In this document: positions 1 to 64,000 of the stretch, in pieces | Position numbering within the stretch: the stretch's first letter is position 1 | Layout of the letters: each line of letters opens with the position of its first letter | Source of the DNA: Candidatus Gottesmanbacteria bacterium | Lineage (GTDB): Bacteria > Patescibacteriota > Microgenomatia > UBA10105 > UBA927 | Direction: 5' to 3' | Assembly: GCA_030679255.1 (NCBI GenBank) | Contig: JAUXTO010000019.1 | Span: forward strand, 1,699 to 65,698 | DNA length: 64,000 nt | Position numbers and translations under genes: made by a program | The notes under the pieces: model-generated | What the model saw: the letters and a program-made list of their open reading frames with translations, nothing else | What the model was told of the DNA's origin: nothing | Database searches by the model: none

Positions 1-673
1 GAGCGGTCCCCTCCTCGTTGGGACTGATGGTATCAGTACTACTTCTGATACTCTTTATATAGAAAAGAATAAAACAGCAAACCTTGATATCATGAATGGC
101 ACCATCGTCGTCAATACCGCGGGTGACGTCATCGTGACCGGCAACCTGGCCATTTCAGGAAATGTAGCAATTGGTGGCGTCCTGGGAGTCAACCGACTCT
201 CCCCGACCAACGGCGAACTAACCATAGACCTTACCCGTTATGGGGGGACCGGGACAGAATCCGCAGACCTCGTCGACCGCTTTGGCCGGTTCCTCATCGA
301 ACGCGAAGGAAAAACTGTTGCAAGTATCACAGCGTCAGGATCTGGGATATTCGCCGGAGATATCATCGCTTCCGGATCAGGAACATTTAGAAAATTGCTC
401 ATCAGCGGTGTTGATTCCGGGAATTCAACGGATTCCCGGAATCTGCTGGCCACGCCATCTGCTGGCACTGCTACCCTTCCTGCCGGGTCCACTCAAATCA
501 CCATTCCCAACGCGCTCGTCACCGGGGAGTCTCTCATCTACATCACTCCCGTCTCCTCGACAGGGAACCAGGTCCTCTATATATATAGGAAGCGTGGTGG
601 ACTGGACTTCACCGTGGGGGTCGACCAAGCACTGAACCAGGATATCCAGTTTAACTGGTGGATAATAAATTAA
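1..673 (+). CDS. C-terminal fragment of a fibre/surface-repeat-like protein. The frame is open from the window edge; the listed ORF's ATG at 92 is internal.
   Basis: No stop codon in this frame from nt 2 to 673. Gly/Ser/Thr-rich repeats (GNLAISGNVAIGG). Confidence 0.45.
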   Translation, partial: SGPLLVGTDGISTTSDTLYIEKNKTANLDIMNGTIVVNTAGDVIVTGNLAISGNVAIGGVLGVNRLSPTNGELTIDLTRYGGTGTESADLVDRFGRFLIEREGKTVASITASGSGIFAGDIIASGSGTFRKLLISGVDSGNSTDSRNLLATPSAGTATLPAGSTQITIPNALVTGESLIYITPVSSTGNQVLYIYRKRGGLDFTVGVDQALNQDIQFNWWIIN

Positions 674-852
674 CTGCGTAGCCCCGCACCAGCGCCCTTC
701 GCGAGCCTCCCGCTTAGCGGGACGGCGCGAAGCAAGCTTGGTGCTGGGGGTGGATTATCAATTAGATGCGAAGCCCCGTACAGACGCCCCTCGGCTGCAC
801 GGACGCCAGACTGTGAGACGAGGTAAGTGTTGTACTGGGGTTGGATTATCAA

Positions 853-1374
853 TTAATCAGCACATACCGCGTAGTCGGTACTGCTGACTTTGCCGCTGCA
901 CGGGGTCGCACATTTCGTCTGGCTCTTGGCAATCTCGGCGTCTGAGGCATTATCCAGAGGCACCTTGAGACAAAAGTCATCAGTATTACTTGCTACAGGA
1001 TAATAAAACATACTACTCCCTAAATCACTTGGAAACTTCTTCATATAGATTACAGCGCATCCATCAGTCCCTCCTGCAGTAAAATCAGCGGCACTTGTGC
1101 ACGCTGGTGTCATTGGACACTCGCTAGTACCGAGACTTCCACAACCCTTGATATAATTCTGTTTCCCGATACCGCCGTTAAAATTAGTAGGGTAACTATT
1201 GTAATCATTATAGTACAACCGGAGTGCTTGCTTAAGCTGCTGTATTTCTGATTTCTTTTTGGTATCTTTTGCCCGTTCACGCGCACTGAGAAGATTGGGA
1301 ACCGCCGCGCCAATAATGACGGCGATAATGGCTATGACGACAAGAAGCTCGATGAGGGTGAATCCTTTTTTCAT
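853..1374 (-). CDS. Type IV pilin-like / pseudopilin protein with a prepilin N-terminal methylation motif
   Basis: Internal start MKKG|FTLIELLVVIAIIAVIIG, the classic prepilin-peptidase site and hydrophobic helix, reached by trimming the listed ORF to the ATG at 1374. The C-terminus is Cys-rich. Confidence 0.7.
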   Translation of the reverse strand: MKKGFTLIELLVVIAIIAVIIGAAVPNLLSARERAKDTKKKSEIQQLKQALRLYYNDYNSYPTNFNGGIGKQNYIKGCGSLGTSECPMTPACTSAADFTAGGTDGCAVIYMKKFPSDLGSSMFYYPVASNTDDFCLKVPLDNASDAEIAKSQTKCATPCSGKVSSTDYAVCAD

Positions 1375-1375
1375 A

Positions 1376-1984
1376 TTACTGAAGTGGTGTCCTCCCATCC
1401 TCCGGCGTTTTATTGGCTGAGGACACACCATAATTACAGGTGAGACTTGTGGATCCACTGCTGCAATTGGTTCCTGTATAACTCTGAGCAGTGGTCCCAC
1501 TGTGTGGTATGTCATTGTCTTGGGTATTTTCAAGTCGTGCATAGAGTTGATATGAAGGTGGACTCGTGCCAGTCTTATCGTAATAATACACGCGTCCGGT
1601 TGCGGGATCGCTTGGCAACTTTGGCATGTACATGGTTTTCACATTTGTCCCACCAGTTTTCAACGTTTGAAATGGACTCCCCCATTCACAAACCGATGTC
1701 CCCGCTGTTCCGCAACCATAAATTTGAAAGTTTGTGTCACTGGGATACGTCCCATAATCATTAAAATAGAATTCCAAAGCAGTGGCGATTTGTTTGAGAT
1801 CGCTTTTCCGTTTACTATCACGCGACTTGGCCTGCACACTCTTGTAACTCGTGAGCCCGACCGTCACGAGGATGCCGAGGATGGCCATAACGACCAATAA
1901 TTCCATCAACGTAAAGCCAGAGGACGGAAAACGGAAAACTGAAAACGGAAAAATCTTTTTATGTTTCACTGTATGGTTTTTCAT
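1376..1984 (-). CDS. Type IV pilin-like protein
   Basis: G|FTLMELLVVMAILGIL motif after a 22-aa leader. Tandem with the neighbouring pilin genes. Confidence 0.6.
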   Translation of the reverse strand: MKNHTVKHKKIFPFSVFRFPSSGFTLMELLVVMAILGILVTVGLTSYKSVQAKSRDSKRKSDLKQIATALEFYFNDYGTYPSDTNFQIYGCGTAGTSVCEWGSPFQTLKTGGTNVKTMYMPKLPSDPATGRVYYYDKTGTSPPSYQLYARLENTQDNDIPHSGTTAQSYTGTNCSSGSTSLTCNYGVSSANKTPEDGRTPLQ

Positions 1985-2023
1985 AGCCTTCTTCAGTTTA
2001 CATTTTACCGTTTACCATGTCTA

Positions 2024-2665
2024 TTATAAGCAACGATTATCCCAACGGGTCGGACTACATTGATTATAACAATTGCTATCCGCATATGACACGGGACAAG
2101 TACTCAAGTTCGTAGTTGAATTACATATTCCGTTCGCATCACAGGCATTAAATCCAGTCTGGAAGGGAGGCGTCGGTGTGGGCGTGTAATTGGGATTAAA
2201 TCCCGGTAGAGCCACCGTCGCACCGGAAGATATGCCATAATTAAATCCGACCCCAAATCCACACCCCGTCACGCCATTACACCCTTGTTTTCCGATGTCC
2301 GCGTCGCTTGTATCCCGCAGACTCGTAAACACCCGGTACCCACTGCACAAATTTGCATCATTGACTGGGACATATTTATACGGGAGTTTGGATACCGGGT
2401 CACAAGGAATCGCGGCAAGATACGGCTGAAGCGCGGTACCGTTGCACGTGCTTAAAACAGTCGCCGACGGATAGCACCCTTTATCGTTAAAATATTCTTC
2501 AAAGGCACGTTTAATGTCCGTGAGATGTTTTTTCCGCAGCACATCCTGGCCCCGGTTGATCTGCACGCGCCAATTGATGAAAATGACGCCCAAGATGAGG
2601 GCAATGATCGAGACAGCGATCATAAGCTCGACGAGGGTAAATCCGTGAGAGTACTTGTACTTCAT
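2024..2665 (-). CDS. Type IV pilin-like protein
   Basis: MKYKYSHG|FTLVELMIAVSIIALILG from the ATG at 2665. The C-terminus is Cys-rich. Confidence 0.65.
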   Translation of the reverse strand: MKYKYSHGFTLVELMIAVSIIALILGVIFINWRVQINRGQDVLRKKHLTDIKRAFEEYFNDKGCYPSATVLSTCNGTALQPYLAAIPCDPVSKLPYKYVPVNDANLCSGYRVFTSLRDTSDADIGKQGCNGVTGCGFGVGFNYGISSGATVALPGFNPNYTPTPTPPFQTGFNACDANGICNSTTNLSTCPVSYADSNCYNQCSPTRWDNRCL

Positions 2666-3124
2666 ATATTTATTGTGTACTATGTTTTTAATGGAGTCAA
2701 TGCGATGAAAGCACATCAACAGTATCGGCTACAATTCTCAGAAAAACTCATGGATCTAGGCAATCTCACTGCAGGGGCCCTTATTTTCGGACAATTTCTA
2801 TCAGGCAAGGAGTTTTCCTTATCGCTGTTTCTCGTCGGTATAGGGCTCATGGTATCGTGTTATACGATAAGCTTTCTCATTATCAACAGAAAGGAGGCAT
2901 CATGGAACCGGTAATATGGTTTTTACTCAGTATAATGGTCTTGGTTATTACAGGAGGTTTATTGGTCAATAAATATACAAAATAATCATGCCGATAAATT
3001 TAGATCAGGTACTCAACACAGGGTCACTGCTTCTTACATTATATGTCATCGCCGCAGTGCTTCTTTATGTCGTGTTTATCAAAAAATCATCAAAACCCAA
3101 ACGGGCATAACTCCCGACGGGTCT

Positions 3125-3388
3125 ATGAAAAAACCACTGAACATACCGACGTTTAAAAACGAGGACGAAGAACGCAAGTTTTGGCGGGCTCTTGATCTGT
3201 CCGAGTACTACGAACCCAAAGACCTCGTGCCCGTAAGTTTTCCAAACCTGAAGCCCACCACGCGGGCAATCTCCATCCGCATCCCGGAGTACCTCATAGA
3301 CCGGGTCAAGGAAAAAGCCAACGCGATCAACATACCGTACCAGTCCCTCATCAAACAGTACATCGCCTGGGGTACGGCTACCCCTTGA
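3125..3388 (+). CDS. CopG/BrnA-family type II antitoxin-like protein, with no toxin partner adjacent
   Basis: KNEDEERKFW...VSFPNLKPTTRAISIRIPEYLIDRVKEKANAINIPYQSLIKQYI matches the short RHH-type antitoxin family, recalled from memory. Confidence 0.55.
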   Translation: MKKPLNIPTFKNEDEERKFWRALDLSEYYEPKDLVPVSFPNLKPTTRAISIRIPEYLIDRVKEKANAINIPYQSLIKQYIAWGTATP

Positions 3389-3473
3389 CATCTCACCCGA
3401 AAAAAATAATTTTCCTTGTGGTATAGTACATTCATAACGCGTTTCCGGATAGAAATTTTCGACAGGAGGTACA

Positions 3474-3705
3474 ATGAAATTTCATTATTATCAAGACACC
3501 GATACGCTCTACCGATACGCTCTACATTGAACTCATGGATACGCCCAGCGCCGATACCCGTGAGGTGGTGCCGGGTGTCCTCATGGATTTGGATAGTAAA
3601 GGAAAACTCGTGGGTATCGACATAGACCACGCAAGTAATTTCGTCAATCTCACGAAGCTTGAAGCACAAGGCCTGCCAAACGCCCGCTTCTCCGTCCACG
3701 CGTAG
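3474..3705 (+). pseudogene. DUF2283-family small protein disrupted by a 13-bp tandem duplication
   Basis: Strong SD AGGAGG then ATG 3474. The duplication cgatacgctctac x2 at 3510-3535 creates a premature TGA. Removing one copy restores MKFHYYQDTDTLYIELMDTPSADTREVVPGVLMDLDSKGKLVGIDIDHASNF... Confidence 0.6.
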
Positions 3706-3765
3706 CGCACAAGCATAACTCCCATCTTGACATCCCGCCCGAAACTCCATACAACTATATAGAGC

Positions 3766-6540
3766 ATGTCCCTTGCCCGCACGTTTATTCGTCGTAAATT
3801 TCTCACATTGGTCGGATTGTCCCGAAGCTGTTCCCGATTCTTATCGGGATTACAGCATCGTGGATCCCGCTTCGCGGGAGTCGTATTTATATTGGTGTTA
3901 TTGGTCGGATTGGTCGGATTCTCCGCACCCCCTGCGGCGCACGCAGAGGTCGGTACTCTTGATCTGAAAGCATCAACAGCCTCCTACTCCGGCACCATGA
4001 CGCAAGCAGGCAACCAGCCACTCCGCACTGCATTTGGACCGCTTCGTTTTGATTATAAAAGCGGACCCAACACATGGACCACGGGATTTCTCATCCGCGA
4101 AGGAGATGGGAATGTATCCATAGGATCCAATATCACGAGTGCTGACTTTAATAGTACCAGCAAACTCCGGGTCCTGGGAATCGTTGAATCCACGACCGGC
4201 GGCTTCAAATTCCCCGACGGCACGACCCAGACGTCTGCTGTAACAGCAGCTGTGGGAGGCGGATGGACGGATGGAGGGACTGATGTGTATTTGACAACCA
4301 CGACAGATAACGTCGGCATCGGGACGACGACGCCGGGGACAAAACTTCATATACAGGGCGCGGATGGTGCTACTCCTCCTGTGCTTAAAATTTCAGGACT
4401 TTCAACAAGTGGTTCTGCTCTTGGGGGTTTGGTATTTTCGGATGCAGCAGGTAATGAGTATTCTGCAATAAGACAGTTTCATACAAGTCCTACAGTAGGT
4501 CTTTCTTTTGATGTGTGGACTGGTTCGGTATTAACCCCTAAAATGGTTATTAAAGGAGACGGCAACGTCGGCATCGGGACGTCGAGCCCGGGACTTTACA
4601 CTGGTGGAATGGGAACAAACTCGCTATATGTATCACTTAATGATGCTGAGGGTTCAGTACTGGAATTAGCTAGGGGCATAAATGGTGATGGAGGGGTGCC
4701 AGGCGTATTAGCATTTGTCAATCCAAATAACTCCAGTGTTACAACAAATAATGCAAATGCTCGTGTAGTCAGCGCGATTTATTCTGTGCTAGAAACAACA
4801 AATGTCAATGCAGGATTAGATAGTGGAGGACATCTCTACTTCGATACAAAACCAGAAGCAGGAGCAACGGCAACTCGCATGGTGATTACAAGTGCCGGCA
4901 ACGTCGGGATCGGATCTACCGCTCCGGGAGCGAAGCTCGAAGTTGCAGGCAACATTGACTCCTCTACCGGCGCCCTCCAGACGGCAGGGGTGACGCGGAT
5001 CGACAACTCCGGCGTCGGCACCCTCGCCGCAGGAACGACAATCGGAGGAAGCGCCGTTGGATGCTCAGGTGCTCCAAATAGCAGTGCCTGTCTCAAAGCC
5101 ACCGGCACCGGCACGGGGAGTACGGGGACGGGGAGTATTTACTTTTTGGATAGCAGTGGGGGCACAAGGGGAAGGTTTTCGACACTTCCGAGCGATGCTG
5201 CACTCGATACAAATTTTGGCACAGGAGCAGATGGTGCAGTCACCATTTCCACGGCAAAAAACATCAACACACAAACGATAAATACTGATAGAAGTTACGC
5301 TGATGGCATTGCCTATCGCGTCAACGCTCCAGCAGACAGCGCCACCAGTGTCACTCGCTACTCAGGTTCGGACACTCTCACAAATGGCCTGGTCGCAAAC
5401 GACGAGGTCCTGCTCATCAATATTCAGGGAGCTTCCGGCGACTCGGCAGATGGAGGAAATTACGAATTCATGAGAATAAAAAATATTTCAATAAGCACGG
5501 TAACTTTTACGACCGCTATAACAAAATCCTTCAACGGCACTACTGCTTCCAACCAAAAAGTCGTCATCCAACGTATCCCCCAATACACCAACGTCACCCT
5601 CTCCGGCTCCGGTTCTCTCACGGCTTCGGCATGGCAGGGGTTGACAACTACTCCCACCGGTGCCGCCGGATACCTCACCGGAATCGTCGCCTTTCGAGCA
5701 ACAGGGACGGTAAGTGTCGGAGCCGGAACGAGTATTACCACGACTAATTTAGGTTTCCGGGCAGGTCCCGGCAATCCTGCTCTCCAAGGTGAATCGTATG
5801 GAAATTATGGAACTGCAAGTAGTAATGCTAATCTTGGGGGCGGAGGAGGCGGTGGTAATTATGGAGGTGGAGGTGGAGGTGGTTACGCAGCTACAGGATC
5901 AAGTGGAACAAACGGCGGTACTCCAGGTACGGGGGGAACAAGTCATGGTTTAGCAGCATTAACAACATTATTTCCAGGATCCGGAGGTGGAGCTGGAGGG
6001 AATGATCCTGTGGCATCGCATGCGGGTGCTGGGGGTGGCGCAGGTGGAGGAATAATATTTATTGCCGGATCTACGGTAACAAACTCCGGAACAATCACCT
6101 CAAATGGTCAAGGGGGAACTACCCAAAATGGAGATGCCAGAGCGGGAAGTGGAGGAGGAGGCACGGGAGGCTCAATTTTCATAACAGGCAATACCATCAC
6201 TTTGGGAACAAGCATCGTGACCGCTTCGGCAGGATCGGGAACCGGCAGTGGACCTGGCACTGGTGGATACGGTGGAGCAGGGTCAGTGGGTCGTGTTCGA
6301 GTAGAGTATACTGGTTCTCTTTCCGGAACGACTTCACCGGCAGCCTCGACTGCCACCTCAATCTCCGCTAACGCACAAGCTCCTTCAAACACCGGAATCT
6401 ATGGCACTCTCTATCTTGGTGCCACCAATACCTCCTCGGCTGACTTGGCAGAATATTATGTGAGTGGTGACAGCTCCATCGCTGCGGGGGATGTGGTAGT
6501 CATAAATCAAAAGTCAAAAGTCAAAACGGGGAAGACGTAG
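3766..6540 (+). CDS. Large secreted Gly/Thr/Ser-rich repeat protein, tail-fibre-like
   Basis: N-terminal hydrophobic signal region. Repeated GNVGIGT(T/S)xPGxKL(H/E)(I/V) motifs at least four times, and long Gly-rich tracts. The stop TAG at 6538 lies inside an (AAAGTCA)2 repeat. Confidence 0.6.
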   Translation: MSLARTFIRRKFLTLVGLSRSCSRFLSGLQHRGSRFAGVVFILVLLVGLVGFSAPPAAHAEVGTLDLKASTASYSGTMTQAGNQPLRTAFGPLRFDYKSGPNTWTTGFLIREGDGNVSIGSNITSADFNSTSKLRVLGIVESTTGGFKFPDGTTQTSAVTAAVGGGWTDGGTDVYLTTTTDNVGIGTTTPGTKLHIQGADGATPPVLKISGLSTSGSALGGLVFSDAAGNEYSAIRQFHTSPTVGLSFDVWTGSVLTPKMVIKGDGNVGIGTSSPGLYTGGMGTNSLYVSLNDAEGSVLELARGINGDGGVPGVLAFVNPNNSSVTTNNANARVVSAIYSVLETTNVNAGLDSGGHLYFDTKPEAGATATRMVITSAGNVGIGSTAPGAKLEVAGNIDSSTGALQTAGVTRIDNSGVGTLAAGTTIGGSAVGCSGAPNSSACLKATGTGTGSTGTGSIYFLDSSGGTRGRFSTLPSDAALDTNFGTGADGAVTISTAKNINTQTINTDRSYADGIAYRVNAPADSATSVTRYSGSDTLTNGLVANDEVLLINIQGASGDSADGGNYEFMRIKNISISTVTFTTAITKSFNGTTASNQKVVIQRIPQYTNVTLSGSGSLTASAWQGLTTTPTGAAGYLTGIVAFRATGTVSVGAGTSITTTNLGFRAGPGNPALQGESYGNYGTASSNANLGGGGGGGNYGGGGGGGYAATGSSGTNGGTPGTGGTSHGLAALTTLFPGSGGGAGGNDPVASHAGAGGGAGGGIIFIAGSTVTNSGTITSNGQGGTTQNGDARAGSGGGGTGGSIFITGNTITLGTSIVTASAGSGTGSGPGTGGYGGAGSVGRVRVEYTGSLSGTTSPAASTATSISANAQAPSNTGIYGTLYLGATNTSSADLAEYYVSGDSSIAAGDVVVINQKSKVKTGKT

Positions 6541-6557
6541 ACAATAAAGGAGTTTTG

Positions 6558-7061
6558 ATGAAGGCGGAGAAGGCGTATGATCAAAAACTCATCGGTATCA
6601 TCTCGACCAATCCCGGAGTCTTGATGGGAAGTATTGAAGGAGAGAACAAGGAAGATAAACGGATGCTCGCCCTTGCGGGGAGAGTGCCGGTGAAGATTGA
6701 CCCGGAATCCCCTACTATAGAAGTTGGCGACTTTTTAACCTCAAGTGATAAACCCGGACTGGCGATGAAAGCCACCAAGGCAGGATATGTCGTCGGAAGG
6801 GCGCTGGAAAAATGGACCCCCCTTCGCCAAGGCTTCGGAGGGGCAAGCAAAATTGAGGCTTTTGTGTCACTGAGTTATTACATGGGCGAGCTCAATGAAA
6901 AAGGCGATCTGCGTACCTTTACTGCAGACACAATTAAGGCAAACACCGTATCAACAAAGATGCTCAATGTTGGTGGGGTGGATGTCATAGACAGGATGAA
7001 CAAACAGCAAACCGAAATAGACGACCTCAAGAGACGGTTGGAAACGGTAGAAAAACGGTAA
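6558..7061 (+). CDS. C-terminal module of the fibre protein (KAYD..IGIISTNPG..LAGRVPVKID..GDFLTSS.. then a coiled coil), now in a different frame from 3766..6540
   Basis: This frame is open from 6471. The conserved DLAE-Y..GDVV.. motif is split across the two ORFs. An AAGGAG sits 8 nt upstream of the ATG. Confidence 0.5.
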   Translation: MKAEKAYDQKLIGIISTNPGVLMGSIEGENKEDKRMLALAGRVPVKIDPESPTIEVGDFLTSSDKPGLAMKATKAGYVVGRALEKWTPLRQGFGGASKIEAFVSLSYYMGELNEKGDLRTFTADTIKANTVSTKMLNVGGVDVIDRMNKQQTEIDDLKRRLETVEKR

Positions 7062-7074
7062 CTCACACCATTGA

Positions 7075-7105
7075 CTCCCACCCTTCGGGTGAACCCCAGA
7101 TTTTA
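7075..7105 (+). terminator. Weak hairpin (CACCC-TTCG-GGTG) then a T-run, after the 6558..7061 gene
   Basis: cccacccttcgggtgaaccccagatttt. Confidence 0.3.
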
Positions 7106-7137
7106 ATATCATTTGTATTCACCGTATTAATCTATCA

Positions 7138-7166
7138 TTGACATCCATAAATATCCGGTGTAATAT
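7138..7166 (+). promoter_or_regulatory. Sigma70-like promoter: TTGACA, 17-nt spacer, TAATAT
   Basis: ttgaca tccataaatatccggtg taatat, 6 nt upstream of ATG 7173. Confidence 0.45.
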
Positions 7167-7172
7167 GGGAGT

Positions 7173-8345
7173 ATGATCACAATCCGTCATCTGGATGCTG
7201 CTATCACCACCCATGTTCGTACCTTCAAAGAAGTACTCATTCTTCTCGGCGCCCGCCAGGTAGGCAAAACAACCATGCTTACCCGACTCTTTCCCCAAGC
7301 GCAGTACGCAACAGTTGACAACGAGCATGTCCGCAGTATTTTGGATCGATATGATATCAGTGCATATCGGGAGCTCGTCCCTCGGGGCACAACCATGCTC
7401 ATACTCGATGAAGTGCATCTGCTCAAAGACCCAGGAAGAGCGGTAAAAATACTGTATGACCAGTTACCTGAGATACGGCTCATCGTGACGGGATCTTCAG
7501 CATTTTGGATAAAAAACCGCACCACAGAGAGTTTAGCCGGTAGGAAGATAGAGTACCATTTATTTCCGTTGACGATGAGCGAGTATCTTGTGCAAACGGG
7601 GAGCGCACAGCAACTTTACTACCCCATCCTTCGTCACACGGGCGATCATGCGAAATTTCCTTCCGAACGGATATACCCGTTTGATCTCTCCGCCATCACC
7701 CAATCTGTGATGCGGTATGGACTGTATCCGGCTACCGTTGGTCACTCCAACAAAGAACTATACCTGACCAATCTCGCGGAAAGCGTCGTGTTTCGGGACC
7801 TTTTGGAATTATCGCTTATCGAAAACAGATCCGCGGCAAGGAACCTCCTCAAGCTCCTTGCGTTTCAAACAGGAAATCTCGTCAACTTCAGTGAACTCGC
7901 GGAAAAACTTTCTATTGACGTCAAAACCGTACGGCGCTACCTGACGCTTTTTGAACAAAGCTCCATCGTGTTTACTCTCCCGCCCTACATGAAAAGCGGC
8001 AGAAAAGAGATCGGAAAAATGGCCAAGGTCTATTTTTTTGATGTGGGACTACGCAATGCGATCATTGGTAATTTCAATCCTATGAACTCGCGACCGGACA
8101 GCGGAGCACTCTTTGAAAATCTTGTCGTATCGGAATGCTACAAAGCCAATGTCTACGGTCATTTTGGCTACCAGCTCCATTTCTGGCGCACAACCGATGG
8201 ATCAGAAGTGGATCTGGTTCTTTCTAAAGGAGATACGCTTATAGGACTTGAGGTAAAATCCTCTTCTCGTCGGACAAATCAGGCATTTCTCAATCGGTAT
8301 CCAACCGCGACCCTTTCGACCATTACACCAAATAATTATCTGTAA
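7173..8345 (+). CDS. AAA+ ATPase of the COG1373 / DUF4143-containing type
   Basis: Walker A LLGARQVGKTT, Walker B MLILDEVH, and the C-terminal DUF4143-like region typical of this family. Confidence 0.65.
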   Translation: MITIRHLDAAITTHVRTFKEVLILLGARQVGKTTMLTRLFPQAQYATVDNEHVRSILDRYDISAYRELVPRGTTMLILDEVHLLKDPGRAVKILYDQLPEIRLIVTGSSAFWIKNRTTESLAGRKIEYHLFPLTMSEYLVQTGSAQQLYYPILRHTGDHAKFPSERIYPFDLSAITQSVMRYGLYPATVGHSNKELYLTNLAESVVFRDLLELSLIENRSAARNLLKLLAFQTGNLVNFSELAEKLSIDVKTVRRYLTLFEQSSIVFTLPPYMKSGRKEIGKMAKVYFFDVGLRNAIIGNFNPMNSRPDSGALFENLVVSECYKANVYGHFGYQLHFWRTTDGSEVDLVLSKGDTLIGLEVKSSSRRTNQAFLNRYPTATLSTITPNNYL

Positions 8346-8401
8346 GCGCCACCCTTTGGGTAATTTACGTTCACACCCCTTCTTTTTAATTTGCCATTCA
8401 A

Positions 8402-8430
8402 TTGACAGAGATTTTATCTCTTGATACACT
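8402..8430 (+). promoter_or_regulatory. TTGACA, 17-nt spacer, TACACT promoter directly before a leaderless GTG start
   Basis: ttgacagagattttatctcttgatacact. Confidence 0.35.
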
Positions 8431-8436
8431 CTTCGT

Positions 8437-8652
8437 GTGATAGGTATTTTCACTCTACCGAGAGCTAAATTTTTAACAGGATTGTTTACCAATCTTGCTG
8501 CGGGTTGGATCGGAGTCATCTTCATCGCACCCAACTTTTCTAATCTAGCCAATATTGAAGATGTTTGGTCTTTGACACTTGATATCTTTTTTGCTATCCT
8601 ATTTTCGTGGCTAGCAATAAAATTTGAAGAATATATAAAAAAGTATGAGTAG
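8437..8652 (+). CDS. Small membrane protein (GTG start), hypothetical
   Basis: 71-aa ORF with two hydrophobic helices. Bounded by ~40-nt direct repeats. Confidence 0.3.
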   Translation: MIGIFTLPRAKFLTGLFTNLAAGWIGVIFIAPNFSNLANIEDVWSLTLDIFFAILFSWLAIKFEEYIKKYE

Positions 8653-8782
8653 AGAATTTTTTTTACAAATTACTGCTAATGCACAAATAGCGAGCGCGCT
8701 TTTCTTGATTGCAGTTGCACTATGGTTCATTGTTTTTAGATTATTAGAACCTAAACAAGGTTCATCTAAATCCACAAGGTGA
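8645..8782 (+). CDS. Small hydrophobic peptide (45 aa), start overlapping the previous stop
   Basis: ATGAGTAG overlap. MSREFFLQITANAQIASALFLIAVALWFIVF... Confidence 0.2.
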   Translation: MSREFFLQITANAQIASALFLIAVALWFIVFRLLEPKQGSSKSTR

Positions 8783-9003
8783 CCCACACCCTGAGTACCA
8801 CCCTTCGGGTGATTTACGTTCACACCTCTTCTTGACACGGCCTTTGGCCCCCATGCTTCGGGTTTGATAAGAAAAACTTCGTACATTAGTTAGATATTCG
8901 TTCTTGAGTACTCCGTAAGAGAATAAATTCCCCATAATTTGACAATTTCGGGGAATTGTAAGCACCACCCTTCGGGTGGACTAACTTCGCAAATAGAACT
9001 CAT

Positions 9004-9031
9004 TGACAAGACTTTTTTCACGAAGTAGCAT
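9004..9031 (+). promoter_or_regulatory. TTGACA / TAGCAT promoter giving a leaderless transcript
   Basis: ttgaca agacttttttcacgaag tagcat. ATG 9038 is 6 nt downstream. Confidence 0.4.
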
Positions 9032-9037
9032 GAAACC

Positions 9038-9292
9038 ATGCTCACATTTAAGGATCTTCAGGAAATTGAAGAGTTGATTCATAAGGTCGTCAAAGACCTC
9101 ATCAGTCACTTGCCTTCAAAAGATGACTTCTATACCCGCATGGATATGCTCTCCAAAGAAATCAAAGATGCCCGCGAGGAGCTTGCCGCCCATTCTATCA
9201 GCCACGATCGACTCACGGAAAATGATGAAGAACTCGAGAAGCGAGTCTCGGTGGTGGAGAAAAAGGTTGGCGCCTACACCATGAACAACTGA
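9038..9292 (+). CDS. Small coiled-coil protein, paralog of 9517..9843
   Basis: MLTFKDLQEIEEL...AAHSISHDRLTENDEELEKR versus ...AAHAIDHGRITDRFDHIDRHL. Confidence 0.45.
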   Translation: MLTFKDLQEIEELIHKVVKDLISHLPSKDDFYTRMDMLSKEIKDAREELAAHSISHDRLTENDEELEKRVSVVEKKVGAYTMNN

Positions 9293-9481
9293 CACTCTGA
9301 CCCCACCCTTCGGGTGGACTAGCTCCTGCCCGCTTCGCCTGAGCTTCAGCGAGACGAGCCCGCAATGCTTTCCGCATACCCGCCAGCAACGCTTCGCGTA
9401 GCGATGCGGGCTGGGCTCATGCAGGCGGGTCGCACCTTTTCTTACAAATACCATGGTAAAATACCATGGTGAAAAAAGAAC

Positions 9482-9510
9482 TTGACACGCCATGGTTCAC
9501 GCGGTAGAGT
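9482..9510 (+). promoter_or_regulatory. TTGACA, 17-nt spacer, TAGAGT promoter; leaderless
   Basis: ttgaca cgccatggttcacgcgg tagagt, immediately before the ATGs at 9511/9517. Confidence 0.4.
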
Positions 9511-9516
9511 ATGGGC

Positions 9517-9843
9517 ATGCTCACCAAGCAAGATAAACAATATCTTAAAGAAAACTTTGCTACCAAAGATGATCTCAAGCGTTTTGCTACCAAAGATGAA
9601 ACCCAAACGTTTATCCGGGTCGAGCTTGCACGCAATGAACCGGAACTTATCCGTAAAATATCGGATAAGGTGACGGAGACCCTTGGAGCAAAAATTGACA
9701 AGATGTACATCAAATTGGACTCGTTCGTTGGGGACATCAAAGCCCGTCGCGAAGAACAAGCCGCCCATGCCATCGACCACGGACGCATCACCGACCGCTT
9801 CGATCATATTGACCGCCATCTGGGTATCACCACCGCAGAATAA
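9517..9843 (+). CDS. Small coiled-coil protein, paralog of 9038..9292. An alternative ATG lies at 9511.
   Basis: Paralogy with 9038..9292. Both start ATGCTCAC. Confidence 0.45.
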   Translation: MLTKQDKQYLKENFATKDDLKRFATKDETQTFIRVELARNEPELIRKISDKVTETLGAKIDKMYIKLDSFVGDIKARREEQAAHAIDHGRITDRFDHIDRHLGITTAE

Positions 9844-9862
9844 TGACCCCCACCCTTTTGAC

Positions 9863-9900
9863 CCCCACCCTTCGGGGTTGATGACATATAGTTTGTTTTT
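9863..9900 (+). terminator. CCCC-ACCCTTCG-GGG hairpin plus a T-rich tract
   Basis: gacccccacccttcggggttgatgacatatagtttgtttttttt. Confidence 0.35.
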
Positions 9901-10226
9901 TTTGTTACTTTTTTGGGCGCTTCATGCCCCTGTAATTCCCCAGCGATTATGTCCTACGGCATTCCCCAGCGAAAATGTCCTATACTCTTCGTCATCCCGG
10001 ACAAGCGAAGCGCGATCCGGGATCCATTTATACAGTTAAAAACGTTTAATTGACTTCTACAAAGGCGCAATATGGATTCCCGCTTTCGCGGGAATGACAA
10101 ACATATCAATTCAAGTCTAGCCATACAACAGGACAAAATCCCTGGGTAATGAACAGGACATTATTGCTGGGGAATGACAGGCGCTTCATGCCCCTTGACA
10201 CCGATACCCTGGCCATTTCATACTGA

Positions 10227-10880
10227 ATGGAAGGGAAAAATTCTATGCAATCTATGAAACGTATTGGATTGATCGTCATCGTCCTCCTATCTCTTTCCCT
10301 TTTTGTCCACACGGCCGAGGCCGCTTCCACTCCCCCGCCCGATGTCGATGATAAAACCGTCTACGGGTCGCTCACAGGTGCAGCAATTTCCCCAGGATGG
10401 AATTATCTCAAACTTGGAGCTACCTCATGTTCTGCCGGAACCATCTTCGATGAACTGCAAGCTGATGCGGGTGGAGGGGTGCGGATTGACAGTCTCTGGG
10501 TGGGCTCTGGCACAACCCTTTTGAGCGGTCAAACCTGGAAAGAGTACGCGTCTGCCGATACTACGGCCATAAAATCCGTCATCCCAGCTGGATCCAAACT
10601 TGCCCTCTATACTGCATCCCGGTTTTATATAGATTTCAATGAGAGCACTTGTTCTAAAGAACGTACGGTCAAACAAAAAACGCAAATCGACCAGGCACGC
10701 GCCGTGGCGGTACAAAACGTTGCCCCAATCGATCCTCCAAAGCAAAACGTATCTCTGACCACGAAAATAACTGCACCAGCCGGACGCATATTCACATGGC
10801 TGGTCAACACGTGGACGAATGGAATTTCCATGGTTTGGAGCCAGGTGACAGGATTATTTGGACTAGGTTCAAAAAAATAA
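10227..10880 (+). CDS. Secreted hypothetical protein with a signal peptide. The true start may be at 10245 or 10254.
   Basis: MKRIGLIVIVLLSLSLFVHTAEA signal-like N-terminus. Confidence 0.45.
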   Translation: MEGKNSMQSMKRIGLIVIVLLSLSLFVHTAEAASTPPPDVDDKTVYGSLTGAAISPGWNYLKLGATSCSAGTIFDELQADAGGGVRIDSLWVGSGTTLLSGQTWKEYASADTTAIKSVIPAGSKLALYTASRFYIDFNESTCSKERTVKQKTQIDQARAVAVQNVAPIDPPKQNVSLTTKITAPAGRIFTWLVNTWTNGISMVWSQVTGLFGLGSKK

Positions 10881-10931
10881 CTTTGACCTCTTGAAGTCCC
10901 ATCAGCTCATTGCGTATAGTATCCATATCCT

Positions 10932-12938
10932 ATGCACCCAACCCACAAAACAACCGCGGATCACATCGGCAGTTGGACGATCATCGCGACTGCCGGATTA
11001 CTTCCTCTTTACTTTCTCCCCCTCACTCAGGACTATTACGATACGAATAAATGGATGCTCCTCGTCTCAAGTGCGCTCATCGTGACCGGGCTCTGGATAT
11101 GGCGCTCGATTGCGTCGCGTTCCCTATCGTTTTCCTGGAATGCCACGACCAAATCCCTGGGCTGCCTCTCTCTCGTTTCGCTCGTGAGTTTACTCGTCCC
11201 CACGATCAAAGCACTCTTTGGTGGCGCGGGATTTCCTGATGGCACACTGAGCATGCCAAGCCGCATAGAAGCCTTCACGACGCCCCTAGGGACAGGGACG
11301 ATGATCGCGGTATTTCTATTGGCATTCCTGGGATCCACATTTTTTGATGAAAAATCCCGCGGGACCCTGCGTTGGGTCTTGTATACCGTGGTGAGTCTCA
11401 CGGGTCTCGTCGCCATCTATCAATTTTTCGGCCTTTCCCGCGCGGCCGGTCTTACCGGACTTGCCGGACTTGCATATCTGGCTGATCCCCTCTGGACCCC
11501 CGTGGGAACGAGCGTCGGACTTATGACGATACTCGCCGTGACCATCCCCCTCCTCATCGGCGAAATAATCCACCGCAAAAAGCAGGGGGCTGACACGCAT
11601 ATGATAGCTGCCATCCTGATGACGATTGCCGCCATTGGAGGCCTCATCCTCACCGCATTTCAAGCGTTCCCCCTCCTCCTTTCCGGCATGCTCCCCTACT
11701 GGGCCGCGTGGCAAGTGCTTCTGGAGAGTTGGAAAAATCTCAAACAATTGTTCGTCGGGGTGGGCGCGGAAAACTTTATCACCGCATTTACCGCCGGACG
11801 TCCGGCGATCCTCAATATGACGGGGGCCTGGAGTACCCGCTACGCGATCAGCTCGTCATTTCTTTTTCACATTGCGACGATTTATGGGATCCTGGGACTT
11901 ACAGCGTTGGGGTATTTTTTCGTTTCTCTGATACGCGGGAAACACACAGTCGCCGTGTTCATCAGTAGAATTATTGCCTTGATTGCGTTCATCCTCCTCC
12001 CGCCAAGTTTTCCGGCATTGGTTGTGTTCATCATGGTACTCATGATGGATACCCACGGAAACGAAACACATATTACTCTCCCCAAAAAACCAGTGCTTCT
12101 TTACGGATTGGGGTGCCTAATCCTTCTCCTCACCCTTTGGGCGAGTTATGGTCTTATACGCGTATACCGTGCGGAACTCGCCTTTGGTCGGTCTCTTGCG
12201 GCTCTCCAAAAACGCGAAGGGACGGCTGCCTACAACGCACAGATTGAAGCGATAACTCTGAACCCCGGGATTGCGAGATTTCATACAAGCTACAGTCAAA
12301 CCAATTTGAGCCTCGCCAATGCCCTGGCCGGCACCGCAAGCTCCTCGGCCCAACCCGAACAGGTGAAAAAAGACCGGGAAACAGCCACTCAACTCGTCCA
12401 GCAAGCCATCCGTGAGGCTAAAATTGCCGTCAATCTCGCGCCCAACAATATCCTCGTCTGGGAAAATATTGCCGCCGTCTATCAGGAGCTCACGGGAGTC
12501 GCCCAAGGCGCGGACCAGTGGACCGTGGCCAGCTACAGCCAGGCCATGCAGCTTGATCCCACCAATCCCGCGCTCCGGCTCAGATTGGGAGGCGCCTACG
12601 TGGGCCAGCAAAAGTTTGACCGGGCGTCGGAGCAATATATCGCGGCCATTGGGCTCAAACCCGACTTTGCCAATGCCTACTACAACCTGGGCTTCGTTTA
12701 CCGTGAAACAAAAAAATATTTAGCGGCCGCCCAGGCTATCCGCGAAGCACTCAAGTATGTGACACCAGGCAGTGACGGCGCGACACAAGGCCAAAATGAG
12801 CTTGATGCTCTGCGCAATCTTTTGACGGAGAAGGAAAAAGCAATACTGGATAACGCCAATACGGTCCAAACTAATGAACCGCTTCTCACTCCGGCTCCCA
12901 AAAAATCAGCGACCGAACCCCTGTCCCCTCTACCATAA
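10932..12938 (+). CDS. O-antigen ligase (Wzy_C)-like polytopic membrane protein with C-terminal TPR repeats
   Basis: About 10 TM segments, then TPR-like repeats (AYYNLGFVYRETKKYLAAAQAIREAL). Confidence 0.55.
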   Translation: MHPTHKTTADHIGSWTIIATAGLLPLYFLPLTQDYYDTNKWMLLVSSALIVTGLWIWRSIASRSLSFSWNATTKSLGCLSLVSLVSLLVPTIKALFGGAGFPDGTLSMPSRIEAFTTPLGTGTMIAVFLLAFLGSTFFDEKSRGTLRWVLYTVVSLTGLVAIYQFFGLSRAAGLTGLAGLAYLADPLWTPVGTSVGLMTILAVTIPLLIGEIIHRKKQGADTHMIAAILMTIAAIGGLILTAFQAFPLLLSGMLPYWAAWQVLLESWKNLKQLFVGVGAENFITAFTAGRPAILNMTGAWSTRYAISSSFLFHIATIYGILGLTALGYFFVSLIRGKHTVAVFISRIIALIAFILLPPSFPALVVFIMVLMMDTHGNETHITLPKKPVLLYGLGCLILLLTLWASYGLIRVYRAELAFGRSLAALQKREGTAAYNAQIEAITLNPGIARFHTSYSQTNLSLANALAGTASSSAQPEQVKKDRETATQLVQQAIREAKIAVNLAPNNILVWENIAAVYQELTGVAQGADQWTVASYSQAMQLDPTNPALRLRLGGAYVGQQKFDRASEQYIAAIGLKPDFANAYYNLGFVYRETKKYLAAAQAIREALKYVTPGSDGATQGQNELDALRNLLTEKEKAILDNANTVQTNEPLLTPAPKKSATEPLSPLP

Positions 12939-12961
12939 GAAGCGGGAAACGTTGAGAAGAA

Positions 12962-14059
12962 TTATCCGTCGTGCTTCACCCGTCCGGCGAGGGCTCCGGC
13001 GAAGATGAAACAGTAAAGGATAAGCCCCATGAAAAAGCCTTTGATGGAAAAGACAATCCCCTTCTCCTTTACCATGAATGCGAGGAATTTACGGGTGAGG
13101 AAGAGATGGAGGAAGAGAATGACCAATGACCAATACACAATGACCAATGGATAATAACAGGAAAAAATACTCACCACATTTGACATTTGACATTTGACAT
13201 TTGACATTGCGGGAAGCGTAGGGAGAAGCAAAAGACTTATCAGTCCGAAGAAGACCGTACCGACACCAGTCACCGTGGTGAGCGCTTCCTGCAATGTCGT
13301 GGCCACCGGATCAAATTTTTTCCGACGTTGATAAAGTTTCGTCCAGTAGTATGCCCGCAGAAAATATTTTTTGGCGACGGGCCAAAAGGACTCAAACTCG
13401 TGCCGGACGCGGACGTTGGGGGCAAAGATAATTGCGTAGCGCCGGGCTATTCTATAGGTGAGTTCAATGTCTTCCACGAGCGGGGCCGGATACGTCTCGT
13501 CAAAGCCACCGAGGCGCTGGAAGACGGTTTTTTTAATCGAAGCAATGCGAGTGGAAAATAAAAAGTAGTACCCGCTTTTGTCCCGCTCGTTGATCCAATA
13601 CGACCAGTCGCGCAGGGCTTTGTAGTTAGGAAAAAAAGCTTTACTGCGCTGCTCTTTCACCCATACACCGGTGACGGCGACCACATCCGGATCATCCTGG
13701 TAAATCTTGGCTAAATTGTGCAGCGTATCGGGAAACAGCTCGACGTCGCTATCGAGAAATACGACGAATTTCCCCCGGGCTACCTTTACCCCTCTGTTGC
13801 GCGCCACCGCCGGCCCCATATTCTTATGCAGCGTCACGACACGAAGTGAAAATTTTGAATTTACTTGCCCGCCGAAGCCTTGGCGAAGGCGGGTTTGGAA
13901 TTTGGAGCTTGGGATTTGGAATTTCGTCGACGATCCATCGTCAACGACGATCACCTCATATGAGGGAGCCTTTTTCGACCCCTGTATTGACCCGAGAAGC
14001 CGCCCGATGGTCTCAGACGAGTTGTGGTAAGGAATGATGAGAGAAAGGAATGGTTTCAT
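12962..14059 (-). CDS. GT2 glycosyltransferase with a C-terminal membrane region
   Basis: LSLIIPYHNSSETI...YEVIVVDDGSS...FLDSDVEL. Contains in-frame (TTTGACA)4 and (ATGACCA)n tracts. Confidence 0.65.
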   Translation of the reverse strand: MKPFLSLIIPYHNSSETIGRLLGSIQGSKKAPSYEVIVVDDGSSTKFQIPSSKFQTRLRQGFGGQVNSKFSLRVVTLHKNMGPAVARNRGVKVARGKFVVFLDSDVELFPDTLHNLAKIYQDDPDVVAVTGVWVKEQRSKAFFPNYKALRDWSYWINERDKSGYYFLFSTRIASIKKTVFQRLGGFDETYPAPLVEDIELTYRIARRYAIIFAPNVRVRHEFESFWPVAKKYFLRAYYWTKLYQRRKKFDPVATTLQEALTTVTGVGTVFFGLISLLLLPTLPAMSNVKCQMSNVVSIFSCYYPLVIVYWSLVILFLHLFLTRKFLAFMVKEKGIVFSIKGFFMGLILYCFIFAGALAGRVKHDG

Positions 14060-14202
14060 AATTTTTTAATACTACCAATCCGACCCGCTTCGCCGATGCT
14101 TCAGCGAGGCGAGCAAATACTACCAATACTACCAAACGAAGCCAATACGTACTTTTATTCTTGGTAGTATTTGATATTGGTAGTATTGGATTATTGGTAG
14201 TA

Positions 14203-15756
14203 TTACTTTCGTATGAGTAATCCCCCTATCGTAGGGCTAGGCAGAAAGTGGGCAGCAATATAGGCTTGATCTACGGGCAAAAGCGTCGTCACGCGTTTCA
14301 CTCCCCCTTCAAAAATATACTTCGTGTTTGTTTTTTGTAGCGCTTCAATAAGCGCGGGCAGGGGGCGGGACAAGTACGGTGCTGATTGCCCAAAGGGCGT
14401 ACAGCAGACCACGTACGGATGCTTATAGTAGAGGGTTTCTCCGGTCAGATCAAGGATGTATTCTGTGGTGGGGATCGTTTTGTAAAGCATCGTCAATTGT
14501 TTGATCGTATCGGCATTGGTCCAACCGCGTTTGGGACTATTAACCGCCACAAAAACCTGCATGAGCCGGATCGAACCGAGGATAAACAGTGCTAAAAAAA
14601 CTCCGGTCGGGAGGAGATTAGCATGGTTTTTCGATAGCTCCACACTTCTGCGCCAAAGCATATCCACCGCATCGGCCGCGTAAAACGCGATGAATACAAC
14701 GATGGGGATGAGGTACTGCGTGTGTTTAAGCGGGACGATCTGGACGTAAAAAATGACATAAACGAAAAACGTTGAGGCGATCAAAAACTCTGACCAAGAC
14801 CTTCCTGGAGTAACGAGCCGGTAAAGTCCGACGAAAATAGCGGTAAGCCACATGGCGTGATTGGTGACCAGTCCCGCGTTCCATCCTGCCGTCCCATAGA
14901 ACGTGACGTTGGGATAGAAAAACAAATCCGGCATCATGATGAAGGTTTGACTGATTTTGTTGGCCTCAAGACCAAGCTTCGTGAGTGAGTATATTACCTG
15001 ATCAATATTGCCAAGGGTCAGCGTCCAGAGGGCAAATATAGATATAGGTAAAAACATTCCGGCAAGAAGATGCGCGAGCCCTTTGAAAGATTCCCGGAAT
15101 TCTAACTTCTTCCCCGCCTGCCGGACGGACAGGAATTCCGGGAATCGGATAGCACGAAGCAACTCTATCCCCACCGCCACCCCCACCTGCGGCAGAGTTT
15201 TGGGAAGGATGAGCAGGGATATGCCATAGAAAAAACCAGCGACCATCCCGCAAGACACTCTCTTGCAGCCTCGCAAGAGCATGTCTTGCGAGGCTAAGAC
15301 GTGAAAAACCATTCCGAGCATCGCGAACAAGACGGCCAAAGTATCCGGCCGGATTTCCAGGAATTTATCAAACGGCATGGGAAGAAATGCAAGGATCACG
15401 CCGGCCACGATCGCAGTCCACGACCGACGCATGAGCCAAAAGAGAAGCATCGTCACCCCGACCAATAAGACAAATATACCAAATTGAACTATTCTCGCCG
15501 CAAAAATTGGCGCGATCCCGCCTCCGAAGGCAAAAAGCGGCATGAGAAAAAGATGAAAACCCGGCGGAAAGAAAAAAAGGAAATCCACATAGGGCCGGCG
15601 GCCGGAAAACATCTGAAACGCCCACGACAAATGCGCAAATTCATCGACATCAAAATAGCGTGTCATGCCAAGCTGGAAGTGCCAATAAAGAAGAATAGAC
15701 AATAAACAAAAAGCAATAAACGAGAGAATAACTGAAATGAACTGACGTACATTCAT
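14203..15756 (-). CDS. GT-C fold membrane glycosyltransferase (ArnT/PMT-like). Start trimmed to an ATG overlapping the upstream stop (ATGA).
   Basis: FDVDEFAHL DE motif near the N-terminus, many TM segments. Paralog of 51263..53122. Carries an in-frame palindrome (ASQDMLLRG). Confidence 0.55.
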   Translation of the reverse strand: MNVRQFISVILSFIAFCLLSILLYWHFQLGMTRYFDVDEFAHLSWAFQMFSGRRPYVDFLFFFPPGFHLFLMPLFAFGGGIAPIFAARIVQFGIFVLLVGVTMLLFWLMRRSWTAIVAGVILAFLPMPFDKFLEIRPDTLAVLFAMLGMVFHVLASQDMLLRGCKRVSCGMVAGFFYGISLLILPKTLPQVGVAVGIELLRAIRFPEFLSVRQAGKKLEFRESFKGLAHLLAGMFLPISIFALWTLTLGNIDQVIYSLTKLGLEANKISQTFIMMPDLFFYPNVTFYGTAGWNAGLVTNHAMWLTAIFVGLYRLVTPGRSWSEFLIASTFFVYVIFYVQIVPLKHTQYLIPIVVFIAFYAADAVDMLWRRSVELSKNHANLLPTGVFLALFILGSIRLMQVFVAVNSPKRGWTNADTIKQLTMLYKTIPTTEYILDLTGETLYYKHPYVVCCTPFGQSAPYLSRPLPALIEALQKTNTKYIFEGGVKRVTTLLPVDQAYIAAHFLPSPTIGGLLIRK

Positions 15757-16439
15757 AAGAAAAATCGTATCATGTCGACGATTGTTTGAACGACGGTACG
15801 CCAACTGTTGCCTCCACCAACTTCATTATCGGAGCGTGCACGGTGAGCGATGGGAATTTCTGTGACCGAAAAGCCCAACCGTTTTGTCCGGATGACGAGC
15901 TCTGCATCGACGAACGCGGAAGAAGATGACAGATGCAGAGAGGTCAGAACAGACCGGCGAAGGAGACGTACCGAATTAACATCATGGAGTGTGACACCGA
16001 ACAACCATCGGAGCAATGTGTTATAAATCCACGAGGAAAAAAGTCTGTTAGTCGGATCGTGGCGTTTGACCCGCCAGCCCAAAATCATATCATTGTTTCC
16101 AATGTGCGGTATCAATTTTTGCACTTCCTTCGCCCCGATTTGATAATCCCCGGGGATCGTAAAGAGCCACTCATATTGGCCTGCAAAATACAGTTCCTTT
16201 ATCGTCCTGCCATACCCCTGATTCGTCCGATGGGTGATGACACGGATATTTTTATATTTCTTCATGAGATTGACAAGGCCAGGCCCTGTCCTATCGTGGG
16301 ATCCGTCATCCGTGACGATTATTTCAAATTTCTTTGCTACCCGCCGGCCCACCGCAACGGCTTCCGCAACAACTTTTTCTATCGTCGCTTCATCGTTATA
16401 CGCCGGGATGAGAAGGGAAAGAGAAGAAAGCTTGATCAT
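15753..16439 (-). CDS. GT2 polyprenyl-phosphate sugar synthase-like (DPM1/GtrB type)
   Basis: LLIPAYNDEATIEKVV...IIVTDDGSHDRT...HRTNQGYGRT. Start trimmed to ATG 16439. Confidence 0.65.
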   Translation of the reverse strand: MIKLSSLSLLIPAYNDEATIEKVVAEAVAVGRRVAKKFEIIVTDDGSHDRTGPGLVNLMKKYKNIRVITHRTNQGYGRTIKELYFAGQYEWLFTIPGDYQIGAKEVQKLIPHIGNNDMILGWRVKRHDPTNRLFSSWIYNTLLRWLFGVTLHDVNSVRLLRRSVLTSLHLSSSSAFVDAELVIRTKRLGFSVTEIPIAHRARSDNEVGGGNSWRTVVQTIVDMIRFFL

Positions 16440-16441
16440 AG

Positions 16442-17446
16442 TTACCAGTAGTGTATTTTGTATTTCCCGTAATACGCAACAGTTTGTTTGAGTCCTGCTT
16501 CCAAACTCGTCACGGGTTTCCAGCATGTCAATTTTATTATTTTGGTGATATCACTCGTAAAGTCGCCCGGCTCCTGGGCTGCCCGCCCCGGGGAAAATGG
16601 CGTTCGCTTGATACTCCCCGATCCGGCGACCCGGACGATGGTTTTGGCGAGTGTCATAAAATCGCTCGCTGTGGGTTGACCAACGTTTATTATCTCGCCG
16701 TAACAGGATGGCTCTAGTGTGCAACGAAGCATGGCCTCAATGCAATCATCGATATACAAGAAGTCTCGCTTGAGCTTTCCGTCGCCGTAGACCGGGATCG
16801 TTTTGCCGTCCATAGCAAGGCGCACAAACCAGTTGACGACACCATAATGGTCATGACGCATTTGACTTCGTGGGCCATAGATATTGGTCAACCTCAGACA
16901 AACCGAGCGGACTCCATGCACGTCGTGATAAACCTGCACCATTTTTTCGGCAGTCAAATTCGTGATCTCATACATCCCACGCGGGTTGGTCGGGGCATCT
17001 TCACGGACGGGTAATTTCACTTGTTTCCCGTACTGGCCGCGCGTCCCGGCATAGATCAAACGGACCGAAGGATTATATTTTTTACACGCTTCCAATAAAA
17101 TTGCAGTACCGCGGATATTGACGTCGATATCGGGGAAGGGATCCGTAAGGCTCAGGATGTGATCCGTCTGACGGGCGAGATGAAAAATATAGTCTTTATC
17201 TTTGACGGCATTCCCCACTAGTGCCGAGTCGCGGACATCACCATGAATAATGGTGGTTTTCTTCTTAATGGGTTCAATATTAAAAACATTTCCCCCCAGC
17301 CCGGGAGTGAGATTGTCGAGGATGGTCACCTTTGCCCCGTCTTTCACCAAGGCAATGGCAAGATTACTCCCGATAAATCCGAGGCCCCCGGTGATGAGGA
17401 TAGTTTTACCGTCAAAACTTTGTTGCATCATGGGAAATTGTAGCAT
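16442..17446 (-). CDS. NAD-dependent epimerase/dehydratase (SDR). The start is probably a few codons in.
   Basis: ILITGGLGFIGSNL Rossmann motif and a YxxxK region. Confidence 0.7.
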   Translation of the reverse strand: MLQFPMMQQSFDGKTILITGGLGFIGSNLAIALVKDGAKVTILDNLTPGLGGNVFNIEPIKKKTTIIHGDVRDSALVGNAVKDKDYIFHLARQTDHILSLTDPFPDIDVNIRGTAILLEACKKYNPSVRLIYAGTRGQYGKQVKLPVREDAPTNPRGMYEITNLTAEKMVQVYHDVHGVRSVCLRLTNIYGPRSQMRHDHYGVVNWFVRLAMDGKTIPVYGDGKLKRDFLYIDDCIEAMLRCTLEPSCYGEIINVGQPTASDFMTLAKTIVRVAGSGSIKRTPFSPGRAAQEPGDFTSDITKIIKLTCWKPVTSLEAGLKQTVAYYGKYKIHYW

Positions 17447-17462
17447 AGAATAGCAAAGGAAA

Positions 17463-17807
17463 ATGAAAACGAACGTACTCTACTACGCCACACCCAACGG
17501 CACAAACGTTATACGCGAGTTTATTCTTTCGCTTGAGAAACGCCAACAAGCAAAAATCCGCCGAATATTTCAAACGATCAGCCAGTACGGTCTCTCCTCT
17601 ATCCTCCCCCATACAAAAAAATTGACCGGAACGCCACTTTGGGAAATACGCATCCTCGGGGGTGACAATATACGAGTCATATACATTGTCCCACTGGTAA
17701 ACACCGTACTCGTCCTCCATGGATTTATCAAAAAATCACAAAAAACACCACCGCGGGAACTGCAGATTGCCCAACATAGACTGAGTGACTGGCAACAGAG
17801 TCATTGA
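17463..17807 (+). CDS. Type II toxin, RelE/ParE superfamily, Gp49/HigB-like
   Basis: KKLTGTPLWEIRILGGDNIRVIY...VLHGFIKKSQKTPPRELQIAQHRL. Confidence 0.65.
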   Translation: MKTNVLYYATPNGTNVIREFILSLEKRQQAKIRRIFQTISQYGLSSILPHTKKLTGTPLWEIRILGGDNIRVIYIVPLVNTVLVLHGFIKKSQKTPPRELQIAQHRLSDWQQSH

Positions 17808-17840
17808 CGAGTGACATCATATATGATATAAAATCTGTAT

Positions 17841-18134
17841 ATGAAAAAAAGAAAAATTCGCTACTACACATTTGAGGATGATCTAAAAAAAAGCTTGAAA
17901 GATCCCGGATTTCGTAAGGCCTGGAAAGATTCTGAGGCTGAATATCTCGTCTCCAGGGGAATCATAGAAAAACGCCTTGCCAAAAAACTTTCCCAACGGG
18001 ATCTTGCTCTCCGCGTCAAAACGTCTCAGGCAGCTATCTCGCGGGTAGAGGCCATGAATGGTAATCCTTCTCTTGGATTCCTTAAGCGTATTGCCACCGC
18101 ACTTGGGACAAATCTACGCATTTCATTCTCATAA
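17841..18134 (+). CDS. HTH XRE-family antitoxin (HigA-like)
   Basis: LSQRDLALRVKTSQAAISRVEAMNGNPSLGFLKRIATALG, downstream of the toxin. Confidence 0.65.
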   Translation: MKKRKIRYYTFEDDLKKSLKDPGFRKAWKDSEAEYLVSRGIIEKRLAKKLSQRDLALRVKTSQAAISRVEAMNGNPSLGFLKRIATALGTNLRISFS

Positions 18135-18136
18135 CT

Positions 18137-19738
18137 ATGGGCACATTCTTGCCTGTCTTCGTAGCCCTTATCCTCACCCTTGCCAACTCCGCTAATTTTC
18201 TCTCCGGCGTGATGGCGACCCGGGCCGGAGAAGTGTATCTGGGGACCACGCATTACTATGAAGATTATTTTCTCTACCTCAACCAATTCTTCCAGGGCGC
18301 CCATGGTGGGTGGCTGACCTTCAACCGCTACACGAGCGAACCAACGCCGGCAAGCATTCTGTTCTGGCCAAACATACTCCTCGGCAAACTCGGCGGGCTC
18401 TTCGGATTATCTCCCGAAATAAGTTATAACCTATCCGTCATGCTCCTTTCGTTTAGCGTGCTCATAACCCTTTTCTCTCTCATGGCGCATACGTTTCTGA
18501 AGGATAAAACGAAAGCGTTCATCGGTTTTCTCCTGGTCGCCCTCTCGACCTCCCTCATCAATCACATTTGGGTAGGGGGAAAACCCATGTGGTATCCGTT
18601 TCAACTCTGGAAAACGCCAAACTTTGCTCTCGACCGCTTGGGCGGCGTCCCGCACCAACTCGTCCAAACACTTTTATTTTTACTCGCGATGCACGCATGG
18701 TTTTTCTTCCGTCCAAAACGATATCCCGCTATGCTGGTCTTGCTGGTCCCGCTTGTATTACTGGTATTACTATCAAGTCTCAACCCCGTCATGAGCGCCA
18801 TCTTTCTTGGGACTCTTTGGATGACCCAAATGATTATCCGTCCCAAACAAGCAGCTTCATGGATGACCCTTTTGGTGATCAGTGTGGGCGTAGGGGCGAC
18901 TGCCTGGTATTACAATGGTGTATCAAGTCTAGAGCCGCATATCCAATCCAAACTCTGGGAAGCGGGACAGCAAATCACGACGACCCCGCTCTTCATGCTT
19001 CTCTCGATTGGCCCGATTAGTCTCCTCGGCGTCATCGGGGCAATAGCCACAATAAAACGTGCCCGCCCGATTGAGATCTTTTCTATTATTTTACTATCGG
19101 TAAGCTATATGCTCTATTTCTCGCCTATTCCCAAACTCATTGGTATCTCCAATAGCCGTGTCCTCTTCCCCGCCATGTACGCCGCGTGGGGCATCCTGGG
19201 AGTCCTGGGCATTGAATTCTTGGCCAGTCAACTCCATAAATATATTTCATCAATAAAAATCTCCTCTCTTACTATCTGTCTATCTACTATCTTTCTCCTC
19301 ATCTCCCTCCCCACTCTCAAATGGGAACTCGGACAAAAGCTCGTCGTCAAGCCAGAGGAACGTACCCCCTTGTTATATCTGACCAATGACGTCTTTAAGG
19401 CATTTGCATATCTCAAGACTCAAGGGTCATTTGACGATGTTGTATTGGGCAACCCCGCAAGCCATATGGACGCACTACTCCCCGCCATCACGGGCCACAC
19501 GGGTTACACCGGCCACCCGTTTGCGACCATACATAATGAAAATAAAAAGTCGGACGTGATGAAATTTTTTCAATTAAAAATGACGACGAATGAAGCCAAG
19601 CAGTGGTTGAACAATAGAAAAATCCACTACATCCTCTTCACGAAATTTGACGGTGATATCAAACGGTTTTGGCTTGCCTATCCATTTCTCAAAGTACTTT
19701 TTTCCACGCCCTCTGCAACGGTCCTGGAATCTTTATAG
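18137..19738 (+). CDS. Polytopic membrane protein; family X paralog 1 of 4 (uncharacterised, GT-C-like)
   Basis: Shared motif H.YEDYFLYL..QG..GW....TSEP with 19760, 47542 and 49563. Confidence 0.45.
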   Translation: MGTFLPVFVALILTLANSANFLSGVMATRAGEVYLGTTHYYEDYFLYLNQFFQGAHGGWLTFNRYTSEPTPASILFWPNILLGKLGGLFGLSPEISYNLSVMLLSFSVLITLFSLMAHTFLKDKTKAFIGFLLVALSTSLINHIWVGGKPMWYPFQLWKTPNFALDRLGGVPHQLVQTLLFLLAMHAWFFFRPKRYPAMLVLLVPLVLLVLLSSLNPVMSAIFLGTLWMTQMIIRPKQAASWMTLLVISVGVGATAWYYNGVSSLEPHIQSKLWEAGQQITTTPLFMLLSIGPISLLGVIGAIATIKRARPIEIFSIILLSVSYMLYFSPIPKLIGISNSRVLFPAMYAAWGILGVLGIEFLASQLHKYISSIKISSLTICLSTIFLLISLPTLKWELGQKLVVKPEERTPLLYLTNDVFKAFAYLKTQGSFDDVVLGNPASHMDALLPAITGHTGYTGHPFATIHNENKKSDVMKFFQLKMTTNEAKQWLNNRKIHYILFTKFDGDIKRFWLAYPFLKVLFSTPSATVLESL

Positions 19739-19759
19739 CCGTTTCATTAGAATGATGGA

Positions 19760-21472
19760 ATGGAATGGATGATAGTTTTAATAGTTTCCGCGGGCTTAAC
19801 ACTTATCAATAGCGCGCATGTCATCATCCAGTGGACCCTCAATAAACCCGGGGAAACATTTACCGGCATTGCCCACTCATTCGCCGATTATTTTCTCTAC
19901 GTGGGAGCGATGGCCCAGGGAGCCGCAGGACGGTGGATTTGGATGGAGAATCTCTTCACTAATGAGCCGACAAACCTAACGTGGTACTACTGGTTTTACG
20001 TAAGCCTTGGCCACATCGGTAGTTGGGGTCGTCTCTCCCCGTTTGCCACCTACAACGTGAGCCTCTTTCTTTTCGTTATCGCACTTTGCCTCGTCTGGTA
20101 TAAGCTCACGAAACTTCTCTATCCCACAAATACCTTCCTCCGGCTGACCACCTGGCTCCTAATCCTCACATCGACGAATTTTATTAGCTTCGCAAGGCCT
20201 GGCCTTGCGAAGCTAGGTATATTGGGTTTTTCTCAAATGGAACTTCTTGGTCAATTTTGGTTCTCGCCTGCTCCGGTGTTTAGTCGGCTCGGCGGGGTCC
20301 CCTACCATGTAGTGCAGTCCATCTTGTTTATCCTCCTTGCAATCACTTTTTCCCATCTCCTTGCCTCGAAATCAATTACTCGGGATTATAGTGGGTCACA
20401 TGGTAACATGTTAGCATGGTTACAAAATAAAAAATTACGCTCTTTTCTTTCATTGGTCATTCTGGCTGCCATCGCAGCCAGTGCCAATCCTGTCCAAATG
20501 CTCGTATTTGGCGTGGCGGCGCTTATCACCACAGCGGTCATGACCAATGCCGCGATCTACAAAAAAATTGCGCTGCTGGTGTGTCTTTTCATTGCCGCAG
20601 GGGCCGGAGCATGGTTAACGCAGATGGAATTTTCCCGCCAGGCAGTATTTCTCGCGGCCCGCAGTTGGGAACTCGTGCAACAGGTCCGTAACAACCCATC
20701 GATCCTTATTCTTTCCATAGGTCCAGTACTACTCTTTATCCCATTCGGCATGCAAAAAGTATTCAAAGAAAAAAATCCATTACACATCCTCTTTGTGATC
20801 TGGGGACTCCTCTCTTTTGCATTATTTCTCTCTCCCATCCCCCGACTTCTTGCCCTCTCTCCGGTCCGGTTCCTCCACCCGGTGCCCTACGCGGCGGCGC
20901 TCGCCATCCTCGGGGTGGAAGGATTGGTGCAGTTAGCCGGCTTGCTTCATCGGAGATTAAAAAATAAAGTAACACTCACCACTATCCGCGTGGCATTACT
21001 ACTTGCCTATCTCATCCTCACCATTCCCGCGATCTCCCGCCAATTTATCGACCGCATCACCCCGGCCCGTAATCCGCAACTCCTCATGGACACCATCTAC
21101 AACCACGTCCCCGCCCCCATCGCCGACGCCCTCACCTGGCTCAGAGTGACAGGGCCTGGCCCTGTCATAGAGCGTCCGGTCGTGCTTGTTGATCCGGCTA
21201 TCCCCATAGAAGTGCTCGTGCCAGTATTCACCGGAAAAATCTCCTTCTCCGGCCACCCCATCCATACGCTCTACCCCGATGTGAAAGAAGCCAAACGGCA
21301 GAAGTTTTTCGGAGGGAAAATGAGCGAGACTGAAGCGAATCAATTCTTAAAAGATCACCGGATAGGATATATTATTTCCAAACCGATATCCCCCACTCTG
21401 GCGGACTATTCAAAATTTGTTACAATGGTTTTTCAAAACGATGTAATCGCGATATTCAAAACAATGAAATGA
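19760..21472 (+). CDS. Polytopic membrane protein; family X paralog 2. Contains an in-frame REP palindrome.
   Basis: FADYFLYVGAMAQGAAGRW...TNEP. REP encodes SFARPGLAKL. Confidence 0.45.
   Translation: MEWMIVLIVSAGLTLINSAHVIIQWTLNKPGETFTGIAHSFADYFLYVGAMAQGAAGRWIWMENLFTNEPTNLTWYYWFYVSLGHIGSWGRLSPFATYNVSLFLFVIALCLVWYKLTKLLYPTNTFLRLTTWLLILTSTNFISFARPGLAKLGILGFSQMELLGQFWFSPAPVFSRLGGVPYHVVQSILFILLAITFSHLLASKSITRDYSGSHGNMLAWLQNKKLRSFLSLVILAAIAASANPVQMLVFGVAALITTAVMTNAAIYKKIALLVCLFIAAGAGAWLTQMEFSRQAVFLAARSWELVQQVRNNPSILILSIGPVLLFIPFGMQKVFKEKNPLHILFVIWGLLSFALFLSPIPRLLALSPVRFLHPVPYAAALAILGVEGLVQLAGLLHRRLKNKVTLTTIRVALLLAYLILTIPAISRQFIDRITPARNPQLLMDTIYNHVPAPIADALTWLRVTGPGPVIERPVVLVDPAIPIEVLVPVFTGKISFSGHPIHTLYPDVKEAKRQKFFGGKMSETEANQFLKDHRIGYIISKPISPTLADYSKFVTMVFQNDVIAIFKTMK
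20186..20214. repeat. REP-A, 29-nt perfect palindrome AGCTTCGCAAGGCC-T-GGCCTTGCGAAGCT, inside a CDS
   Basis: Exact palindrome seen directly. Confidence 0.9.
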
Positions 21473-23196
21473 ATAAAAAACATATTATTACCGGGTTCGT
21501 CCTGACCATCCTTCTGTTCGCTGTTCACCTCGTCATCATCGATGACTACGGCATCACGTGGGACTTCCACCATCATTTCTTTGCGGGGCTCTATCACCTT
21601 GGGATCCCACTCAAAGAGAGCTTAACGAAAAACATCCCCTTCACGATGCCTGACCCGCGCGGGACGTATGACCTGCCGTTTGGGCCGCTTATGCTCATCG
21701 CGCCCACCATCACGTACCAGATATTTCATGAATGGCTCGGGCTTCTTGCGTTTGATAACGCCTATCACCTCTCCATTATCGTTTCGGGGGTTGCCGGAGT
21801 CTTCATCCTCTATCTTTTTCTTCTGGAAGCATTCGGCTTGGCGACTGCGCTTGCCGGTTTTGCGTTTCTTGCGCTCCTGCCTCGTTACTTCGGGGACCTG
21901 CATAACAACATGAAGGACGTACCGCAGGCAGCCGCATTTGCTCTGGCCATCTATATGTTCTGGCGCCTCGCGCGGTATAAACGGTTGAAGGATTTGATCT
22001 TGGCCACCCTCGCCTTCGCAATAGCATTTAATACGAAGGTGAATACGCTGTTGGTGCCGGTGATTGCGGGAATGTGGATGTTCCTCACGAGTATAAAGGG
22101 ATTAGTATATAGGGGTAAGGATAAATCATTTTTTATTGGTCATTGGTCCGCCAGCTGGCGGATGGTCATTGGATATTTCCTCCTCGCTCCCCTCATGGCC
22201 TTCCTCCTCTGGCTCCCATTTTGGAAAGATCCCATTGACCGGCTGATCTACATGTTCCGGTTCTTTCTGGACAATACACTCAATCTCGAAGTCCTCTACT
22301 TCGGCACGATCTATAAAAGTGCCATCAACGTCCCCTGGCACTATGCATTGGGGTACCTGGGGGTGACGACACCGATTCCCACGCTTATATTTTTTCTTAT
22401 TGGAATTTTGATAATTGTTTGGAAATTGAGATTTGAGATTTGGGATTTGAAAAAGGCCACCGGCCTTCTGCTCCTCCTCTGGTTCTTCCTCCCCCTCACC
22501 CGCTACCTCAATCCTAAGATTGGCGTCATCGACGGCATCCGGCATTTTGAGGAAGTCGTGTTTCCACTGGCCGCCATTGCCGCGGTGGGAGCGGTAAACG
22601 TCATGAGACGCATGAGTCACATGGGTCGCATGAGTCTCATGGTGATCATCCTCCTCTCCCTCATCCTCCCCATCGTCCGCTATCACCCCTACCAGATCTC
22701 CTATTTCAATGAGTTAGTCGCGTCAAACGCGACTACTGGACGCATTTCGGAAGTCGCGTCAAACGCGACTCGCGCGTTTCTAACCGGCGCGGGCGGCATA
22801 CGGGGAGCCTGGAAAAACTTTGACGTGGAGTACTGGGGCACCTCACAAAAAGCTGCGATGCGCTGGCTCAACGCCAATGCGCCGAAGGATAGCTATGTCC
22901 ACGTCCTCATGGCCGGCGACTCGGCGGCTAAATATCTTCGTCCCGATCTTCTCGCCCGCGTCAACAAAAAAGGGTTTGATGAAGCCGACTACGTGGTGGT
23001 CCTCAACCGGCAATCGTTTTTTAACCGCTACTGGGGCATCACCGACTACATGCCCAAACATAAAATCGCTTACACAGTGAGTGTACAAGGAGTTCCGTTG
23101 ACGCTTATTTACGATAACAAACTCGGGCTCGTCTCCCCTCCTGCGTTCCCTTGGTGGGAAAAACCCAACAGTCCAACTACCTTCCAAATCCCGTAG
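21469..23196 (+). CDS. GT-C fold membrane glycosyltransferase (PMT/ArnT-like) carrying several in-frame simple-repeat tracts
   Basis: Many TM segments. Tracts at 22418-22450, 22600-22640, and an 19-nt direct repeat at 22717/22752. Confidence 0.45.
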   Translation: MNKKHIITGFVLTILLFAVHLVIIDDYGITWDFHHHFFAGLYHLGIPLKESLTKNIPFTMPDPRGTYDLPFGPLMLIAPTITYQIFHEWLGLLAFDNAYHLSIIVSGVAGVFILYLFLLEAFGLATALAGFAFLALLPRYFGDLHNNMKDVPQAAAFALAIYMFWRLARYKRLKDLILATLAFAIAFNTKVNTLLVPVIAGMWMFLTSIKGLVYRGKDKSFFIGHWSASWRMVIGYFLLAPLMAFLLWLPFWKDPIDRLIYMFRFFLDNTLNLEVLYFGTIYKSAINVPWHYALGYLGVTTPIPTLIFFLIGILIIVWKLRFEIWDLKKATGLLLLLWFFLPLTRYLNPKIGVIDGIRHFEEVVFPLAAIAAVGAVNVMRRMSHMGRMSLMVIILLSLILPIVRYHPYQISYFNELVASNATTGRISEVASNATRAFLTGAGGIRGAWKNFDVEYWGTSQKAAMRWLNANAPKDSYVHVLMAGDSAAKYLRPDLLARVNKKGFDEADYVVVLNRQSFFNRYWGITDYMPKHKIAYTVSVQGVPLTLIYDNKLGLVSPPAFPWWEKPNSPTTFQIP

Positions 23197-24392
23197 CCTG
23201 CAAACACCGCAACCCACGGGTATGCCGGGAGCGAAAAACGTTCTTCACTCGTCGAAAACATGTGAGCGAGAGAAATATAGAGAAAGAAAATGAACACTGC
23301 CAAGACAAGCGCCTTGTTTCTCTTGAAGGCCATCGCCATCCCTGCGATGGCCAATAAGAGTACTGCGAGATTTCCCCAGTAGGTCAAGGCTTTCGCCTCC
23401 GGCGATGGCTTGCCCATGACGTAGGGATAGATGAAATGCTTCTCCCATACATACCCCATTTTGGCAATCCGCGACTGAATAAATCCCACGGGATCACGAT
23501 TGATGATGTCCGCGGCCATCGTCAAGTGCCGCCCGGCAACTTCTTCCCGTCCAGCCCGATCTTTGGGAGCAGTGAACGCGCCCCACGCGTTTTGGGCCTC
23601 TACCGGCCAGTCGCCCCATTTCTCGTCGGTGAAGGGCATCCCGCGGCCGATGTAGAGGCTTGCGTAGAGTTCACGGACAAATGTGGGCTCGACCCCAAGC
23701 ACGCTAAACTGTTTGTAATACACCAGATTGCCCGCAATCGTGTACCAAAACGGAAGACTAAAAAGGACAAGTGCAATCAGACCGTTGATCATTCTTTCTT
23801 TTGCCCTCCTCATCGAGGATAATTTCGTCCAACAGATTGCACCAAAGACGACAATCGAAAGGACAATAAAAACCGGCCGGACTTGAGGGAGGAATCCCAA
23901 GAGTAAACTCAAGAATGCGAAGATTACCAATGATTTTTTCTCAAAGAATCGGATAAAGAGCACGCTCATTAATGTGATTAAAAACACCGTGACGACTTCA
24001 GAAAGCAGCACCCCCACGTATCCGGCGGTGAAGGGGTTAAAGAGATAGAGAATAAAGGCGATCCATGACGGTACAGTTTTTTTGAATACTTTATGGGCTA
24101 TCCCATACACCAACCCTGCCGTCATAGTATCCAATACCGCATGAAACACCGTCCACGGCATGGCGGACTTCACCCCAAACAACGCGATAAGTGGAGCCAC
24201 GATCAGCGGATACCCGTAGAGCCGGTACAAATCCGCGTGCAGGCCTTTATTGATAATACCGAGCGCATACCCGTAATATTCATCTTGATCATAAACAAAC
24301 GGCTGAGGAACGAGCCGCGCAATCCAGAGGCGGAAGAGGAAACCTGCAATAAGGAAACCTACAAAAATAACTGTGGATTTGAGGATACGCAT
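23109..24392 (-). CDS. ArnT/PMT-like (GT39-type) membrane glycosyltransferase
   Basis: N-terminal YDQDEYY DE motif then about 10 TM segments. Confidence 0.55.
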   Translation of the reverse strand: MRILKSTVIFVGFLIAGFLFRLWIARLVPQPFVYDQDEYYGYALGIINKGLHADLYRLYGYPLIVAPLIALFGVKSAMPWTVFHAVLDTMTAGLVYGIAHKVFKKTVPSWIAFILYLFNPFTAGYVGVLLSEVVTVFLITLMSVLFIRFFEKKSLVIFAFLSLLLGFLPQVRPVFIVLSIVVFGAICWTKLSSMRRAKERMINGLIALVLFSLPFWYTIAGNLVYYKQFSVLGVEPTFVRELYASLYIGRGMPFTDEKWGDWPVEAQNAWGAFTAPKDRAGREEVAGRHLTMAADIINRDPVGFIQSRIAKMGYVWEKHFIYPYVMGKPSPEAKALTYWGNLAVLLLAIAGMAMAFKRNKALVLAVFIFFLYISLAHMFSTSEERFSLPAYPWVAVFAGYGIWKVVGLLGFSHQGNAGGETSPSLLS

Positions 24393-24738
24393 TAGAAGAA
24401 AGTATACACCTTCTCACAAACAACGCTTATTGAAATAAATTCGGCACTCGATATGCCACTGTTATTGGACGAGGCGTTAAACCGACTCCACGACAAGAGT
24501 ATCCCCCATATTCCGCATTTTCATGCCAACCGATTCCCCTGTGTCCAACTTCTTCTGGTGGTAACGATGGGCGTCCACACTCCGGACATTCGTAGCCCAC
24601 GATCACTACTACTTCTTTATATTCCGGTCCTCTCCGATCAAATGGATAATGCACTTCTTGCATAATTAATATACGAATACGTCTCCAGGCAGGACAATAA
24701 ACAGGAGAGTACTCTCTCTCTTTGGACAAAAGTCAACG

Positions 24739-24767
24739 TTGACAACATTGATCGGAAGTAGTACAAT
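24739..24767 (+). promoter_or_regulatory. Consensus sigma70 promoter: TTGACA, 17-nt spacer, TACAAT
   Basis: ttgaca acattgatcggaagtag tacaat, 16 nt upstream of ATG 24784. Confidence 0.55.
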
Positions 24768-24783
24768 AGTTCATACTTACAGT

Positions 24784-25038
24784 ATGAATACTCAACGTAT
24801 CACCATCAGTATTCCGACGAACGTCTATACGCTCCTTGCTCAACAGATCGGCTCCGGCAAAGTGAGCCAGTATGTGAGCGAAACGATTCATAGTAGACTC
24901 ATCGAAGAATCCATGAAAAAAAGACTTACCAAAGGCCCTGTCGAAGAATTTTTCGCTCTTCGCAAAATCACTAAAAAACTCCCAACGGCCAAAATTCTTA
25001 CTGCCATCCATACCGGCCGCCGTATGAGTGCTGTATGA
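24784..25038 (+). CDS. VapB-type (RHH-like) antitoxin
   Basis: Small protein ITISIPTNVYTLLAQ...; its stop overlaps the PIN gene start (ATGA). Confidence 0.55.
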   Translation: MNTQRITISIPTNVYTLLAQQIGSGKVSQYVSETIHSRLIEESMKKRLTKGPVEEFFALRKITKKLPTAKILTAIHTGRRMSAV

Positions 25039-25442
25039 AATCTATCGTTATCGCTGACGCATCTGTGCTCCTTACCGCTCTTTTTGGCTCGAACGATCGC
25101 ACAGCCACAAAGCTCAACCGATTATTACACGACGATGCTTCTCTGGTGCATATTCTCCCCTTCACGATCATAGAATTTGCCAATGGGGTACGCTTTTCTA
25201 CCCGCGATGTGCCCGCCGCGACACGAATACTGAAACAGTTTAACGCGCTAACACTTCCCGTTATGGAAATAACATCAGCAGACGTTCAGGCGATTGTCGA
25301 ACTTTCCTACCGACTCGATACGACCGTCTATGACACCGCGTACCACCACATGGCCCTTATGCAGGGCGGGGTATTTGTAACCTGTGATAAAGGCTACTTC
25401 AAAAAAGCATCAACGCTGGGGCATGTAGAACTGTGGGGATAA
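25035..25442 (+). CDS. PIN-domain toxin (VapC-like)
   Basis: IVIADASVLLTALFG...D..YHH pattern of a PIN fold. Confidence 0.6.
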   Translation: MKSIVIADASVLLTALFGSNDRTATKLNRLLHDDASLVHILPFTIIEFANGVRFSTRDVPAATRILKQFNALTLPVMEITSADVQAIVELSYRLDTTVYDTAYHHMALMQGGVFVTCDKGYFKKASTLGHVELWG

Positions 25443-25454
25443 TGCTGAAGGACT

Positions 25455-26435
25455 TCACCCCAAATATCGGAACCAATCCTTCGTTGCCTTTTTGATCGCT
25501 GCGGGGGTGAAGATGGGGGCCTTATCCCAATCGTGGATGTGGGCAAGGACTTCTCCTACTCCTTCTTCAAAAGAAACCTGAGGTCGAAAACCTAATACTT
25601 TTTTTATTTTAGTGATATCGGCGTGAGTACTATCCGGCTCGCCGGGGCGTTTGGGGATATGGACGCGCCTTTGCCCGCCTAATAACTCAACGAGTCTGTT
25701 GACACTCTGTGGGTTACCGGTACCCACATTAAACACCTCTCCAACTACGTTTGACCGCGCGGCCGCAATCATCGCCGCCACCACATCACTCACATACGTA
25801 AAGTCCCGTTTTTGACTGCCGTCCCCCACCACCGTATACGGCTTATTGTTAATTTTTTGTGCCATAAAGGTACTAAACACCGGTCCGTAATCACCCGACA
25901 CGCGCGACCGCGGGCCGTAGACATTAAAGAACCGTAAACTCACGACGGGCAGCTTATAGACTTGAAAGTAATGCAGGGCGTAGAGCTCGCCCAGATACTT
26001 CGTAAGTGCATACGGGAACTGGGGAGCTATCGGCGCTGTTTCCGGAGTCGGTACGGGCGGATTCTTGCCGTAGCACGTCGAGGATGCGGCGTAGACAAAC
26101 TTCTTAATATTGACCTTACGGCAGGCCTCCAATACATTGACGGTCACGGTGACATTAGCACGGTGATATTCGGCCGGACGCAGGATTGACGGCACAATAT
26201 CAGAGTATCCTGCCAGATGAAAGACCCAGTCAATGTTTTGAAAATATGCCGGATTGACGACCGTTTCGTCGGCTAAATCCAATACATGAACCTTCAACTT
26301 TTTTTCTTTCCTGAAGGCTTTGATAAAATCCGATACGACGAAGTCTAATGCAGTAACCTTGTGCCCATCAGAAAGCAGCCGCTCGACCAGGTGGCTCCCA
26401 ATAAATCCCGACGCACCAGTGACTATTACTTTCAT
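25455..26435 (-). CDS. NAD-dependent epimerase/dehydratase (SDR)
   Basis: MKVIVTGASGFIGSHLVERLL. Confidence 0.7.
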   Translation of the reverse strand: MKVIVTGASGFIGSHLVERLLSDGHKVTALDFVVSDFIKAFRKEKKLKVHVLDLADETVVNPAYFQNIDWVFHLAGYSDIVPSILRPAEYHRANVTVTVNVLEACRKVNIKKFVYAASSTCYGKNPPVPTPETAPIAPQFPYALTKYLGELYALHYFQVYKLPVVSLRFFNVYGPRSRVSGDYGPVFSTFMAQKINNKPYTVVGDGSQKRDFTYVSDVVAAMIAAARSNVVGEVFNVGTGNPQSVNRLVELLGGQRRVHIPKRPGEPDSTHADITKIKKVLGFRPQVSFEEGVGEVLAHIHDWDKAPIFTPAAIKKATKDWFRYLG

Positions 26436-26451
26436 AGAGTCAAATCAATGT

Positions 26452-26561
26452 GTCATCCCCGCGCTCCTTGTTGTCATTCCCGCCCGCCGCGACGGGTAAA
26501 CTCCGGCGGGAATCCATTCCTCATTTTAACACTGGATCCTCGGGTCAAGCCCGAGGATGAC
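26452..26561. repeat. MITE-C, a bipartite hairpin element (GTCATYCC...GGRATGAC). It provides the C-terminus and stop codon of the 26474 gene.
   Basis: gtcattcccgcc..ggcgggaatcc .. ggatcctcgggtcaagcccgaggatgac. Confidence 0.7.
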
Positions 26562-27781
26562 AATAATGAAATGAGCAGTTCTACCCCACTCCCCGCCCAA
26601 AGGCTCAAAATAGGGTAATAGACGAGCGTGTGGCGACTTTCGTTGGAGAGGAGTGGGAAGAGGAACGTAATGTAACAAAACAAGAGTGTTGAAAAAAGAA
26701 AAACAGGTTCGCCCAAAACCTTCTTACCTTTCCCCCCTACCTGCCGGAGTATCCCCACGAACCACATCCCGATCAGGGTTATATTCAGGATCCGCATGGG
26801 CCACTGATCCCACGGATAAAATTTATCAACATACGTATAGATATGATCCTTATCCCACAGCCACACGACGTTCATGGCAATATTGGAAAGGAACGTGGGC
26901 CACTCCCCCGGCAGACGCGCGAGAAGCATGCCTTTATATTTTTCCGAATGCGCGGCTTTGCCTTCGAGCGGCGTGTTCCAATAGCTCTGGACAACCTGCC
27001 CGTACTCGGGAATCTCGCCTTTAAACTCGACCTCCGGATACTTCCACCGGAAAAAGTTGAGGTAGATGATTTCATACTTGAGGTTATACGGCGGGACGAG
27101 CGAGACTTTGCCGAACGTTTTATAATTGACGATCAGCGAATAGGACGAGGCGAGGAGAAAACCGGCAAGCAAAAACGCCAATAATTTCCCTCCCCGAAAT
27201 ACCCCAAATTCCCTCAAAGCCCCAAATCCCAGTATTCCAAAAAAGACAAACAGGAAGTAGTAAAACGAATGGCGGGTAAAAAGAAGAAGCCCGGCCGTCA
27301 GCCCAAAGCCAAGCCAAAGGAACGCGTGCGTCCGAAGCGCCGGCCGCGAAAGGATATACACGAAAAGTGATACAAGGAAGATACTCACGGTTTCGGCTAG
27401 AGCTAGGCCGGTAAACGCGGCAACAAAGGGATTAAAGAGGTAGATAATAAATGAGAATAACGCTGCCTTCTGATTGAATAGTTTTTTGGCAGTTTCATAA
27501 AGAAGGATGGCGGAAGTGAGATCAATGACGATGTGGACCAATCGGACGGCAGTAAGATTTTCAATTCCAAAAAAGTTGTAGATGACCGCCAAAAACGCTC
27601 CGTAGCCCATATTTTTGGCACAGCAGTCGATGGGCCATTTCCCTAGAAGAAATTGAATAGCAAAATCCGAATAGCCTTTGCTGTCAAAAACTATCGTATT
27701 GTAAGCGTTAAACGCGAGGATCAGGCGGAATACCAATCCCCCCAGAAAAAGCCAAATCAATAATTTAGTCTGTTTCGTCAT
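26474..27781 (-). CDS. ArnT/PMT-like GT-C membrane glycosyltransferase
   Basis: Polytopic; N-terminal loop motif similar to the other ArnT-like paralogs. Confidence 0.5.
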   Translation of the reverse strand: MTKQTKLLIWLFLGGLVFRLILAFNAYNTIVFDSKGYSDFAIQFLLGKWPIDCCAKNMGYGAFLAVIYNFFGIENLTAVRLVHIVIDLTSAILLYETAKKLFNQKAALFSFIIYLFNPFVAAFTGLALAETVSIFLVSLFVYILSRPALRTHAFLWLGFGLTAGLLLFTRHSFYYFLFVFFGILGFGALREFGVFRGGKLLAFLLAGFLLASSYSLIVNYKTFGKVSLVPPYNLKYEIIYLNFFRWKYPEVEFKGEIPEYGQVVQSYWNTPLEGKAAHSEKYKGMLLARLPGEWPTFLSNIAMNVVWLWDKDHIYTYVDKFYPWDQWPMRILNITLIGMWFVGILRQVGGKGKKVLGEPVFLFSTLLFCYITFLFPLLSNESRHTLVYYPILSLWAGSGVELLISLLSSSGLTRGSSVKMRNGFPPEFTRRGGRE

Positions 27782-27784
27782 GTA

Positions 27785-28321
27785 TTATTTACTATAGACG
27801 ATGTTCGTCCTGCCATACACCCACCAAAAGAAATGAAGCATCAGAGCCGGTACAAGAAAAAATGTAAACGGCTTACGGCTTACGTATACCTCGCCCATTC
27901 GCTCAATATCCCCTGACGCCACAAACCGCGCGAGGCGCTTGTCGACGATCTTCATATGATTATAGTGTGTAAGAAGCGTTCTTCGTGATACGCCCGCGCG
28001 TCCCGCCCGGACGACCTCGCCCAACACCCGCATCCTGATTGATGACTCCATGACGCCAAAAATCCCCATAAAATAATTGCCCGTGAGAAGGGTCGAAAGC
28101 AGGAATGACGCTGCCACAATGCCCAACGTCGGGACGGCACCCATACCACGCATACTACTCACGATGCCCAGGAATACATGGGCCGCCATACTCACAAAAA
28201 CGTACGTCATCCAAAAGACCGGGATCACCGACCGGTCAGAAATCTGCCGGAGAACCAGGACGTGAAGGGCCAAAAAAATCAGAAACGTCCCCACTGATCC
28301 CGCAAGAATAAAGATATCCAT
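27785..28321 (-). CDS. Membrane protein with a C-terminal winged-helix-like domain; paralog of 28325..28828
   Basis: VSRRTLLTHYNHMKIVDKRLARFV versus ITREEILTHFSDAETVVNRVNTLLYEKFL. Confidence 0.4.
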   Translation of the reverse strand: MDIFILAGSVGTFLIFLALHVLVLRQISDRSVIPVFWMTYVFVSMAAHVFLGIVSSMRGMGAVPTLGIVAASFLLSTLLTGNYFMGIFGVMESSIRMRVLGEVVRAGRAGVSRRTLLTHYNHMKIVDKRLARFVASGDIERMGEVYVSRKPFTFFLVPALMLHFFWWVYGRTNIVYSK

Positions 28322-28324
28322 AGA

Positions 28325-28828
28325 TTACCCTCCCCGCTCCCATTTCATGAGCCGTCGGTACCAGGTCATGAATCGTGCGATGGGGATTGCTTTAGGAGCT
28401 GCATGCAACCGGTTACCGCCCTCTACGAGGAATTTCTCATAGAGAAGGGTATTCACGCGGTTGACGACCGTTTCCGCATCAGAAAAATGCGTGAGAATTT
28501 CCTCCCGCGTGATCGGACCATGGCGCCGGACAAGAAACAATACCTTCATCGAGGGACTCCGTGCGTCAAAAAAGAAACTCATGAAAAACAAAAAATGCGC
28601 GCCGGAAAAAAGAAGAAAGAGAAATAGAGCGCTCATTGGTAGAGTTCCGGGTATCTTGAAATAAAGTAGCCAACCAATGACCATGGCGCTTGGAATAAAA
28701 ATAAGAAAACTATTCTTCGTCAGCTTTCCAAATCCCAACGCGAGGGCACGGTGAAGAATAACATGAATCAAAGCAGTCAGGAGATACCAGCCCAAACTCA
28801 CAAAAAATTGCACCATAGAAATCCTCAC
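28325..28828 (-). CDS. Membrane protein, paralog of 27785..28321
   Basis: As above. Confidence 0.4.
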   Translation of the reverse strand: MRISMVQFFVSLGWYLLTALIHVILHRALALGFGKLTKNSFLIFIPSAMVIGWLLYFKIPGTLPMSALFLFLLFSGAHFLFFMSFFFDARSPSMKVLFLVRRHGPITREEILTHFSDAETVVNRVNTLLYEKFLVEGGNRLHAAPKAIPIARFMTWYRRLMKWERGG

Positions 28829-29535
28829 TGTTTTCTCAATGTTCCGGTTATATCTTCTGATACGAGGTCAACGAGAATTTTCGCGGTATGATAGATCGTT
28901 TTCCACCGGAATACCGACGCGACCCCGCTCCTTCGCGGTTCAAACAAAAATGGAATCTCGAGTAGGGTTGCTCCTCGGCCAATAAGGCGGATCCGGAGTT
29001 CTGCAAGAAACGTATTCCCATCGCTCGCCAGCCCCGCTTGTTTTACGAGCGACGTTTTACACATAAACGGCCCGGTATAGTAGCGCAGATCGAGGTGAAA
29101 CAAGAGGTTGCAGACCGTCACAAACAGATGGGAAATTATTCTCCGGTCAATCGTGCGCATGAGGGGGTTGGCCATATAGGCCGAGATAAAATCGGCTTTA
29201 TTGCGGGCTTTGATCAAATCTTCAAGCGATTCTTTTTTCATCTCGTTGTCGCTTGGAAACAGGGTCGTGTAGTCAAAGGAGGCTCGTGCCAGTCCCAAAC
29301 GGAAGGCGTGTCCGAATCCCATATTTTGTGGGGATTGGATGACCTGCACATGAGGAGATTTTTTGGCTATCTTCTGGGCGGCTGCCCCTGTATCATCGCT
29401 ACTGCCATCATTGATAATGATAATTTCGTACGGAATGCGCAATTTTTTGCAAACATCCGATACAGAAGAGACCGCGCGATCCAGATTGCCGGCTTCGTTA
29501 TACGCGGGCATGATGATACTTATTCCGGCTTTCAT
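28825..29535 (-). CDS. GT2 polyprenyl-phosphate sugar synthase-like
   Basis: ISIIMPAYNEAGNL...IIIINDGSSDDT. Confidence 0.65.
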   Translation of the reverse strand: MKAGISIIMPAYNEAGNLDRAVSSVSDVCKKLRIPYEIIIINDGSSDDTGAAAQKIAKKSPHVQVIQSPQNMGFGHAFRLGLARASFDYTTLFPSDNEMKKESLEDLIKARNKADFISAYMANPLMRTIDRRIISHLFVTVCNLLFHLDLRYYTGPFMCKTSLVKQAGLASDGNTFLAELRIRLIGRGATLLEIPFLFEPRRSGVASVFRWKTIYHTAKILVDLVSEDITGTLRKQ

Positions 29536-30662
29536 ACCTTGGTATAAAATTTTTGGATCACGGAGACGATCTGCCCCACATCACGGCCCGTCATATATTG
29601 GTGGCACGGGAGGGTGAGGATCGTATCGGCCTGCCGCTCGCACACCGGGAAATCTCCCTTTTTGTATCCGAGATACCGTGCGGCTTTCTGCAAATGAATC
29701 GGGGTGGGATATTGGATAACCGCCTCTATGCCTTGTTTGGCAAGATACGTGATCAATGCGTCCCGACGTTTGGCCATCACGACATAATTGGTGTACGTGT
29801 GAACAATAGGAGCTGTACACAAATTTCTGTCGGGTACATGCACATGCCCAGCTAACGGCTTGAGGAGCCGATCGTAGAGGACGGCAAGCGACCGGCGCTT
29901 TTTGACGACACCGGGCATCTGGGGCAGGAGAACGGAGGCAATCGCGGCGTGAATGGTGTCCAGCCTGCTGTTATGGGCAAAAAATTCAACTTCGTTTCTC
30001 GTCTTTAACCCGTGGTTACGCCAAAGTTTGAGCTTGGTGGCGAGTGTCGCGTCATTGGTCGTAATCATGCCGCCGTCCCCCCAGACGTGGAGAATCTTCA
30101 TAGGATGGAAACTGTAGGCCCCCGCCGTCCCAATGGTCCCCAAATATTTGCTGCCGTAGCGAGCGAGAAATGCCTGCGCCACATCTTCAACGACTGCCAG
30201 ATGGTGGCGCTTGGCGATAGCCATAATGGGCTTCATGTCCGCCGGTTGTCCCGTAAGATGGACGGGAATAATGGCTTTTGTTTTTTTCGTGATTACTTTT
30301 TGGATACATGCTGGATCGATAGTGTAGTCATCCCGCACATCAGCAAACACCGGACGGGCGCCGGTCAGGGCGATAGCCGCCGCTGTCGCGACAAAACTAT
30401 TTGGGGCGGTGATGACCTCGTCTCCTACCCCGATGCCAAGGGCTTTGAGAATAAGATACAACGCATCCGTACCGTTGCCAACCCCGATGACATGTTTGAC
30501 GCCCAGTATTTTGGCAGCCTGCGCTTCAAAAACAGCAACCTCTTTTCCTAAGGTAAAATCCCCGCGCCGGGCAACGGCTTCAATTTTTTTAAGATACGTG
30601 CCCGGCCGTTCGAACTGTTTTTTGAGATACGCGTAGGGCAATGTCCATGCTGGTGATTTCAT
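29532..30662 (-). CDS. DegT/DnrJ/EryC1/StrS-family PLP-dependent sugar aminotransferase
   Basis: GVGNGTDALYLILKALGIGVGDEVITAPNSFVATA. Confidence 0.75.
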   Translation of the reverse strand: MKSPAWTLPYAYLKKQFERPGTYLKKIEAVARRGDFTLGKEVAVFEAQAAKILGVKHVIGVGNGTDALYLILKALGIGVGDEVITAPNSFVATAAAIALTGARPVFADVRDDYTIDPACIQKVITKKTKAIIPVHLTGQPADMKPIMAIAKRHHLAVVEDVAQAFLARYGSKYLGTIGTAGAYSFHPMKILHVWGDGGMITTNDATLATKLKLWRNHGLKTRNEVEFFAHNSRLDTIHAAIASVLLPQMPGVVKKRRSLAVLYDRLLKPLAGHVHVPDRNLCTAPIVHTYTNYVVMAKRRDALITYLAKQGIEAVIQYPTPIHLQKAARYLGYKKGDFPVCERQADTILTLPCHQYMTGRDVGQIVSVIQKFYTKV

Positions 30663-30709
30663 ACGATATCGCCTACTCTAGCACGGGAAAGAATTTTGTG
30701 CAATGAAGA

Positions 30710-31786
30710 TTAAAATGGGCCGGTGAAGGTAGGGTCGGGCTGGTCGGGGGAAAATCCGGGTACCTCGGTGATTGCCGCGGCGTATTCCTTTACGATGCGA
30801 GCAACAACTGTCTGCTTCCTCCCGCACAACACAAGCGCGCTTCGCAGGATATCGATGCCCGTGGGGTAATACGATCCAGCCAGTGCCGGGCTCGTAGGGG
30901 TGGGCATATCCGGGAGCGCAATACGCACCGGCGGCATAGCAAAATGAACCCCGGCCTCGGCAACCATTGCCACGATCTCCGCTCCGATGCCAAAGGATTT
31001 CCAGCCGGTATCAGCGACGATCAGACGGTGGGTTTTTTGCACTGATTTGACGATGGTGTTGCGGTCTAGCGGTCGGATAGACCGCAGGTCAACCACTTCC
31101 GCGGCAATCCCCTCTTGAAGGAGTGCCTCGGCAGCTCTCATCGCTTCAATCGTCATGTACGACGCGGCGACAATCGTCACATCCCTCCCAGCTTTAGCAA
31201 CCCGCGCGTTCCCGATCGGGACTTCGTAATATCCTTTCGGCACATCTCCCGTCAGGGCGTGGAGCCAGCGGTGTTCAATGAAGATAACTGGATTGTTATC
31301 GCCAATGGCAGACAGTAACAAGCCCTTCGCATCAGCGGGGACAGCAGGCATGACCACTTTTAAACCTGGAATATGAGCAAAAAGAGCCTGTAAACTTTGT
31401 GAGTGCTGCGGCCCCGGCCCCCATCCCCTCCCCACGACCATACGGATCACAAGAGGAACGCTTTGCTTTTGGCCGAACATAAAGTACCACTTTGCCGCAG
31501 TATTGACGATGGCGTCAAAAGACATAAGCGTAAAGTCCATGCGCGCGTGGACCATAATCGGGCGCATGCCGGAAATAGCGGCCCCCACACAGATGCCAGT
31601 CATCCCGTTTTCGGCAACGGGCATATCCATGACCCGGCCGGGAAATTTTTGTGCGAGTCCAATGGTCGTCCCGAATATACCCTTCGCGTCCGGCACGCCC
31701 TCGCCGATGACAAACACGGACGGGTCGCGGGTAAGGGCGATTTCCTGGGCCTCGTTTATCGCCTGGGCGTAGGTTACGGTTCTCAT
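30710..31786 (-). CDS. TPP-dependent 2-oxoacid dehydrogenase E1 beta-like subunit (transketolase-like)
   Basis: VFVIGEGV....GRVMDMPVAENGMTGICVGAAISGMRP. Confidence 0.65.
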   Translation of the reverse strand: MRTVTYAQAINEAQEIALTRDPSVFVIGEGVPDAKGIFGTTIGLAQKFPGRVMDMPVAENGMTGICVGAAISGMRPIMVHARMDFTLMSFDAIVNTAAKWYFMFGQKQSVPLVIRMVVGRGWGPGPQHSQSLQALFAHIPGLKVVMPAVPADAKGLLLSAIGDNNPVIFIEHRWLHALTGDVPKGYYEVPIGNARVAKAGRDVTIVAASYMTIEAMRAAEALLQEGIAAEVVDLRSIRPLDRNTIVKSVQKTHRLIVADTGWKSFGIGAEIVAMVAEAGVHFAMPPVRIALPDMPTPTSPALAGSYYPTGIDILRSALVLCGRKQTVVARIVKEYAAAITEVPGFSPDQPDPTFTGPF

Positions 31787-32739
31787 GATTGATGATCCTC
31801 CTTATACACAAGCCGTTCGTCTTCCCTATTCACCGATGGAAAAGGGCTCTTGCGGGCAAAGGAAAAAGCGTCCCGGATTTCCTTGCTGATTTTTTCTTTC
31901 ATGGAATCAATCTCTTTTCCTTTAAAAAGCCGTCCCATGCGGGAGAGCGGATCATTCTTTTTCCATCGCGCGAGCTCCCCCGCCGGACGCAGCGCAGGCC
32001 CATCCTCGTGAGGTCCGCAATGCTCCAAAAACCGGTACGTCAGACATTCCAAAAAACCCGGCCCCTTCCCGTTTCGGATGAACCCGACAAATTTGTTGGC
32101 GGCTGTGTACACCGCTCCCGAGTCTTGACCGTCCACGGTTTGAGCGGTCATGCCATGGCCACTGGCAAGATTTGCGATAGGACGGCGGGCCTGACGGTCA
32201 AGGATATTCGTGACTGTTGAATACATATTGTTTTCACAAACAAAGAGGACCGGAAGTTTCCTGAGAACGGCAAAATTCATGGCTTCATGTGCTATCCCCT
32301 CCTCGACTGCCGCATCGCCGAAAAAACAAACGGCAATACCCGGCTTCTTGAGCATCGTGCGCGAAAACGCAACTCCTACAGCAACGGGAATGGTGGATGC
32401 AACGATAGGGGCGGCTCCCAAAAAATTCGCATCCAGGTCGATAAGGTGCATTGAGCCACCGATGCCTTCGGAACACCCTGTTGCTTTCCCATAAAGCTCG
32501 GCTATCATTGCTCTCAAGCTCCCGCCTTTGGCCAAATAATGTCCATGGGAGCGATGGGTGGAGAAGACCACATCTTCCTTTTTAAGAGCTGCGCAGACAC
32601 CTGCCGCAATTGCCTCCTGCCCGATGCAAAGGTGCGTGGGGCAGCGCATTTCCTGTTTCGGATACTCTCGGGCTATCGCCTCCTCCACCATACGGATACG
32701 GAGCATTTCGTAGAATAGCTTTTTATCTATTTTTATCAT
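31783..32739 (-). CDS. TPP-dependent dehydrogenase E1 alpha-like subunit
   Basis: HLCIGQEAIAAGV...HRSHGHYLAKGG...GGSMH. The 4-nt overlap with the beta gene suggests an operon. Confidence 0.65.
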   Translation of the reverse strand: MIKIDKKLFYEMLRIRMVEEAIAREYPKQEMRCPTHLCIGQEAIAAGVCAALKKEDVVFSTHRSHGHYLAKGGSLRAMIAELYGKATGCSEGIGGSMHLIDLDANFLGAAPIVASTIPVAVGVAFSRTMLKKPGIAVCFFGDAAVEEGIAHEAMNFAVLRKLPVLFVCENNMYSTVTNILDRQARRPIANLASGHGMTAQTVDGQDSGAVYTAANKFVGFIRNGKGPGFLECLTYRFLEHCGPHEDGPALRPAGELARWKKNDPLSRMGRLFKGKEIDSMKEKISKEIRDAFSFARKSPFPSVNREDERLVYKEDHQS

Positions 32740-32751
32740 AGATCACCTATA

Positions 32752-33747
32752 TTACCGAGGGTACTTAGGAAAGTTTGCTTGCATGACCCTGATGTTGTAA
32801 TATTTTTTGTTTGTAAGTACATCCGGCAATAGTCCTCTTTCATAGGCAATTTTAATATCCCCTATCGCTTCCTCGACGGTGTGACGGGAAGTAAATCCCA
32901 ACTCATTCTTAATTTTTTCTGATGAGATGTGATAGGAACGGTTATCGTTCGTGGGCTTCACGTCAATGACAATAGATGGATCTCCCAATACCCGTTTAAC
33001 CATCAGAGCCAACTCCATGACGGAATAATTTTGATACCCTGCATTGTAAATCTTTCCTGCGATCTTTTTCTTTGGCGACTCAAGAAGAGTCATATATGCC
33101 CTACACATATCGGTAATATGAATATTCGGGCGCTTTTGCGCTCCGCCAAAAACAGTAATGGATTTTTGTGTGAGCGCGCTCATTGTCAAAATATTCACCG
33201 AGAGATCCAGCCGCATCCGGGGAGAGTACCCGCATACCGTCGCGGGCCGGATGATGACCGGAGTGAAATCACCATCTTGTTTGGATAATAAATATTGTTC
33301 ACAACGTGCCTTGTATTTGGAATAATCGGTGAGAGGCTCGAGGGGTAAATCTTCCGTAACATTTTTTTCGGCTTTCACGCCATAGACGCTTGAGCTCGAG
33401 GCATAGATGAATCGCCGGACGCCTGCTTTTTTGGACTGATCAATAAGCGCGGTCGTCGCATCAAAATTAATGGATTTGCCTAAGGTAGGATCGAGCTCAA
33501 AACTCGGATCGTTGGAGATACACGCCAGATGGATGACCGTATCAATGCCCTTGAGGGACTTTTTGATCACAGCCGGATCGCGGATATCCCCCCGGACACA
33601 TTCAAGATTCTTGTGCGTCGTCAATACGTCGCCATACAGAAACAAGTCAAGAACACGGACACGATACCCTTTTTTCAACAACAATGGCACGAGGACTGCT
33701 CCGACGTACCCCGCCCCACCGGTGATCAACACGTTCTTATTTGTCAT
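32752..33747 (-). CDS. NAD-dependent epimerase/dehydratase (SDR)
   Basis: VLITGGAGYVGAVLVPLLL. Confidence 0.7.
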   Translation of the reverse strand: MTNKNVLITGGAGYVGAVLVPLLLKKGYRVRVLDLFLYGDVLTTHKNLECVRGDIRDPAVIKKSLKGIDTVIHLACISNDPSFELDPTLGKSINFDATTALIDQSKKAGVRRFIYASSSSVYGVKAEKNVTEDLPLEPLTDYSKYKARCEQYLLSKQDGDFTPVIIRPATVCGYSPRMRLDLSVNILTMSALTQKSITVFGGAQKRPNIHITDMCRAYMTLLESPKKKIAGKIYNAGYQNYSVMELALMVKRVLGDPSIVIDVKPTNDNRSYHISSEKIKNELGFTSRHTVEEAIGDIKIAYERGLLPDVLTNKKYYNIRVMQANFPKYPR

Positions 33748-33770
33748 AGGATAAAGAATTGTGTCATCCT

Positions 33771-34868
33771 CTAACGCAATAATTTTGATATAAATCGCGT
33801 CAGATCATCAAACGTAATCGGTGTTTTATTGCCGACGGTTTGTATTTTGATCGCTGCAGCAGCGTTTCCCACAAAAAGCGCCGTAGATAAATCCATGCCC
33901 ATTGCCAAACACGGTGCAATGACGGAATACAGCGCATCCCCTGCCCCTACCCGGTCAACTATCGTATCGGTGAAGGCCGGCACATCGACAAATCCCTTTT
34001 CTTTATTGTAGCCGGTGCTGCCGTGAGCGCCGCGGGTGACGATAAGCGTCTGGGTATGGAGATGCCGTGCGACCATCTTGGCAAGCCTCAAGACATCGCT
34101 ATAGCGGTCATGCGTCGCAAGTCTAATCTCATGGATATCGGTGGTGGCAATATCTGCCCGCGGATATTTCGTGATGATATTAAATCCATAGTTGGCACTA
34201 TTAGCCTGGACGTTGATGGCCAGGAGCTTGGCTTTTCGGGTAATGAGCCGGATGAGTTTTGGGGTCAAAAATCCATGACCAAAGTCATTGACCATGATCA
34301 GGTCATATTTCGGAAGTTCGCGTTTCAAATACACCGCAATGGTTTTTTCGAGTGTCGGACTGATGAAATCGTCCCAGATAAAACTCACTTGAAATAATTT
34401 TTGGTTGGCGTATTGGTCAATATACCGGCGTTTGATAATGGTCGACCCTTCCCGGAAAAAAAACTTCGGCTTAATCGATTTTTTTAGATGCGTACGGATG
34501 AACGGTTCGCAAGAAGGAGATTTGCCTAAGAGTGTGACCAGTGTGACATTGTCCGAAAGCGCCGCAGTATGGTTGACGGTTGCTAACGCCCCGCCGGCGT
34601 AAGATTCTTCCCGTGCGTAGCGGTGGACCACGAGCGGTTCTTTGGAGGATTTCCCCATGGGCGTCGTGTAGTGATACTCATCGATGATCGCCTCCCCAAT
34701 GACGAGGATCTTCATGGATCGAAGTTTTCCCAGTTCCTCAATAACAGTCCGGGCGCTATGACTTTTGGAAAATGATGATAGGAAACTCGCGCGGTCAATA
34801 GGTTCCTGCATGGGTGTCATCATATACCACTCCGCTTTATTTTTGCAATCAAAGCTTCGCCGGCACAA
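33771..34868 (-). CDS. PfkB-family sugar kinase (RfaE/HldE kinase-domain-like). The start is probably near 34823.
   Basis: KILVIGEAIIDEY...DRVGAGDALYSVIAPCLAMG. Confidence 0.65.
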   Translation of the reverse strand: MCRRSFDCKNKAEWYMMTPMQEPIDRASFLSSFSKSHSARTVIEELGKLRSMKILVIGEAIIDEYHYTTPMGKSSKEPLVVHRYAREESYAGGALATVNHTAALSDNVTLVTLLGKSPSCEPFIRTHLKKSIKPKFFFREGSTIIKRRYIDQYANQKLFQVSFIWDDFISPTLEKTIAVYLKRELPKYDLIMVNDFGHGFLTPKLIRLITRKAKLLAINVQANSANYGFNIITKYPRADIATTDIHEIRLATHDRYSDVLRLAKMVARHLHTQTLIVTRGAHGSTGYNKEKGFVDVPAFTDTIVDRVGAGDALYSVIAPCLAMGMDLSTALFVGNAAAAIKIQTVGNKTPITFDDLTRFISKLLR

Positions 34869-34909
34869 GGCACGCGAGGGGCAAGATTCAAGAGTGTCTC
34901 AAAAAACTA

Positions 34910-35329
34910 TTATTTCGGCCAGAGAAAGGCGCCGAGCATTTCGTCCAACATCAGTTCTTTTTCTTCGCCGGACTCGTGAGTGAGAAGGATCGTCATGGGA
35001 ATGCCTGACCGCTTTTGGCTTTCATACAGGAGCTGTTTGCACATGTGGCAGGGATAAGCAAATTGTCCTTTTTCAAGTTTCTCATTACTCAAGCACGCCA
35101 TCGTAACGACCTCCCCTTCTCCGTGGGCTGCGGCGTGAACCAGGGCGCACTGTTCTCCGTGGAGAGTCAATGAATATGTATCGGAAAAATATTGGGCTGC
35201 CGCGTACACGTTTCCGGATTTGGTGAGCACCGCTGCAGCATAGGTAGTGGCGGCACCTTTAGGATAGGAATTTTTCATCGCCTCCGTAAGGGCGGCTTTC
35301 AATTTCGTTTTCTGATGATCAGTAAGCAT
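34910..35329 (-). CDS. CMP/dCMP-type (cytidine) deaminase family protein
   Basis: HGEQCAL ... PCHMCKQ zinc-binding motifs. Confidence 0.6.
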   Translation of the reverse strand: MLTDHQKTKLKAALTEAMKNSYPKGAATTYAAAVLTKSGNVYAAAQYFSDTYSLTLHGEQCALVHAAAHGEGEVVTMACLSNEKLEKGQFAYPCHMCKQLLYESQKRSGIPMTILLTHESGEEKELMLDEMLGAFLWPK

Positions 35330-35359
35330 AAAGAGTTTACTAAATACTATCCTGCCCGA

Positions 35360-35839
35360 CTATCTCCACAATGAAAATTTCTTGGTTAATTCAGAAAGAG
35401 TCATACGGTCACCAAAAAAACAGATGCCATAATATTCAAGTTCCACCTCAACCGTTTCGCTTGTTCTCTGCTTTTGCTCTACGAACGTCCCAACGGTCAT
35501 GGTGTTTGTAAAATCTGTGAAGGGAATAGAATGTTCTTTAAGTGCATTCCTTAGTGTACGTATCTGGTTGGAGTTATCGCTCGATACTATGATAAAGGGA
35601 TTATCGGATATGCTGGGATGCACTCCCCCATCCTTGTCTCTATAGCTATCAAACCGCATGGCTTCTTTATCCGGCACAAGGGCAGAAAGACCAGCCGTCA
35701 TATGTCCCAAAGCGTTCATGAGCTTGCCGGTTTCAATTTTCTTATTGAGCACTGCAACAAATTTGTGTGTCGTGGGATTGGTATTCATAATCATTATTGT
35801 ATGAAGATAGTACTCGTTGCTATTTTCAAAGTCTAGCAC
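35360..35839 (-). CDS. DUF2000-family protein
   Basis: KFVAVLNKKIETGKLMNALGHMTAGL. Confidence 0.45.
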   Translation of the reverse strand: MLDFENSNEYYLHTIMIMNTNPTTHKFVAVLNKKIETGKLMNALGHMTAGLSALVPDKEAMRFDSYRDKDGGVHPSISDNPFIIVSSDNSNQIRTLRNALKEHSIPFTDFTNTMTVGTFVEQKQRTSETVEVELEYYGICFFGDRMTLSELTKKFSLWR

Positions 35840-35896
35840 TCGTCTTCATGTGTTCGTCTTCATTTCGACAAAATACGACCAATAATCCAAAAAGTT

Positions 35897-35925
35897 AGCT
35901 TCGCAAGGCCAGGCCTTGCGAAGCT
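35897..35925. repeat. REP-A palindrome (centre A), 26 nt upstream of the RAYT gene
   Basis: agcttcgcaaggccaggccttgcgaagct. Confidence 0.9.
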
Positions 35926-35950
35926 AGAAATTCTATGATAGGTTGATGGT

Positions 35951-36667
35951 ATGCCAGCAAAAAATCGAACCAAACAATATGAGGAAGACGCCCGGTACCA
36001 TCTCTACAACCGAGGCGTGGATAAGCAAAAAATTTTTCGGGATCGTCAGGATCATAGTGTATTTCTCTCCTACCTCAAAACGTATTTAGAACCCAAGGAT
36101 GAAATCACTCTTCGGGCGACCATTATGGATGAAACTGCTTCCTGGAGGGCAAAAGGCCAAGCGATAAAGTTGCTTAGGCTAAATAATTTCTATGACAATC
36201 TCACCCTGCTTTCCTATTGTCTTATGCCCAATCATTTTCATTTTCTCGTGCATCAAAGAGATGAGGATGGCATAGACCGATTCGTCAATTCCCTGGGTAC
36301 ACGCTACACGATGTATTTCAACAAAAAATACAAACGCGTTGGTCCATTGTTTCAAGGAGTCTATAAAGCAGTACTTGTAAAAACCGATGACCAGCTTCTC
36401 TACCTCTCGAGATACATTCACCGAAACCCACTCGGATTAGATAAATCGAAAATATTAGCTTCGCAAGGCCTGGCCTTGCGAAGCTGGGAGTATAGTTCGT
36501 ATAAGGAATATTTGGCATTACGACAGACCAAATGGGTGAATCGAAAGGAAATACTCACTCAATTCGGAAAAAAAGGAACGACATCATATCAGTCGTTCGT
36601 TGAGGGATTTGATGAAAATGAAAACGCAGCCTATATTCTCCATGATACAGCTATCGACGTTGATTGA
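35951..36667 (+). CDS. IS200-like Y1/HUH transposase of the REP-associated (RAYT, COG1943) type
   Basis: YHLYNRGVDKQKIF; LLSYCLMPNHFHFLV (HuH); GPLFQGVYKAVLV; YLSRYIHRNPL (catalytic Tyr region); WEYSSY. One REP-A copy is inserted in-frame (ILASQGLALRS). Confidence 0.8.
   Translation: MPAKNRTKQYEEDARYHLYNRGVDKQKIFRDRQDHSVFLSYLKTYLEPKDEITLRATIMDETASWRAKGQAIKLLRLNNFYDNLTLLSYCLMPNHFHFLVHQRDEDGIDRFVNSLGTRYTMYFNKKYKRVGPLFQGVYKAVLVKTDDQLLYLSRYIHRNPLGLDKSKILASQGLALRSWEYSSYKEYLALRQTKWVNRKEILTQFGKKGTTSYQSFVEGFDENENAAYILHDTAIDVD
36457..36485. repeat. REP-A palindrome inside the RAYT coding sequence
   Basis: Exact palindrome. Confidence 0.9.
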
Positions 36668-36685
36668 CGTAATATTAGAAAAAAG

Positions 36686-38920
36686 CTAAATAGCTAGCTT
36701 CGCAAGGCCTGGCCTTGCGAAGCTAAAGATAATGACAAGTATGGTCAATATGCTTATTGCGGCGCCCCAAAGGACGATCGTTGGGCGGTAGGAAAAGACG
36801 ATCGTGTGGGTGCCCTTCGGGAGATAGAGCGTCCGGAAGGCGGCGTTGCTTTCAAAAATCGGAGTGCTTTTGCCGTCAACCGTTGCCTTCCATCCCGGAT
36901 ACATAACTTCGCTTGTGGCAAGAAACGCGTTACAGGGAGTAGCCGCGGTCAGTGATATTTTTCCATATCCGTAGGAATTGACAGTGACCGTTCCTTTAGT
37001 GTCCGCCGGACAATCCGGATTGAATCCCGATACATCCACTCGAGTCCCGTCCACGATGATTGTCGTTTTCGGGTCCACGCTCCCACGTTTGATTGCTGAT
37101 AATACCGCTTCCCTATTAGGTTCTTTTTGCATCTTCGTTGCGATAAAAAAGCGAGGGCTTACATTTTTATTTTCATACAACCTCCATCCGCGATTCTTAT
37201 TTTCTCTCACTAACTCAAATTGTTTCGTTGAAATATGTTTGATGGCATCACTCGCTATCGGCACGAGAATGTATTTAATGTTGAGATAATTTAAGTACGG
37301 TGATGTGATAGCACGAAACGGCGGGGTGGACTCGCTGTAGGAAAGCACGTCGGTAAATTTGTACCCGTTGGCGGCAAGGAGAAATTCGTACATATTGCGA
37401 AGTGGTGGCGTATCGTAACCGGATACGGACTGAATTTTATGCGCAATCGGCGCGTTAAACTCGAGGACGTCCCGCAGGGGATCGCCGTGATAAAAATTCG
37501 GGAGAAAACGATAGAGACTTTTGTCATTGATAAACGCGGAAACTAATGCGGTATCCTCGCTTTTTTCCGGAATGGGAACCAATGAAAGGTGGCGGCGGGC
37601 AAACGGAACGAGATCAAGGAGGAGTAAACCTACAACAATCACCTGCAATATTTTTGATTTGACCATGCTCAATCCAATTCCAAATAATACACTTGCCGAC
37701 AGCACAAAAAGCACGATGTGCCGAGCCGGAATACGGATTTGGCTGTAGAGAGGCATCCACGAACGAACCCAAGAAAAAAGATCGAGGGGCGCGTTCTGCC
37801 CCAACCACATCCATATCCCAAAAATACCGACGAGGACAAACGCCGGAATTTCCCACGATGTTTTCTTTTTCACGACCCACGAGGCGACCGCTAGAAGTGC
37901 AAAGAGAAGCGATACTTTTCCAAAGTACCCCACGTGCTCAAATCCGAAGCCCGAGTCCGGCAGACGCGAGTAAAAATAAAATGGATCTATAAATTCAAGC
38001 AGGTGTCCGACTGTCGGCGTCCCAAGTTGGGCCCAACTATCCGGAAACGAAAACGTCCGGATGCTATGGGCTATGAATTGGGCGTTGGGGAGAAGTTGGA
38101 TTACTGCCAGACCAAATCCGATTAATATTGCAGCTCCGACACGAACCATTGGTTGGAAAATAATAGATAGGTTAAGAGTTGTCATCCCCGTGCCTGTAGG
38201 GGATCCAGTTTTTACTCTGGATTCCCGCGTACGCGGGAATGACTGAAAAATATTATAGCATTGATAAATCAACATCATGATAAACACTCCTTCCAGCGTA
38301 AACACTGCAACCATCGGATGACCAGCCAATAGCTGTATGGCCAACGCCACCCCGGCAAACGCGATGTTTTTTCTGCTGATAGCTGATAGCTGACCCGCTT
38401 CGCCAAAACAGCGAGGCGAGCAGCTGAAAGCTAAAATCACCCACGGCATCCACGCCGATGCAGCAATGATATCGATGTGTCCGGCTGGAATGCGGGCCAC
38501 AAAGTACGCGGACAATCCGAAGGCGACTCCCGCCCCCCACGCGGCAATTTTTGACATTTGACCTTTGATATTTGACATTGCGCGAAGCGCGCAGTACATC
38601 CCGGACATCGCGATAAACAGATGCAGGGCAATGTACCAGGAAATAGCAGCATTGGTGGGCAACAATACAAATAAAATATTCGGGAGATACCAAAAGGGAA
38701 TTTGCGGATGCTCAAGATATGGCTGACCGCCGAAAATGTACGGATTCCACCACGGAATAGTTCCCAGTTTAAGCGACTCCCCCAAAAACTGCCGCTGCCA
38801 ATAATGGTACCGCCAGATATCCGGTCCAAATAATATTTTTCCCTCCGGTGGCCATAGAACTCCCCAAAACACCACGAGAACAAGGATGGCATAGGCCAAA
38901 AATGGAAAAAACTTTTTCAT
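36686..38920 (-). CDS. YfhO-family membrane glycosyltransferase, paralog A
   Basis: WWNPYIFGGQPY...SAWMPWV...C-terminal YPGWKATVDGK..AFR..LPKGTHTIVFSYRP. Carries in-frame MITE-C, Elem-F, an SSR and a terminal REP. Confidence 0.7.
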   Translation of the reverse strand: MKKFFPFLAYAILVLVVFWGVLWPPEGKILFGPDIWRYHYWQRQFLGESLKLGTIPWWNPYIFGGQPYLEHPQIPFWYLPNILFVLLPTNAAISWYIALHLFIAMSGMYCALRAMSNIKGQMSKIAAWGAGVAFGLSAYFVARIPAGHIDIIAASAWMPWVILAFSCSPRCFGEAGQLSAISRKNIAFAGVALAIQLLAGHPMVAVFTLEGVFIMMLIYQCYNIFQSFPRTRESRVKTGSPTGTGMTTLNLSIIFQPMVRVGAAILIGFGLAVIQLLPNAQFIAHSIRTFSFPDSWAQLGTPTVGHLLEFIDPFYFYSRLPDSGFGFEHVGYFGKVSLLFALLAVASWVVKKKTSWEIPAFVLVGIFGIWMWLGQNAPLDLFSWVRSWMPLYSQIRIPARHIVLFVLSASVLFGIGLSMVKSKILQVIVVGLLLLDLVPFARRHLSLVPIPEKSEDTALVSAFINDKSLYRFLPNFYHGDPLRDVLEFNAPIAHKIQSVSGYDTPPLRNMYEFLLAANGYKFTDVLSYSESTPPFRAITSPYLNYLNIKYILVPIASDAIKHISTKQFELVRENKNRGWRLYENKNVSPRFFIATKMQKEPNREAVLSAIKRGSVDPKTTIIVDGTRVDVSGFNPDCPADTKGTVTVNSYGYGKISLTAATPCNAFLATSEVMYPGWKATVDGKSTPIFESNAAFRTLYLPKGTHTIVFSYRPTIVLWGAAISILTILVIIFSFARPGLAKLAI
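36696..36724. repeat. REP-A palindrome forming the 3' end (FARPGLAKLAI-stop) of YfhO paralog A
   Basis: Exact palindrome. Confidence 0.9.
38181..38243. repeat. MITE-C element in-frame within YfhO A (adds SFPRTRESRVKTGSPTGTGMTT)
   Basis: gtcatccccgtgcctgtaggggatcc agtttttactct ggattcccgcgtacgcgggaatgac. Confidence 0.75.
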
Positions 38921-40026
38921 GATTTTGTCTGGATAGTTCCGAGTACTGCAAGAAGAGCCTCATAGCTTGCCCCGCGTACATCGATCCATTTCGCGTTGAT
39001 CGACTGGGCAAGACCATTGTCATCATCGCTGTTGCCCAAGACGACCACCTTGTCAAATTCAGTCATTTTTTTACCAAGCGAAAAGAGCGCGTCGGTCACC
39101 ATGGCCGGAGAAGGTTTACGCTTCGTCGTCTTTTTGACAAAGGATGTTTTCCAGGCGATCTCAGGGTGGGATCCTACAAACTCGGCATCCACATCCGGAC
39201 AATACTGCCAAGAGTCGATTTTAATTCCCTGTTTTTTGAGTAAATCATTGACTGCCTCATTAACCTCATCCACTTTTTTCTCATCAAAGTATCCCCGCGC
39301 GACACCGGATTGATTGCTGACGACTATCTTCGTTGTTTTATATTTCGTCTGCATGTAGGAGAGGAAGCTCACAACCGGCATGTTAAGGGTAATTTTTTTC
39401 TTCCAATCTTCTGTTCGGCCTAAAAAATCGTCGTTTGTGATGAGCGTTCCGTCGCGGTCAAGAACAACCAATAATCGTTTTGAGGGGATCTTCTGTTGGA
39501 TATAATCGATGACTTCCGTCGTCGAAAGCTTCGGGTCATCGGTATAGGCCATTGTGCCGCCAACGGCTTTTATTGCTTCACGCTCACTGGTAATCCCCGG
39601 CGTTTGTTTGCCGATAAAATCCGGACCTTTCATATACATCGAGGGCTTGAGCGCGTTGATCACGTCTACGCCGAGTTTAACGTCCGTAACAACAACGTAA
39701 TCTACCATCCGCAGATTGGCAATCATGTACGCGCGTAATGTATCAGGAAATATCGGCCGCCCCGCGCCTTTCCGGCCCTCTACAAACCGGTCGCTCGTCA
39801 CAGAAACGACAAGTACGTCGCAGAGTTTTTTAGCCGACTCAAAGTGTTTGACGTGGCCGGGATGCAGAAGATCAAATCCCCCGTGGCAAAGCCCGACCGT
39901 TTTCCCCTCCTGACGAAGCCGACGGATGACCGATGCTGCGGCGGCAAGCGAAATAATTTTCCCGGACGTATATATTTTTGTCGATGAGATCTGCATCATA
40001 AATTTATCATGGTACGCCCTGATCAT
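38917..40026 (-). CDS. Bifunctional nucleotidyltransferase (HldE/RfaE domain II-like) fused to a HAD phosphatase (GmhB-like)
   Basis: GLCHGGFDLLHPGHVKHF (HxGH cytidylyl/adenylyltransferase) plus VVLDRDGTLI (HAD motif I). Start trimmed to an ATG overlapping the stop of YfhO B. Confidence 0.6.
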   Translation of the reverse strand: MIRAYHDKFMMQISSTKIYTSGKIISLAAAASVIRRLRQEGKTVGLCHGGFDLLHPGHVKHFESAKKLCDVLVVSVTSDRFVEGRKGAGRPIFPDTLRAYMIANLRMVDYVVVTDVKLGVDVINALKPSMYMKGPDFIGKQTPGITSEREAIKAVGGTMAYTDDPKLSTTEVIDYIQQKIPSKRLLVVLDRDGTLITNDDFLGRTEDWKKKITLNMPVVSFLSYMQTKYKTTKIVVSNQSGVARGYFDEKKVDEVNEAVNDLLKKQGIKIDSWQYCPDVDAEFVGSHPEIAWKTSFVKKTTKRKPSPAMVTDALFSLGKKMTEFDKVVVLGNSDDDNGLAQSINAKWIDVRGASYEALLAVLGTIQTKS

Positions 40027-42296
40027 ACCCGCTTTTTCATCCAAATCAAACAGCCAAGAAGGGTCATGAGACTCACAAAGATTCCCATGATAAATACCGT
40101 TGGCCGGTAAACCATGACCATGGTGTGTTTCCCTTTGGGAATGACGACCGTCCGGAACGCAAGGTTGCCTTCAATGAGTTTCGCCGGTTTCCCGTCAATG
40201 GTAGCCTGCCAGCCCGGATACATCACCTCACTGGTTGCGAGCATGGCGTTACACGGCGTATCGGTCTTCAAAATTATTTTGTTCATGGAATAGGACGCGA
40301 CCGTAACCGGCGGGAGCGGTTGACTACCGCAATTGAACGCAACATCAGAGGGAACATCCTTTTGTTGCACTAAAACGACTTTTCCCGGATCATGCTCCCC
40401 TGCCCGGATGGCACGGGCAATGGACGGGCGATCAGGGAGTCCAACAATCTGTGAAGCAAGAAAAAATCTGGGTAACACGGTGGTGTTTTCATACAGACGG
40501 AAATAATCTTTTTTGTTTTCCTCCATAACTAATTTATACTTCGGCGAAGATCCGGCAACCGAGTCAAACCAGGACGGGACAAAAATATATTTGACGTTGA
40601 GAAAATCCACATACCGCGAAGACGGTTTTAAATACGGAATCTGTACATCAGTTTGCTGGACGTCCGGGTTTTCGACCCCTGCAACGGCGGCCCCAAATTC
40701 ATAGTAGTTGCGCAGGATAGCCGGGTCATACCCCGATGCACTGTAGAGCCGATAACCCATCGCAGCGTCAAAATCCAGGGCATCGCGCGTCCCCATGCCG
40801 ACGTTAAAGTTGGGAAGAATCCGCGCCATCCCCAAATTCTTTTGAAGGTAGCTCACTAATTCTTGATTATGCCGCGTCGCCGGATCGGGCCGCAGGACAA
40901 CAAAGTTTTTTGCAAACCAGAGCATATCAACAGTGATAAACAATGAAATTATGAAAACAGCTAGCTTCGCAAGGCCAGGCCTTGCGAAGCTAAGATTCTT
41001 CAAATAATTCAAGCCGATGCCGGCGAGGGCGCTCATGCCGAAGACAAAGAGAATAAGATGGCGGGAAGGGATTCGGAGATATTTATATATTGGAACGGTG
41101 TCCCAGAGAATTTTATTGAGGTCGATGGGCGCGTTCCAGCCGAGGGAAACCCACAGGCCGAAGATTGCAATACACACCATTGCACCGCCAAATACTAATA
41201 CTTGGCGGTCGTGAGTGAACAATTTCGTGACGGGGTTACTTCGTTTAATAATCATTTGAAGGACATGAATGACGAATGCAATGATAGAAATCAATGCAAG
41301 CAATAGTCCCCCCTTGCCCATATATGCCGCCATTTCGCCGAAATTGGGACTTGGACCTTTATAACTCCATGGGAATCCGAGGACAAACGGATCAATAAGT
41401 TGCTTGAGATTGCCGATCGTATACGATCCAAACACTGCCCATGAGTAGGGCAATGGATAGGTCCGGATGCTTGCGCGAAAAAATTCCTGACCGGGAAGAA
41501 TCTGGATAGCTGATAAGCCAAGCCCGATAATTACCGAGAGTCCTGCATATAAAAAAGGTTTCACACTTCTTGCATTGATGCATTGACCCACGGACACCAT
41601 GCCGACGGCAATGACGGTCATCATCGCCATCGTCTGATACCCCGCCAAAATCTGCATGGCAAATACTATCCCGGCAATAACGCAATTTGTTTTCCATTTG
41701 ACATTTGACTTTTGACATTTGACATTTGCCCATACCACCCACGGCATCCAGGAGGCCGAAAGGATAAGCTCTATATGCCCTTCCCAAATCCGCCCCATAA
41801 AAAAGCCGGAAAGGCCAAAGACTAATCCTGCGATCCAGGGACCAATAGGATGGAGGACATAAGACATAGGACGTAGGATAGAACTGTTTTTGATTCCATT
41901 GGAAATTGGTAATTGGTCATTGGTCATTACACTTCTGATCAGGATGTACATCCCCAGCATCGCCCAAAAGATGTGCAGCGGAATGATCCATGAGTAGACG
42001 AAGCGGTATGGCATCAGGGCAAAGAGCCAATTGACGGGATACCAAAATGCGAGCGACGGGTTAGCGATCAACGGCTCGCCGGAAAACAGGTACGGATTCC
42101 ACCACGGAAACTCCCCACGGGCAAGAGCGTCACCAAATAATTGCCGGAAAAAATGATACGACCGATGGATGTCATCGCCAAATACGAGCGTCCCCGGCGC
42201 AGGCCACAGGATAGGCCAAAAAACAAAGAGCACGATGGCGAGATAAAAAATGGCAGCGACAATGTACGGATTTTTCAGTACTCTCACGATTCTCAT
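40023..42296 (-). CDS. YfhO-family membrane glycosyltransferase, paralog B
   Basis: WWNPYLFSGEP; SASWMPWVV; C-terminal YPGWQATIDGK. Contains in-frame REP-A and SSR tracts. Confidence 0.7.
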   Translation of the reverse strand: MRIVRVLKNPYIVAAIFYLAIVLFVFWPILWPAPGTLVFGDDIHRSYHFFRQLFGDALARGEFPWWNPYLFSGEPLIANPSLAFWYPVNWLFALMPYRFVYSWIIPLHIFWAMLGMYILIRSVMTNDQLPISNGIKNSSILRPMSYVLHPIGPWIAGLVFGLSGFFMGRIWEGHIELILSASWMPWVVWANVKCQKSNVKWKTNCVIAGIVFAMQILAGYQTMAMMTVIAVGMVSVGQCINARSVKPFLYAGLSVIIGLGLSAIQILPGQEFFRASIRTYPLPYSWAVFGSYTIGNLKQLIDPFVLGFPWSYKGPSPNFGEMAAYMGKGGLLLALISIIAFVIHVLQMIIKRSNPVTKLFTHDRQVLVFGGAMVCIAIFGLWVSLGWNAPIDLNKILWDTVPIYKYLRIPSRHLILFVFGMSALAGIGLNYLKNLSFARPGLAKLAVFIISLFITVDMLWFAKNFVVLRPDPATRHNQELVSYLQKNLGMARILPNFNVGMGTRDALDFDAAMGYRLYSASGYDPAILRNYYEFGAAVAGVENPDVQQTDVQIPYLKPSSRYVDFLNVKYIFVPSWFDSVAGSSPKYKLVMEENKKDYFRLYENTTVLPRFFLASQIVGLPDRPSIARAIRAGEHDPGKVVLVQQKDVPSDVAFNCGSQPLPPVTVASYSMNKIILKTDTPCNAMLATSEVMYPGWQATIDGKPAKLIEGNLAFRTVVIPKGKHTMVMVYRPTVFIMGIFVSLMTLLGCLIWMKKRV
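40963..40991. repeat. REP-A palindrome in-frame in YfhO B (SFARPGLAKL)
   Basis: agcttcgcaaggccaggccttgcgaagct. Confidence 0.9.
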
Positions 42297-42381
42297 TGTA
42301 TCGCCCAGTTCTCCTTTTGCAACAGAGAATGAACAACGCGCGAGATCTTGCTATTGTCAATAGAAACAAAACGCTCTATTC

Positions 42382-43179
42382 TTGTGTCCAATGTTTACCG
42401 TAACTCCACGGACCATCACCGTGCGCAACGCATCGCTTACCTATGCCGCTATCCCCTGGGATTGCCAGTATCTGGACAATACCACCATACAGATCAAGAA
42501 GTTTACGTTCACGACCAAACAGGAAGCCAAACATCTTCTGTTTACGATTACGAAACAACTAAAACTTGCTAAAGGCGATCTGCTGTTTCTCAAAACTTCC
42601 CCGCTTGATATCAAACATTTACATATCCTTACTTCCTTGGGCTTTTACGTTATTGAGGAAGCCGTTGAGATTTCCTTTGACCTTTCCGACTGGAATCCAA
42701 ACGCATTTTCTCAACATGCCATGCGGGGGTATCGACTCGTTAGCGCGACAAAGTCGCATCTCCCGTCCATCAAAAAAATTGCAGGATCAGCCTTCACGCA
42801 TGACCGGTATCATCTGGATCCAAATATTCCGGCGCGTGGGGCGAATAAGCGGTTCATCGGATGGGTAGAAACGAGCATGAAGAGCACTGACGAAGTGTTT
42901 GCGTTTGTTGATGCCAACAGTGTTGTTATCGGATTTTTTATCATCGCGAAAAACCCGGATGGTACAAACCTTCGCCTTGCGGCAATTGATCCATCGCTCG
43001 TGGGAAAAGGATTAGGGAAACTTCTGTACTATTCGATGTTTTCTATTCTAAAAAAACGCGGCGACACATCCATACAAACACAGATATCGCTCAATAACAC
43101 AGCGGTACTTAACGTCTACACCTATCTCGTCCACCCGAAGGTTACCCGCGTGGAAATGGTGTTACACTTTATCGTATGA
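42382..43179 (+). CDS. WecD-like two-domain N-acetyltransferase (GNAT)
   Basis: RFIGWVE.. C-terminal GNAT-like segment. Adjacent to a GT2 gene and close to the aminotransferase. Confidence 0.5.
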   Translation: MCPMFTVTPRTITVRNASLTYAAIPWDCQYLDNTTIQIKKFTFTTKQEAKHLLFTITKQLKLAKGDLLFLKTSPLDIKHLHILTSLGFYVIEEAVEISFDLSDWNPNAFSQHAMRGYRLVSATKSHLPSIKKIAGSAFTHDRYHLDPNIPARGANKRFIGWVETSMKSTDEVFAFVDANSVVIGFFIIAKNPDGTNLRLAAIDPSLVGKGLGKLLYYSMFSILKKRGDTSIQTQISLNNTAVLNVYTYLVHPKVTRVEMVLHFIV

Positions 43180-43916
43180 AACGAATTTCATTCGTCATCC
43201 CTCTCTATAATGCCGCCGCGTCCGTGCGGGAACTGACCACGAGGATCCTATCCCCTTCGATCCCGGGAAATAAAGAAATTATTTATACGAACGACGGCTC
43301 GACGGATGACACTGACCGCATCGTCCGAGCTTTAGCTACCAAAAACAAATCCATCATATATATCCAACTGGCTGGAAACTTTGGCCAGCATAATGCAATT
43401 CTCACCGGACTCAAATTTGCACGGGGAAACATTGTGGTTTGTTTAGACGATGATCTGCAAACGCCGCCGGAGGAAGCAGTCATTTTGCTTGATGCATTGA
43501 CCGATCGGGATGTCGACGTCGTGTATGGACAGTATGAAACCAATGAAGATCCGGTCCGCAGGATCGGTACGAGACTTCATAACCTGATGGCGCAGGTATT
43601 CGGGAAGCCCAAAGACGTGACGCTGACGAGCTTCTTTTGTATGACGAAATCTGTAGCCCACACAGTAAGCCAATACAAAGGAACGCTTGTATACCTCCCT
43701 GGGCTCGTCTTCCGTGCGACAAAAAAAATAACCTCCGTCCCCGTTCGTCACGTTCCCCGCAAATACGGCCGCTCCGGGTATACCTTTTTGGGTTTATTGA
43801 AATTGTGGCTGATCGGAGTCTTGGTGTACCTGCGTTTAGCAGATATATTTACGTACGGGAAAGCGACGACGGTTGCGGACTCGGTCAACGCACGCGTCAC
43901 ATCCAACCACCGTTAA
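43176..43916 (+). CDS. GT2 polyprenyl-phosphate glycosyltransferase, GtrB/ArnC-like
   Basis: ISFVIPLYNAAASV...IYTNDGSTDDT...GNFGQHNAILTG. Confidence 0.65.
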   Translation: MKRISFVIPLYNAAASVRELTTRILSPSIPGNKEIIYTNDGSTDDTDRIVRALATKNKSIIYIQLAGNFGQHNAILTGLKFARGNIVVCLDDDLQTPPEEAVILLDALTDRDVDVVYGQYETNEDPVRRIGTRLHNLMAQVFGKPKDVTLTSFFCMTKSVAHTVSQYKGTLVYLPGLVFRATKKITSVPVRHVPRKYGRSGYTFLGLLKLWLIGVLVYLRLADIFTYGKATTVADSVNARVTSNHR

Positions 43917-44637
43917 TGGGGATGGCCGCGCCCGTGATATAGCCGGCTTGGGGGCTTGCCAGATAGACGGCGAGACTGGCAATTTCTTCCGGCTGGGCTT
44001 TGCGTCCCAGCGGAATTTGTTTGATCATTGTTTCCATATAAGAAGTTGGAACGTCTTTAAGAATTTCTGTATCGACAAGTCCCGGGCAAATGGCATTGAC
44101 GGTAATGCCAAAGCGCGCCACTTCTTTGGCTAACGACTTTGTAAATCCAATAAGGGCCGCTTTGGACGCACTATAGTTCGTTTGCCCGAAATCTCCCCGC
44201 TGCCCGCTTATAGAAGAAAGGAAAATAATCCTCCCCCACCCGGAGGCAATCATGCCGGGAAGTAATTGTTTGGTGACAAAGAATGCACCATACACATTGG
44301 TTTTCATGACGATATCCCAATCCTCTCCACTCATCTTGGTAAATAAAACATTACGGACGATCCCCGCGTTGTTGACGAGAATATCGATATGACCGAATTG
44401 GGAAATAACTTTTGCGCATCCGCGGGCCACTGCGTTGGGATCGGTGATGTCAAAATACACCGCGTTGCTTTTGGGTGATAAACGTTTTATCTGCCTAAGG
44501 ACATCCTTGCTCTCCGGCGACGGATGTGATGCATGGGTGACAACGATATTCCCCTCCCGAGCAAATCCCAACGCTATCGCCCGCCCAATGCCACGGGACG
44601 AGCCGGTGACGAACACAATTTTTTCTTTTGTTTTCAT
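43897..44637 (-). CDS. SDR-family oxidoreductase (FabG-like)
   Basis: IVFVTGSSRGIGRAIA...NNAG...YSASKAA. Confidence 0.7.
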   Translation of the reverse strand: MKTKEKIVFVTGSSRGIGRAIALGFAREGNIVVTHASHPSPESKDVLRQIKRLSPKSNAVYFDITDPNAVARGCAKVISQFGHIDILVNNAGIVRNVLFTKMSGEDWDIVMKTNVYGAFFVTKQLLPGMIASGWGRIIFLSSISGQRGDFGQTNYSASKAALIGFTKSLAKEVARFGITVNAICPGLVDTEILKDVPTSYMETMIKQIPLGRKAQPEEIASLAVYLASPQAGYITGAAIPINGGWM

Positions 44638-46775
44638 AGAGAGGTGCGGATATCATAAGACTTCTTCCATAAAAATACCATGATACCCGCGGTAATGAAC
44701 GAGATGACTCCCCCGATGACGAAAATCCTGGGATTGTACCGATAGATGACGGTGTGGTTTCCTGCGGGGACAAAAAGTGCTCGGAATGCATTGTTTGCCT
44801 TGATTATCTCTACCTTTTGTTCATCGATAAATCCTTCCCATCCGGGGTAATATACTTCGGAACTCATGAGTGTTGCCCCAGTGGTGGACTGGGTTGACAG
44901 GATGATTTCGTTGGGTGAATATTTTACGATATTCACCTTCCCCTCTTTATGATCGGCAAAATAGAACCTTGGGAAGACCGTGGTATTTTCATACAATCTA
45001 TAATCACGAGCCACATCTTCGCGGATGAGACGGAATCTCGGGTCTTTCGTACCAAAAAGTGGATCGTACGCGCGCGGGTGGAGAATATATTTGATGTTGA
45101 GGAAATCCGTGGCTTTGGAAAATATATTCAAGTACGGAATCTGCACATCATGATCGAGAATACTCGGCGTCGTCTTGCCATTGGACGCATCAATAAATGC
45201 ATAATACGGTTTTAGTATCATCGTGTCGTAGCCGGTCGCATTAAAAACACCGTACTGCATCCCCGCGTCGAAATCAAAACTATCCCGGGGTGGTGCCCAC
45301 GCGCCGAAGTTAGTAAGAACTCTATACGGATCGCGGTTTTGTTTAAGAATCTTAATAAGGTCAACGTCGTGGCGCGTCTCGGGAACGGGCTTGAGGGTGA
45401 TGAAGTGATGGGAGTAAAAAATCATTTCCGCCGCGATGAGTACTCCCGCGATTCTCACAATGTGCTGAGAGCGGATTGCGTGAATGGACATCCCAATAAG
45501 TCCGCTGAGCCCAAAGGCAACGAGGATGAGATGGCGCGGAGGAATACGAAGGAATTTATACGTGGGGACAAGCTTCCAGAGGATATATTGCAAGTCAATG
45601 GGGGCGTTGGGACCCATGGATACCCAGAGACCAAAGAAGGCGATACAACCGAACGCGAGTATCATAGGTGACTTAGGTATCTTAAGTACCCTCGGTAACC
45701 GAAACAATAAAACTGCCAGAACAACGAGCAACCCCACTCGTCCCACAAAAAACGCATGTTCGGCAAAATTGGGTGGCGGGCCGCTATAGGTGAGTTGATC
45801 CCCAAAGAAAAATGGGTTAAAAAATTGCCCTAAACTCCTCCACTCAAACGATCCGTATGCAATCCAGGAATACGGAAGAGCGTATGTCCTTATGGTTTGA
45901 CGAAAAAACTCCTGTTGAGGGAGAAGGACCACCGCAAAAAGTCCGATAGCCAGAAGCACGCTCAAGGCGATACTCGCAATGACGATCACTATCCTCTTCA
46001 TACTTGCCCGTTGAGAAATAAACGTGATCGCTGCCATGATCCCCACTGCCTCGAGCGTCAACATAGCCATCGTCTGATACCCGGCAAACAACTGCATGGC
46101 CAAGACTACCGCAGCGATAACAATCCTCCGCCGCTCCTGGTATTTTTGTGTGTATTCTTCCAGTTTTGAATTTTTAGTTTTGAGTTTTGAGATTGCGCCA
46201 AAGGCGCATACCACCCACGGCATCCACGAGGCCGCAGCAATCACATCCACATGCCCGGCCCAGATGCGGGCGGCAAAGAAGCCGGAGAGACCGAAAACGA
46301 GACCGGCGATCCACGGACCAATAGGATGGAGGACATAGGACATAGGACATAAGATAGAGAAATTGCTCTTTTCATTGGATAATTTGATTATTGGATTATT
46401 GGATAATTCCCTGCGAAGCAGGGTATACATCCCCGTCATCGCCCACAGGAGGTGTAGGGCGATATGCCACGAATACGCAATATTGAGGGGCAAAAGTACG
46501 AAAAGCCAATTCGGTGGATACAACATGTTGACGATCGGATGGGCTATAAACGGAGTCCCTGCGAAGTTGTAGGGATTCCACCACGGCCAGACGCCTTGAG
46601 CCAAAAAGTTGTTGAAAAATTGCCGGTAAAAATAATACGCCCGGTGGATATCGTCGCCCCAGATCATCTCCGTGGCTCCAGGAATGAGCGCGCGGCCAAA
46701 CACCACCGCGACCGCCAGCGCGTAGAACGCGATCGGCACACCATACGGCCACACCCTACGGAAAAACGATCTCAT
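44634..46775 (-). CDS. YfhO-family membrane glycosyltransferase, paralog C. Start trimmed to an ATG overlapping the methyltransferase stop.
   Basis: WWNPYNFAGTPF; AASWMPWVV; C-terminal YPGWEGFIDEQ..AFRALFVPAGNHTVIYRY. Confidence 0.65.
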   Translation of the reverse strand: MRSFFRRVWPYGVPIAFYALAVAVVFGRALIPGATEMIWGDDIHRAYYFYRQFFNNFLAQGVWPWWNPYNFAGTPFIAHPIVNMLYPPNWLFVLLPLNIAYSWHIALHLLWAMTGMYTLLRRELSNNPIIKLSNEKSNFSILCPMSYVLHPIGPWIAGLVFGLSGFFAARIWAGHVDVIAAASWMPWVVCAFGAISKLKTKNSKLEEYTQKYQERRRIVIAAVVLAMQLFAGYQTMAMLTLEAVGIMAAITFISQRASMKRIVIVIASIALSVLLAIGLFAVVLLPQQEFFRQTIRTYALPYSWIAYGSFEWRSLGQFFNPFFFGDQLTYSGPPPNFAEHAFFVGRVGLLVVLAVLLFRLPRVLKIPKSPMILAFGCIAFFGLWVSMGPNAPIDLQYILWKLVPTYKFLRIPPRHLILVAFGLSGLIGMSIHAIRSQHIVRIAGVLIAAEMIFYSHHFITLKPVPETRHDVDLIKILKQNRDPYRVLTNFGAWAPPRDSFDFDAGMQYGVFNATGYDTMILKPYYAFIDASNGKTTPSILDHDVQIPYLNIFSKATDFLNIKYILHPRAYDPLFGTKDPRFRLIREDVARDYRLYENTTVFPRFYFADHKEGKVNIVKYSPNEIILSTQSTTGATLMSSEVYYPGWEGFIDEQKVEIIKANNAFRALFVPAGNHTVIYRYNPRIFVIGGVISFITAGIMVFLWKKSYDIRTSL

Positions 46776-47527
46776 ACGCCTACCTTCGTCGCGTACACCA
46801 CGAGGGTTGCGCCTCTCGGGAACGGACACCAAAGAAAAAACAACTGTTCCAACCGTAACAAATAATACAACATAGCATTGACCAAAGGATGTGGGACACG
46901 CAAATACATGGGGACGACCGGGACAGACGTCTGGCGCTTGGTGTACATCCTGAAAAGGATATACCACGGCAGGGAAAACACGTTCCAATAATTCATATAG
47001 TGCACATGAAATCCGGCAGTACGGAGTTTTTCCCTGAGCTCACCCGGCTCATATCTCCTCTTATGCCCGCCAATGTCATCCAGACTACTCCAAAGCCACT
47101 TCCCTGCTGGTACGGTCAAGAGAAACGTACCGTCTTTTTCCAACATGTCCCAACACCGTCGTAAAAATAAACGGTCGCGCGTTTGATGTTCAAGGACATC
47201 AAATGCCCCGACCCCGCTAAATTTTTGTTTGCTCTGAAATGTATAGAGGGACTGACGGACAAACCGGGCAGCAGGACAACTGTTTTTTGCATAGGTGAGC
47301 GCTGCCTCATTGACATCCAAGCCCACGACACGATATCCCAGATTGTCTAACACGCGCAGCATGATGCCGGTCCCACATCCTACTTCAAGGAATGACCGGC
47401 GATCATTTTTTGGAATGAACCGTTCAATAAGTCCAGCAAGCATGGAGCCACGCGCACGGAACCAGAAATGCTCGTTCTCGACTTGGGCTACCTCCCTATA
47501 GTGCGATATATGATACGTTGCGGACAT
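46772..47527 (-). CDS. Class I SAM-dependent methyltransferase
   Basis: FLEVGCGTGIMLRVL...VVGLDVNE. Confidence 0.65.
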   Translation of the reverse strand: MSATYHISHYREVAQVENEHFWFRARGSMLAGLIERFIPKNDRRSFLEVGCGTGIMLRVLDNLGYRVVGLDVNEAALTYAKNSCPAARFVRQSLYTFQSKQKFSGVGAFDVLEHQTRDRLFLRRCWDMLEKDGTFLLTVPAGKWLWSSLDDIGGHKRRYEPGELREKLRTAGFHVHYMNYWNVFSLPWYILFRMYTKRQTSVPVVPMYLRVPHPLVNAMLYYLLRLEQLFFLWCPFPRGATLVVYATKVGV

Positions 47528-47541
47528 AATCCAAGAGCTGG

Positions 47542-49548
47542 TTATAGCGATCGGTATACCGTCACAAAGGAATTCTTATACACCTCTGTGAGGAACGGAT
47601 AGATTTTGACAAGACCCCCTACTCCCCTTGCCTCGCCGCCCCGCTTCGCCGAATCGAGGCGAGCAGGCGGGCCATCCTCTTTCTCCTGCGGACCGAAAAA
47701 TATCCAATGAAGATTTTCGCGGGTCATCCATGCTTTGGCGTCATCCGGTTTCATCCGGCCGGAAAAAAACTCTTTGACTTTTACTTCTTTTGCTTCAGCG
47801 TCGACCGTGTTGGCGTGCCCCACATAGACCGTATTGCCGGCATAGACCGGGATATAGTTGCCCGCGGTCGTCTCAGAAAGAATAATTGTTTTGCGGCTGG
47901 GCGTCGCGTCCTGGATATAACGGATAGCGGCAATGAAATCTTTCAGCGGATACATGACGTAGCTCCCCGTCGGCACGAGCGGGTAAGTCGCCCGCATCTT
48001 GTGATCGATGAAGTCCTTTTGCCAGAGGAATGAGGAAGACATCACCCCGAAACCCACACCTATCAATATCGTAATCAATATACACACCATTAAGCGCAGC
48101 ATACTCCTGAGGAAAATTCCAAATGATCCAAACATTTGGTATTTGGTGCTTGATGCTTGGTGCTTGTTTGGTATTTGGTGCTTGATGCTTGGTGCTTGTT
48201 GATAATTCCAATGAAATGCAAACCAACAGAGATACGCCGTCAGGACCCCCAGCGGGACGTGCGGGATCATTTCGCTAAAGCGAAGGGGCGACTGGGCCGG
48301 GATAAATTTGAAAATAAAAAGGAGAAGCGCCCACGCGAGGACCCAAGCCGCGGCAGGCCACATCCTGCGGTCTCTCATTTTTAGCGCGACCAGAAGTCCG
48401 ATGATCCCCAAGGGAAGAATGGGCCCGACTGCCTTCAAGTATTCGATGTAATCAAACGGCAGGGGCTTCACGATGTCAAACTCGACGAGCCGCTTCCATG
48501 GATAAAACGAGGTCATGAGGGAGAGATAGATGAGAGAAGGAAGACCCAAAATCAAGACTACCACCCTTCCTGTCATCCTCGGGCTTGACCCGAGGATCCA
48601 GTTTCTTAAAAGCGAGATTCCAGCTCGGAGGCCGGAACGACAAAAATATGCCCAGCTTCGCAAGGCCTGGCCTTGCGAAGCTAACAATTTTAGATTATAT
48701 GATAGTTCAAGGCATGTTAGGGCGCCAATGGTGACAATAATAAACAATAAGCCCGGAGGGAATATGATGCCTTCGGCGAATGCGATCACTCCGAGAAATA
48801 CCCAATTGCCCGGCTTTTTCATGGTCGCCTCATCGGAGAGGGCCATAATCAAAAATATAATCAGTGCTTGCCCCACGAGAAGATGCGGGATGAAGGTGAT
48901 GCGCTGCAGACTGTCCATGACGGACCACCACGGCATGTAGCCGCCGAAACGCCAGTTGGTGATATTGGCAATCGTTGCGGGGACGACTTGATTGTTAATG
49001 ACAGCAACAATCTTGGGCCAGGTGGAGGCGGTGACAGCAAGGAGAAAGGCAAGAATCGGGACGTAGGACGTAGGATCTAGGACGTAGGGAAAAAATGCAA
49101 GACGTTCCGATTTATTCTTATGTCCTATGTCATCACTCATACGTCCTTGTTCAAACGTTTTCTTACAAAACTGGACGATCATGACGAGGAGAAATCCTCC
49201 GAAGACGATGCGCGCGACGTGGTAGACGTCCGAAGCCCGATGCCAGGGCACACGAACCCACGCCCCAAGCCACCCCAGGAAAAGATAAAAAATGTGGATG
49301 AATGATCCCTGATGCGGCTCGCTCGTGTATTGCTCGCGGACCACGACATTTCCCTCTATCCCCTGCCGGATACGGGAGAGATAAAAATTAAAGTCCGTCG
49401 GAAAATTATGGATGAGTTCGAATTCACGGTTAGATTGCAGACGGTTGCTATGGGCAATCTCATACGCCGCCGGGGCGAGGGAGCCAAGAAGAAACAAAAT
49501 AATAAGGAAACCAAATACTTTATCTCTCATGTCCCCCATTCTACGCAA
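47542..49548 (-). CDS. Polytopic membrane protein, family X paralog 3. Contains REP-A, MITE-C, Elem-F and tandem-repeat insertions in-frame.
   Basis: HNFPTDFNFYLSRIRQGIEGN..TSEP motif. Inserted peptides LLASQGQALRSW, RSGLRAGISLLRNWILGSSPRMTG. Confidence 0.45.
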   Translation of the reverse strand: MRRMGDMRDKVFGFLIILFLLGSLAPAAYEIAHSNRLQSNREFELIHNFPTDFNFYLSRIRQGIEGNVVVREQYTSEPHQGSFIHIFYLFLGWLGAWVRVPWHRASDVYHVARIVFGGFLLVMIVQFCKKTFEQGRMSDDIGHKNKSERLAFFPYVLDPTSYVPILAFLLAVTASTWPKIVAVINNQVVPATIANITNWRFGGYMPWWSVMDSLQRITFIPHLLVGQALIIFLIMALSDEATMKKPGNWVFLGVIAFAEGIIFPPGLLFIIVTIGALTCLELSYNLKLLASQGQALRSWAYFCRSGLRAGISLLRNWILGSSPRMTGRVVVLILGLPSLIYLSLMTSFYPWKRLVEFDIVKPLPFDYIEYLKAVGPILPLGIIGLLVALKMRDRRMWPAAAWVLAWALLLFIFKFIPAQSPLRFSEMIPHVPLGVLTAYLCWFAFHWNYQQAPSIKHQIPNKHQASSTKYQMFGSFGIFLRSMLRLMVCILITILIGVGFGVMSSSFLWQKDFIDHKMRATYPLVPTGSYVMYPLKDFIAAIRYIQDATPSRKTIILSETTAGNYIPVYAGNTVYVGHANTVDAEAKEVKVKEFFSGRMKPDDAKAWMTRENLHWIFFGPQEKEDGPPARLDSAKRGGEARGVGGLVKIYPFLTEVYKNSFVTVYRSL
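48572..48638. repeat. MITE-C element (second hairpin degenerate) in-frame
   Basis: gtcatcctcgggcttgacccgaggatcc agtttcttaaaagcgag attccagctcggagg. Confidence 0.65.
48654..48682. repeat. REP-A palindrome in-frame
   Basis: Exact palindrome. Confidence 0.9.
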
Positions 49549-49562
49549 AAAACTTTACATTG

Positions 49563-51215
49563 TCATTGGAGAGAATACGCTTGAAAATCCTTATTACTCA
49601 ATCGCTTCACAACACCACTACGTTGTGGTGGAATCCAAGCGGACGGGGCGAGGATCCAACGGACGTTATGGGCAGAAAGAATGCGGTTGGCGACGACTGG
49701 ATCGCGGGTGGTAAAAAATTCATTGATGGCGGCGCGTTTGGCGCCTACGTCCTTGGTAAACATGACGTGGCCGGCGACCACTCTTCTACCAGTAAATGAA
49801 GGGGTCATCGTGCTGATCTCGTAGGGGGCCATCACGACATCTTCGGGCTGACTGTTTTGTGATAGATAAGAAAATGCATCCATGAGCTCCTTTGGTATAT
49901 AGACTTGAATATTATTCCGGTTCTCCGCCACATACCCCGCGTGTTCGCGGAAACTGGCAATCAAACCGACGGAAAAATAAAGAAGTAACACCGATATCAA
50001 CACAAATTTCATAAGGCCACCCCTTGTCCTTCGACTTCGCTCAGGATAAACAGCCAAGGGAGTGGCCTTAAACGCAGTTACATCACCCAGCCTTAAAAGG
50101 TGAGACCTTTTAAGGCTAAATATCCAGACGGCGGTACCGATACCGAGGGGGATGAATTGATAGCCGCCGAGGAACCGCTCGGGGGTGACCGGCACGAAAG
50201 GACCTATTATATAAAGCATAATCCAGCTACTCGCGGCCCAGGCAAGGAGGAGACTTCCCACCCGCCCCAAACGCCAGATGGTGGGAATTGCAAGCAAAAA
50301 CAATACGAGCGTTGGTCCGAAACTTACCGCGTACTCAACCGGATTTACTTTATAGTCAAGCGTCTGCTCCCACAAAAGATAGCTCGTCCACGGAAATATG
50401 TTCATCTGGAGGTAACGATGATAAAGCATAACAAATCCGGCGGTCACAACCAAAATTATGACCATTATAATTTCAAAGCCTGGCTTTGATTTGTTTCGGA
50501 GCGTCAGGACGGTATATATAAGAAGGGTGGGTATGAAGGTGACGTAGACCACGGGGTTGGTAAATCCCATCGCCGCGACAAGGCCGACGATCGTAAGGAG
50601 GGAAACGAATTTTCTAAATTGACCCGGCGATTCTCCATTTATTATTAGAAGAAATACGGCAAGCATCCCCACTTTACTCCATAAATGATGCGGCACAAAT
50701 GACCACCGGAAGATGGGATCAAGCTCCGTCCATGCGTGGGGGAGACTTGCAACAATTGGGCCGTTACTCCCCCATCCCCAGAAATACGTACCAAAGAGGA
50801 CAAAGCAGAATGCGACAATCCTTTTTATAATAGATTGTGGAAATGTTTTCCGGATCAATTGATAGACCAATACCATGAGCGCCAATCCTCCGAAAATCCG
50901 CGCTCCCGTATACGCTATAGGTAAAGAGATATCAAGAAGACGCGCTATATGCCCGAGGGTGAGAAGAAATATGCTCACGACCATCCGGGGATAGATTTCC
51001 GGTGTCATCCTGCTGGTGGCGACCCACCACCCATCCCATCCCTGCCGCATGATATCCAAATATATGTAATAATCTTCAACAAAATTATGAACCAACGGAT
51101 AGACAGTCCCCGGAGGGGTATTCCATAGATAGAGAATCGTTTGGGAAACGCTCAAAAGAGCCGCCAATAAAATAAGAAGAATAATGATGACTCGATCCCA
51201 TGAAACTCTTGGCAT
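49563..51215 (-). CDS. Polytopic membrane protein, family X paralog 4. Contains an Elem-D plus Elem-E pair in-frame.
   Basis: LVHNFVEDYYIYLDIMRQGWDGW..TPE motif. Confidence 0.45.
   Translation of the reverse strand: MPRVSWDRVIIILLILLAALLSVSQTILYLWNTPPGTVYPLVHNFVEDYYIYLDIMRQGWDGWWVATSRMTPEIYPRMVVSIFLLTLGHIARLLDISLPIAYTGARIFGGLALMVLVYQLIRKTFPQSIIKRIVAFCFVLFGTYFWGWGSNGPIVASLPHAWTELDPIFRWSFVPHHLWSKVGMLAVFLLIINGESPGQFRKFVSLLTIVGLVAAMGFTNPVVYVTFIPTLLIYTVLTLRNKSKPGFEIIMVIILVVTAGFVMLYHRYLQMNIFPWTSYLLWEQTLDYKVNPVEYAVSFGPTLVLFLLAIPTIWRLGRVGSLLLAWAASSWIMLYIIGPFVPVTPERFLGGYQFIPLGIGTAVWIFSLKRSHLLRLGDVTAFKATPLAVYPERSRRTRGGLMKFVLISVLLLYFSVGLIASFREHAGYVAENRNNIQVYIPKELMDAFSYLSQNSQPEDVVMAPYEISTMTPSFTGRRVVAGHVMFTKDVGAKRAAINEFFTTRDPVVANRILSAHNVRWILAPSAWIPPQRSGVVKRLSNKDFQAYSLQ
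50005..50117. repeat. Elem-D (AAGGCCACCCCTTG..CAAGGGAGTGGCCTT hairpin) plus Elem-E (29-nt palindrome AGCCTTAAAAGGT-GAG-ACCTTTTAAGGCT)
   Basis: The second copy pair lies at 51763..51790 and 51890..51957, in the divergently transcribed neighbouring gene. Confidence 0.75.
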
Positions 51216-51262
51216 AGGGGTAGTATACTATGTAAAAAGGATAGTAATCTACAAATCTACCA

Positions 51263-53122
51263 ATGACAAATCTACAAATAAATCCGCGAAAAATTGTTCA
51301 GGCAGTACTCTTTTTGACTATACTCATTGTCCTTCTCATGCGGCTGCAGCTCGCTCTCACCCGGGCATTTGATCCGGATGAGTTTGCCTACCTCCATTGG
51401 ACCTGGCTCTCCCTCAATGGATATCTTCCGTACCGCGACTTTTTCTTTTATATTCTGCCGGGATTTCCCTGGGCACTCTCCCCCATCCTGTGGCTGACCG
51501 GTGACTCAATAAACTTTCTGATCGCAAGCCGGATCTTTATGTTTCTCATCTACGGATTATGTGCCGGAGTCGTGTATAAAATGGCACAGTCAATAGCGAC
51601 TCTATCTCAACACCAGAATACCCACACACCCGGGGTGTGGGCGCCGATCCTTGCCACCCTCATCTTTCTCACCTTCCCCGTCACCATAGACAAGACCATC
51701 GATATCCGGCCGGACATGGTGATGTTGCTCTTCTATTTTGCAAGTGCCTTGATTATTTTTCAGCCTCAAAAGGTGAGACCTTTTAAGGCTACATTATTGA
51801 TGTCGGGGATGTTATTTGGCGCGAGCATTTTCGTATTTCCGAAGATCATTTTTGGATTGCCGGCACTTCTTTACCTCTTGTTTTCTCAAAATTTCATAAG
51901 GCCACCCCTTGCCCTTCGACTTCGCTCAGGGCTAGCCGCCAAGGGAGTGGCCTTTAGAACTCTCCTTCCATGGGTCCTTGGCGCAGGGCTTATGGGGTTA
52001 GGATTCCTCGGTTACTTGTGGGTAAACAATCTCATCCCCCAGGCAGTCACGAGTCTCACGAGCGACGCGCTTGCCGTGACTTCGGGCAAACATGGATTTT
52101 CTCCCCTTCTCCTATTCACTCCCTATCCACTTATCTACCTCTCACGAGGTGGTGTAAGTCTGCCGTGGGCGGTCAATACCATTATATGGATGTTGGGGGT
52201 GGTCGGATTGGTGATACTTTTCAAAATCAACCGTCAGTGGGCTATCTTTTGGAGTCTTTTTACTGCAGGAAATATTCTATTCGTGCTCCTCTTCCCCGTG
52301 CCATACGTCCAATATTTATTGCCGCTGTCTGTGGCTGCGAGTGTGTTGGCGGCGATTGCAATCCAGTATTTAGGTCATAGTATATTGGGGTTAGGAAAAA
52401 ATACTATTCCCTATATACTCGTTCCAGTCCTCCTCCTACCATCCTTCTTCCTCCAATACCGGGAGCGCGTGGCGCCGGGGGCCGGAAACAGCGAACAACT
52501 CCAGGTGATCCGCGATGTATTGCGCGTGACTAAACCCAATGAATCCGTCTATGACATGGTGGGCTCCTACGTCTTCCGGCCGGACGGCTACTACATTTGC
52601 TGCCATCCGTATGCGGAGTTCGTGCAAAAACTAGGCACAAGCTTGCCCGCCGAAGTCCCGCCGGGCGGGACGAAGGAGGGGCCAGGCCTCAATCTGACAA
52701 AATCATTAATCAAACACCAGACCAAATTTCTCGTCATGGACAGGGTGGGATTTGTGTTTTGGCAGAGTCTCGAGCCGGATAAAATATTTATGCTGACCAA
52801 TTATTTGCCGATGGGAAATCCCGCAGCCCCCGGTACTCCATTAAGTAAACTCTATTCCTTGGGTCAGACATTCAGATGTATAAATGGCGCGTGTGTACAA
52901 TACGATATGGACGGAAAACCTGCTGCTCCCCGATCGACCAATACATTCACATTAATCGCAGGAGAAAAGTATTCGGCAGCCATACAGCCTGAATTTGCAA
53001 CCGCTATGATTGACGGCAGCGCCGTTAAAAACGGTCAGACTGTAGAGCTGGCAGCCGGCCCCCACGGATTTACTACCGATCAAACCGTCCAGGAGTTCAG
53101 AATACAGCTCAGGAGAAATTAG
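51263..53122 (+). CDS. GT-C fold membrane glycosyltransferase (ArnT/PMT-like), paralog of 14203..15756. Carries Elem-D' and Elem-E' in-frame.
   Basis: FDPDEFAYLHW...LPYRDFFFYILPGF versus FDVDEFAHLSW...RPYVDFLFFFPPGF. Confidence 0.55.
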   Translation: MTNLQINPRKIVQAVLFLTILIVLLMRLQLALTRAFDPDEFAYLHWTWLSLNGYLPYRDFFFYILPGFPWALSPILWLTGDSINFLIASRIFMFLIYGLCAGVVYKMAQSIATLSQHQNTHTPGVWAPILATLIFLTFPVTIDKTIDIRPDMVMLLFYFASALIIFQPQKVRPFKATLLMSGMLFGASIFVFPKIIFGLPALLYLLFSQNFIRPPLALRLRSGLAAKGVAFRTLLPWVLGAGLMGLGFLGYLWVNNLIPQAVTSLTSDALAVTSGKHGFSPLLLFTPYPLIYLSRGGVSLPWAVNTIIWMLGVVGLVILFKINRQWAIFWSLFTAGNILFVLLFPVPYVQYLLPLSVAASVLAAIAIQYLGHSILGLGKNTIPYILVPVLLLPSFFLQYRERVAPGAGNSEQLQVIRDVLRVTKPNESVYDMVGSYVFRPDGYYICCHPYAEFVQKLGTSLPAEVPPGGTKEGPGLNLTKSLIKHQTKFLVMDRVGFVFWQSLEPDKIFMLTNYLPMGNPAAPGTPLSKLYSLGQTFRCINGACVQYDMDGKPAAPRSTNTFTLIAGEKYSAAIQPEFATAMIDGSAVKNGQTVELAAGPHGFTTDQTVQEFRIQLRRN

Positions 53123-53494
53123 GAGGATTTAGGAGGAAGTAGGAGATGTTCGGAGAAAATCGGAACAGATACAGACATACGGGAGATTTACGGGAGCTTA
53201 CGGGAAAATACGGGAAGATACTTGAATACACACTTCGTTTGACTTCCTCTCTCTCTCTCTCTCTCTGTAAAATCCCCACTATAGGATAGACAACGAACTC
53301 ACCGTTAAACCCTTCTATCTGCGGGAGATCGTTTGACCGCGTTGGTTGTCCAACCTATGTGTCTTGCACATTAACAACGTGCCTCCTTCTAATTCCGTTG
53401 TACCACGAGCGTCTGCCGACTCCGGACTCTTCTGGTACAACGGAAAAATTGTACCCGTGAAAAAAAGTATTTTTTATGCCAAAAGGAGGCAGCT

Positions 53495-53680
53495 ATGTCA
53501 AAAAGTTTAACAATTTTTAGAGTGTTGTGGACCATCCTTAGCATCATCCTGTTTTTCTATATATTGGCCCAAGTGCCAACACCGATGCTGTTAGGCAATA
53601 TGCTGGCCGCACTGTTTATCAGTGCATGCGCCTGGGGTGGAGGGCTCATGGTCGCGAGCGCATTTACCACAAAAACTTAA
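53495..53680 (+). CDS. Small two-helix membrane protein, hypothetical
   Basis: Strong SD AAAAGGAGG, 6 nt, then ATG. Hydrophobic 61 aa. Confidence 0.4.
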   Translation: MSKSLTIFRVLWTILSIILFFYILAQVPTPMLLGNMLAALFISACAWGGGLMVASAFTTKT

Positions 53681-53846
53681 TGATCCGCAAGACACACTCC
53701 CCTCCCAATCCGCCAAACAACAAAAACGACCAAAATAAATAACCAATATATTATTGACCAATATATATTGGTTTTGTTTTTTTTGTCTGGTAATTGGGGG
53801 GGTGTTTTTTTTTCATCAAATTACCTCTGTGGTATGATGACTCCGT

Positions 53847-54171
53847 ATGATCCTCGGTACAGCGCGCTCCAAAAATGGCGTTCTCATACGCCTCACTCAC
53901 GAACGCTGGTTCCATATCACTTCCTCCCATAAAGAAATTGACACTGCTTCTTACTCGACCGTCTTTCGAGCCATCAACATCCCAGACATCATCTTCCAAG
54001 GCGACCGTGGGGAACACGCTCGCGGTACGAAAACAACCTAGGAGAAAAAACTGGATCGTGATAGTATATAAAGAAAGGGACGCCACGGATGGCTTCGTGC
54101 TCACCGCATACGTGACGACAGATTTCCGTTGGCTCCTCAAACGAAAAATCCTATGGAGCAAACCATCATAA
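53847..54171 (+). pseudogene. DUF4258-family (toxin-like) gene with a +1 frameshift
   Basis: The N-terminal half reads in frame 0 (..IPDIIFQGDRGEHARGTKTT-stop 54041). The C-terminal half reads in frame +1 (NWIVIVYKERDATDGFVLTAYVT...ILWSK ending 54171). Confidence 0.5.
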
Positions 54172-54404
54172 ACTCCGCGACCCCAGCCATAGCCGACCTC
54201 GTCCGGCTCGCTCAGGCTGGCAATTCTAATCTACAGGTAGACTATGACAAAGAAGCGGATGTCCTGTATATCAACTTTGGTGCTCCCCAAAAATCCGACG
54301 ATGCCCAACAAGGAAGCGACGGCATCATTAGACGGAAAAAGAAGAATAAGCTCATTGGACTAACTGTCCTCAATGCTAGCCGGTACCCGCACGCAACGAA
54401 CTAA
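54129..54404 (+). CDS. DUF2283-family small protein, partner of DUF4258
   Basis: VDYDKEADVLYINFG....DGIIRRKKKNKLIGLTVLNAS. Confidence 0.5.
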   Translation: MAPQTKNPMEQTIINSATPAIADLVRLAQAGNSNLQVDYDKEADVLYINFGAPQKSDDAQQGSDGIIRRKKKNKLIGLTVLNASRYPHATN

Positions 54405-54410
54405 CGAACC

Positions 54411-55163
54411 ATGAGTGATGAAGTATCCGAAGAGCCCACTGGTGATATCTCTAAAACGCTTCCGGTGATCGGGGGGGCGTTTTTAATTCTAGTGGCCATC
54501 GTATTCCTTGCCTACCAATACAGCAAACCCCGGCCGGGGACGGTGGTTTTGCCGGGAGGGATAACGTATTTGGGGCCAAGTCCGACAGAGAGTCAAAAGT
54601 CTCCGCCAAAGGCGGACCAGCCTCTGGCCGGGAAAGTCGAAAGTCAAAAGTCAGCGCAAGAGAACGTGGCGGAGGCGGAGCGCTCTCGTTTCACAACTGA
54701 TGCATCGGTACCCTGGACCACAGTGAAAAGCACGAAGTATGGCTATACTTTTTCCGTCCCGGAGACACTCACCCTTGAGCCATTTCTCACCGATGAGTTT
54801 GATGCGTATGCCATCACCTGGAACAATGTATCTAAAGAAGCCAATGTCCTGGTCGGCGTGGAAAACTTATCCAACGACGACAAACGCGCTCCGTACGTCA
54901 AAAAGACCAAAAAAGAATATATCGAATCATTTTGGTCCAAACAATACAATCTGACCGGAGTCAAACAGATCACATCATTCACCAATAAAAAAGGATTGAA
55001 AGGCTACAAGGTGAAATTTCAAACGGCGGGTGGCGTATCCCCCTTTGACGATGTGTTTCTGGAAGTTCCGGCAAAACCGAATCTCCTCATCCACCTATCA
55101 AACGCAATTATCGAAGGGAAATTGTTTGATAAAATCGTGGACAGTGTCGCTTGGGGACAATAA
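54411..55163 (+). CDS. N-terminally membrane-anchored extracytoplasmic hypothetical protein
   Basis: A single TM segment near the N-terminus, then a soluble domain. Confidence 0.4.
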   Translation: MSDEVSEEPTGDISKTLPVIGGAFLILVAIVFLAYQYSKPRPGTVVLPGGITYLGPSPTESQKSPPKADQPLAGKVESQKSAQENVAEAERSRFTTDASVPWTTVKSTKYGYTFSVPETLTLEPFLTDEFDAYAITWNNVSKEANVLVGVENLSNDDKRAPYVKKTKKEYIESFWSKQYNLTGVKQITSFTNKKGLKGYKVKFQTAGGVSPFDDVFLEVPAKPNLLIHLSNAIIEGKLFDKIVDSVAWGQ

Positions 55164-55167
55164 CTTG

Positions 55168-55455
55168 TTACTCAATCTTCTTCGTAAAACACCATCCTGC
55201 ATTTCCGTTCGCTCCATTACAGTCCCACTGGCAACAATTTCCTTGAAAATAATAACCATATTGCTCCGAAAAAGCGCTTGCGTCCCGAAACCCTGGCGGT
55301 CCCCCAAAAGTACTATGAAACGCAACAATCGCTCCTTGTAATTTCCCGTCATCCCCTTCCTGAGGCTCTACAAACGGACAATTAGAGCTACACGCGCGTA
55401 ACTGTATTAATGCTTCCCCAGTACCAATTTTTGCAATCGTTTCTCCTTTTCTCAT
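55168..55455 (-). CDS. Small Cys-containing protein, paralog of 55612..55920. Start trimmed to the MRKGETIAK ATG, which has an AAGGAGG SD.
   Basis: M[RA]KG[ED]T[IV].....AC...CP motif shared between the two. SD 8 nt upstream. Confidence 0.4.
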   Translation of the reverse strand: MRKGETIAKIGTGEALIQLRACSSNCPFVEPQEGDDGKLQGAIVAFHSTFGGPPGFRDASAFSEQYGYYFQGNCCQWDCNGANGNAGWCFTKKIE

Positions 55456-55611
55456 ACGTACTCCCTCCTTAGGAATAGTGTGCACTATACTGTATTCCAT
55501 AACGGAACACAATTCGAACCGTTCTTCATGGAATGCTCGGGTCGGGAGTGTTTGAGAAGATTGTGGAGTATGTTTCCTGGCTATAGAAATAAAATCAAAT
55601 TCTGCTTTTAC

Positions 55612-55920
55612 TTACCTCGTAAAGCACGCCATCCGACGCCCTTCGCTAGCTGGTGGTTGTGTGCCGCAATGTTCTGCGCTGGTACAAAGCCCCCTATAGG
55701 TATAGCCCTTTTCCGCAGCTATTGCATTGATATTACTAGGATCCGTGGGGTGACTACCTTCTCTCATATCAAATTTAGTCGATGCTCCCTCAGTCGCAGA
55801 ATTTTCTTCTATCTTGGGGCATGCATCACCGCAAGCCTTAAATACGACTATATCTGGCATGACACCATCCTCAGTCAAAAATTTTACACTACCGCTGGTG
55901 ACCGTATCTCCTTTTGCCAT
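55612..55920 (-). CDS. Small Cys-containing protein, paralog
   Basis: MAKGDTVTSGSVKF...ACGDACP; SD AGGAG upstream. Confidence 0.4.
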   Translation of the reverse strand: MAKGDTVTSGSVKFLTEDGVMPDIVVFKACGDACPKIEENSATEGASTKFDMREGSHPTDPSNINAIAAEKGYTYRGLCTSAEHCGTQPPASEGRRMACFTR

Positions 55921-56004
55921 ATTTTTCTCCTATACGGATAACAATGGTGAGTATAATACTGATTAAATCAAAAAAATGCAAATTTTTCTGCTACAATAAT
56001 TTTT

Positions 56005-57921
56005 ATGAAGTTTCCGAAGTGGTTTTGGGTGGGAATACTGATTGCGCTTTTTGTGCGTCTCGCGCTCATCCCCAATCCTGGCTTTGAGGCGGATGTGTCG
56101 TTTTGGAAGGCGTGGGGACTGGCGGTCGTTGACAAAGGTGTCATTGAGGGCCTGAAGGTGAGCAACAGTAACTACCCTACCCCATTTATGTATACGCTCG
56201 GCGTCATGGTATGGGTGTATAAACTTTTTGCCGATCCCCATAACTTTAATGAATTTTGGAATAACAGCAATCTTCTCTTCTTGACCATCTCGAAAATGCT
56301 GCCGATCATGGCAGATTTTGGAATTGCCGGAATCATTCTTTGGATAAGCACCAAATACCAAGCATCAAGCATCAAACAAGCACCAAATTCCAAGCATCAA
56401 ACGTTTGGAACATTGGGATTTAGAATTTTGAATTTGTTTGGAATTTGGAATTTGGAATTTGGAGCTTCTCGTGTCGGTTTTTTATTTGCCCTTGTCTACC
56501 TCCTCTCCCCCATCTCCCTCATCGACGGGGCGTGGTGGGGGCAAGTCGATAGCGTCGGGGTATTTATATTTCTTGCGGCTGTGGTCGCCGTCCTCAAAAG
56601 GTGGCCTGTGCTTGCCGGAGTGATCTACATGGTGGGCGTCATGACCAAGCTCCAAAATATGATCTACGGCCCGGTGTTTTTTCTGTTCGTTTGGCAGTCG
56701 CTTGGATACCAGGGATTGGTCCGCGCTATAGCCGGCAGCACACTCGGTTTTTTCGGCCTGAATATCGAATTTTTCCTCTCGCGAAACATGGCCAGGGTGA
56801 TGGCAAGCCTCACCGAAAACTATGACTACTTCCCTCTCATGAGCCTGAACGCCTACAACCTTTGGTGGATATTCTCCGGAGCCAAAGGCATGGCGATGAG
56901 TGATAAATTTTTGAGCGTGGGGATCATGAATGCGAAGACGGTAGGTCTGGTATTGTTTTCGGGGGTGTATTTGTTTGCGGTACTCCGGCAGACTTTTACA
57001 AGGCACTTCCTTGCAGCTTCGCAAGACATGCTCTTGCGAGGATTCCTCGAATCCCTGATCCTCGTCAATGGGGCATTTTTTCTTTTCCAAACACAGTCGC
57101 ATGACCGGTATGCGTTTCCGCTGTCCGTGTTTCTTCTGCTGTGGGCACCGTTTTTCATTTCGCAAGACATGCTCTTGCGAGGCTACAAGAGCATGTCTTA
57201 TGGAATCAATATCCGTCTTTTTGCAATGTTCTATACACTTTTCACCATCTTTTATTTCTACAATCTCCATACAGCGCTCATCGTCAATTATCCTAATAAC
57301 GGAATCCCGGGGCTCACGCTTCTTACTCAGCCTTTTTTCACGATCATGACCTCCGTCGTGTTGTTGGGATTATTCGGCGTCATTCTTTGGCATTTTGCGC
57401 GACAATCCAGGCTCGCATTCTTTGTCTCCTGTCTCGTGTCTCTTGCCGCCTTGACTGCCCTCAACCTCCCCCTCATCACGAAAAAACCAGTATCGCTTAC
57501 TAAACTCACTCCCTACGTCGCCGAAGTAGGCTACGGAAAGCGGCAAACCGATATGCCCGTCAATGCATTTTTAGGCTACTCCAAACAATCATATCTCTCG
57601 GTGCAGTATGCGTTTTATCGGAGCGGTCTGGGCCTCCACTCACCGAGCTTTCTCAATTATGATATCGGCGGGCACTTCAAAACATTGATCACCGATTACG
57701 GGATTGACACAGAAGCAGGAGGAAAAGGATCGGCGGTCTTTGAAGTGTACGGCGATGATAGACTGTTATGGCGGTCGGAGAAAATCGGACGGTATGAAAA
57801 TCCGCGGCATGCGGAAGTGAACGTGACGGGAGTGCGGAAACTGGGACTCATCACGACGGATGCCGGGGACGGCCGTGACGATGATCATGTGGATTGGCTC
57901 CGGCCGATGCTGTGGCCATAA
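56005..57921 (+). CDS. GT-C-like polytopic membrane protein with two in-frame Pal-B palindromes and an in-frame simple-repeat insert
   Basis: ASQDMLLRG and ISQDMLLRG peptides encoded by CTCGCAAGACATGCTCTTGCGAGG; insert STKYQASSIKQAPNSKHQ..FGIWNLEFG. Confidence 0.45.
   Translation: MKFPKWFWVGILIALFVRLALIPNPGFEADVSFWKAWGLAVVDKGVIEGLKVSNSNYPTPFMYTLGVMVWVYKLFADPHNFNEFWNNSNLLFLTISKMLPIMADFGIAGIILWISTKYQASSIKQAPNSKHQTFGTLGFRILNLFGIWNLEFGASRVGFLFALVYLLSPISLIDGAWWGQVDSVGVFIFLAAVVAVLKRWPVLAGVIYMVGVMTKLQNMIYGPVFFLFVWQSLGYQGLVRAIAGSTLGFFGLNIEFFLSRNMARVMASLTENYDYFPLMSLNAYNLWWIFSGAKGMAMSDKFLSVGIMNAKTVGLVLFSGVYLFAVLRQTFTRHFLAASQDMLLRGFLESLILVNGAFFLFQTQSHDRYAFPLSVFLLLWAPFFISQDMLLRGYKSMSYGINIRLFAMFYTLFTIFYFYNLHTALIVNYPNNGIPGLTLLTQPFFTIMTSVVLLGLFGVILWHFARQSRLAFFVSCLVSLAALTALNLPLITKKPVSLTKLTPYVAEVGYGKRQTDMPVNAFLGYSKQSYLSVQYAFYRSGLGLHSPSFLNYDIGGHFKTLITDYGIDTEAGGKGSAVFEVYGDDRLLWRSEKIGRYENPRHAEVNVTGVRKLGLITTDAGDGRDDDHVDWLRPMLWP
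57015..57041. repeat. Pal-B palindrome (REP-A-related, different centre). Second copy at 57159..57182; third copy at 15269..15293.
   Basis: agcttcgcaagacatgctcttgcgagg. Confidence 0.8.
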
Positions 57922-58042
57922 AAGTCCGTAAAGTCAAAAAGTCCTTAAAGTCCGTAAAGTCAAAAAGTCCGTAAAGTCCGTAAAGTCCGTAAAGTATTTG
58001 ACTTTATAGACATTCGACTTTATAGACTTTCGACTCTAAGTT

Positions 58043-60592
58043 ATGAAACATCTTGAAAAACTAATTGGTATCGGCATGCTTCTCTTCGCCATCGGGTTTA
58101 ACCTCTGGCTCTATCGGATGGAACCCCGGGCTTCCATCGATCCCAATGACAATGCATTCCAGTATGCTCTGGTTGACCGGACAAACCAAATATGGGATTT
58201 TGCATCTAAAAAGTGTTCATCCAAATTTGGTACTTGGAATTTGGCGCTTGGTGCTTTCTGCCAAGTATCATACTTGGCAGATCATTGGGTTCCCAACTGG
58301 GCAGAGGGATATAATCTCCCCTTCTACTATTCCCACGTGCCGCAAATACTCATCGTGGGTACGTATCGTTTCTTCCATTCGTTTATTCAATTATTTAATT
58401 ATTCCTTTATTTCATTATTCACTTATTATCACTGGGTGATCTACCTCCTACTCTCTCTCTTCCCTCTTACCGTCTTCCTCGCGTTACGGATTATTAAACT
58501 ACCTTGGGTGATAGTAGGCGTCGGCGCACTCCTGGCAAGCCATATCTCGACGGACGGACTCTATGGACTCGATCCCCCATCATTCTTATGGAGGGGATTT
58601 GGATTATCGAGCCAGCTTTTTGGCATGATATTTCTGCCGATGGCGATTGCATATAGCTACCGCTATTTCGCTCAAAGCACCAAATTTTGGCCTGCGGTCT
58701 TTTTCCTCACGGCCACTGCCATGGGGCACTTGGGTCTGGGCATCATGGCGATGCTCTCCCTTGTCCCACTTACTTTGGCCCGCCCGCTTCTGATGATCCT
58801 TGAGTCCCATCGGCCATCAGATATCTACCAAGTAACCAAAACCCAACTCACGAAGCTCATCCTTCTCTCGGCCACCGTCATATTCTTTCTCAGTTACTGG
58901 GTCGTCCCCATATTCCTTGCAGACAACTACCACAACATCTCCTTCTGGGATCCGCCGTGGAAATTTGCGTCCTACGGCGCCAAAGAGATCATGACGCGAC
59001 TCTTCAACGGTGATCTCTTTGACTGGGGAAGAGGTCCTTGGATGACAGTACTTGTGATTGTGGGACTGATTGGAGCGGCATGTCCGAGAGCTCAAGTATA
59101 TAGGGAGAAGTATTTAGGAACTAGGGAAAACCTGCAAACAGATGCCAATATACTAAATACTTATCCCTATCTACCTTTCTCCCTTCTCTTCCTCTTCTGG
59201 CTCCTCATGTATTTTGGACGCGCGACATGGGGGCCGCTTATCGATCTCATCCCGGGCATGAAGGAGTTTCATCTGTCCCGCTTTATCGTAGGGCTCCATG
59301 TGGCGGGACTGTTTTTGATGCCTATAGGTATATGGTGGCTATGGGATATGATGTCTCGGATAATCATGCGTCTGAGCCGTTTACCGGTTCGCTTCATGGG
59401 ACTTATGGGTCTTATGGGACTTATGGGACTTATGGGACCTCCGATCTATAAGCAAACCATCGAGTACGCACGACACAATGACCGGCTGATAAAGCAGTCA
59501 ATAGAAAACCATGCAAAGGTAAAAGATGATGAGGCAGCGCTTTTTGCCGCGATTCGAAATTTACCATCAGGAAGAGTCTATGCAGGGCGGGGTGGCGGAT
59601 TTGGCAAAGACTTCCGCGTCTCGGAAACCCCGTACTATATGGATCTGTCGACCTATGGCATCCCAAGCGTCCTGTGGCTCCCGGAAACGTGGTCGCCCAA
59701 CTCGGATGTGGAGCAGTATTTTAATGAAGATAGGGCGCGTGATTACGACCTGTTTGGCATCCGCTATGTGGCCGCTCCGCCTAAACAGGAGCCAAAGAAA
59801 TTTTGGAGGCTTATTGCGGAAAAACCAACATGGAAATTATATGAGGTTGAGCTATCTGTCACTGCGGGCTTGAAAAAAGATGGATCCCGGCTCCCCGTAT
59901 CGGGGTACGGGGCAGGCTTGGGCCGGGATGACAATAAATCCGTTGGATATTTTATGACCGGCGTGCGGCCGGCAATTGTGGCTACCGATAAACGCTCGTA
60001 CGGCAATGTGGTGCGGTTTTGGATCCAATCGGGTGCCCATGAGCAGGGCTTGTATCCTGAACTGACGTTTGCCAAGGGCTATCCGAAGGCGACCGGTCTG
60101 CCCAACTTTAAAATGCTTGACGAAGTGACGTATGTCATACCAAACGGGTCCAAACATAATCTATTCAAAGAGCCGCCGGTCTATATGCCTCCAGGTATAC
60201 AATCTCTCGAACAATTCAACAAATTAACCCTACAACAATACAACACCGCAACCATTGAGAAAGAAGATTCGGAAGGAGACATGATCTTCCGAGCCACCGT
60301 AACCGTGGGCAATAATTGTACCGAGTGTATCGTGGTTCTCAAGCAATCGTTCCATCCAAACTGGCGCGCGACGATTGACGGCAAACCTGCCTCAACCTTC
60401 ACCGTCTTCCCTTTCTATCTCGCCGTCTCCGCGCCATCTGGAACCCATGAGGTCGTTTTTTCGTACGAACCGAGCCGTCTAAAAATCGGACTGCTGACTC
60501 TTGAGGTGATTGCCCTCCTGTACCTCGTAGGGAGATTTATGGTTATTCGTTTCGCCAACCGCCCTCTTGGGCTATCTGACGAAGAGTTGTAA
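58043..60592 (+). CDS. Large YfhO-like polytopic membrane protein with an in-frame (GGGACTTAT)n tract
   Basis: C-terminal FHPNWRATIDGKPA...SGTHEVVFSYEP resembles the YfhO C-terminal signature. MGLMGLMGLMGLMG comes from the nonamer repeat at 59395-59438. Confidence 0.5.
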   Translation: MKHLEKLIGIGMLLFAIGFNLWLYRMEPRASIDPNDNAFQYALVDRTNQIWDFASKKCSSKFGTWNLALGAFCQVSYLADHWVPNWAEGYNLPFYYSHVPQILIVGTYRFFHSFIQLFNYSFISLFTYYHWVIYLLLSLFPLTVFLALRIIKLPWVIVGVGALLASHISTDGLYGLDPPSFLWRGFGLSSQLFGMIFLPMAIAYSYRYFAQSTKFWPAVFFLTATAMGHLGLGIMAMLSLVPLTLARPLLMILESHRPSDIYQVTKTQLTKLILLSATVIFFLSYWVVPIFLADNYHNISFWDPPWKFASYGAKEIMTRLFNGDLFDWGRGPWMTVLVIVGLIGAACPRAQVYREKYLGTRENLQTDANILNTYPYLPFSLLFLFWLLMYFGRATWGPLIDLIPGMKEFHLSRFIVGLHVAGLFLMPIGIWWLWDMMSRIIMRLSRLPVRFMGLMGLMGLMGLMGPPIYKQTIEYARHNDRLIKQSIENHAKVKDDEAALFAAIRNLPSGRVYAGRGGGFGKDFRVSETPYYMDLSTYGIPSVLWLPETWSPNSDVEQYFNEDRARDYDLFGIRYVAAPPKQEPKKFWRLIAEKPTWKLYEVELSVTAGLKKDGSRLPVSGYGAGLGRDDNKSVGYFMTGVRPAIVATDKRSYGNVVRFWIQSGAHEQGLYPELTFAKGYPKATGLPNFKMLDEVTYVIPNGSKHNLFKEPPVYMPPGIQSLEQFNKLTLQQYNTATIEKEDSEGDMIFRATVTVGNNCTECIVVLKQSFHPNWRATIDGKPASTFTVFPFYLAVSAPSGTHEVVFSYEPSRLKIGLLTLEVIALLYLVGRFMVIRFANRPLGLSDEEL

Positions 60593-60905
60593 CCGTCTCT
60601 TCTACCGAACGATATTGTTGGCCGGGCTTAACCGATAATTGCCTTATTACGACAGTGCCATCTTCAGCGAACTGCGCCACTGCGTCTGGTCCGAATGTAG
60701 CACAACTATACATAAACTGACTCACGTCTGGTTCGATTGATAGTCCATCCAATCCTACATGTATGTGTCTCCCTAAGATCCCAACACGCACATTTCGTGG
60801 TAATTGCTTTGGATCGGTAACGCCGTGCTCGAGCATCGCGATGGATAAATCAGTATCCCACGGTTCTCGTAATCCAAGCGCTTCGGCTGCCCCCCCCCAC
60901 AACAC
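60543..60905 (-). CDS. Hypothetical ORF, possibly a gene remnant, starting across a G8 homopolymer
   Basis: C8 on the + strand at 60891-60898 encodes WGG at codons 3-5. Confidence 0.2.
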   Translation of the reverse strand: MLWGGAAEALGLREPWDTDLSIAMLEHGVTDPKQLPRNVRVGILGRHIHVGLDGLSIEPDVSQFMYSCATFGPDAVAQFAEDGTVVIRQLSVKPGQQYRSVEETVTTLRQIAQEGGWRNE

Positions 60906-61163
60906 CTGCTAAATTTCGTTTAAAATCTTCGTATACCATAAGACTCCTTCATCACGTTTAAACCAATAATAGACCGAATTCTAGCCGCTCATACCAAAAA
61001 ACGCAACCACCGGTAACTTCCCCTATCACTTCAATACTTGCCAATTCAATGCCAAATGAAAGTTGATAATTGACCAAGCACGTACATGAGCAATATACTA
61101 AATTCATCGAAGATCGATAATTGACAGAATGTTAGGGGTATAGTTAGTGGTAAACAGAGAGGT

Positions 61164-61961
61164 ATGAAAAACGCGACTGCACGACGACGCATCGGATCAA
61201 TGATCCTCTCAGCTACCGATGGACTTATTGGCACAGCGACGAACTTCGTCTTGCTTCAGCTATACGTGATGGCCTCTATCGGCGGCGTAAAAACCATGGG
61301 TGATGCTAACCGTATGGCAGAGGATGTCCATGACATGCTCGATACTTTCAACTACAAAACGATCAAGCAGACGATTTATCAATTGACCAAACAAGGACTT
61401 ATTGAACGGCCGAAAAAGTATGACCGGACGACGATCGCGATTACAAAACTAGGGAAACAACGGATCAAAGAGCTCATCCCTACTTACAAAACGGATCGGC
61501 CGTGGGACTCGCACGTCTACCTCGTATCCTACGATATCCCAACGCATCACAATAGAAGCCGCGACATCCTCCGCGAATATATCCACCGGACCGGAGGCGC
61601 GCTTCTTCAAGAAAGTCTCTGGATCAATCCCTATAACCCATCACTTCTCCTCCGAACTTTCATGGATGACCATGAGATACCCGGTACCGTACTCATATCG
61701 AAGTTAGGCAGTGACGGAACCATAGGCGACGAAACCCTTCCGGACCTTATCATCCGCGTCTATCATCTGGACAAACTTACCGAGCGATACGAGGAATTTT
61801 TGGAAACATACCGAAAGCAACCGTCCATCTCAAAAACGAAATGTTCCATCGACTATCTGGCTATCCTCAAAGACGATCCTCAACTCCCGTTTCCGCTGCT
61901 TCCAAAGGATTTCCCCGCTGAAAAGGCGTGGGAACGCTACCGGAAACTCATGAAATCCTGA
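61164..61961 (+). CDS. PaaX-family-like transcriptional regulator
   Basis: N-terminal wHTH, then W.SHVYLVSYDIP..R.RD.LR..I...G...LQESLWINPY, the PaaX C-domain pattern. Confidence 0.55.
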   Translation: MKNATARRRIGSMILSATDGLIGTATNFVLLQLYVMASIGGVKTMGDANRMAEDVHDMLDTFNYKTIKQTIYQLTKQGLIERPKKYDRTTIAITKLGKQRIKELIPTYKTDRPWDSHVYLVSYDIPTHHNRSRDILREYIHRTGGALLQESLWINPYNPSLLLRTFMDDHEIPGTVLISKLGSDGTIGDETLPDLIIRVYHLDKLTERYEEFLETYRKQPSISKTKCSIDYLAILKDDPQLPFPLLPKDFPAEKAWERYRKLMKS

Positions 61962-62215
61962 CTTAACACGATTCATACTCTATCGAAAGTTGATAATTGA
62001 CCAAGCACGTGCGTACTAAATTATCAACTTTCATCAGGGAAGGAGTGAGAAAGCATTGAGAAACGCGAGTAGGTAAATCCAGAAACCTCTCGGAATTGAA
62101 TAGACATGGAGTACGAAACCACTAAGGCGTGCCAACTTGCGTTGATAGTGAAAGTTCTGGACGCTGTTACCGGATATCCCAATACCCTAAAATTGCGCGA
62201 AAAAAAGAAGTGGCG

Positions 62216-62965
62216 TCACCGTAATTCAAAAATGACCGTTACGGATTTGGAGATCGTGCCGGTGCCGGGTTCGAGGCCACCTCCGCCTCCCCCACCTCCA
62301 CCGCCGCCTTCCATACGAAGGAGCGTGATGGGGCCGGTGGCCGATACGCCTTCGGTCACTGAAAGAATAGCGCCTAGCTTGCGGCCTGCGGCTCTCGCGA
62401 CATTGGCGGCCTTGGTTTTGGCGTTCTCAACGGCATCCGTAAATAATGCGTCGGAGGCGGTGCTATCTTCATCCAGGGCAAAATTCGGGCCGTAGACGTT
62501 GTTGGCTCCGGATTTAGCGAGGAGGTCAGCAAGAGCTTGAGCGCGGTCAACATCATGCAGTTTAATCTCTACGGAGTTACTCACACTCCACTGGCCCGGG
62601 CGCTGCTTTTGACGGTTATCCTCGTAATAGGATTCCTGATTTTGGTAGATGTTAAGGTTTTGGGTCTTCACATCAGCGGATTTGATACCGAAAGATTTGA
62701 CGGACTCGATAATCGCGTTCACTTTGCTGTTAACTTCCGTTACTGCCTTTTCTTTATCATCATTGATTGCGTTCACGCCTGCGCTAAACGAGGCAATTTC
62801 GCTTTTGAGCTTGCTTTTGGCCTCCCCCACGACCGTCACCGTTCTCGCGGGCTTGAGGCTCAATGCTCCCCAGTCAATCCCCGACCACGGGAGGAAGAAG
62901 GAAAGACCGAGTAACAGGAGTCCGGAAAGAAGAAAACCAAGAAAAGCAAAAAGAAAAGGTTTCAC
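62216..62965 (-). CDS. SIMPL-domain (DUF541) periplasmic protein with a Gly12 tract
   Basis: N-terminal TM/signal sequence. The C-terminal ...TLLRMEGGGGGGGGGGGGLEPGTGTISKSVTVIFEL is typical of SIMPL. Confidence 0.55.
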   Translation of the reverse strand: MKPFLFAFLGFLLSGLLLLGLSFFLPWSGIDWGALSLKPARTVTVVGEAKSKLKSEIASFSAGVNAINDDKEKAVTEVNSKVNAIIESVKSFGIKSADVKTQNLNIYQNQESYYEDNRQKQRPGQWSVSNSVEIKLHDVDRAQALADLLAKSGANNVYGPNFALDEDSTASDALFTDAVENAKTKAANVARAAGRKLGAILSVTEGVSATGPITLLRMEGGGGGGGGGGGLEPGTGTISKSVTVIFELR

Positions 62966-63169
62966 CAGGTAGTAGAACTTCGATACTGTTCTTTTTCAAG
63001 AACAGCACCTCTGTTTTTATCGATAACGATTATAAACGCAGTCCAGGTGTGATTAGTCCTGCCTTCAATCGAAGTTTCACTACCTGGTCATGCTTTCTTT
63101 CAGAATATCACTGCGGACGAGTACAATGCAAGGACAAAGGGGAGGACTTCCAGAGAATGGGAAAAAAGT

Positions 63170-63198
63170 AGCTTCGCAAGGCATTGCCTTGTGAAGCT
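63170..63198. repeat. REP-A variant (agcttcgcaaggcattgccttgtgaagct), intergenic, preceded by GTAG
   Basis: Imperfect palindrome. Confidence 0.8.
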
Positions 63199-63208
63199 AG
63201 ATTCCTCC

Positions 63209-63796
63209 CTAGGTTCCCTGCGTAATACGGCGGATGATACCTACTACTTTCTCTCCCCCAAACCCCGCGCCTTTGCCCAGAAGCTCGAGGAGAAACCGTG
63301 CGGGACGCAATACGGTGGCGCCCAGAGCCGTCGCTCCAAAAAAAGAACCACCTTTGATATTATGCCGTGCCGGAAGTCTAACAACTGATGAATCGTTCGT
63401 CATAAGCACCTTTGACGCCAGCAAATTACCTTCTGTATTCATCGGTTTATTTCCAACAGCTTTGAAAAAAGATACGCTTAGATACGTGGCGGTTGCGGTA
63501 AGGAGGACGTCGATCGCGCTTGCGGACATGCCGGCAGCCTGGGCGAATCCGTGGAACCGGCGGGCAAGCTCGGCGCTTTGTTTCTCATCTAGATTTGGAC
63601 TGGCTTCTTTGGTAATACGCGCAATTGCCTCATCCCAGGAAGCCACCACGCTATCGGAACGGTACTGATCAACCACGCGCTTGCCGGCCGCTTTGACCGC
63701 GGTTGTCAGCCGGTCAACCACCGAAGGCGTCTTGTCAATTTCCGGTATTGGTGTTTCCATCATGATTACTGTATCAAGATGCGTCACCGGGCGCAA
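63209..63796 (-). CDS. Hypothetical protein
   Basis: ORF only. Confidence 0.3.
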   Translation of the reverse strand: MRPVTHLDTVIMMETPIPEIDKTPSVVDRLTTAVKAAGKRVVDQYRSDSVVASWDEAIARITKEASPNLDEKQSAELARRFHGFAQAAGMSASAIDVLLTATATYLSVSFFKAVGNKPMNTEGNLLASKVLMTNDSSVVRLPARHNIKGGSFFGATALGATVLRPARFLLELLGKGAGFGGEKVVGIIRRITQGT

Positions 63797-63915
63797 TACT
63801 CTTTCCCATCAAATACCTGATCACGGAAATAGGCATAACGTGTAGGAGAAAGGGCTTTGAGAAAACATCCGTTGATAATCAACCCACGACCTTACGGTCG
63901 GGGTTTTATGATTAT

Positions 63916-63951
63916 GCAACTCCGAAACGGAGTTGCCCTGCATCTTTTTTT
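63916..63951 (+). terminator. Rho-independent terminator
   Basis: gcaactccg-aaa-cggagttgc then cctgcatcttttttt. Confidence 0.5.
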
Positions 63952-64000
63952 CCTTGTTCTTCGATATATCTCATGATGACCTGATCATTGATGCCTACGG

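Follow-up and report, generated by a model that had tools for sequence, protein, structure and literature searches.

The two-hairpin repeat that recurs in this 64-kb stretch of a Candidatus Gottesmanbacteria contig (Candidate Phyla Radiation, CPR; the whole stretch is hereafter called the window) raises the question of what class of DNA it represents and how copies came to lie inside protein-coding genes. A sequence-only reading had described four copies of a MITE-like element in both orientations, in coding as well as intergenic DNA. All four are present and a dispersed two-hairpin repeat is seen in each of these settings (doublets A to D; Table 1), together with a single unit that had been overlooked, giving nine units in the window. 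The repeat is a known class of hairpin, newly placed in Candidatus Gottesmanbacteria, and the elements as a whole are best explained, with a probability of roughly 0.75, as head-to-head dimers of CGTC/TGTC-tagged REPs.

Table 1. Repeat units, host reading frames and neighbouring repeats in the window, with scores of a covariance model built from 33 units.
Feature	Position	Strand	Structure	Bits	E	Remarks
Doublet B	9989-10100					intergenic; linker between units 42 nt, unusually long
B unit 1	9989..10028	+	stem ATCCCGGA/TCCGGGAT; 14-nt loop	26.9	2.2e-5	CGTC replaces TGTC tag; CCA tail
B unit 2	10071..10100	-	TGTCATTCCCGC-GAAA-GCGGGAATCCAT	42.7	4.7e-10	SRM pattern match; NTS consensus with 2 mismatches
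Orphan half-unit (head)	26452..26463	+	GTCATCCCCGCG			9 nt upstream of doublet C
Doublet C	26471-26563					in PMT_2 ORF
C unit	26471..26518	+	stem ATTCCCGCC; expanded 20-nt loop	30.3	2.1e-6	head provides TGA stop of PMT_2 ORF
C unit	26531..26563	-	TGTCATCCTCGGG-CTTGA-CCCGAGGATCCAG; 9-bp stem, 5-nt loop	36.6	3e-8	32 nt identical to 48571-48602 (doublet D)
Doublet A	38179-38245					in YfhO A
A unit	38179..38209	+	stem ATCCCC/GGGGAT; 9-nt loop	29.2	4.6e-6	
A unit	38216..38245	-	AGTCATTCCCGC-GTAC-GCGGGAATCCAG	41.4	1.2e-9	
Doublet D	48570-48643					in 668-aa membrane protein ORF
D unit	48570..48602	+	TGTCATCCTCGGG-CTTGA-CCCGAGGATCCAG	35.8	5.1e-8	SRM pattern match
D partner	48612..48643	-	degenerate, GTCGTTCCGGCC..GCTGGAATC	13.8	0.15	weak taken alone
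Single unit	59882..59934	-	stem ATCCCGGC; 30-nt loop with nested hairpin	11.9	0.57	in ORF 58043-60592 (+); strict hairpin scan match; folds as nested hairpin, z=-3.1
PMT_2 ORF	26474-27781	-				
YfhO A	36686-38920	-				
668-aa membrane protein ORF	47542-49548	-				
RAYT-like (Y1_Tnp) ORF	35951-36667				5.6e-9	E from Y1_Tnp match, not covariance model
REP-A palindromes	35896-35926, 36695-36725					flank RAYT-like ORF
REP-A palindrome	48654-48684					next to doublet D

Each unit consists of an unpaired T/C-GTC tag, a stem of 8 or 9 bp that begins with an A-T pair and a T-A pair followed by Y-C-C, a loop, and an unpaired CCAG tail. Loops are of 4 or 5 nt in four of the nine window units and of 9-30 nt in the others, expanded by small nested hairpins. 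Alignment of 33 units gave the consensus TGTCATCCCCGCG.A.GCGGGGATCCAGT, in which G3, T4, C5, A6 and the tail are invariant, the tail reading CCAG or CCAT in about 90% of units (3 of 33 deviate) and the base before GTC being mostly T or C. The pairs A6-T28 and T7-A27 are conserved and five of seven stem pairs show changes on both sides, while the pairing of all stems (100%) is partly circular because units were chosen for at least 8 perfect pairs. Two hairpins do recur in every copy, but a common hairpin 1 did not emerge, as its stems vary (CCCC, CCCGGA or CCTCGGG), and the AGTTT of the supposed linker AGTTT(T)TAC is in part the conserved tail of the unit.

Search statistics support the copies in the window. 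The published search pattern for Ssn-related motifs (SRM) matched four times against 0.3 expected in 200 first-order Markov simulations, two units matched the 28-nt Neisseria NTS consensus with 2 mismatches each (0.00 expected), and the exact hairpin-2 pattern occurred twice (0.00 expected); pattern and consensus both derive from PMC11893778. The covariance model recovered seven window units at E values of 5e-10 to 2e-5 and two more weakly. One of the latter is the partner unit of doublet D by its position and orientation, its own score being weak, and directly upstream of the other, the single unit, a decayed partner is possible; the related DNA yielded no orthologue of the ORF that holds this unit. 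Folded as single-stranded DNA, the doublets were more stable than their shuffles, three of the four giving z = -3.5 to -4.1. The copy read at 26452..26561 does contain a doublet, although its true span is 26471-26563 and 26452-26463 is an extra half-unit head, a duplication also found in L003, L170, L173 and many viral contigs. A degenerate copy suggested at 3813-3883 was not recovered by the model even at E<=10.

Judged by sequence, the units belong to the CGTC class of REPs (Di Nocera, De Gregorio & Rocco 2013, BMC Genomics 14:522; PMC3733652), which comprises families CGTC-1 to -4, has CGTC often replaced by TGTC, stems of 8-9 bp starting from A-T residues, loops of 4-5 nt that differ in length in some species, and CCA tails. 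Members of that class occur mostly as head-to-head dimers, commonly heterodimers, and intragenic dimers encode 20-30 amino acids, with termini that can provide stop codons (PMC3733652); the window units share the tag, stem, tail, dimers, heterodimers, coding length and stop-providing termini. They differ from the class as published in their CPR/Patescibacteria host, which lies beyond the five phyla reported, in the many loops expanded by nested hairpins, and in that all 16 doublets from the window and its relatives are heterodimers, of an ATCC/ACCC-type and an ATTCC-type unit. Neisseria dRS3 and Rickettsia RPE-4 (CGTC-4) and RPE-6 (CGTC-1) have been equated with CGTC REPs (PMC3733652). The window units are near-identical to the dRS3/NTS and SRM hairpins of Neisseria, including the SRM pattern and a GTC tag that sets orientation, but most of them lie in pairs and within genes, and do not cluster around genes as do the SRMs flanking ssnA. 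They resemble RPE-4 and RPE-6, in a different host and without direct sequence comparison, as palindromic repeats inserted in frame in protein genes.

The arrangement of units was compared in relatives, the best of which are 75-83% identical to the source genome. In 493 kb of related Patescibacteria DNA there were 50 further units; about 73 strict units were counted in the window and related CPR DNA, at a density in relatives of about one per 17 kb, and over 120 contigs of viral or metagenomic origin carry the exact hairpin. Altogether 32 of the 59 units from the window and relatives form 16 head-outward doublets, with tags outward, tails inward and a short A/T-rich linker of 6-12 nt between them (42 nt in one), and the remaining 27 are single. 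Neighbouring units within 80 nt of each other were arranged +/- in 15 instances and -/+ in none.

Such a doublet has the architecture of a REPIN as PMC3116915 and PMC3337134 describe it, namely two inverted REP units with a short spacer that can fold as a larger, non-autonomous structure, and the window carries a Y1/IS200-like RAYT gene, the kind of partner first suggested, that could have mobilised it in trans, with a second Y1_Tnp gene in the relative L002. This origin is nevertheless improbable, as the RAYT-like gene of the window lies between copies of REP-A, an unrelated palindrome to which it belongs, and the L002 gene between copies of yet another inverted repeat. In addition, the unit tag is TGTC or CGTC and not GTAG, whereas in the tagged-REP survey the repeats on either side of RAYT genes were GTAG repeats or unrelated long terminal inverted repeats, and CGTC REPs were judged to have no transposase of their own (PMC3733652).

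The MITE-like nature first ascribed to the element would mean that it arose by deletion from an insertion sequence of the DDE-transposase kind, and that it ends in terminal inverted repeats and is bordered by target-site duplications. Its ends, GTCATYCC...GGRATGAC, are indeed inverted repeats and the element is small and dispersed in both orientations, but the apparent terminal repeats are the heads of inverted REP units, and flanking direct repeats or target-site duplications were found at none of the 16 doublets, where the flanking T...A is the tag itself. Among the relatives no clean, high-identity pair of empty and filled sites was found that would fix the exact insertion junctions. Dispersed single units (27 of 59) are unexplained by a pair of terminal repeats and no transposase bearing these ends was found in 1.22 Mb, which leaves a classical MITE with very little probability.

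The head-to-head REP dimer reading finds a counterpart in the arrangement around ssn, which encodes a small GIY-YIG single-stranded DNA nuclease linked to this hairpin class (Chenal et al. 2025, Nat Commun 16:2388; PMC11893778). On three other contigs (L039, L090 and L006) an ssn gene has a (+) unit upstream and a (-) unit downstream. Among 12 ssn loci identified by protein similarity, which overlap with these three, the nearest upstream unit was (+) in seven and the nearest downstream unit (-) in five; one locus (L322) had only an upstream (-) unit, the (+) unit of its close relative L323 having apparently decayed. As ssn lies between head-outward units, the doublets look like ssn elements with the gene deleted. 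In contrast to the Ssn system, neither ssn, a single-domain cd10448 GIY-YIG gene of about 90 aa, nor another small GIY-YIG gene turned up when the window and 1.16 Mb of CPR DNA from relatives were searched by tblastn and with a profile HMM of 12 Ssn proteins (best E in CPR DNA 0.59), an absence that is not decisive, since this DNA amounts to about one genome-equivalent spread over many genomes; the same searches did detect ssn in non-CPR contigs. With no ssn in these approximately 1.22 Mb of CPR DNA, the mobilising enzyme, the single-strand mechanism and the Ssn partner in this lineage are inferred.

The element is probably non-autonomous selfish DNA whose working form would be the single-stranded hairpin. 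The Ssn nuclease of other bacteria binds this hairpin and cleaves the strand a few bases 5' to the tag; the doublet may have derived from a unit-ssn-unit element through loss of the ssn gene, and copies insert without target-site duplication. Intragenic copies may survive owing to stop-free frames and their location in inter-helix loops, where 20-30 hydrophilic residues would be added or a C-terminus replaced.

Occupied and empty orthologous sites demonstrate insertion in frame, of the RPE type, in three window genes. Doublet A contributes 22 in-frame codons (SFPRTRESRVKTGSPTGTGMTT) to a loop of YfhO A that are missing from two paralogues and most orthologues, as the sequence-only reading had it; the insert was modelled, with pLDDT<50 and low confidence for the model overall, as a coil at 227-250 between helices 202-226 and 251-284. 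In relatives the same YfhO loop is empty (L001), holds a single unit (L003), or holds a doublet with other stems and in a different orientation from that of the window (L002). The two units of doublet C supply the last 30 amino acids and, as also anticipated, the stop of the PMT_2 ORF, whose L216 orthologue lacks this tail and ends about 3 codons past the junction. Doublet D is read in frame as CRSGLRAGISLLRNWILGSSPRMTG, a 26-aa loop of the 668-aa membrane protein and extra residues relative to the L001 orthologue, and the REP-A copy that had been seen beside it lies 10 nt away. Several reading frames of each doublet are without stop codons, and the surviving intragenic copies occupy inter-helix loops of large glycosyltransferase-type membrane proteins.

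The placement of copies also bears on whether they could instead be host regulatory elements that act in RNA, for example in termination, processing or mRNA stabilisation. REPs in other genomes frequently lie downstream of genes and are transcribed (PMC3733652), and stem pairing here is kept through compensatory changes; yet about 70% of elements lie within long open frames, near the 78% of random segments and unlike published CGTC REPs. They point either way with respect to the host gene and have no T-run after the stem, the window gave no Rfam match, and the RNA form of the hairpin is not bound by Ssn (PMC11893778), so that an RNA role appears highly unlikely. Least probable is a recurring peptide module selected at the protein level, for although translation runs through three or four of the five elements in the window and three genomes have an insert in the same YfhO loop, different frames and orientations yield unrelated peptides, which largely refutes it, doublet B and, in a wider count, 13 of 56 elements are intergenic, and it is the DNA palindrome that is conserved and not a peptide.

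Genomes of the CPR are small and usually considered poor in mobile DNA. The REP dimers of the window extend to this radiation a widespread and poorly understood hairpin class, reported in 2013 and tied to a single-strand nuclease in 2025. The main text of Chenal et al. 2025 (PMC11893778) mentions neither Patescibacteria nor intragenic copies, and treats mobility of Ssn elements as a hypothesis only. The head-outward doublets, as ssn-less copies of the unit-ssn-unit arrangement, support the view that Ssn elements are, or were, mobile, and the close agreement between the hairpins of Neisseria and of a CPR bacterium points to protein-DNA recognition under strong constraint. More speculatively, and in our estimation doubtful, CGTC-type doublets in Gottesmanbacteria may spread without Ssn through another enzyme, in which case recurrent insertion into the same loops of YfhO and PMT_2 surface glycosyltransferase-type membrane proteins may serve to vary the proteins that a streamlined CPR genome encodes. 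Alternatively or additionally, the doublets may gate recombination of imported DNA near surface-polysaccharide genes, a reading suggested because the same hairpin modulates transformation in Neisseria.

For annotation, strings such as SFPRTRES, GSSPRMT and SFARPGLAKLA in CPR proteins are repeat-derived inserts and not conserved motifs. In the window as a whole there are short repeats of at least three kinds, namely the CGTC doublets, REP-A (the palindrome associated with the RAYT) and arrays of heptamers, and genes tolerate every one of these kinds.

The two-hairpin repeats of the window form a genuine repeat family, most fittingly classed with the CGTC-tagged REP or Ssn-related hairpins and built as head-to-head heterodimers; Ssn is a small GIY-YIG single-stranded DNA nuclease. 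Each unit is one hairpin with a GTC tag, a stem, a loop and a CCAG tail, and a doublet is composed of two inverted units with their tags outward. The four two-hairpin copies reported by the sequence-only reading were all found in the window as described, save that at 26452–26561 the doublet stood while 26452–26463 proved to be an extra half-unit outside it. The exact pattern of the second hairpin was observed twice in the window against 0.00 expected, and a fixed-spacing search for the first hairpin gave zero matches because the loops differ in length. A covariance model of 33 short-loop units from the window and its relatives, run over the entire window with filters off, identified seven units with E-values (rough, as calibration was shortened) between 5e-10 and 2e-5. 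A further degenerate copy, proposed at about 3813–3883, gave no match to this model even at E≤10.

Coordinates of hairpin units and other repeats in the window
Feature	Position	Strand	Covariance-model match
Unit, doublet B	9989-10028	+	E 5e-10 to 2e-5 group
Unit, doublet B	10071-10100	-	E 5e-10 to 2e-5 group
Unit, doublet C	26471-26518	+	E 5e-10 to 2e-5 group
Unit, doublet C	26531-26563	-	E 5e-10 to 2e-5 group
Unit, doublet A	38179-38209	+	E 5e-10 to 2e-5 group
Unit, doublet A	38216-38245	-	E 5e-10 to 2e-5 group
Unit, doublet D	48570-48602	+	E 5e-10 to 2e-5 group
Degenerate partner unit, doublet D	48612-48643	-	weak
Long-loop unit	59882-59929	-	weak
REP-A copies	20185-20215, 35896-35926, 36455-36485, 36695-36725, 40962-40992, 48654-48684, 63169-63198		
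Heptamer/9-mer arrays	13179-13218, 38550-38589, 41697-41750, 41848-41886, 46324-46362, 48135-48198, 49059-49097, 56437-56468, 57921-57990		

Alignment of the units gave the consensus TGTCATCCCCGCG.A.GCGGGGATCCAGT, in which G-T-C-A and the tail were invariant or almost so. Stem sequence differed among copies with pairing kept (variants ATTCCCGC, ATCCCCGC, ATCCCGGC, ATTCCGGC, ATCCTCGGG, ATCCCAGC and ACCCCCGC), and both-side changes occurred in five of seven scored stem pairs, a figure that is partly circular because units were picked for at least 8 perfect pairs. Loops were 4 nt (GNAN) or 5 nt (CTTGA) long, with some of 9–45 nt that were expanded by nested small hairpins. Across the window and 493 kb of related Patescibacteria (CPR) DNA from about 20 related MAGs, 32 of 59 model matches belonged to 16 doublets, all of which had CCAG tails inward and tags outward and combined one ATTCC unit with one ATCC (or ACCC) unit. 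Linkers were 6–12 nt long in 15 of the 16, and doublet B (9989–10100) has one of 42 nt. Neighbouring strict units no more than 80 nt apart were arranged +/- in 15 cases and -/+ in none. As single-stranded DNA, doublets were predicted to fold into two hairpins closed by tag-tag and tail-tail pairing, with folding z-scores of -3.5 to -4.1 in three of the four window doublets.

A half-unit 'head' (GTCATYCCCGC) was also seen duplicated 9–13 nt upstream of full units, at times several in tandem, at window 26452–26472, at 1558 of the related locus L003, in L170 and L173 and in viral contigs L010, L011, L019, L022 and L055; its recurrence in unrelated lineages suggests a mechanistic footprint. Doublet B is enclosed by a larger structure (9916–10194) that is bounded on either side by a 16-nt direct repeat (GGCGCTTCATGCCCCT). 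This structure also has an internal inverted repeat (GTAATTCCCCAGCGATTATGTCCT ... AGGACATTATTGCTGGGGAATGAC), the right arm of which begins like a unit head, and additional copies of CATTCCCCAGCGAWAATGTCCT.

Apart from loop length, the window units agree in each feature with the 'CGTC-tagged REPs' defined by Di Nocera et al. 2013 (PMC3733652), in which the CGTC tag is frequently altered to TGTC, complementary A-T residues open a stem of 8 or 9 bp, and the tail is CCA-type. The loop of that class has 4 or 5 nt, as in four of the nine window units, the others having loops of 9–30 nt. Those elements are mainly head-to-head dimers with heterodimers common, intragenic examples exist whose dimers encode 20–30 amino acids, and they were equated with dRS3 of Neisseria and RPE-4/-6 of Rickettsia conorii (PMC3733652). 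Chenal et al. 2025 (PMC11893778) defined the Neisseria Transformation Sequence (NTS) as CGTCATTCCCGCGMAVGCGGGAATCYRG, a superset of dRS3, as well as the Ssn-related motif (SRM), a degenerate pattern. At two mismatches apiece, two window units matched the NTS consensus (0.00 expected), and four matched the SRM pattern (0.3 expected). The exact hairpin was present in at least 120 viral or metagenome-derived contigs, some of which also carried the ATCC + ATTCC doublet. The kind of repeat is already known; novelty lies in the host phylum, the uniform heterodimers, the inserts nested in loops and the heavy load of intragenic copies.

The 94-aa protein SsnA, which has a single GIY-YIG domain, binds the hairpin solely as single-stranded DNA and in one orientation, cuts a few bases upstream, and is without activity on RNA or duplex DNA; the motifs typically flank ssn genes (PMC11893778). 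In our survey the ssn homologues in L039, L090 and L006 were preceded by a (+) unit and followed by a (-) unit. Among 12 ssn loci obtained by protein similarity, the nearest upstream unit was (+) in seven and the nearest downstream unit (-) in five, three more had a head-outward doublet downstream of ssn, and L322 had an upstream (-) unit alone while its close relative L323 has a (+) unit too. With ssn lying between (+) upstream and (-) downstream units, the head-outward doublet would resemble a unit-ssn-unit element minus the gene, having the same end architecture. The element probably behaves as a non-autonomous ssn derivative, any Ssn enzyme of the CPR lineage being putative. ORFs of GIY-YIG type were sought by regular expression in the window and CPR loci, with nothing credible returned, and tblastn queries with Ssn and E. 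coli YhbQ gave noise alone in the window and the 493 kb of CPR DNA. Nor was ssn detected by tblastn in another 664 kb of metagenome contigs, all sharing the separate palindrome REP-A, or when 15,095 ORFs were searched with a profile HMM built on 12 Ssn proteins (best E=0.59), the DNA searched amounting to about one genome-equivalent scattered over many genomes. A search of CPR DNA for a gene between head-outward units (80–3000 nt spacer) gave one case, within YfhO, which is no autonomous element.

Two other readings were rejected. RAYT, which the sequence-only reading had raised as a partner, is represented by a Y1/IS200-like (Y1_Tnp/RAYT-like) ORF at 35951–36667(+) (E=5.6e-9), flanked by the unrelated REP-A at 35896–35926 and 36695–36725; a second Y1/IS200-like gene, in L002, is flanked by another inverted repeat again, so a RAYT link to the doublet is unsupported, and a RAYT-type REPIN was discarded, neither the tag nor the flanked gene being right for one. 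The 'MITE-like' label was not borne out in the classical sense because target duplications were absent, no direct repeats flanking any of the 16 doublets (window and 493 kb), whose left flanking T and right flanking A are the tag itself.

The palindrome REP-A (TAGCTTCGCAAGGCCWGGCCTTGCGAAGCTA) is perfect over its 31 nt. It is present in about 20 Patescibacteria MAGs and at least 120 metagenome contigs, and its in-frame translation, SFARPGLAKLA, occurs within YfhO B and C-terminally in YfhO A.

Effects of the doublets on host genes were largely as first proposed. In YfhO A, a 744-aa ORF (36686–38920(-)) with 100% identity to an annotated YfhO family protein from a Candidatus Gottesmanbacteria MAG, the 22 added in-frame codons correspond to 22 residues (SFPRTRESRVKTGSPTGTGMTT) that are extra in comparison to both paralogues and to orthologues P0002, P0005, P0007 and others. 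The structural model placed the insert in a coil (227–250) between helices 202–226 and 251–284, at pLDDT <50 in a low-confidence model (mean pLDDT 60.7). At the DNA level this loop is empty in L001, holds the doublet in the window, a doublet of opposite orientation and different stems in L002, and one long-loop unit in L003; these differing occupants point to one permissive loop occupied repeatedly or re-arranged. The L002 YfhO has a 24-nt hairpin (GCTCGCCTCGCTGAGTCGAAGCGG) tandemly triplicated in one unit loop, encoding LASLSRSG three times. This small repeat is found both free-standing and nested in unit loops (L002 10673–10746, L137, L141, L181, window 9324–9359, 14079–14114, 16337 and 25580).

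The ORF 47542–49548 reads through doublet D and the adjoining REP-A, having about 26 residues more there than its L001 orthologue. Doublet C supplies the last 30 residues and TGA of ORF 26474–27781 (...ISLL-SSSGLTRGSSVKMRNGFPPEFTRRGGRE-stop), where the L216 orthologue terminates three residues past the junction. The related DNA surveyed contained no orthologue of ORF 58043–60592, host of the single long-loop unit. At the epimerase-E1_dh spacer and in L135 versus the window, the divergence of the flanks was too great for empty/filled junctions to be placed. Several frames of each doublet are free of stops, and the frame read differs between copies. In CPR DNA, 39 of 56 elements lay within frames that run 150 codons or more from stop to stop, in comparison to 78% of random 70-nt segments. 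This count is higher than true coding would give and has some loci in duplicate; even so, it shows no marked gene avoidance.

The window has a G+C content of 48.8% and encodes three YfhO paralogues, one PMT_2-type ORF, sugar epimerases and pilin-like genes; tRNA and Rfam scans of its whole length gave no match. Its closest relatives, obtained through a REP-A scan of a genome collection, had 75–83% identity to it. Several MAGs labelled 'uncultured Gammaproteobacteria' (L128–L131, L135, L139, L164, L181 and others) were syntenic with the window at 77–83% identity and carried its repeats, and this label is apparently wrong. Two window ORFs, 853–1542(-) and 2024–2719(-), have a type IV pilin/T2SS pseudopilin N-terminal methylation motif, and may be relevant because this hairpin class modulates natural transformation in Neisseria.

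Tandem heptamer arrays (TTTGACA, TTTGGTA/CTTGGTG, GGACATA), which we take to resemble cyanobacterial short tandem heptamer repeats, and one 9-mer array also occur in the window, many of them within YfhO-type ORFs and translated there. A 66-nt repeat (AAATTTCATAAGGCCACCCCTTG...) is present in two 91% identical copies (50004–50069 and 51889–51954) on both sides of the divergent gene pair 49563–51215(-) and 51263–53122(+).

What the first reader, a model, noticed from the sequence alone, without database searches (positions are those of the whole stretch)
29532..35329. Nucleotide-sugar tailoring cluster with a TPP-dependent E1 alpha/beta pair next to a DegT aminotransferase: candidate branched or unusual amino-sugar pathway
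The genes run contiguously on one strand: DegT aminotransferase, E1 beta, E1 alpha (4-nt overlaps), SDR dehydratase/epimerase, PfkB sugar kinase, then a cytidine-deaminase-family protein. Further SDR epimerases lie at 16442 and 25455. A nucleotidyltransferase-HAD fusion lies at 38917..40026, and a WecD-like acetyltransferase plus GtrB-like GT2 at 42382..43916. Kinase plus nucleotidyltransferase plus phosphatase is the HldE/GmhB logic of NDP-heptose synthesis. Pyruvate-dehydrogenase-like E1 pairs in sugar clusters (AviB1/AviB2 type, from memory) are proposed to attach two-carbon branches. The combination points to a modified, possibly acylated or branched, amino- or heptose-type sugar used by the GT-C enzymes.
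Basis: inference. Interest (0 to 1): 0.55.

Follow-up and report, generated by a model that had tools for sequence, protein, structure and literature searches.

The report
Heptose sugar pathway with stand-alone E1 enzyme
A groundwater-type candidate-phylum bacterium carries an operon that appears to build an activated seven-carbon sugar, oxidise it, modify it with a pyruvate-dehydrogenase-like enzyme pair that has no dehydrogenase-complex partners, add an amino group and export it on a lipid carrier; the same uncharacterised enzyme cassette turns up in many phyla.

Summary
All six genes sit where stated, on the minus strand. They belong to a 12-gene operon (35839..25455) that continues into a lipid-carrier glycosyltransferase (GT2), two small membrane proteins, a PMT_2 GT-C glycosyltransferase and a second SDR.

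The window comes from a Candidatus Gottesmanbacteria MAG. The E1 alpha/beta pair is not housekeeping. No E2 or E3 homologue occurs in the 64-kb window or in 87 related loci. The pair separates from nine E2-linked reference E1s in 99-100% of bootstraps. Its beta subunit carries a roughly 40-residue C-terminal extension ending in ...F[TK]GPF.

Relatives of the pair, about 50% identical, occur in more than 15 phyla. They almost always lie next to GmhA, a reversed-order HldE-like nucleotidyltransferase-kinase, and orthologues of both window SDRs. The SDR just upstream of E1 alpha is most similar to PDB 6VO6 (from memory, Cj1427, the NDP-heptose C4-dehydrogenase).

Best reading: NDP-heptose is oxidised to the 4-keto sugar, E1 adds a two-carbon unit from pyruvate, DegT aminates, and the product goes to polyprenyl phosphate and then to a GT-C. 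The heptose link and the non-housekeeping status rest on tool results. The two-carbon chemistry is inferred.

The cytidine deaminase and DUF2000 genes are probably bystanders. I rate this a new variant of a known kind.

The parts
40023..42296 (-). YfhO-type GT-C membrane glycosyltransferase (757 aa, about 9 TM segments). Its 3' end overlaps the start of the NT-HAD gene.
   Evidence: Pfam PF09586; TM count. The YfhO-NT-YfhO arrangement is conserved in L001, L003 and L004; L007 keeps the two YfhO genes but fuses the NT to the kinase.
38917..40044 (-). Fusion of a nucleotidyltransferase (aa ~40-183, HldE domain II-like) with a HAD-IIIA phosphatase (aa ~192-352, GmhB-like).
   Evidence: NCBIfam rfaE_dom_II 110 bits (cut-off 181.5), GmhB PRK08942 66 bits, HAD-IIIA 58.8 bits. 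tblastn with E. coli HldE and GmhB hits here. The same fusion occurs in Woesearchaeota loci L006, L010 and L014.
36686..38920 (-). YfhO-type GT-C membrane glycosyltransferase (744 aa). Its start overlaps the stop of NT-HAD by 4 nt.
   Evidence: Pfam PF09586; coordinates.
35360..35839 (-). DUF2000 protein, first gene of the co-directional run. Probably not part of the pathway.
   Evidence: Pfam PF09391, 112 bits. Present only in the close relatives L003/L004; absent from L001, L007 and all distant loci.
34910..35329 (-). Cytidine/deoxycytidylate-deaminase-fold protein (139 aa; the HGE...PCxxC zinc motif is present). Probably a salvage enzyme riding along.
   Evidence: Pfam PF00383, 37.5 bits; sequence. 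Found beside the cassette only in L001, L003 and L004.
33771..34868 (-). PfkB-family sugar-phosphate kinase of the heptose-7-phosphate kinase type (HldA / HldE domain I-like).
   Evidence: NCBIfam rfaE_dom_I 141 bits (cut-off 345). Apart from a weak fructokinase match, the only solved relative is 4e84, 'D-beta-D-heptose 7-phosphate kinase'. Orthologous (200-430 bits) to the kinase half of NT-kinase fusions that sit beside GmhA in other phyla.
32752..33747 (-). Extended SDR ('SDR1'), candidate NDP-heptose C4-dehydrogenase. Has an S/Y/K triad (SSSSVYG, YSKYK) and no dehydratase acid/base pair.
   Evidence: Best solved match is 6vo6/6vo8, 156 bits, aligned over residues 3-302. Motifs. 58% identical to the SDR directly upstream of E1a in Azospirillum oryzae. 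An orthologue is present in 26/43 related loci.
31783..32739 (-). TPP-dependent E1 alpha subunit.
   Evidence: Pfam PF00676, 208 bits. TIGR03182 279 bits, below the cut-off of 394. Closest solved structure is human PDH E1a, 149 bits. Separates from E2-linked references in 99/100 bootstraps.
30710..31786 (-). E1 beta subunit (358 aa). Overlaps E1 alpha by 4 nt.
   Evidence: Pfam Transket_pyr + Transketolase_C. NF006667 303 bits, below the cut-off of 321. Solved PDH E1b structures align only to residue ~317. 100/100 bootstraps against E2-linked references with the tail columns removed.
30713..30832 (-). C-terminal extension of E1 beta (aa ~319-358), ending ...PDQPDPTFTGPF. The terminal D[VI]P[DN]xxF[TK]GPF motif is a signature of the subfamily.
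   Evidence: Alignment of 78 E1b sequences from related loci. Absent from all nine reference E1b sequences; present in Azospirillum (FRGPF) and as FAGPY in a Streptomyces PKS/NRPS-cluster E1b.
29532..30662 (-). DegT-family PLP sugar aminotransferase with the catalytic lysine intact (SFHPMK, K189).
   Evidence: Pfam PF01041, 336 bits. Best solved match 3uwc, 335 bits, then 7b0d, then the 3-aminotransferases QdtB, the 2oga transaminase and WbpE. Lysine motif.
28825..29535 (-). Soluble GT2 (236 aa, no TM segment) of the polyprenyl-phosphate glycosyltransferase type.
   Evidence: Pfam PF00535. Best solved matches are dolichol-P-mannose synthase 5mlz and the glycosyltransferase sll0501 (5ekp); ArnC entries follow lower in the list. 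No TM segment.
28325..28828 (-). Small membrane protein (167 aa): N-terminal TM helices plus a soluble C-terminal domain. Weak paralogue of the next gene. Proposed anchor or partner of the GT2, or a flippase component.
   Evidence: No Pfam or NCBIfam hit. Hydropathy. BLASTP against the 178-aa protein gives E = 0.004. Conserved position in L001, L003, L007 and L009.
27785..28321 (-). Small membrane protein (178 aa): three TM helices, a helix-helix-hairpin (winged-helix-like) cytoplasmic module, and a C-terminal hydrophobic helix.
   Evidence: AlphaFold2 model, mean pLDDT 69. No significant fold match in the PDB. Homologues found only in Gottesmanbacteria and other Patescibacteria.
26474..27781 (-). 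PMT_2-family GT-C glycosyltransferase (435 aa, about 7 TM segments).
   Evidence: Pfam PF13231, 39 bits. TM count. No solved sequence relative. Conserved at this position in L001, L003 and L007.
25455..26435 (-). Extended SDR ('SDR2'), epimerase-like (SSTCYG, YALTK), last gene of the operon.
   Evidence: Pfam/NCBIfam: LegB-like 171 bits, GalE 156 bits, heptose 6-epimerase 131 bits. Tied with L032 for third-best locus hit of E. coli HldD. 57% identical to the Azospirillum cassette SDR. An orthologue is present in 15/43 related loci.

Best explanation
The operon 35839..25455, together with the upstream YfhO/NT-HAD/YfhO block, makes and exports a modified heptose-derived amino sugar for the cell surface. 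Proposed steps:

1. Heptose 7-phosphate is phosphorylated at C1 by the PfkB kinase. It would be made by a GmhA encoded outside this window.
2. The 7-phosphate is removed by the GmhB-like HAD domain.
3. The sugar is activated to an NDP-heptose (probably ADP-heptose) by the HldE-domain-II-like nucleotidyltransferase.
4. SDR1, a Cj1427-like enzyme, oxidises C4 to give an NDP-4-keto-heptose.
5. The E1 alpha2beta2 enzyme works without E2 or E3. It decarboxylates pyruvate to hydroxyethyl-TPP and adds this two-carbon unit to the sugar carbonyl. This is an acyloin-type C-C bond formation, as proposed for AviB1/AviB2 and Plm8/Plm9, and would give a C9 branched keto sugar.
6. DegT (catalytic Lys intact) converts a keto group to an amine. 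SDR2 epimerises.
7. The soluble GT2, held at the membrane by the two small TM proteins, loads the sugar onto polyprenyl phosphate.
8. After flipping, the PMT_2 GT-C and/or the YfhO GT-Cs transfer it to an extracytoplasmic acceptor.

Shown by tool results: gene content and order; family assignments; absence of E2/E3; separation from E2-linked E1s; the conserved beta tail; and co-occurrence with GmhA and reversed HldE across phyla.

Inferred: the substrate identity, the carbon attacked by E1, the position aminated, and the acceptor.
For: Gene families.

Operon structure: gaps of 47 nt or less, three 4-nt overlaps. Synteny in L001, L003 and L007.

Heptose link:
- Best profiles are rfaE_dom_I, rfaE_dom_II and GmhB.
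- The only strong solved relative of the kinase is a heptose 7-phosphate kinase.
- In 43 related loci with full flanks, 32 have the kinase, 25 have GmhA, and 38 have one or the other.
- All 42 fused proteins have the order NT->kinase. This is the arrangement reported for Coxiella CBU0678, which is essential for phase I LPS (PMC5843353).
- A transaldolase equivalog occurs in 5 loci.

C4 oxidation:
- SDR1's best solved match is 6vo6/6vo8. From memory this is Cj1427, whose function as a GDP-heptose C4-dehydrogenase recycled with alpha-ketoglutarate is documented in PMC10680097.
- An L-2-hydroxyglutarate oxidase equivalog (563 bits) lies in 8 related loci and on S. magneticus pDMC1.

E1 is not part of a dehydrogenase complex:
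- Zero AceF/Lpd homologues in the window plus 87 loci.
- Scores fall below the NCBIfam PDH cut-offs.
- Bootstraps of 100/100 (beta) and 99/100 (alpha) against nine reference E1s, eight of them with an adjacent E2.
- The conserved ...GPF tail is absent from those references.

Precedent for E1 pairs adding a pyruvate-derived two-carbon branch to NDP-4-keto sugars: PMC4802897 and PMC4753412.

Lipid-carrier route: the GT2's best solved matches are DPMS and sll0501, with ArnC lower in the list, and a PMT_2 GT-C lies downstream.
Against: - No GmhA lies within the 64-kb window.
- The kinase, NT, HAD and E1 scores are all below curated equivalog cut-offs.
- DegT's nearest characterised solved relatives are C3-aminotransferases (QdtB, WbpE). 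That does not obviously fit amination of a C4 branch or of C4 itself.
- In 15 related loci a 4,6-dehydratase-like SDR follows E1b, so the chemistry around C4 may be more complex than proposed, or E1 may act elsewhere on the sugar.
- No sugar with this structure is known from any organism carrying the cassette.
- AviB1/AviB2 could not be compared directly.
- The equation of 6VO6 with Cj1427 rests on my memory. The PDB name in the tool output is generic.
- The reference set for the tree is small (nine plasmid-borne E1s), and the cassette sequences were selected for similarity to the query.
Confidence: 0.55

Rival explanations
1. Same heptose pathway, but DegT acts directly on the 4-keto product of SDR1 to give a 4-amino-4-deoxy-heptose. 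This follows Ara4N logic (ArnB/ArnC/ArnT) and resembles SepG in septacidin. The E1 pair then acts at another carbonyl, for example extending the side chain at C6/C7 to a 9-deoxy-nonose-type sugar, or supplies an activated two-carbon group for a different decoration.
For: - DegT + GT2 + small TM proteins + PMT_2 GT-C resembles the Arn layout.
- 4-oxidation followed by 4-transamination of a heptose is documented for septacidin (PMC9978623).
- Related loci often carry a separate acetolactate-synthase-like (YerE-like) TPP enzyme in 11/43 loci, and a 4,6-dehydratase-like SDR follows E1b in 15 of the 80 scanned loci. These could supply the C4 chemistry.
Against: - SDR1 sits immediately upstream of E1a more often than any other identified gene family (14 loci). 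In the window the order is SDR1-E1a-E1b-DegT.
- Characterised E1-type sugar enzymes act on C4 ketones.
- No dedicated side-chain oxidase is present in the window operon.
Confidence: 0.25
2. The kinase, phosphatase and nucleotidyltransferase activate a sugar other than heptose. The E1 pair and DegT then tailor that sugar in this CPR lineage.
For: - No GmhA in the window, nor in the ±10 kb (±8 kb for L006 and L007) around the pair in the split-gene variants L001, L003, L006, L007, L010 and L014.
- Scores are below the equivalog cut-offs.
- S. magneticus pDMC1 has an E1 pair with an unrelated kinase and NT.
Against: - The window kinase scores 392 bits against the kinase half of the L009 fusion (another Gottesmanbacteria), and that fusion lies two genes upstream of GmhA. 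It scores 200-340 bits against GmhA-linked fusions in other phyla.
- SDR1 and SDR2 are 57-58% identical to those of the Azospirillum cassette, which includes GmhA.
Confidence: 0.12
3. The E1 pair is an ordinary pyruvate or acetoin dehydrogenase E1 that happens to lie in a glycan island. Its E2/E3 partners are encoded elsewhere.
For: - The best profiles are PDH E1 models.
- The catalytic His residues aligned with those of human E1 (alpha 'EHC', beta 'QHSQ') are conserved (residue roles are from memory).
- E1b is only slightly less similar to acetoin-type E1b (47%) than to cassette E1b in other phyla (about 50%).
Against: - No E2/E3 within ±8-10 kb (less where the contig ends) in 87 related loci from more than 15 phyla, nor in the window.
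- Consistent embedding between sugar-nucleotide genes.
- Separate clade.
- The C-terminal extension displaces the normal beta C-terminus.
- 4-nt translational coupling inside a sugar operon.
Confidence: 0.03

Closest known systems
AviB1/AviB2 (avilamycin) and Plm8/Plm9 = Pau11/Pau12 (paulomycin): E1 alpha/beta pairs that attach a pyruvate-derived two-carbon branch at C4 of NDP-4-keto sugars
   Same: A PDH-E1-like alpha/beta pair without E2/E3, encoded inside a nucleotide-sugar cluster, next to the enzyme expected to generate a 4-keto sugar.
   Different: Those act on dTDP-deoxyhexoses or pentoses in actinomycete antibiotics. Here the context is an HldE/GmhB-type heptose pathway feeding a surface glycan through polyprenyl phosphate. 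Sequence relationship and presence of the GPF tail could not be tested (no sequences reachable).
Campylobacter jejuni capsular heptose modification: Cj1427 C4-dehydrogenase followed by epimerases and reductases
   Same: SDR1's best solved match is 6vo6/6vo8 (156 bits). L-2-hydroxyglutarate oxidase in related loci fits the alpha-ketoglutarate-dependent recycling described for Cj1427.
   Different: C. jejuni uses GDP-alpha-heptose made by a different kinase and NT set, and has no TPP enzyme. Here the activation genes are HldE-type and an E1 pair follows the dehydrogenase.
ADP-heptose pathway GmhA-HldE-GmhB(-HldD) and the reversed-domain paralogue CBU0678 of Coxiella burnetii
   Same: Kinase, NT and phosphatase domains of the same families. 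Related cassettes have the NT->kinase order in 42/42 fusions, like CBU0678, which is essential for phase I LPS and of 'unknown' function (PMC5843353). The Coxiella LPS region cbu0664-0704 also holds GmhA- and SDR-type genes and 'pyruvate dehydrogenases' CBU_0686/0692/0693 (PMC5423948).
   Different: In the window the kinase is separate, the NT is fused to the phosphatase, and GmhA is missing from the 64 kb. The Coxiella proteins were not compared by sequence here, so the link is a literature lead.
Three-component lipid-carrier glycosylation (ArnC/ArnE-F/ArnT; GtrB/GtrA/GtrX; CsbB/GtcA/YfhO) and the eukaryotic DPM1-DPM2-DPM3 complex
   Same: A GT2 whose best solved matches are polyprenyl-phosphate glycosyltransferases, followed by small membrane proteins and a GT-C. 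The aminotransferase just upstream recalls ArnB.
   Different: The GT2 has no TM helices, like DPM1. The two small proteins match no GtrA or ArnE/F family and carry a soluble winged-helix-like module.
YerE (yersiniose A): acetolactate-synthase-like TPP flavoenzyme that adds a two-carbon branch to CDP-4-keto sugar
   Same: The same proposed chemistry. YerE-like proteins co-occur with the E1 pair in 11/43 related loci.
   Different: A different protein family (TPP_enzyme_N/M/C). None is present in the window.

Membership tests
2-oxoacid dehydrogenase complex E1 (PDH / acetoin / BCKDH type) | E1 alpha (PF00676) and E1 beta (Transket_pyr + Transketolase_C) subunits with a TPP-binding core | tested here: met
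2-oxoacid dehydrogenase complex E1 (PDH / acetoin / BCKDH type) | Partner E2 (lipoyl acyltransferase) and E3 encoded with or near E1 | tested here: not met
   phmmer/tblastn with E. coli AceF and Lpd gave no hit in the window or in 87 related loci. Eight of the nine reference E1s used for comparison do have an adjacent E2. The rest of the genome could not be searched.
2-oxoacid dehydrogenase complex E1 (PDH / acetoin / BCKDH type) | Scores above curated equivalog cut-offs, and clustering with complex-forming E1s | tested here: not met
   E1a 279 bits vs cut-off 394; E1b 303 vs 321. Split from E2-linked references in 99-100/100 bootstraps.
Sugar C2-branching E1 pairs (AviB1/AviB2, Plm8/Plm9) | E1 alpha/beta pair without E2/E3 inside a nucleotide-sugar tailoring cluster, next to a 4-keto-sugar-forming enzyme | tested here: met
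Sugar C2-branching E1 pairs (AviB1/AviB2, Plm8/Plm9) | Sequence clustering with the genetically characterised members | not testable with these tools
   No AviB or Plm sequences could be retrieved. A plasmid search seeded with a Streptomyces E1b found only lankacidin-type PKS contexts.
Sugar C2-branching E1 pairs (AviB1/AviB2, Plm8/Plm9) | Transfer of a pyruvate-derived two-carbon unit to an NDP-keto sugar | not testable with these tools
   Needs biochemistry.
ADP-heptose pathway (GmhA, HldE/HldA+HldC, GmhB) | Heptose-7-P kinase, heptose-1-P nucleotidyltransferase and 1,7-bisphosphate phosphatase domains | tested here: inconclusive
   The best-hitting families are the right ones, but all score below equivalog cut-offs: 141 vs 345, 110 vs 181.5, 66 vs 178. 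A solved heptose kinase is the only strong match.
ADP-heptose pathway (GmhA, HldE/HldA+HldC, GmhB) | Sedoheptulose-7-P isomerase GmhA | tested here: not met
   None in the 64-kb window. Present beside the orthologous E1 pair in 25/43 full-flank loci, including Gottesmanbacteria L009.
Cj1427-type NDP-heptose C4-dehydrogenase | Close sequence relationship, SDR S/Y/K triad without dehydratase residues, and alpha-ketoglutarate/L-2-HG recycling context | tested here: inconclusive
   Best PDB hit 6vo6, 156 bits. Motifs. LhgO in 8 related loci but not in the window. The identity of 6VO6 as Cj1427 is from memory.
Polyprenyl-phosphate / GT-C three-component glycosylation | GT2 polyprenyl-P glycosyltransferase plus GT-C transferase | tested here: met
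   (DPMS, GtrB, ArnC); PMT_2 39 bits.
Polyprenyl-phosphate / GT-C three-component glycosylation | GtrA / ArnE-F type flippase | tested here: not met
   The two small membrane proteins match no Pfam or NCBIfam family and no solved fold.

The most novel reading that the evidence does not exclude
The E1 pair with the ...F[TK]GPF tail defines an unrecognised enzyme family, present across bacteria and DPANN archaea, that forms a C-C bond on an NDP-4-keto-heptose. Together with the reversed HldE, a Cj1427-like dehydrogenase and DegT, it would make a so far undescribed nine-carbon (branched or chain-extended) amino sugar. CPR bacteria would display this sugar through a polyprenyl-phosphate/GT-C route. 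The same cassette may underlie the unexplained requirement for CBU0678 and its neighbours in Coxiella burnetii phase I (virulent) LPS.
Probability: 0.35. Interest if true: 0.8.

Novelty: new variant of a known kind. Interest (0 to 1): 0.6.

Why it matters
E1-type enzymes that add two-carbon branches to sugars are known only from a handful of actinomycete antibiotic pathways. Their biochemistry is barely characterised.

Here the same kind of enzyme pair sits in a conserved heptose cassette. From the literature, the Coxiella burnetii virulence LPS region appears to carry it too.

No product is known for any of these. If the reading is right, it points to a widespread, undescribed surface sugar. 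It offers tractable test organisms (Azospirillum, Coxiella). It also gives a simple sequence signature, the GPF tail, for telling these enzymes apart from pyruvate dehydrogenase, as which they are routinely annotated and sometimes interpreted metabolically. For CPR bacteria it adds a concrete, testable piece of cell-envelope biochemistry.

Tried and rejected
1. An exact-sequence look-up of the E1a product failed, probably because the called start differs. A 100%-identical 307-aa version exists (P0001).

A plasmid tblastn seeded with Streptomyces griseofuscus E1b returned only one further Streptomyces record and E2-linked E1s. The Treede 2005 paper is not held.

3. Searching papers for PDB codes 6VO6/6VO8 and 3UWC gave nothing useful. 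The Cj1427 structure paper is not held. These identifications therefore rest on memory.

4. Literature searches for heptose + TPP, and for GmhA + HldE + E1, found no description of this cassette.

5. The sigma-70 promoter and terminator scans were at chance level (25 vs 23 expected; 18 vs 22). They gave no operon boundaries.

6. The AlphaFold model of the 178-aa membrane protein was only moderate (pLDDT 69) and had no significant PDB fold match.

7. I considered a ColD/E1-type PLP dehydratase role for DegT. I rejected it because the catalytic lysine is present.

8. I considered a 4,6-dehydratase role for SDR1/SDR2. I rejected it because neither has the acid/base dyad at the dehydratase motif.

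9. The window's FabG-like SDR (43897-44637) is only about 31% identical to the short-chain reductases that follow E1b elsewhere. That is not enough to call it an orthologue.

Full report
**Observation**

The six genes named in the finding are present at the stated coordinates, all on the minus strand:
- DegT aminotransferase, 29532-30662
- E1 beta, 30710-31786
- E1 alpha, 31783-32739
- an extended SDR, 32752-33747
- a PfkB kinase, 33771-34868
- a cytidine-deaminase-fold protein, 34910-35329

The unit is larger than the finding. Twelve co-directional genes run from 35839 to 25455. Intergenic gaps are 30, 41, 23, 12, -4, 47, -4, -4, 3, 3 and 38 nt. After DegT come:
- a soluble GT2 (28825-29535)
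- two small membrane proteins with no family match (28325-28828, 27785-28321)
- a PMT_2 GT-C glycosyltransferase (26474-27781)
- a second extended SDR (25455-26435)

Upstream, beyond an IS200-like transposase gene on the other strand, lies a nucleotidyltransferase-HAD fusion (38917-40044). Its ends overlap two YfhO-type GT-C genes.

**Source and setting**

The 178-aa membrane protein is 100% identical to an NCBI protein of a Candidatus Gottesmanbacteria MAG. The best E1 alpha relatives (78-82% identity) are also from Gottesmanbacteria and other Patescibacteria.

The window is a cell-envelope island. It holds three type-IV-pilin-like genes, four YfhO-like proteins, two PMT_2-like proteins, and at least seven further polytopic membrane proteins without Pfam matches.

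**Conservation**

The order CDA/PfkB/SDR/E1a/E1b/DegT/GT2/small/small/PMT_2/SDR recurs in other Gottesmanbacteria contigs (L001, L003). In a more distant relative (L007, E1a 64% identical) the nucleotidyltransferase and kinase are fused into one protein directly upstream of the SDR.

The best 80 loci (45-56% identity) come from more than 15 phyla. These include Omnitrophota, Woesearchaeota, Nanoarchaeota, Acidobacteriota, Cyanobacteria, Chlamydiota, Verrucomicrobiota, Nitrospinota and Pelagibacter.

I mapped the window proteins and E. coli reference proteins onto all ORFs of these loci. Among 43 loci with full flanks:
- 42 have E1 beta next to E1 alpha
- 32 have the HldE-like kinase
- 25 have GmhA
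- 38 have one or the other
- 40 have an extended SDR (26 an SDR1 orthologue, 15 an SDR2 orthologue)
- 13 have DegT, often as a tandem pair
- none has an E2 or E3 homologue

All 42 fused kinase/NT proteins have the order NT then kinase. This is the reverse of E. coli HldE.

**Is the E1 pair housekeeping?**

No evidence supports that, and several results argue against it.
- E. coli AceF and Lpd find nothing in the window or in any of the 87 loci held at that point.
- NCBIfam PDH E1 models are the best hits, but below their cut-offs: 279 vs 394 for alpha, 303 vs 321 for beta.
- I collected nine plasmid-borne reference E1 pairs of acetoin, PDH and BCKDH type. Eight have an annotated E2 adjacent and four also an E3; the ninth, haloarchaeal, has neither.
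- In neighbour-joining trees, the split between these nine and everything else was recovered in 100/100 (beta, tail columns removed) and 99/100 (alpha) bootstraps. "Everything else" means the window, the 80-locus cassette set, and E2-less pairs from Azospirillum, Streptomyces and Solidesulfovibrio.
- The reference set is small and the cassette set was chosen by similarity. So this shows that the pair is not nested among E2-linked E1s. It is not a full phylogeny.

The nearest E2-linked relatives are acetoin-type enzymes. Their normal reaction is the reverse of the carboligation proposed here.

E1 beta is 358 aa. Solved PDH E1 beta structures align only to about residue 317. The extra roughly 40 residues end in PDQPDPTFTGPF. 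In every cassette E1 beta shown from that alignment (45 of the 78), a variable linker is followed by D[VI]P[DN]xxF[TK]GPF at the very C-terminus. None of the nine references has this. Azospirillum has it. A Streptomyces griseofuscus E1 beta in a PKS/NRPS cluster ends FAGPY. The Solidesulfovibrio variant lacks it.

From memory, the free C-terminus of Geobacillus E1 beta contributes to binding the E2 peripheral-subunit-binding domain. An extension would remove that contact. This is an inference.

**The sugar**

- The kinase hits rfaE_dom_I best (141 bits). Apart from a weak fructokinase match, its only solved relative is a D-beta-D-heptose 7-phosphate kinase.
- The fusion protein hits rfaE_dom_II (110 bits) and GmhB/HAD-IIIA.
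- GmhA is not in the window. However, the window kinase scores 392 bits against the kinase half of the L009 fusion in another Gottesmanbacteria, which lies two genes from GmhA. It scores 200-340 bits against GmhA-linked fusions in other phyla.
- A transaldolase equivalog, which would supply sedoheptulose 7-phosphate, lies in five related loci.

SDR1 is the identified gene family most often found directly upstream of E1 alpha (14 loci). Its best solved match is 6vo6/6vo8 (156 bits, aligned end to end, sharing the motif R.ATV.G.SPRMRLDL.VN). From memory these entries are Cj1427. [quoted passage not shown]

In line with this, an L-2-hydroxyglutarate oxidase equivalog (563 bits) lies in eight related loci and on Solidesulfovibrio pDMC1.

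SDR1 (SSSSVYG/YSKYK) and SDR2 (SSTCYG/YALTK) both lack the acid/base pair of 4,6-dehydratases. They are 58% and 57% identical to their counterparts in the Azospirillum oryzae plasmid cassette. That is high conservation between a CPR bacterium and an alphaproteobacterium.

DegT keeps its catalytic lysine (SFHPMK), so it is a transaminase and not a ColD-type dehydratase. Its closest solved relative is 3uwc (335 bits; from memory, a Coxiella burnetii enzyme). Next come 7b0d (annotated glutamine--scyllo-inositol transaminase) and the C3-aminotransferases QdtB, 2oga (from memory, DesV) and WbpE.

**Export**

The GT2 has no TM segment. Its best solved matches are dolichol-phosphate mannose synthase and the glycosyltransferase sll0501 (from memory, GtrB). 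ArnC entries follow lower in the list. All of these are polyprenyl-phosphate glycosyltransferases.

The two small proteins are weak paralogues. A moderate-confidence model of the 178-aa one shows three TM helices, a helix-helix-hairpin module and a last hydrophobic helix. It has no significant fold match.

By analogy with DPM1 and its anchors DPM2/DPM3, I suggest they tether the soluble GT2. They could also assist flipping. This is an inference.

The PMT_2 GT-C follows. The NT-HAD gene is coupled to two YfhO GT-Cs.

**Mechanism**

Known E1 alpha/beta pairs in sugar clusters (AviB1/B2, Plm8/Plm9) are held to transfer a pyruvate-derived two-carbon unit to C4 of an NDP-4-keto sugar (PMC4802897; PMC4753412).

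The window order is C4-dehydrogenase-like SDR, then E1a, E1b, then aminotransferase. This fits the same logic applied to an NDP-heptose. The product would be a nine-carbon branched keto sugar that DegT then aminates.

This step is inferred, not shown. Two observations leave room for E1 acting elsewhere on the sugar, with DegT aminating C4 directly:
- DegT's resemblance to C3-aminotransferases
- the frequent presence in other phyla of a 4,6-dehydratase-like SDR after E1b, or of a separate YerE-like TPP enzyme

That is the main rival reading.

**Links to studied organisms**

The full cassette lies on plasmids of cultured Azospirillum oryzae, A. lipoferum 4B and A. ramasamyi. In A. oryzae its order is SDR, SDR, NT-kinase, GmhA, SDR1, E1a, E1b, DegT, DegT, radical SAM, NUDIX, and glycosyltransferases flank it.

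A more distant variant with a GT-C lies on Solidesulfovibrio magneticus pDMC1.

In Coxiella burnetii the reversed-domain HldE paralogue CBU0678 is essential for phase I LPS, and its function is stated to be unknown. It sits with a phosphoheptose isomerase and two SDR genes in the LPS region cbu0664-0704 (PMC5843353). [quoted passage not shown] I could not compare these proteins by sequence, so this is a lead and not a test.

Literature searches found no description of a heptose + E1 cassette.

**Bystanders**

The cytidine-deaminase-fold gene and the DUF2000 gene accompany the cassette only in the closest relatives. I treat them as unrelated to the pathway.

**Verdict**

- Shown: the heptose logic and the non-housekeeping, E2-independent nature of the E1 pair rest on tool results.
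- Inferred: the two-carbon addition and the exact product.

The system is a new variant of a known kind. It uses an E1-type sugar carboligase in a heptose pathway coupled to lipid-carrier/GT-C export. It belongs to a widespread and apparently uncharacterised cassette that has a simple sequence signature.

Noticed in passing
window 20186-20214, 35897-35925, 36457-36485, 36696-36724, 40963-40991, 48654-48682, 63170-63198: A 29-nt perfect palindrome, AGCTTCGCAAGGCC-N-GGCCTTGCGAAGCT, occurs seven times (0 expected). Two copies flank or lie within the IS200-like Y1 transposase ORF 35951-36667, which suggests REP/RAYT-like or IS200/IS605 end hairpins. Four copies lie inside intact ORFs of large membrane proteins (19760-21472, 36686-38920, 40023-42296, 47542-49548).
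   Followed up: partly
L001 12133-12819; L003 5971-6687 and 12106-12801; window 35951-36667: The IS200-like transposase gene sits at different places in the same operon in different relatives. In L001 and L003 it lies between E1 beta and DegT; in the window it lies upstream of DUF2000. The element is therefore mobile within this locus.
   Followed up: no
L014 9977-12070 and L051 3808-5910: Natural single-chain fusions of E1 alpha and E1 beta occur in a Woesearchaeota genome and in an uncultured bacterium. They would be useful for single-chain structure prediction of the active site and the GPF tail.
   Followed up: no
related loci, e.g. L027, L045, L071, L072, L078 downstream of E1 beta: A recurrent accessory module sits next to the E1 pair: short-chain reductase, FkbM methyltransferase, acetolactate-synthase-like (YerE-like) TPP enzyme, Zn-alcohol dehydrogenase, class I methyltransferase. 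Radical SAM or B12-radical SAM enzymes are also common (17/43 loci). This suggests more elaborate higher-carbon sugars in other phyla.
   Followed up: partly
8 related loci (e.g. L070 3450-4688) and L097 18337-18975: An L-2-hydroxyglutarate oxidase equivalog is embedded in sugar clusters. This fits recycling of an alpha-ketoglutarate-dependent Cj1427-type dehydrogenase.
   Followed up: yes
window 853-2719 (minus strand): Three consecutive type-IV-pilin-like genes (N_methyl motif, T2SSG) sit at the edge of the glycosylation island. They are possible glycosylation targets.
   Followed up: no
window 14203-15804, 18137-19738, 19760-21472, 23109-24392, 47542-49548, 49563-51215, 51263-53122: Seven polytopic membrane proteins (7-10 hydrophobic segments, 427-668 aa) have no Pfam match. 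They are interspersed with YfhO and PMT_2 genes and are probably further divergent GT-C-like transferases or polymerases. 23109-24392 weakly resembles the operon's PMT_2 protein (69 bits).
   Followed up: partly
L097 (Solidesulfovibrio magneticus RS-1 plasmid pDMC1, NC_012797.1 about 22.5-37.7 kb): A cultured magnetotactic bacterium carries a distant variant: two GT2 genes, radical SAM, NUDIX, an unrelated kinase, E1a, E1b without the GPF tail, SDR, DegT, SDR, a different nucleotidyltransferase, a 166-aa hypothetical protein and a GT-C. The overall layout resembles the window operon.
   Followed up: partly
window 25035-25442 (plus strand); L001 and L003 downstream regions: A PIN-domain toxin gene lies next to the operon end. 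Relatives carry MazE/PIN and AbiEii genes in or beside the same cluster.
   Followed up: no
window 56005-57921: A 638-aa protein with a C-terminal NPCBM/NEW2 carbohydrate-binding domain (106 bits) and no other Pfam match lies next to a fourth YfhO-like gene (58043-60592).
   Followed up: no

Follow-up and report, generated by a model that had tools for sequence, protein, structure and literature searches.

Cognate Palindromes Around and Inside the Gene of a RAYT-Like Transposase in Patescibacteria

Introduction

The TnpA transposases of IS200/IS605 elements are obligate dimers of about 140 aa, and the elements themselves are multi-copy and horizontally mobile, and carry guide tetranucleotides and a different hairpin at each end. 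The closest described counterparts of the locus analysed here are the REPtrons with perfect palindromes, i.e., group 3 RAYT/TnpA_REP transposases (REP-associated tyrosine transposases) and their REPs, exemplified by Stenotrophomonas maltophilia (Sm) and Marinomonas (Mb) (PMC8266576; PMC2817692). In these REPtrons the transposase gene is flanked by cognate palindromes, further copies of the palindrome are scattered over the genome, several co-evolving transposase/palindrome pairs occur per genome, and the transposase gene is inherited vertically under purifying selection. The stems comprise 5-8 bp with loops of 3-4 nt, and a GTAG head is present on one side only. Perfect-palindrome REPs have already been published in PMC8266576, which states that the pathway of REP dissemination is unknown. 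The residues specific to RAYTs comprise a Thr that is conserved close to the N-terminus and the motif NP(L/V)(R/K)xG beside the tyrosine (Nunvar et al., 2010).

The TnpA_REP of Escherichia coli (YafM; PDB 4ER8) requires a bulged imperfect hairpin with an asymmetric 5' GTAG (PMC3479197). The REPs of E. coli are extragenic and number hundreds, and a REP within yafM is not reported in the E. coli TnpA_REP literature that was searched. In other genomes a minority of REPs is known to be intragenic and translated, as described in PMC3733652. Like the Rickettsia palindromic elements (RPE), these REPs are in-frame insertions that are tolerated by many unrelated proteins, and REP termini can supply TAG stop codons. 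The same publication mentions other genes of R. conorii with longer palindromic insertions (RPE-1), and CGTC-type REPs, including RPE-4 and RPE-6, that have no dedicated transposase. The contrast with intergenic REPs that was drawn in the initial annotation of the DNA studied here is outdated in view of this publication.

Results

The Transposase Gene and the Palindrome Copies of the Window

The host of the transposase gene and its palindrome is a tiny groundwater bacterium of the Gottesmanbacteria. The window, i.e., the whole stretch of 64 kb that was analysed, contains six exact copies of the palindrome and one degenerate copy, versus an expectation of zero (shuffled sequences gave 0 matches). 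The features are the following:

35951..36667, plus strand: RAYT-like Y1/HUH transposase gene, 238 aa, ORF intact
35896..35926, no strand: upstream copy U, TAGCTTCGCAAGGCC-A-GGCCTTGCGAAGCTA, intergenic, 55 to 25 nt 5' of the transposase ATG
36457..36485, plus strand: intragenic copy at site I2, in-frame (L)ASQGLALRS(W), residues 169-179
36695..36725, no strand: downstream copy D, 28 nt 3' of the transposase stop codon
20185..20215, no strand: copy at 20186, translated SFARPGLAKL in the membrane-protein ORF 19760..21472 (plus strand)
40962..40992, no strand: copy at 40963, translated SFARPGLAKL in the YfhO-family ORF 40023..42296 (minus strand)
48654..48682, no strand: copy at 48654, translated LASQGQALRS in ORF 47542..49548 (minus strand)
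63170..63198, no strand: degenerate copy AGCTTCGCAAGGCATTGCCTTGTGAAGCT, 3 mismatches, intergenic, GT directly 5'

The occurrence of palindrome copies around and inside the transposase gene is confirmed. As initially annotated, the gene is bracketed by two copies and has a third within the coding sequence at 36457; the bracketing copies are at -55 nt and +28 nt, and the third is translated in frame as LASQGLALRSW. Of the four additional dispersed copies that had been claimed, those at 20186, 40963, and 48654 are exact, while that at 63170 is recovered only if three mismatches are allowed. Four of the seven copies are located in ORFs, and those at 35897 and 63170 are intergenic. On the minus strand, copy D encodes the last 12 residues (SFARPGLAKLAI, followed by the stop) of a YfhO-like ORF (36686..38920). 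The loop with the copy at 20186 is short among more distant homologues, the copy at 40963 lies between predicted membrane segments, and the copy at 48654 is missing from most homologues of its ORF. ORFs of the window also hold other, unrelated palindromes.

The profile check verified the assignment of the protein to the Y1/HUH transposases: it matches Pfam Y1_Tnp (PF01797) with 36.6 bits at a cut-off of 23, and both histidines of the HUH motif (His95-Phe-His97 in NHFHF) and the catalytic Tyr155 (in RYIHRNP) are invariant in 117 homologues. The best PDB match of an AF2 model (pLDDT 86.5) is the E. coli TnpA_REP (4ER8_A, E = 9.3e-6), followed by the TnpAs of ISDra2 (6e-4), IS608, and IS200. Searches of the PDB by sequence only, with the protein or with a profile of 24 sequences, gave no significant match, and the fold search alone is informative. 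The sequence identity to the E. coli enzyme is 13%; common to both are the HUH plus Tyr active site and an extension of the C-terminus past the IS200 core, which is about 80 aa long in the window transposase. A homologue with 66% identity is named RayT by JGI.

The earlier interpretation as a RAYT/REP system holds in part. The Y1/HUH domain, the best structural match, and the association with a palindrome speak for it, but the score with the NCBIfam RAYT equivalog NF047646 (REP_Tyr_transpos) is 36.2 bits, below the cut-off of 80, and two signature motifs deviate. The N-terminal motif is YHLYNRG and the RAYT-specific Thr is missing; its position is presumably that of Tyr19, going by canonical RAYT sequences. 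At the second motif the transposase has NPLGLD, with NP[LIV] present and the (R/K)xG part missing. The I2 palindrome falls exactly at this motif, at the boundary between the catalytic core and the C-terminal extension, in a loop directly past the catalytic Tyr motif, where the AF2 confidence is low. The window contains one such transposase gene, and related genomes contain several divergent paralogues each. A promoter and terminator scan around the gene yielded matches at the consensus level only, which were not counted as evidence.

Sequence and Structure of the Palindrome

The palindrome is perfect, as had been noted, with the 29-mer core AGCTTCGCAAGGCC-W-GGCCTTGCGAAGCT, but the repeat unit is longer than the annotated 29 nt, namely, about 33 nt (YT-AGCT...AGCT-AR). 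Its flanks are symmetric: position -1 is T in 85% and C in 14% of the copies, and the 3' side is the mirror image. The centre is exclusively A or T in 85 copies, without an orientation bias with respect to the sense strand (17 A versus 19 T). The single-stranded DNA hairpin is strong, with a calculated folding energy of -17.5 kcal/mol (29-33 nt, z = -7.9). The TAG that was reported to precede most copies consists of the flanking T and the first AG of the palindrome itself, and the reported GTAG is found solely at 63170; among the 85 copies, a one-sided GTAG head next to the stem is present in only two. All copies are single units, and inverted doublets (REPIN) or BIME clusters were not seen. 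In a count directed at RNA-level selection, the few imperfect copies have four G.U versus six A.C mismatches on the sense strand. Rfam gave no match in the window at gathering thresholds. A phage origin of the palindrome is unsupported, and the palindrome is missing from the viral contig collection.

Translated Copies and the Putative Insertion Unit

The palindrome is also found beyond the window, dispersed in the genomes of about 20 Patescibacteria species, and the related genomes contain 4-13 exact copies each. There are 85 exact copies versus 19 near-copies, and several of the latter carry compensated changes; the loci L001-L063 had been retrieved by exact match, and part of their identity is therefore due to ascertainment, so that the conservation argument is limited to the window's own copies and to the loci fetched by protein. 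In the species mentioned, 36 of 86 non-redundant copies (42%) are internal to long ORFs, and 36 + 4 of the 86 are in ORFs overall. The frames of the 36 intragenic copies are distributed 24:11:1. The 29-mer is indeed devoid of stops in all frames, as had been claimed, but the usual 5' T generates a TAG in the third frame, which is the one that is used by a single copy.

The homologues of palindrome-bearing ORFs align across the palindrome sites. Among the orthologues of YfhO, of the 19760 family, and of the 47542 family, no pair of an empty and a filled site was similar enough for the mobile unit to be delimited. The loops of the orthologues are too diverged, and some of the "empty" orthologues hold decayed or variant palindromes of equal length; the unit is therefore only presumed to measure 30 or 33 nt.

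Internal Palindromes Recur in the Transposase Family

Seventy-two family loci were fetched by protein motif, and the set is therefore unbiased for DNA palindromes. A locus-specific palindrome is present near the transposase gene in 42 of the 72, and 23 genes have a lineage-specific palindrome inside, with about 17 different sequences, at I1 (+140 to +182 nt) and/or I2 (+435 to +506 nt). The palindrome inside a family gene is the same as that flanking the gene. The U site recurs at -32 to -75 in related loci. A flanking palindrome without an internal copy was found for 18-19 genes, and no palindrome was detected for 29 of the 72. In one clade the palindrome differs from member to member, and the three to four copies at each locus agree. 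At one locus (L064) the internal copy departs from the flanking copies exactly where the flanking sequence would produce an in-frame TGA. The unit in the window belongs to a large family of Patescibacteria, in which each transposase lineage has its own palindrome at shared flanking and intragenic sites.

The 11-aa insert had been thought to be private to the window gene. This was not the case: ASQGxALRS[WY] is common to transposase homologues with identities as low as about 55%, and at the corresponding position diverged homologues have a cognate palindrome of their own. The I2 peptides of these other lineages are wholly different (PAGPGPAG, PFRESPER, LTGSRPVT, TSGSELEV), and their DNA is palindromic and equals the flanking copies. 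The peptide at the internal site changes and the DNA palindrome is retained. The I2 segment counts as an insertion only against those distant members in which the loop is a minimal NPxxYxxWxYSS.

Conservation Between Species

The same gene context, PfkB-cda-DUF2000-RAYT-YfhO, is present in another species (JBBTWJ contig 11), and comparison of the two orthologous transposase genes gave a dN/dS of 0.06 and a dS of 1.5. The shared chromosomal context, the saturated dS, and the low dN/dS together indicate a long vertical residence and not a recent transposition. With one copy in the window and divergent paralogues in related genomes, the gene behaves like a housekeeping gene and is of the domesticated type. 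At least five of the six exact window copies have exact counterparts at orthologous positions in another species, with flanks that are 71-83% identical. The centre base flips between A and T in orthologous copies, the stems are identical, and all synonymous positions in the stems are identical across species with saturated dS.

Discussion

The locus shares with the perfect-palindrome REPtrons the gene-flanking cognate palindromes, the genomic dispersal of the palindrome, the several co-evolving pairs per genome, and the vertical inheritance of the transposase gene under purifying selection. The hairpin differs, with a stem of 14-16 bp and a 1-nt loop, and so does the symmetry of the element, which has YTAG...CTAR on both sides. 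Further differences to the REPtrons are the single copies in place of doublets or BIMEs, the low number of exact copies (classical REPs are present in hundreds), the one or two cognate copies at conserved positions of the transposase ORF, the host from the Patescibacteria (Candidate Phyla Radiation, CPR), and a transposase that lacks the Thr and the (R/K)xG and scores under the curated HMM cut-off. In contrast to the E. coli REPs, the element is symmetric, perfect, and partly intragenic. With intragenic REPs and RPEs it has in common the translated in-frame insertions and, with the former, TAG stop codons from its termini; as a difference, it has 29-33 nt, is tied to a specific transposase, and is also present in the gene of that transposase.

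What appears to be new is the conservation of cognate palindromes within a rayt gene and their evolution in concert with the flanking copies. A literature search of sources outside the subscription journals revealed no report of this, and the same search yielded nothing on RAYTs or REPs in Patescibacteria.

We favor the view, with a probability of roughly 70%, that the locus is a REPtron-like unit, composed of a vertically inherited RAYT-type single-strand DNA transposase gene and a cognate REP-like palindrome. On single-stranded DNA the palindrome would fold into the hairpin of 14-16 bp, and the transposase would bind the hairpin, cut at its foot, and move or copy the unit. With its length divisible by three (30 or 33 nt) and no stop codons, such a unit would be tolerable as an insertion in surface and membrane loops. 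With less certainty, copies might be held identical to a family master by transposase-dependent turnover, either by excision and re-insertion or by strand exchange at existing hairpins, preferentially near the gene. Such a turnover would account for the flips of the centre base and for the way in which flanking and internal copies change in concert. Gene conversion or selection at each site, without the transposase, could produce the same pattern. The internal copies are perhaps tolerated by-products of turnover, or they may have been co-opted for gene regulation.

The strongest alternative is that the intragenic and flanking hairpins form a selected cis-regulatory circuit that keeps transposase expression low, in which the transposase, an RNase, or a host factor binds or cuts the promoter-proximal, coding, and post-stop hairpins. 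The positions U, I1, I2, and D are fixed over many lineages with different sequences, and the internal copy is as near to the cognate sequence as coding permits, which is in agreement with such a circuit. The same applies to the location of I2 at the boundary between the core and the C-terminal extension: the C-terminal tail of the E. coli enzyme is autoinhibitory and its truncation leads to hyperactivity (PMC3479197), and I2 could by analogy part the catalytic core from the tail. However, the 18-19 genes with flanking copies only and the 29 genes without any detected palindrome show that an internal copy is not required, a T-run past I2 is missing on the sense strand, and the G.U bias that would speak for an RNA structure was not seen among the few imperfect copies. 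We regard this circuit as possible, but clearly less probable than the REPtron-like unit.

More doubtful still is a bolder proposal, according to which the internal hairpins are a selected, functional part and the enzyme acts on its own gene, with self-binding or self-cleavage limiting or switching expression; one outcome might be a core enzyme that lacks the C-terminal tail. If this were true, the peptide beside the catalytic tyrosine would be encoded by the very DNA that is recognized, and the recognition site and the loop would evolve in a coupled manner.

It is improbable that the locus represents an ordinary autonomous insertion sequence of the IS200/IS605 type, bounded by the flanking hairpins on the left and on the right, and with solo palindromes that are footprints or MITE-like derivatives. 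The fold and presumed chemistry of the transposase, the subterminal hairpins on either side of the gene, and the presumed single-strand "peel and paste" mode are shared with IS608 and ISDra2, and the match to Pfam Y1_Tnp and the rank of ISDra2, IS608, and IS200 in the structure search fit to such an element. Yet the gene is single-copy in the window and syntenic between species with saturated dS and a dN/dS of 0.06, the protein is 238 aa long, is extended at the C-terminus, and has TnpA_REP as its best match, the ends are identical symmetric palindromes and not distinct LE and RE hairpins, and tnpB is absent.

Quite improbable is also that the palindromes serve the host as terminators, insulators, binding sites, or mRNA stabilizers, that they spread or persist without the transposase, and that their association with the gene is incidental. 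Classical REPs are known in such host roles, according to PMC3733652, the U and I2 copies score as terminator-like on the minus strand with T-rich tails (in the consensus-level scan), and ORFs of the window contain further, unrelated palindromes. Nevertheless, about 17 palindromes are each paired with their own transposase lineage at four shared positions, 42% of the copies reside in ORFs, where a terminator or insulator would be harmful, and Rfam gave no match. Lastly, conservation of ASQGxALRS as a peptide, with the DNA palindrome arising by chance and the dispersed copies being unrelated or chance-derived, is highly improbable. In its favor, the motif is kept down to about 55% identity, but the I2 peptides of other lineages are entirely different while their DNA matches the flanks, the synonymous stem positions are identical despite saturated dS, and the AF2 confidence at I2 is low.

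The REPtron-like unit bears on the spread of REPs and on the long persistence of RAYTs as single, vertically inherited genes. The family offers a long, perfect, and symmetric hairpin target and many related enzyme/hairpin pairs of differing sequence, and its fixed in-gene copies, which change together with the flanks, would record turnover at a defined site. In the Candidate Phyla Radiation, streamlined genomes tolerate palindromes of several families in coding sequences, and the translated palindromes lengthen loops of envelope membrane proteins by 8-11 residues. They are relevant to the calling of genes and the alignment of protein families, and perhaps also to surface variation.

The palindrome and its copies in the window

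A pattern search for AGCTTCGCAAGGCC-N-GGCCTTGCGAAGCT found six exact copies in the window and one with three mismatches, and none in 100 dinucleotide-preserving shuffles. This bears out the initial annotation, which had described a dispersed 29-nt palindrome that brackets a transposase gene and also lies inside it.

Copies of the main palindrome in the window
20186, exact, within a 570-aa ORF, translated SFARPGLAKL
35897, exact, intergenic
36457, exact, in-frame in the transposase ORF 35951..36667 (plus strand) as LASQGLALRSW
36696, exact, final residues (SFARPGLAKLAI*) of a 744-aa minus-strand ORF
40963, exact, within a 757-aa ORF, translated SFARPGLAKL
48654, exact, within a 668-aa ORF, translated LASQGQALRS
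63170, three mismatches, intergenic

Folding of the unit as single-stranded DNA yields -17.5 kcal/mol (z = -7.9). The window and related genomes together gave 85 exact copies after removal of redundancy. Directly 5' of the 29-mer, 85% of these have T and 14% have C, one position further out 91% have T or C, and the 3' side is the mirror image; because of these conserved bases outside the 29-mer the repeat unit has about 33 nt, YT-AGCT...AGCT-AR. The central base is A in 32 and T in 53 of these copies and never G or C, as expected from the inversion of one A:T pair, not from free point mutation. Compared to the 85 exact copies only 19 are imperfect, several with compensated changes. The annotated lack of stop codons in all three frames holds for the 29-mer itself, but in the third frame a TAG arises from the usual 5' T. 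Of the copies that lie within long ORFs, 24/36 are read in frame 0, 11/36 in frame 1 and 1/36 in frame 2.

The transposase

ORF 35951..36667 is intact and encodes 238 aa. Pfam Y1_Tnp is matched with 36.6 bits (cut-off 23; residues 83-159, profile positions 40-121), and all 117 homologues aligned have His95, His97 and Tyr155. A database entry from a Candidatus Gottesmanbacteria MAG has the identical protein, and a 66%-identical homologue carries the JGI name 'REP element-mobilizing transposase RayT'. A PDB search by sequence alone gave nothing significant. The AlphaFold2 model from the 117-homologue alignment (mean pLDDT 86.5; confidence low at residues 161-180, the palindrome-encoded stretch) is matched best in the PDB by 4ER8_A (E = 9.3e-6), the complex of the E. 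coli REP-associated transposase with a REP hairpin, followed by the ISDra2, IS608 and IS200 transposases. The score for the curated NCBIfam RAYT equivalog is 36.2 bits, below the cut-off of 80. Two RAYT-specific features have been named, a Thr near the N-terminus and an NP motif with (R/K)xG (Nunvar et al.; PMC2817692). In the window protein NP[LIV] is retained and (R/K)xG is absent. No Thr was seen in its N-terminal YHLYNRG motif, the probable place of this residue in canonical RAYTs. The label RAYT of the initial annotation is essentially right. Taken together, the 4ER8 match and the palindrome context, but also the sub-cut-off score and the partial motifs, indicate that the transposase is RAYT-like in fold and context and a distinct family by sequence.

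Palindromes inside the genes of the family

The 11-aa segment encoded by the internal copy had been predicted to be missing in homologues, and this proved wrong: ASQGxALRS[WY] is the consensus at this site down to about 55% identity. Distant family members have a minimal loop (NPxxYxxWxYSS), and therefore this intragenic site, I2, is an insertion in a deep sense. Eighty metagenome loci were fetched by protein motifs, so that the set is unbiased for palindrome DNA. In many of them the stretch from YIHxNP to YxYSSY is a DNA palindrome of a sequence different from that of the window, and loci with their own internal palindrome, e.g. the four listed here, have the identical palindrome directly 5' and 3' of the gene. 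Several loci have a second intragenic copy about 150 nt past the start.

Internal palindromes of four metagenome loci
L089, ACCTGCAGGGCC-A-GGCCCTGCAGGT
L098, CCCTTTCGGGAG-T-CTCCCGAAAGG
L083, TGACAGGGTCTCGCCCTGTCA
L082, ACTTCAGGTTC-C-GAACTTGAAGT

In a systematic scan, 42 of 72 family genes had a locus-specific repeated palindrome, 18-19 with copies at the flanks only and 23 with one or more inside the gene. The sites are conserved upstream (U, -32 to -75 nt), downstream (D, at the stop or just past it) and within the gene (I1, +140 to +182 nt; I2, +435 to +506 nt), and about 17 different palindrome sequences occupy them. Site I2 is common to one clade (L080, L089, L098, L094, L099, L082, L085) of a rough neighbour-joining tree, with a different palindrome in each member, and the remaining I1 or I2 carriers are spread over the tree.

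The view that the internal palindrome is a conserved peptide is poorly supported. The peptides are wholly unlike between lineages (PAGPGPAG, PFRESPER, LTGSRPVT, TSGSELEV) and the reading frames differ too, while the palindrome matches the flanks; thus what is kept is the palindromic DNA and its agreement with the flanking copies. At L064 the internal copy (...CCTTACGAAGCT) departs from the flanking ones (...CCTTTTGAAGCT) by two differences, which abolish a would-be in-frame TGA. On this sequence (L048/L064, from two sources) two divergent RAYT paralogues of opposite orientation are found in a stretch of about 6 kb. The palindrome that flanks each is a variant of its own (AGCTTCAAAAGGAA..., AGCTTCACAAGGCC...), with an internal copy in one gene and none in the other.

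Conservation across species and copies in host genes

Around the RAYT gene, the species-representative genome JBBTWJ has the gene order of the window (PfkB, cytidine deaminase, DUF2000, RAYT, YfhO). Between the two RAYT genes dN is 0.095 and dS 1.53 (dN/dS 0.06), and all 28 stem bases are identical in the orthologous copies, three at the RAYT gene and those in ORFs 19760 and 47542, in flanking DNA of 71-83% identity. Of the three pairs of centres compared individually, those at RAYT I2 and ORF 47542 differ and that at ORF 19760 is the same. Of 13 exact copies found in JBBTWJ, six share a 48-kb contig with the RAYT gene. For at least five of the six exact window copies, another species has an exact copy at the corresponding orthologous position. 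Loci L001-L063 were collected by exact palindrome match, so that part of the identity among them comes from this selection. Several of their genomes are titled 'uncultured Gammaproteobacteria', Ignavibacteria or Gracilibacteria; the loci encode Gottesmanbacteria-like genes, so that the titles may be placeholders or binning errors.

Of 86 non-redundant copies, 36 lie in the interior of ORFs with 150 aa or more, and another four form C-terminal tails. Homologues align over the palindrome sites, and thus these are single host genes and not fused ORFs. A YfhO paralogue is shorter by 9-10 residues at the site, and the exact peptide is present in some YfhO orthologues. Among YfhO orthologues from a protein search, the copy is exact in P0124; in P0125 and P0128 the centre is changed and the outer 11-12 bp of both arms are retained, and P0122 carries a related variant. 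Within the 19760 family, the two closest homologues have the exact peptide, others decayed forms, and more distant members a loop of 5 residues versus 22. In the 47542 family the segment is confined to the protein of the window and a single homologue with 71% identity.

Most palindrome copies are hosted by genes for large paralogous membrane proteins, which lie densely clustered (about 19700-23200 and 36686-49548) and are probably envelope glycosylation genes. Two ORFs (36686..38920 and 40023..42296; 38% mutual identity) match Pfam YfhO, and those at 19760, 21469, 44634 and 47542 look similar.

Other repeats in the window

Perfect hairpins with a stem of at least 10 bp number 11 in the window versus a shuffle mean of about 0.35, and GATTCCCGGAAT / ATTCCGGGAATC has 10 matches with at most one mismatch versus 2.7 expected. 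A second, related palindrome family combines the outer stem type of the main palindrome with a 5-nt centre. Each of its three copies is within an ORF (14203..15804, minus strand; 56005..57921, plus strand, NPCBM domain), and no matching transposase gene was found in the window. The TGACAGGG...CCCTGTCA family flanks and sits within RAYT genes of other lineages (L083, L106, L129) and also occurs in main-palindrome genomes (L034, L055, L058, L059).

Further repeats
15267-15295, 57015-57043 and 57156-57185, second family, AGC[CT]TCGCAAGA-(GCATG/CATGC)-TCTTGCGA[GA]GCT
21147-21167, perfect palindrome TGACAGGGCC-T-GGCCCTGTCA within ORF 19760..21472, alongside the main palindrome
38221-38240, perfect or near-perfect intra-ORF hairpin, ATTCCCGCGTACGCGGGAAT
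about 48575-48600, likewise, ATCCTCGGG-tcaag-CCCGAGGAT
50089-50117, likewise, AGCCTTAAAAGGT-GAG-ACCTTTTAAGGCT
58257-58281, likewise, TCTGCCAAGTAT-C-ATACTTGGCAGA
413-443 and 15089-15146, inverted repeats built on GATTCCCGGAAT / ATTCCGGGAATC
48135-48200, tandem repeat, 32-nt unit x2.1, 100% identity, inside ORF 47542..49548
56404-56463, tandem repeat, TTTGGAA x8.9
57921-57995, tandem repeat, 9/26-nt unit AAAGTCCGT x8.6, between two ORFs

Discussion

With a probability of roughly 0.7, the locus represents a RAYT-type transposase and its cognate palindrome, whose copies keep one and the same DNA sequence beside the transposase gene, within it and in host genes. The identity could be upheld by transposase-driven excision and re-insertion near the gene, or alternatively by strand exchange at existing hairpins near it. 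Transposase-driven turnover is supported by the flips of the centre, the concerted change of copies across lineages and the shared contig of gene and copies in JBBTWJ. Gene conversion or selection at each site could also be behind the identity. The internal copies may be merely tolerated, or may regulate the gene; about half of the palindrome-associated genes are devoid of them, which argues against their being necessary. An autonomous IS and hairpins with a host function are both poorly supported.

REPtrons, in which REPs flank a rayt gene, are well documented (PMC2817692; PMC8266576), and perfect-palindrome REPs are known in group 3 (PMC8266576). E. coli TnpA_REP is a monomer that requires GTAG and a bulge, cleaves at CT and is autoinhibited by its own C-terminal tail (PMC3479197). 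The novelty claimed in the initial annotation has to be narrowed, because translated intragenic REPs that supply TAG stops have been published for Opitutus terrae, Rickettsia and others (PMC3733652). In the full-text literature searched, with subscription journals outside its scope, there was no mention of cognate REPs within a rayt reading frame, nor of RAYTs in Patescibacteria. What is new is the cognate palindrome within the transposase gene, family-wide, conserved in position and co-varying with the flanks, and, going by that literature, this layout is hosted by a phylum from which a RAYT/REP system had not been described before.
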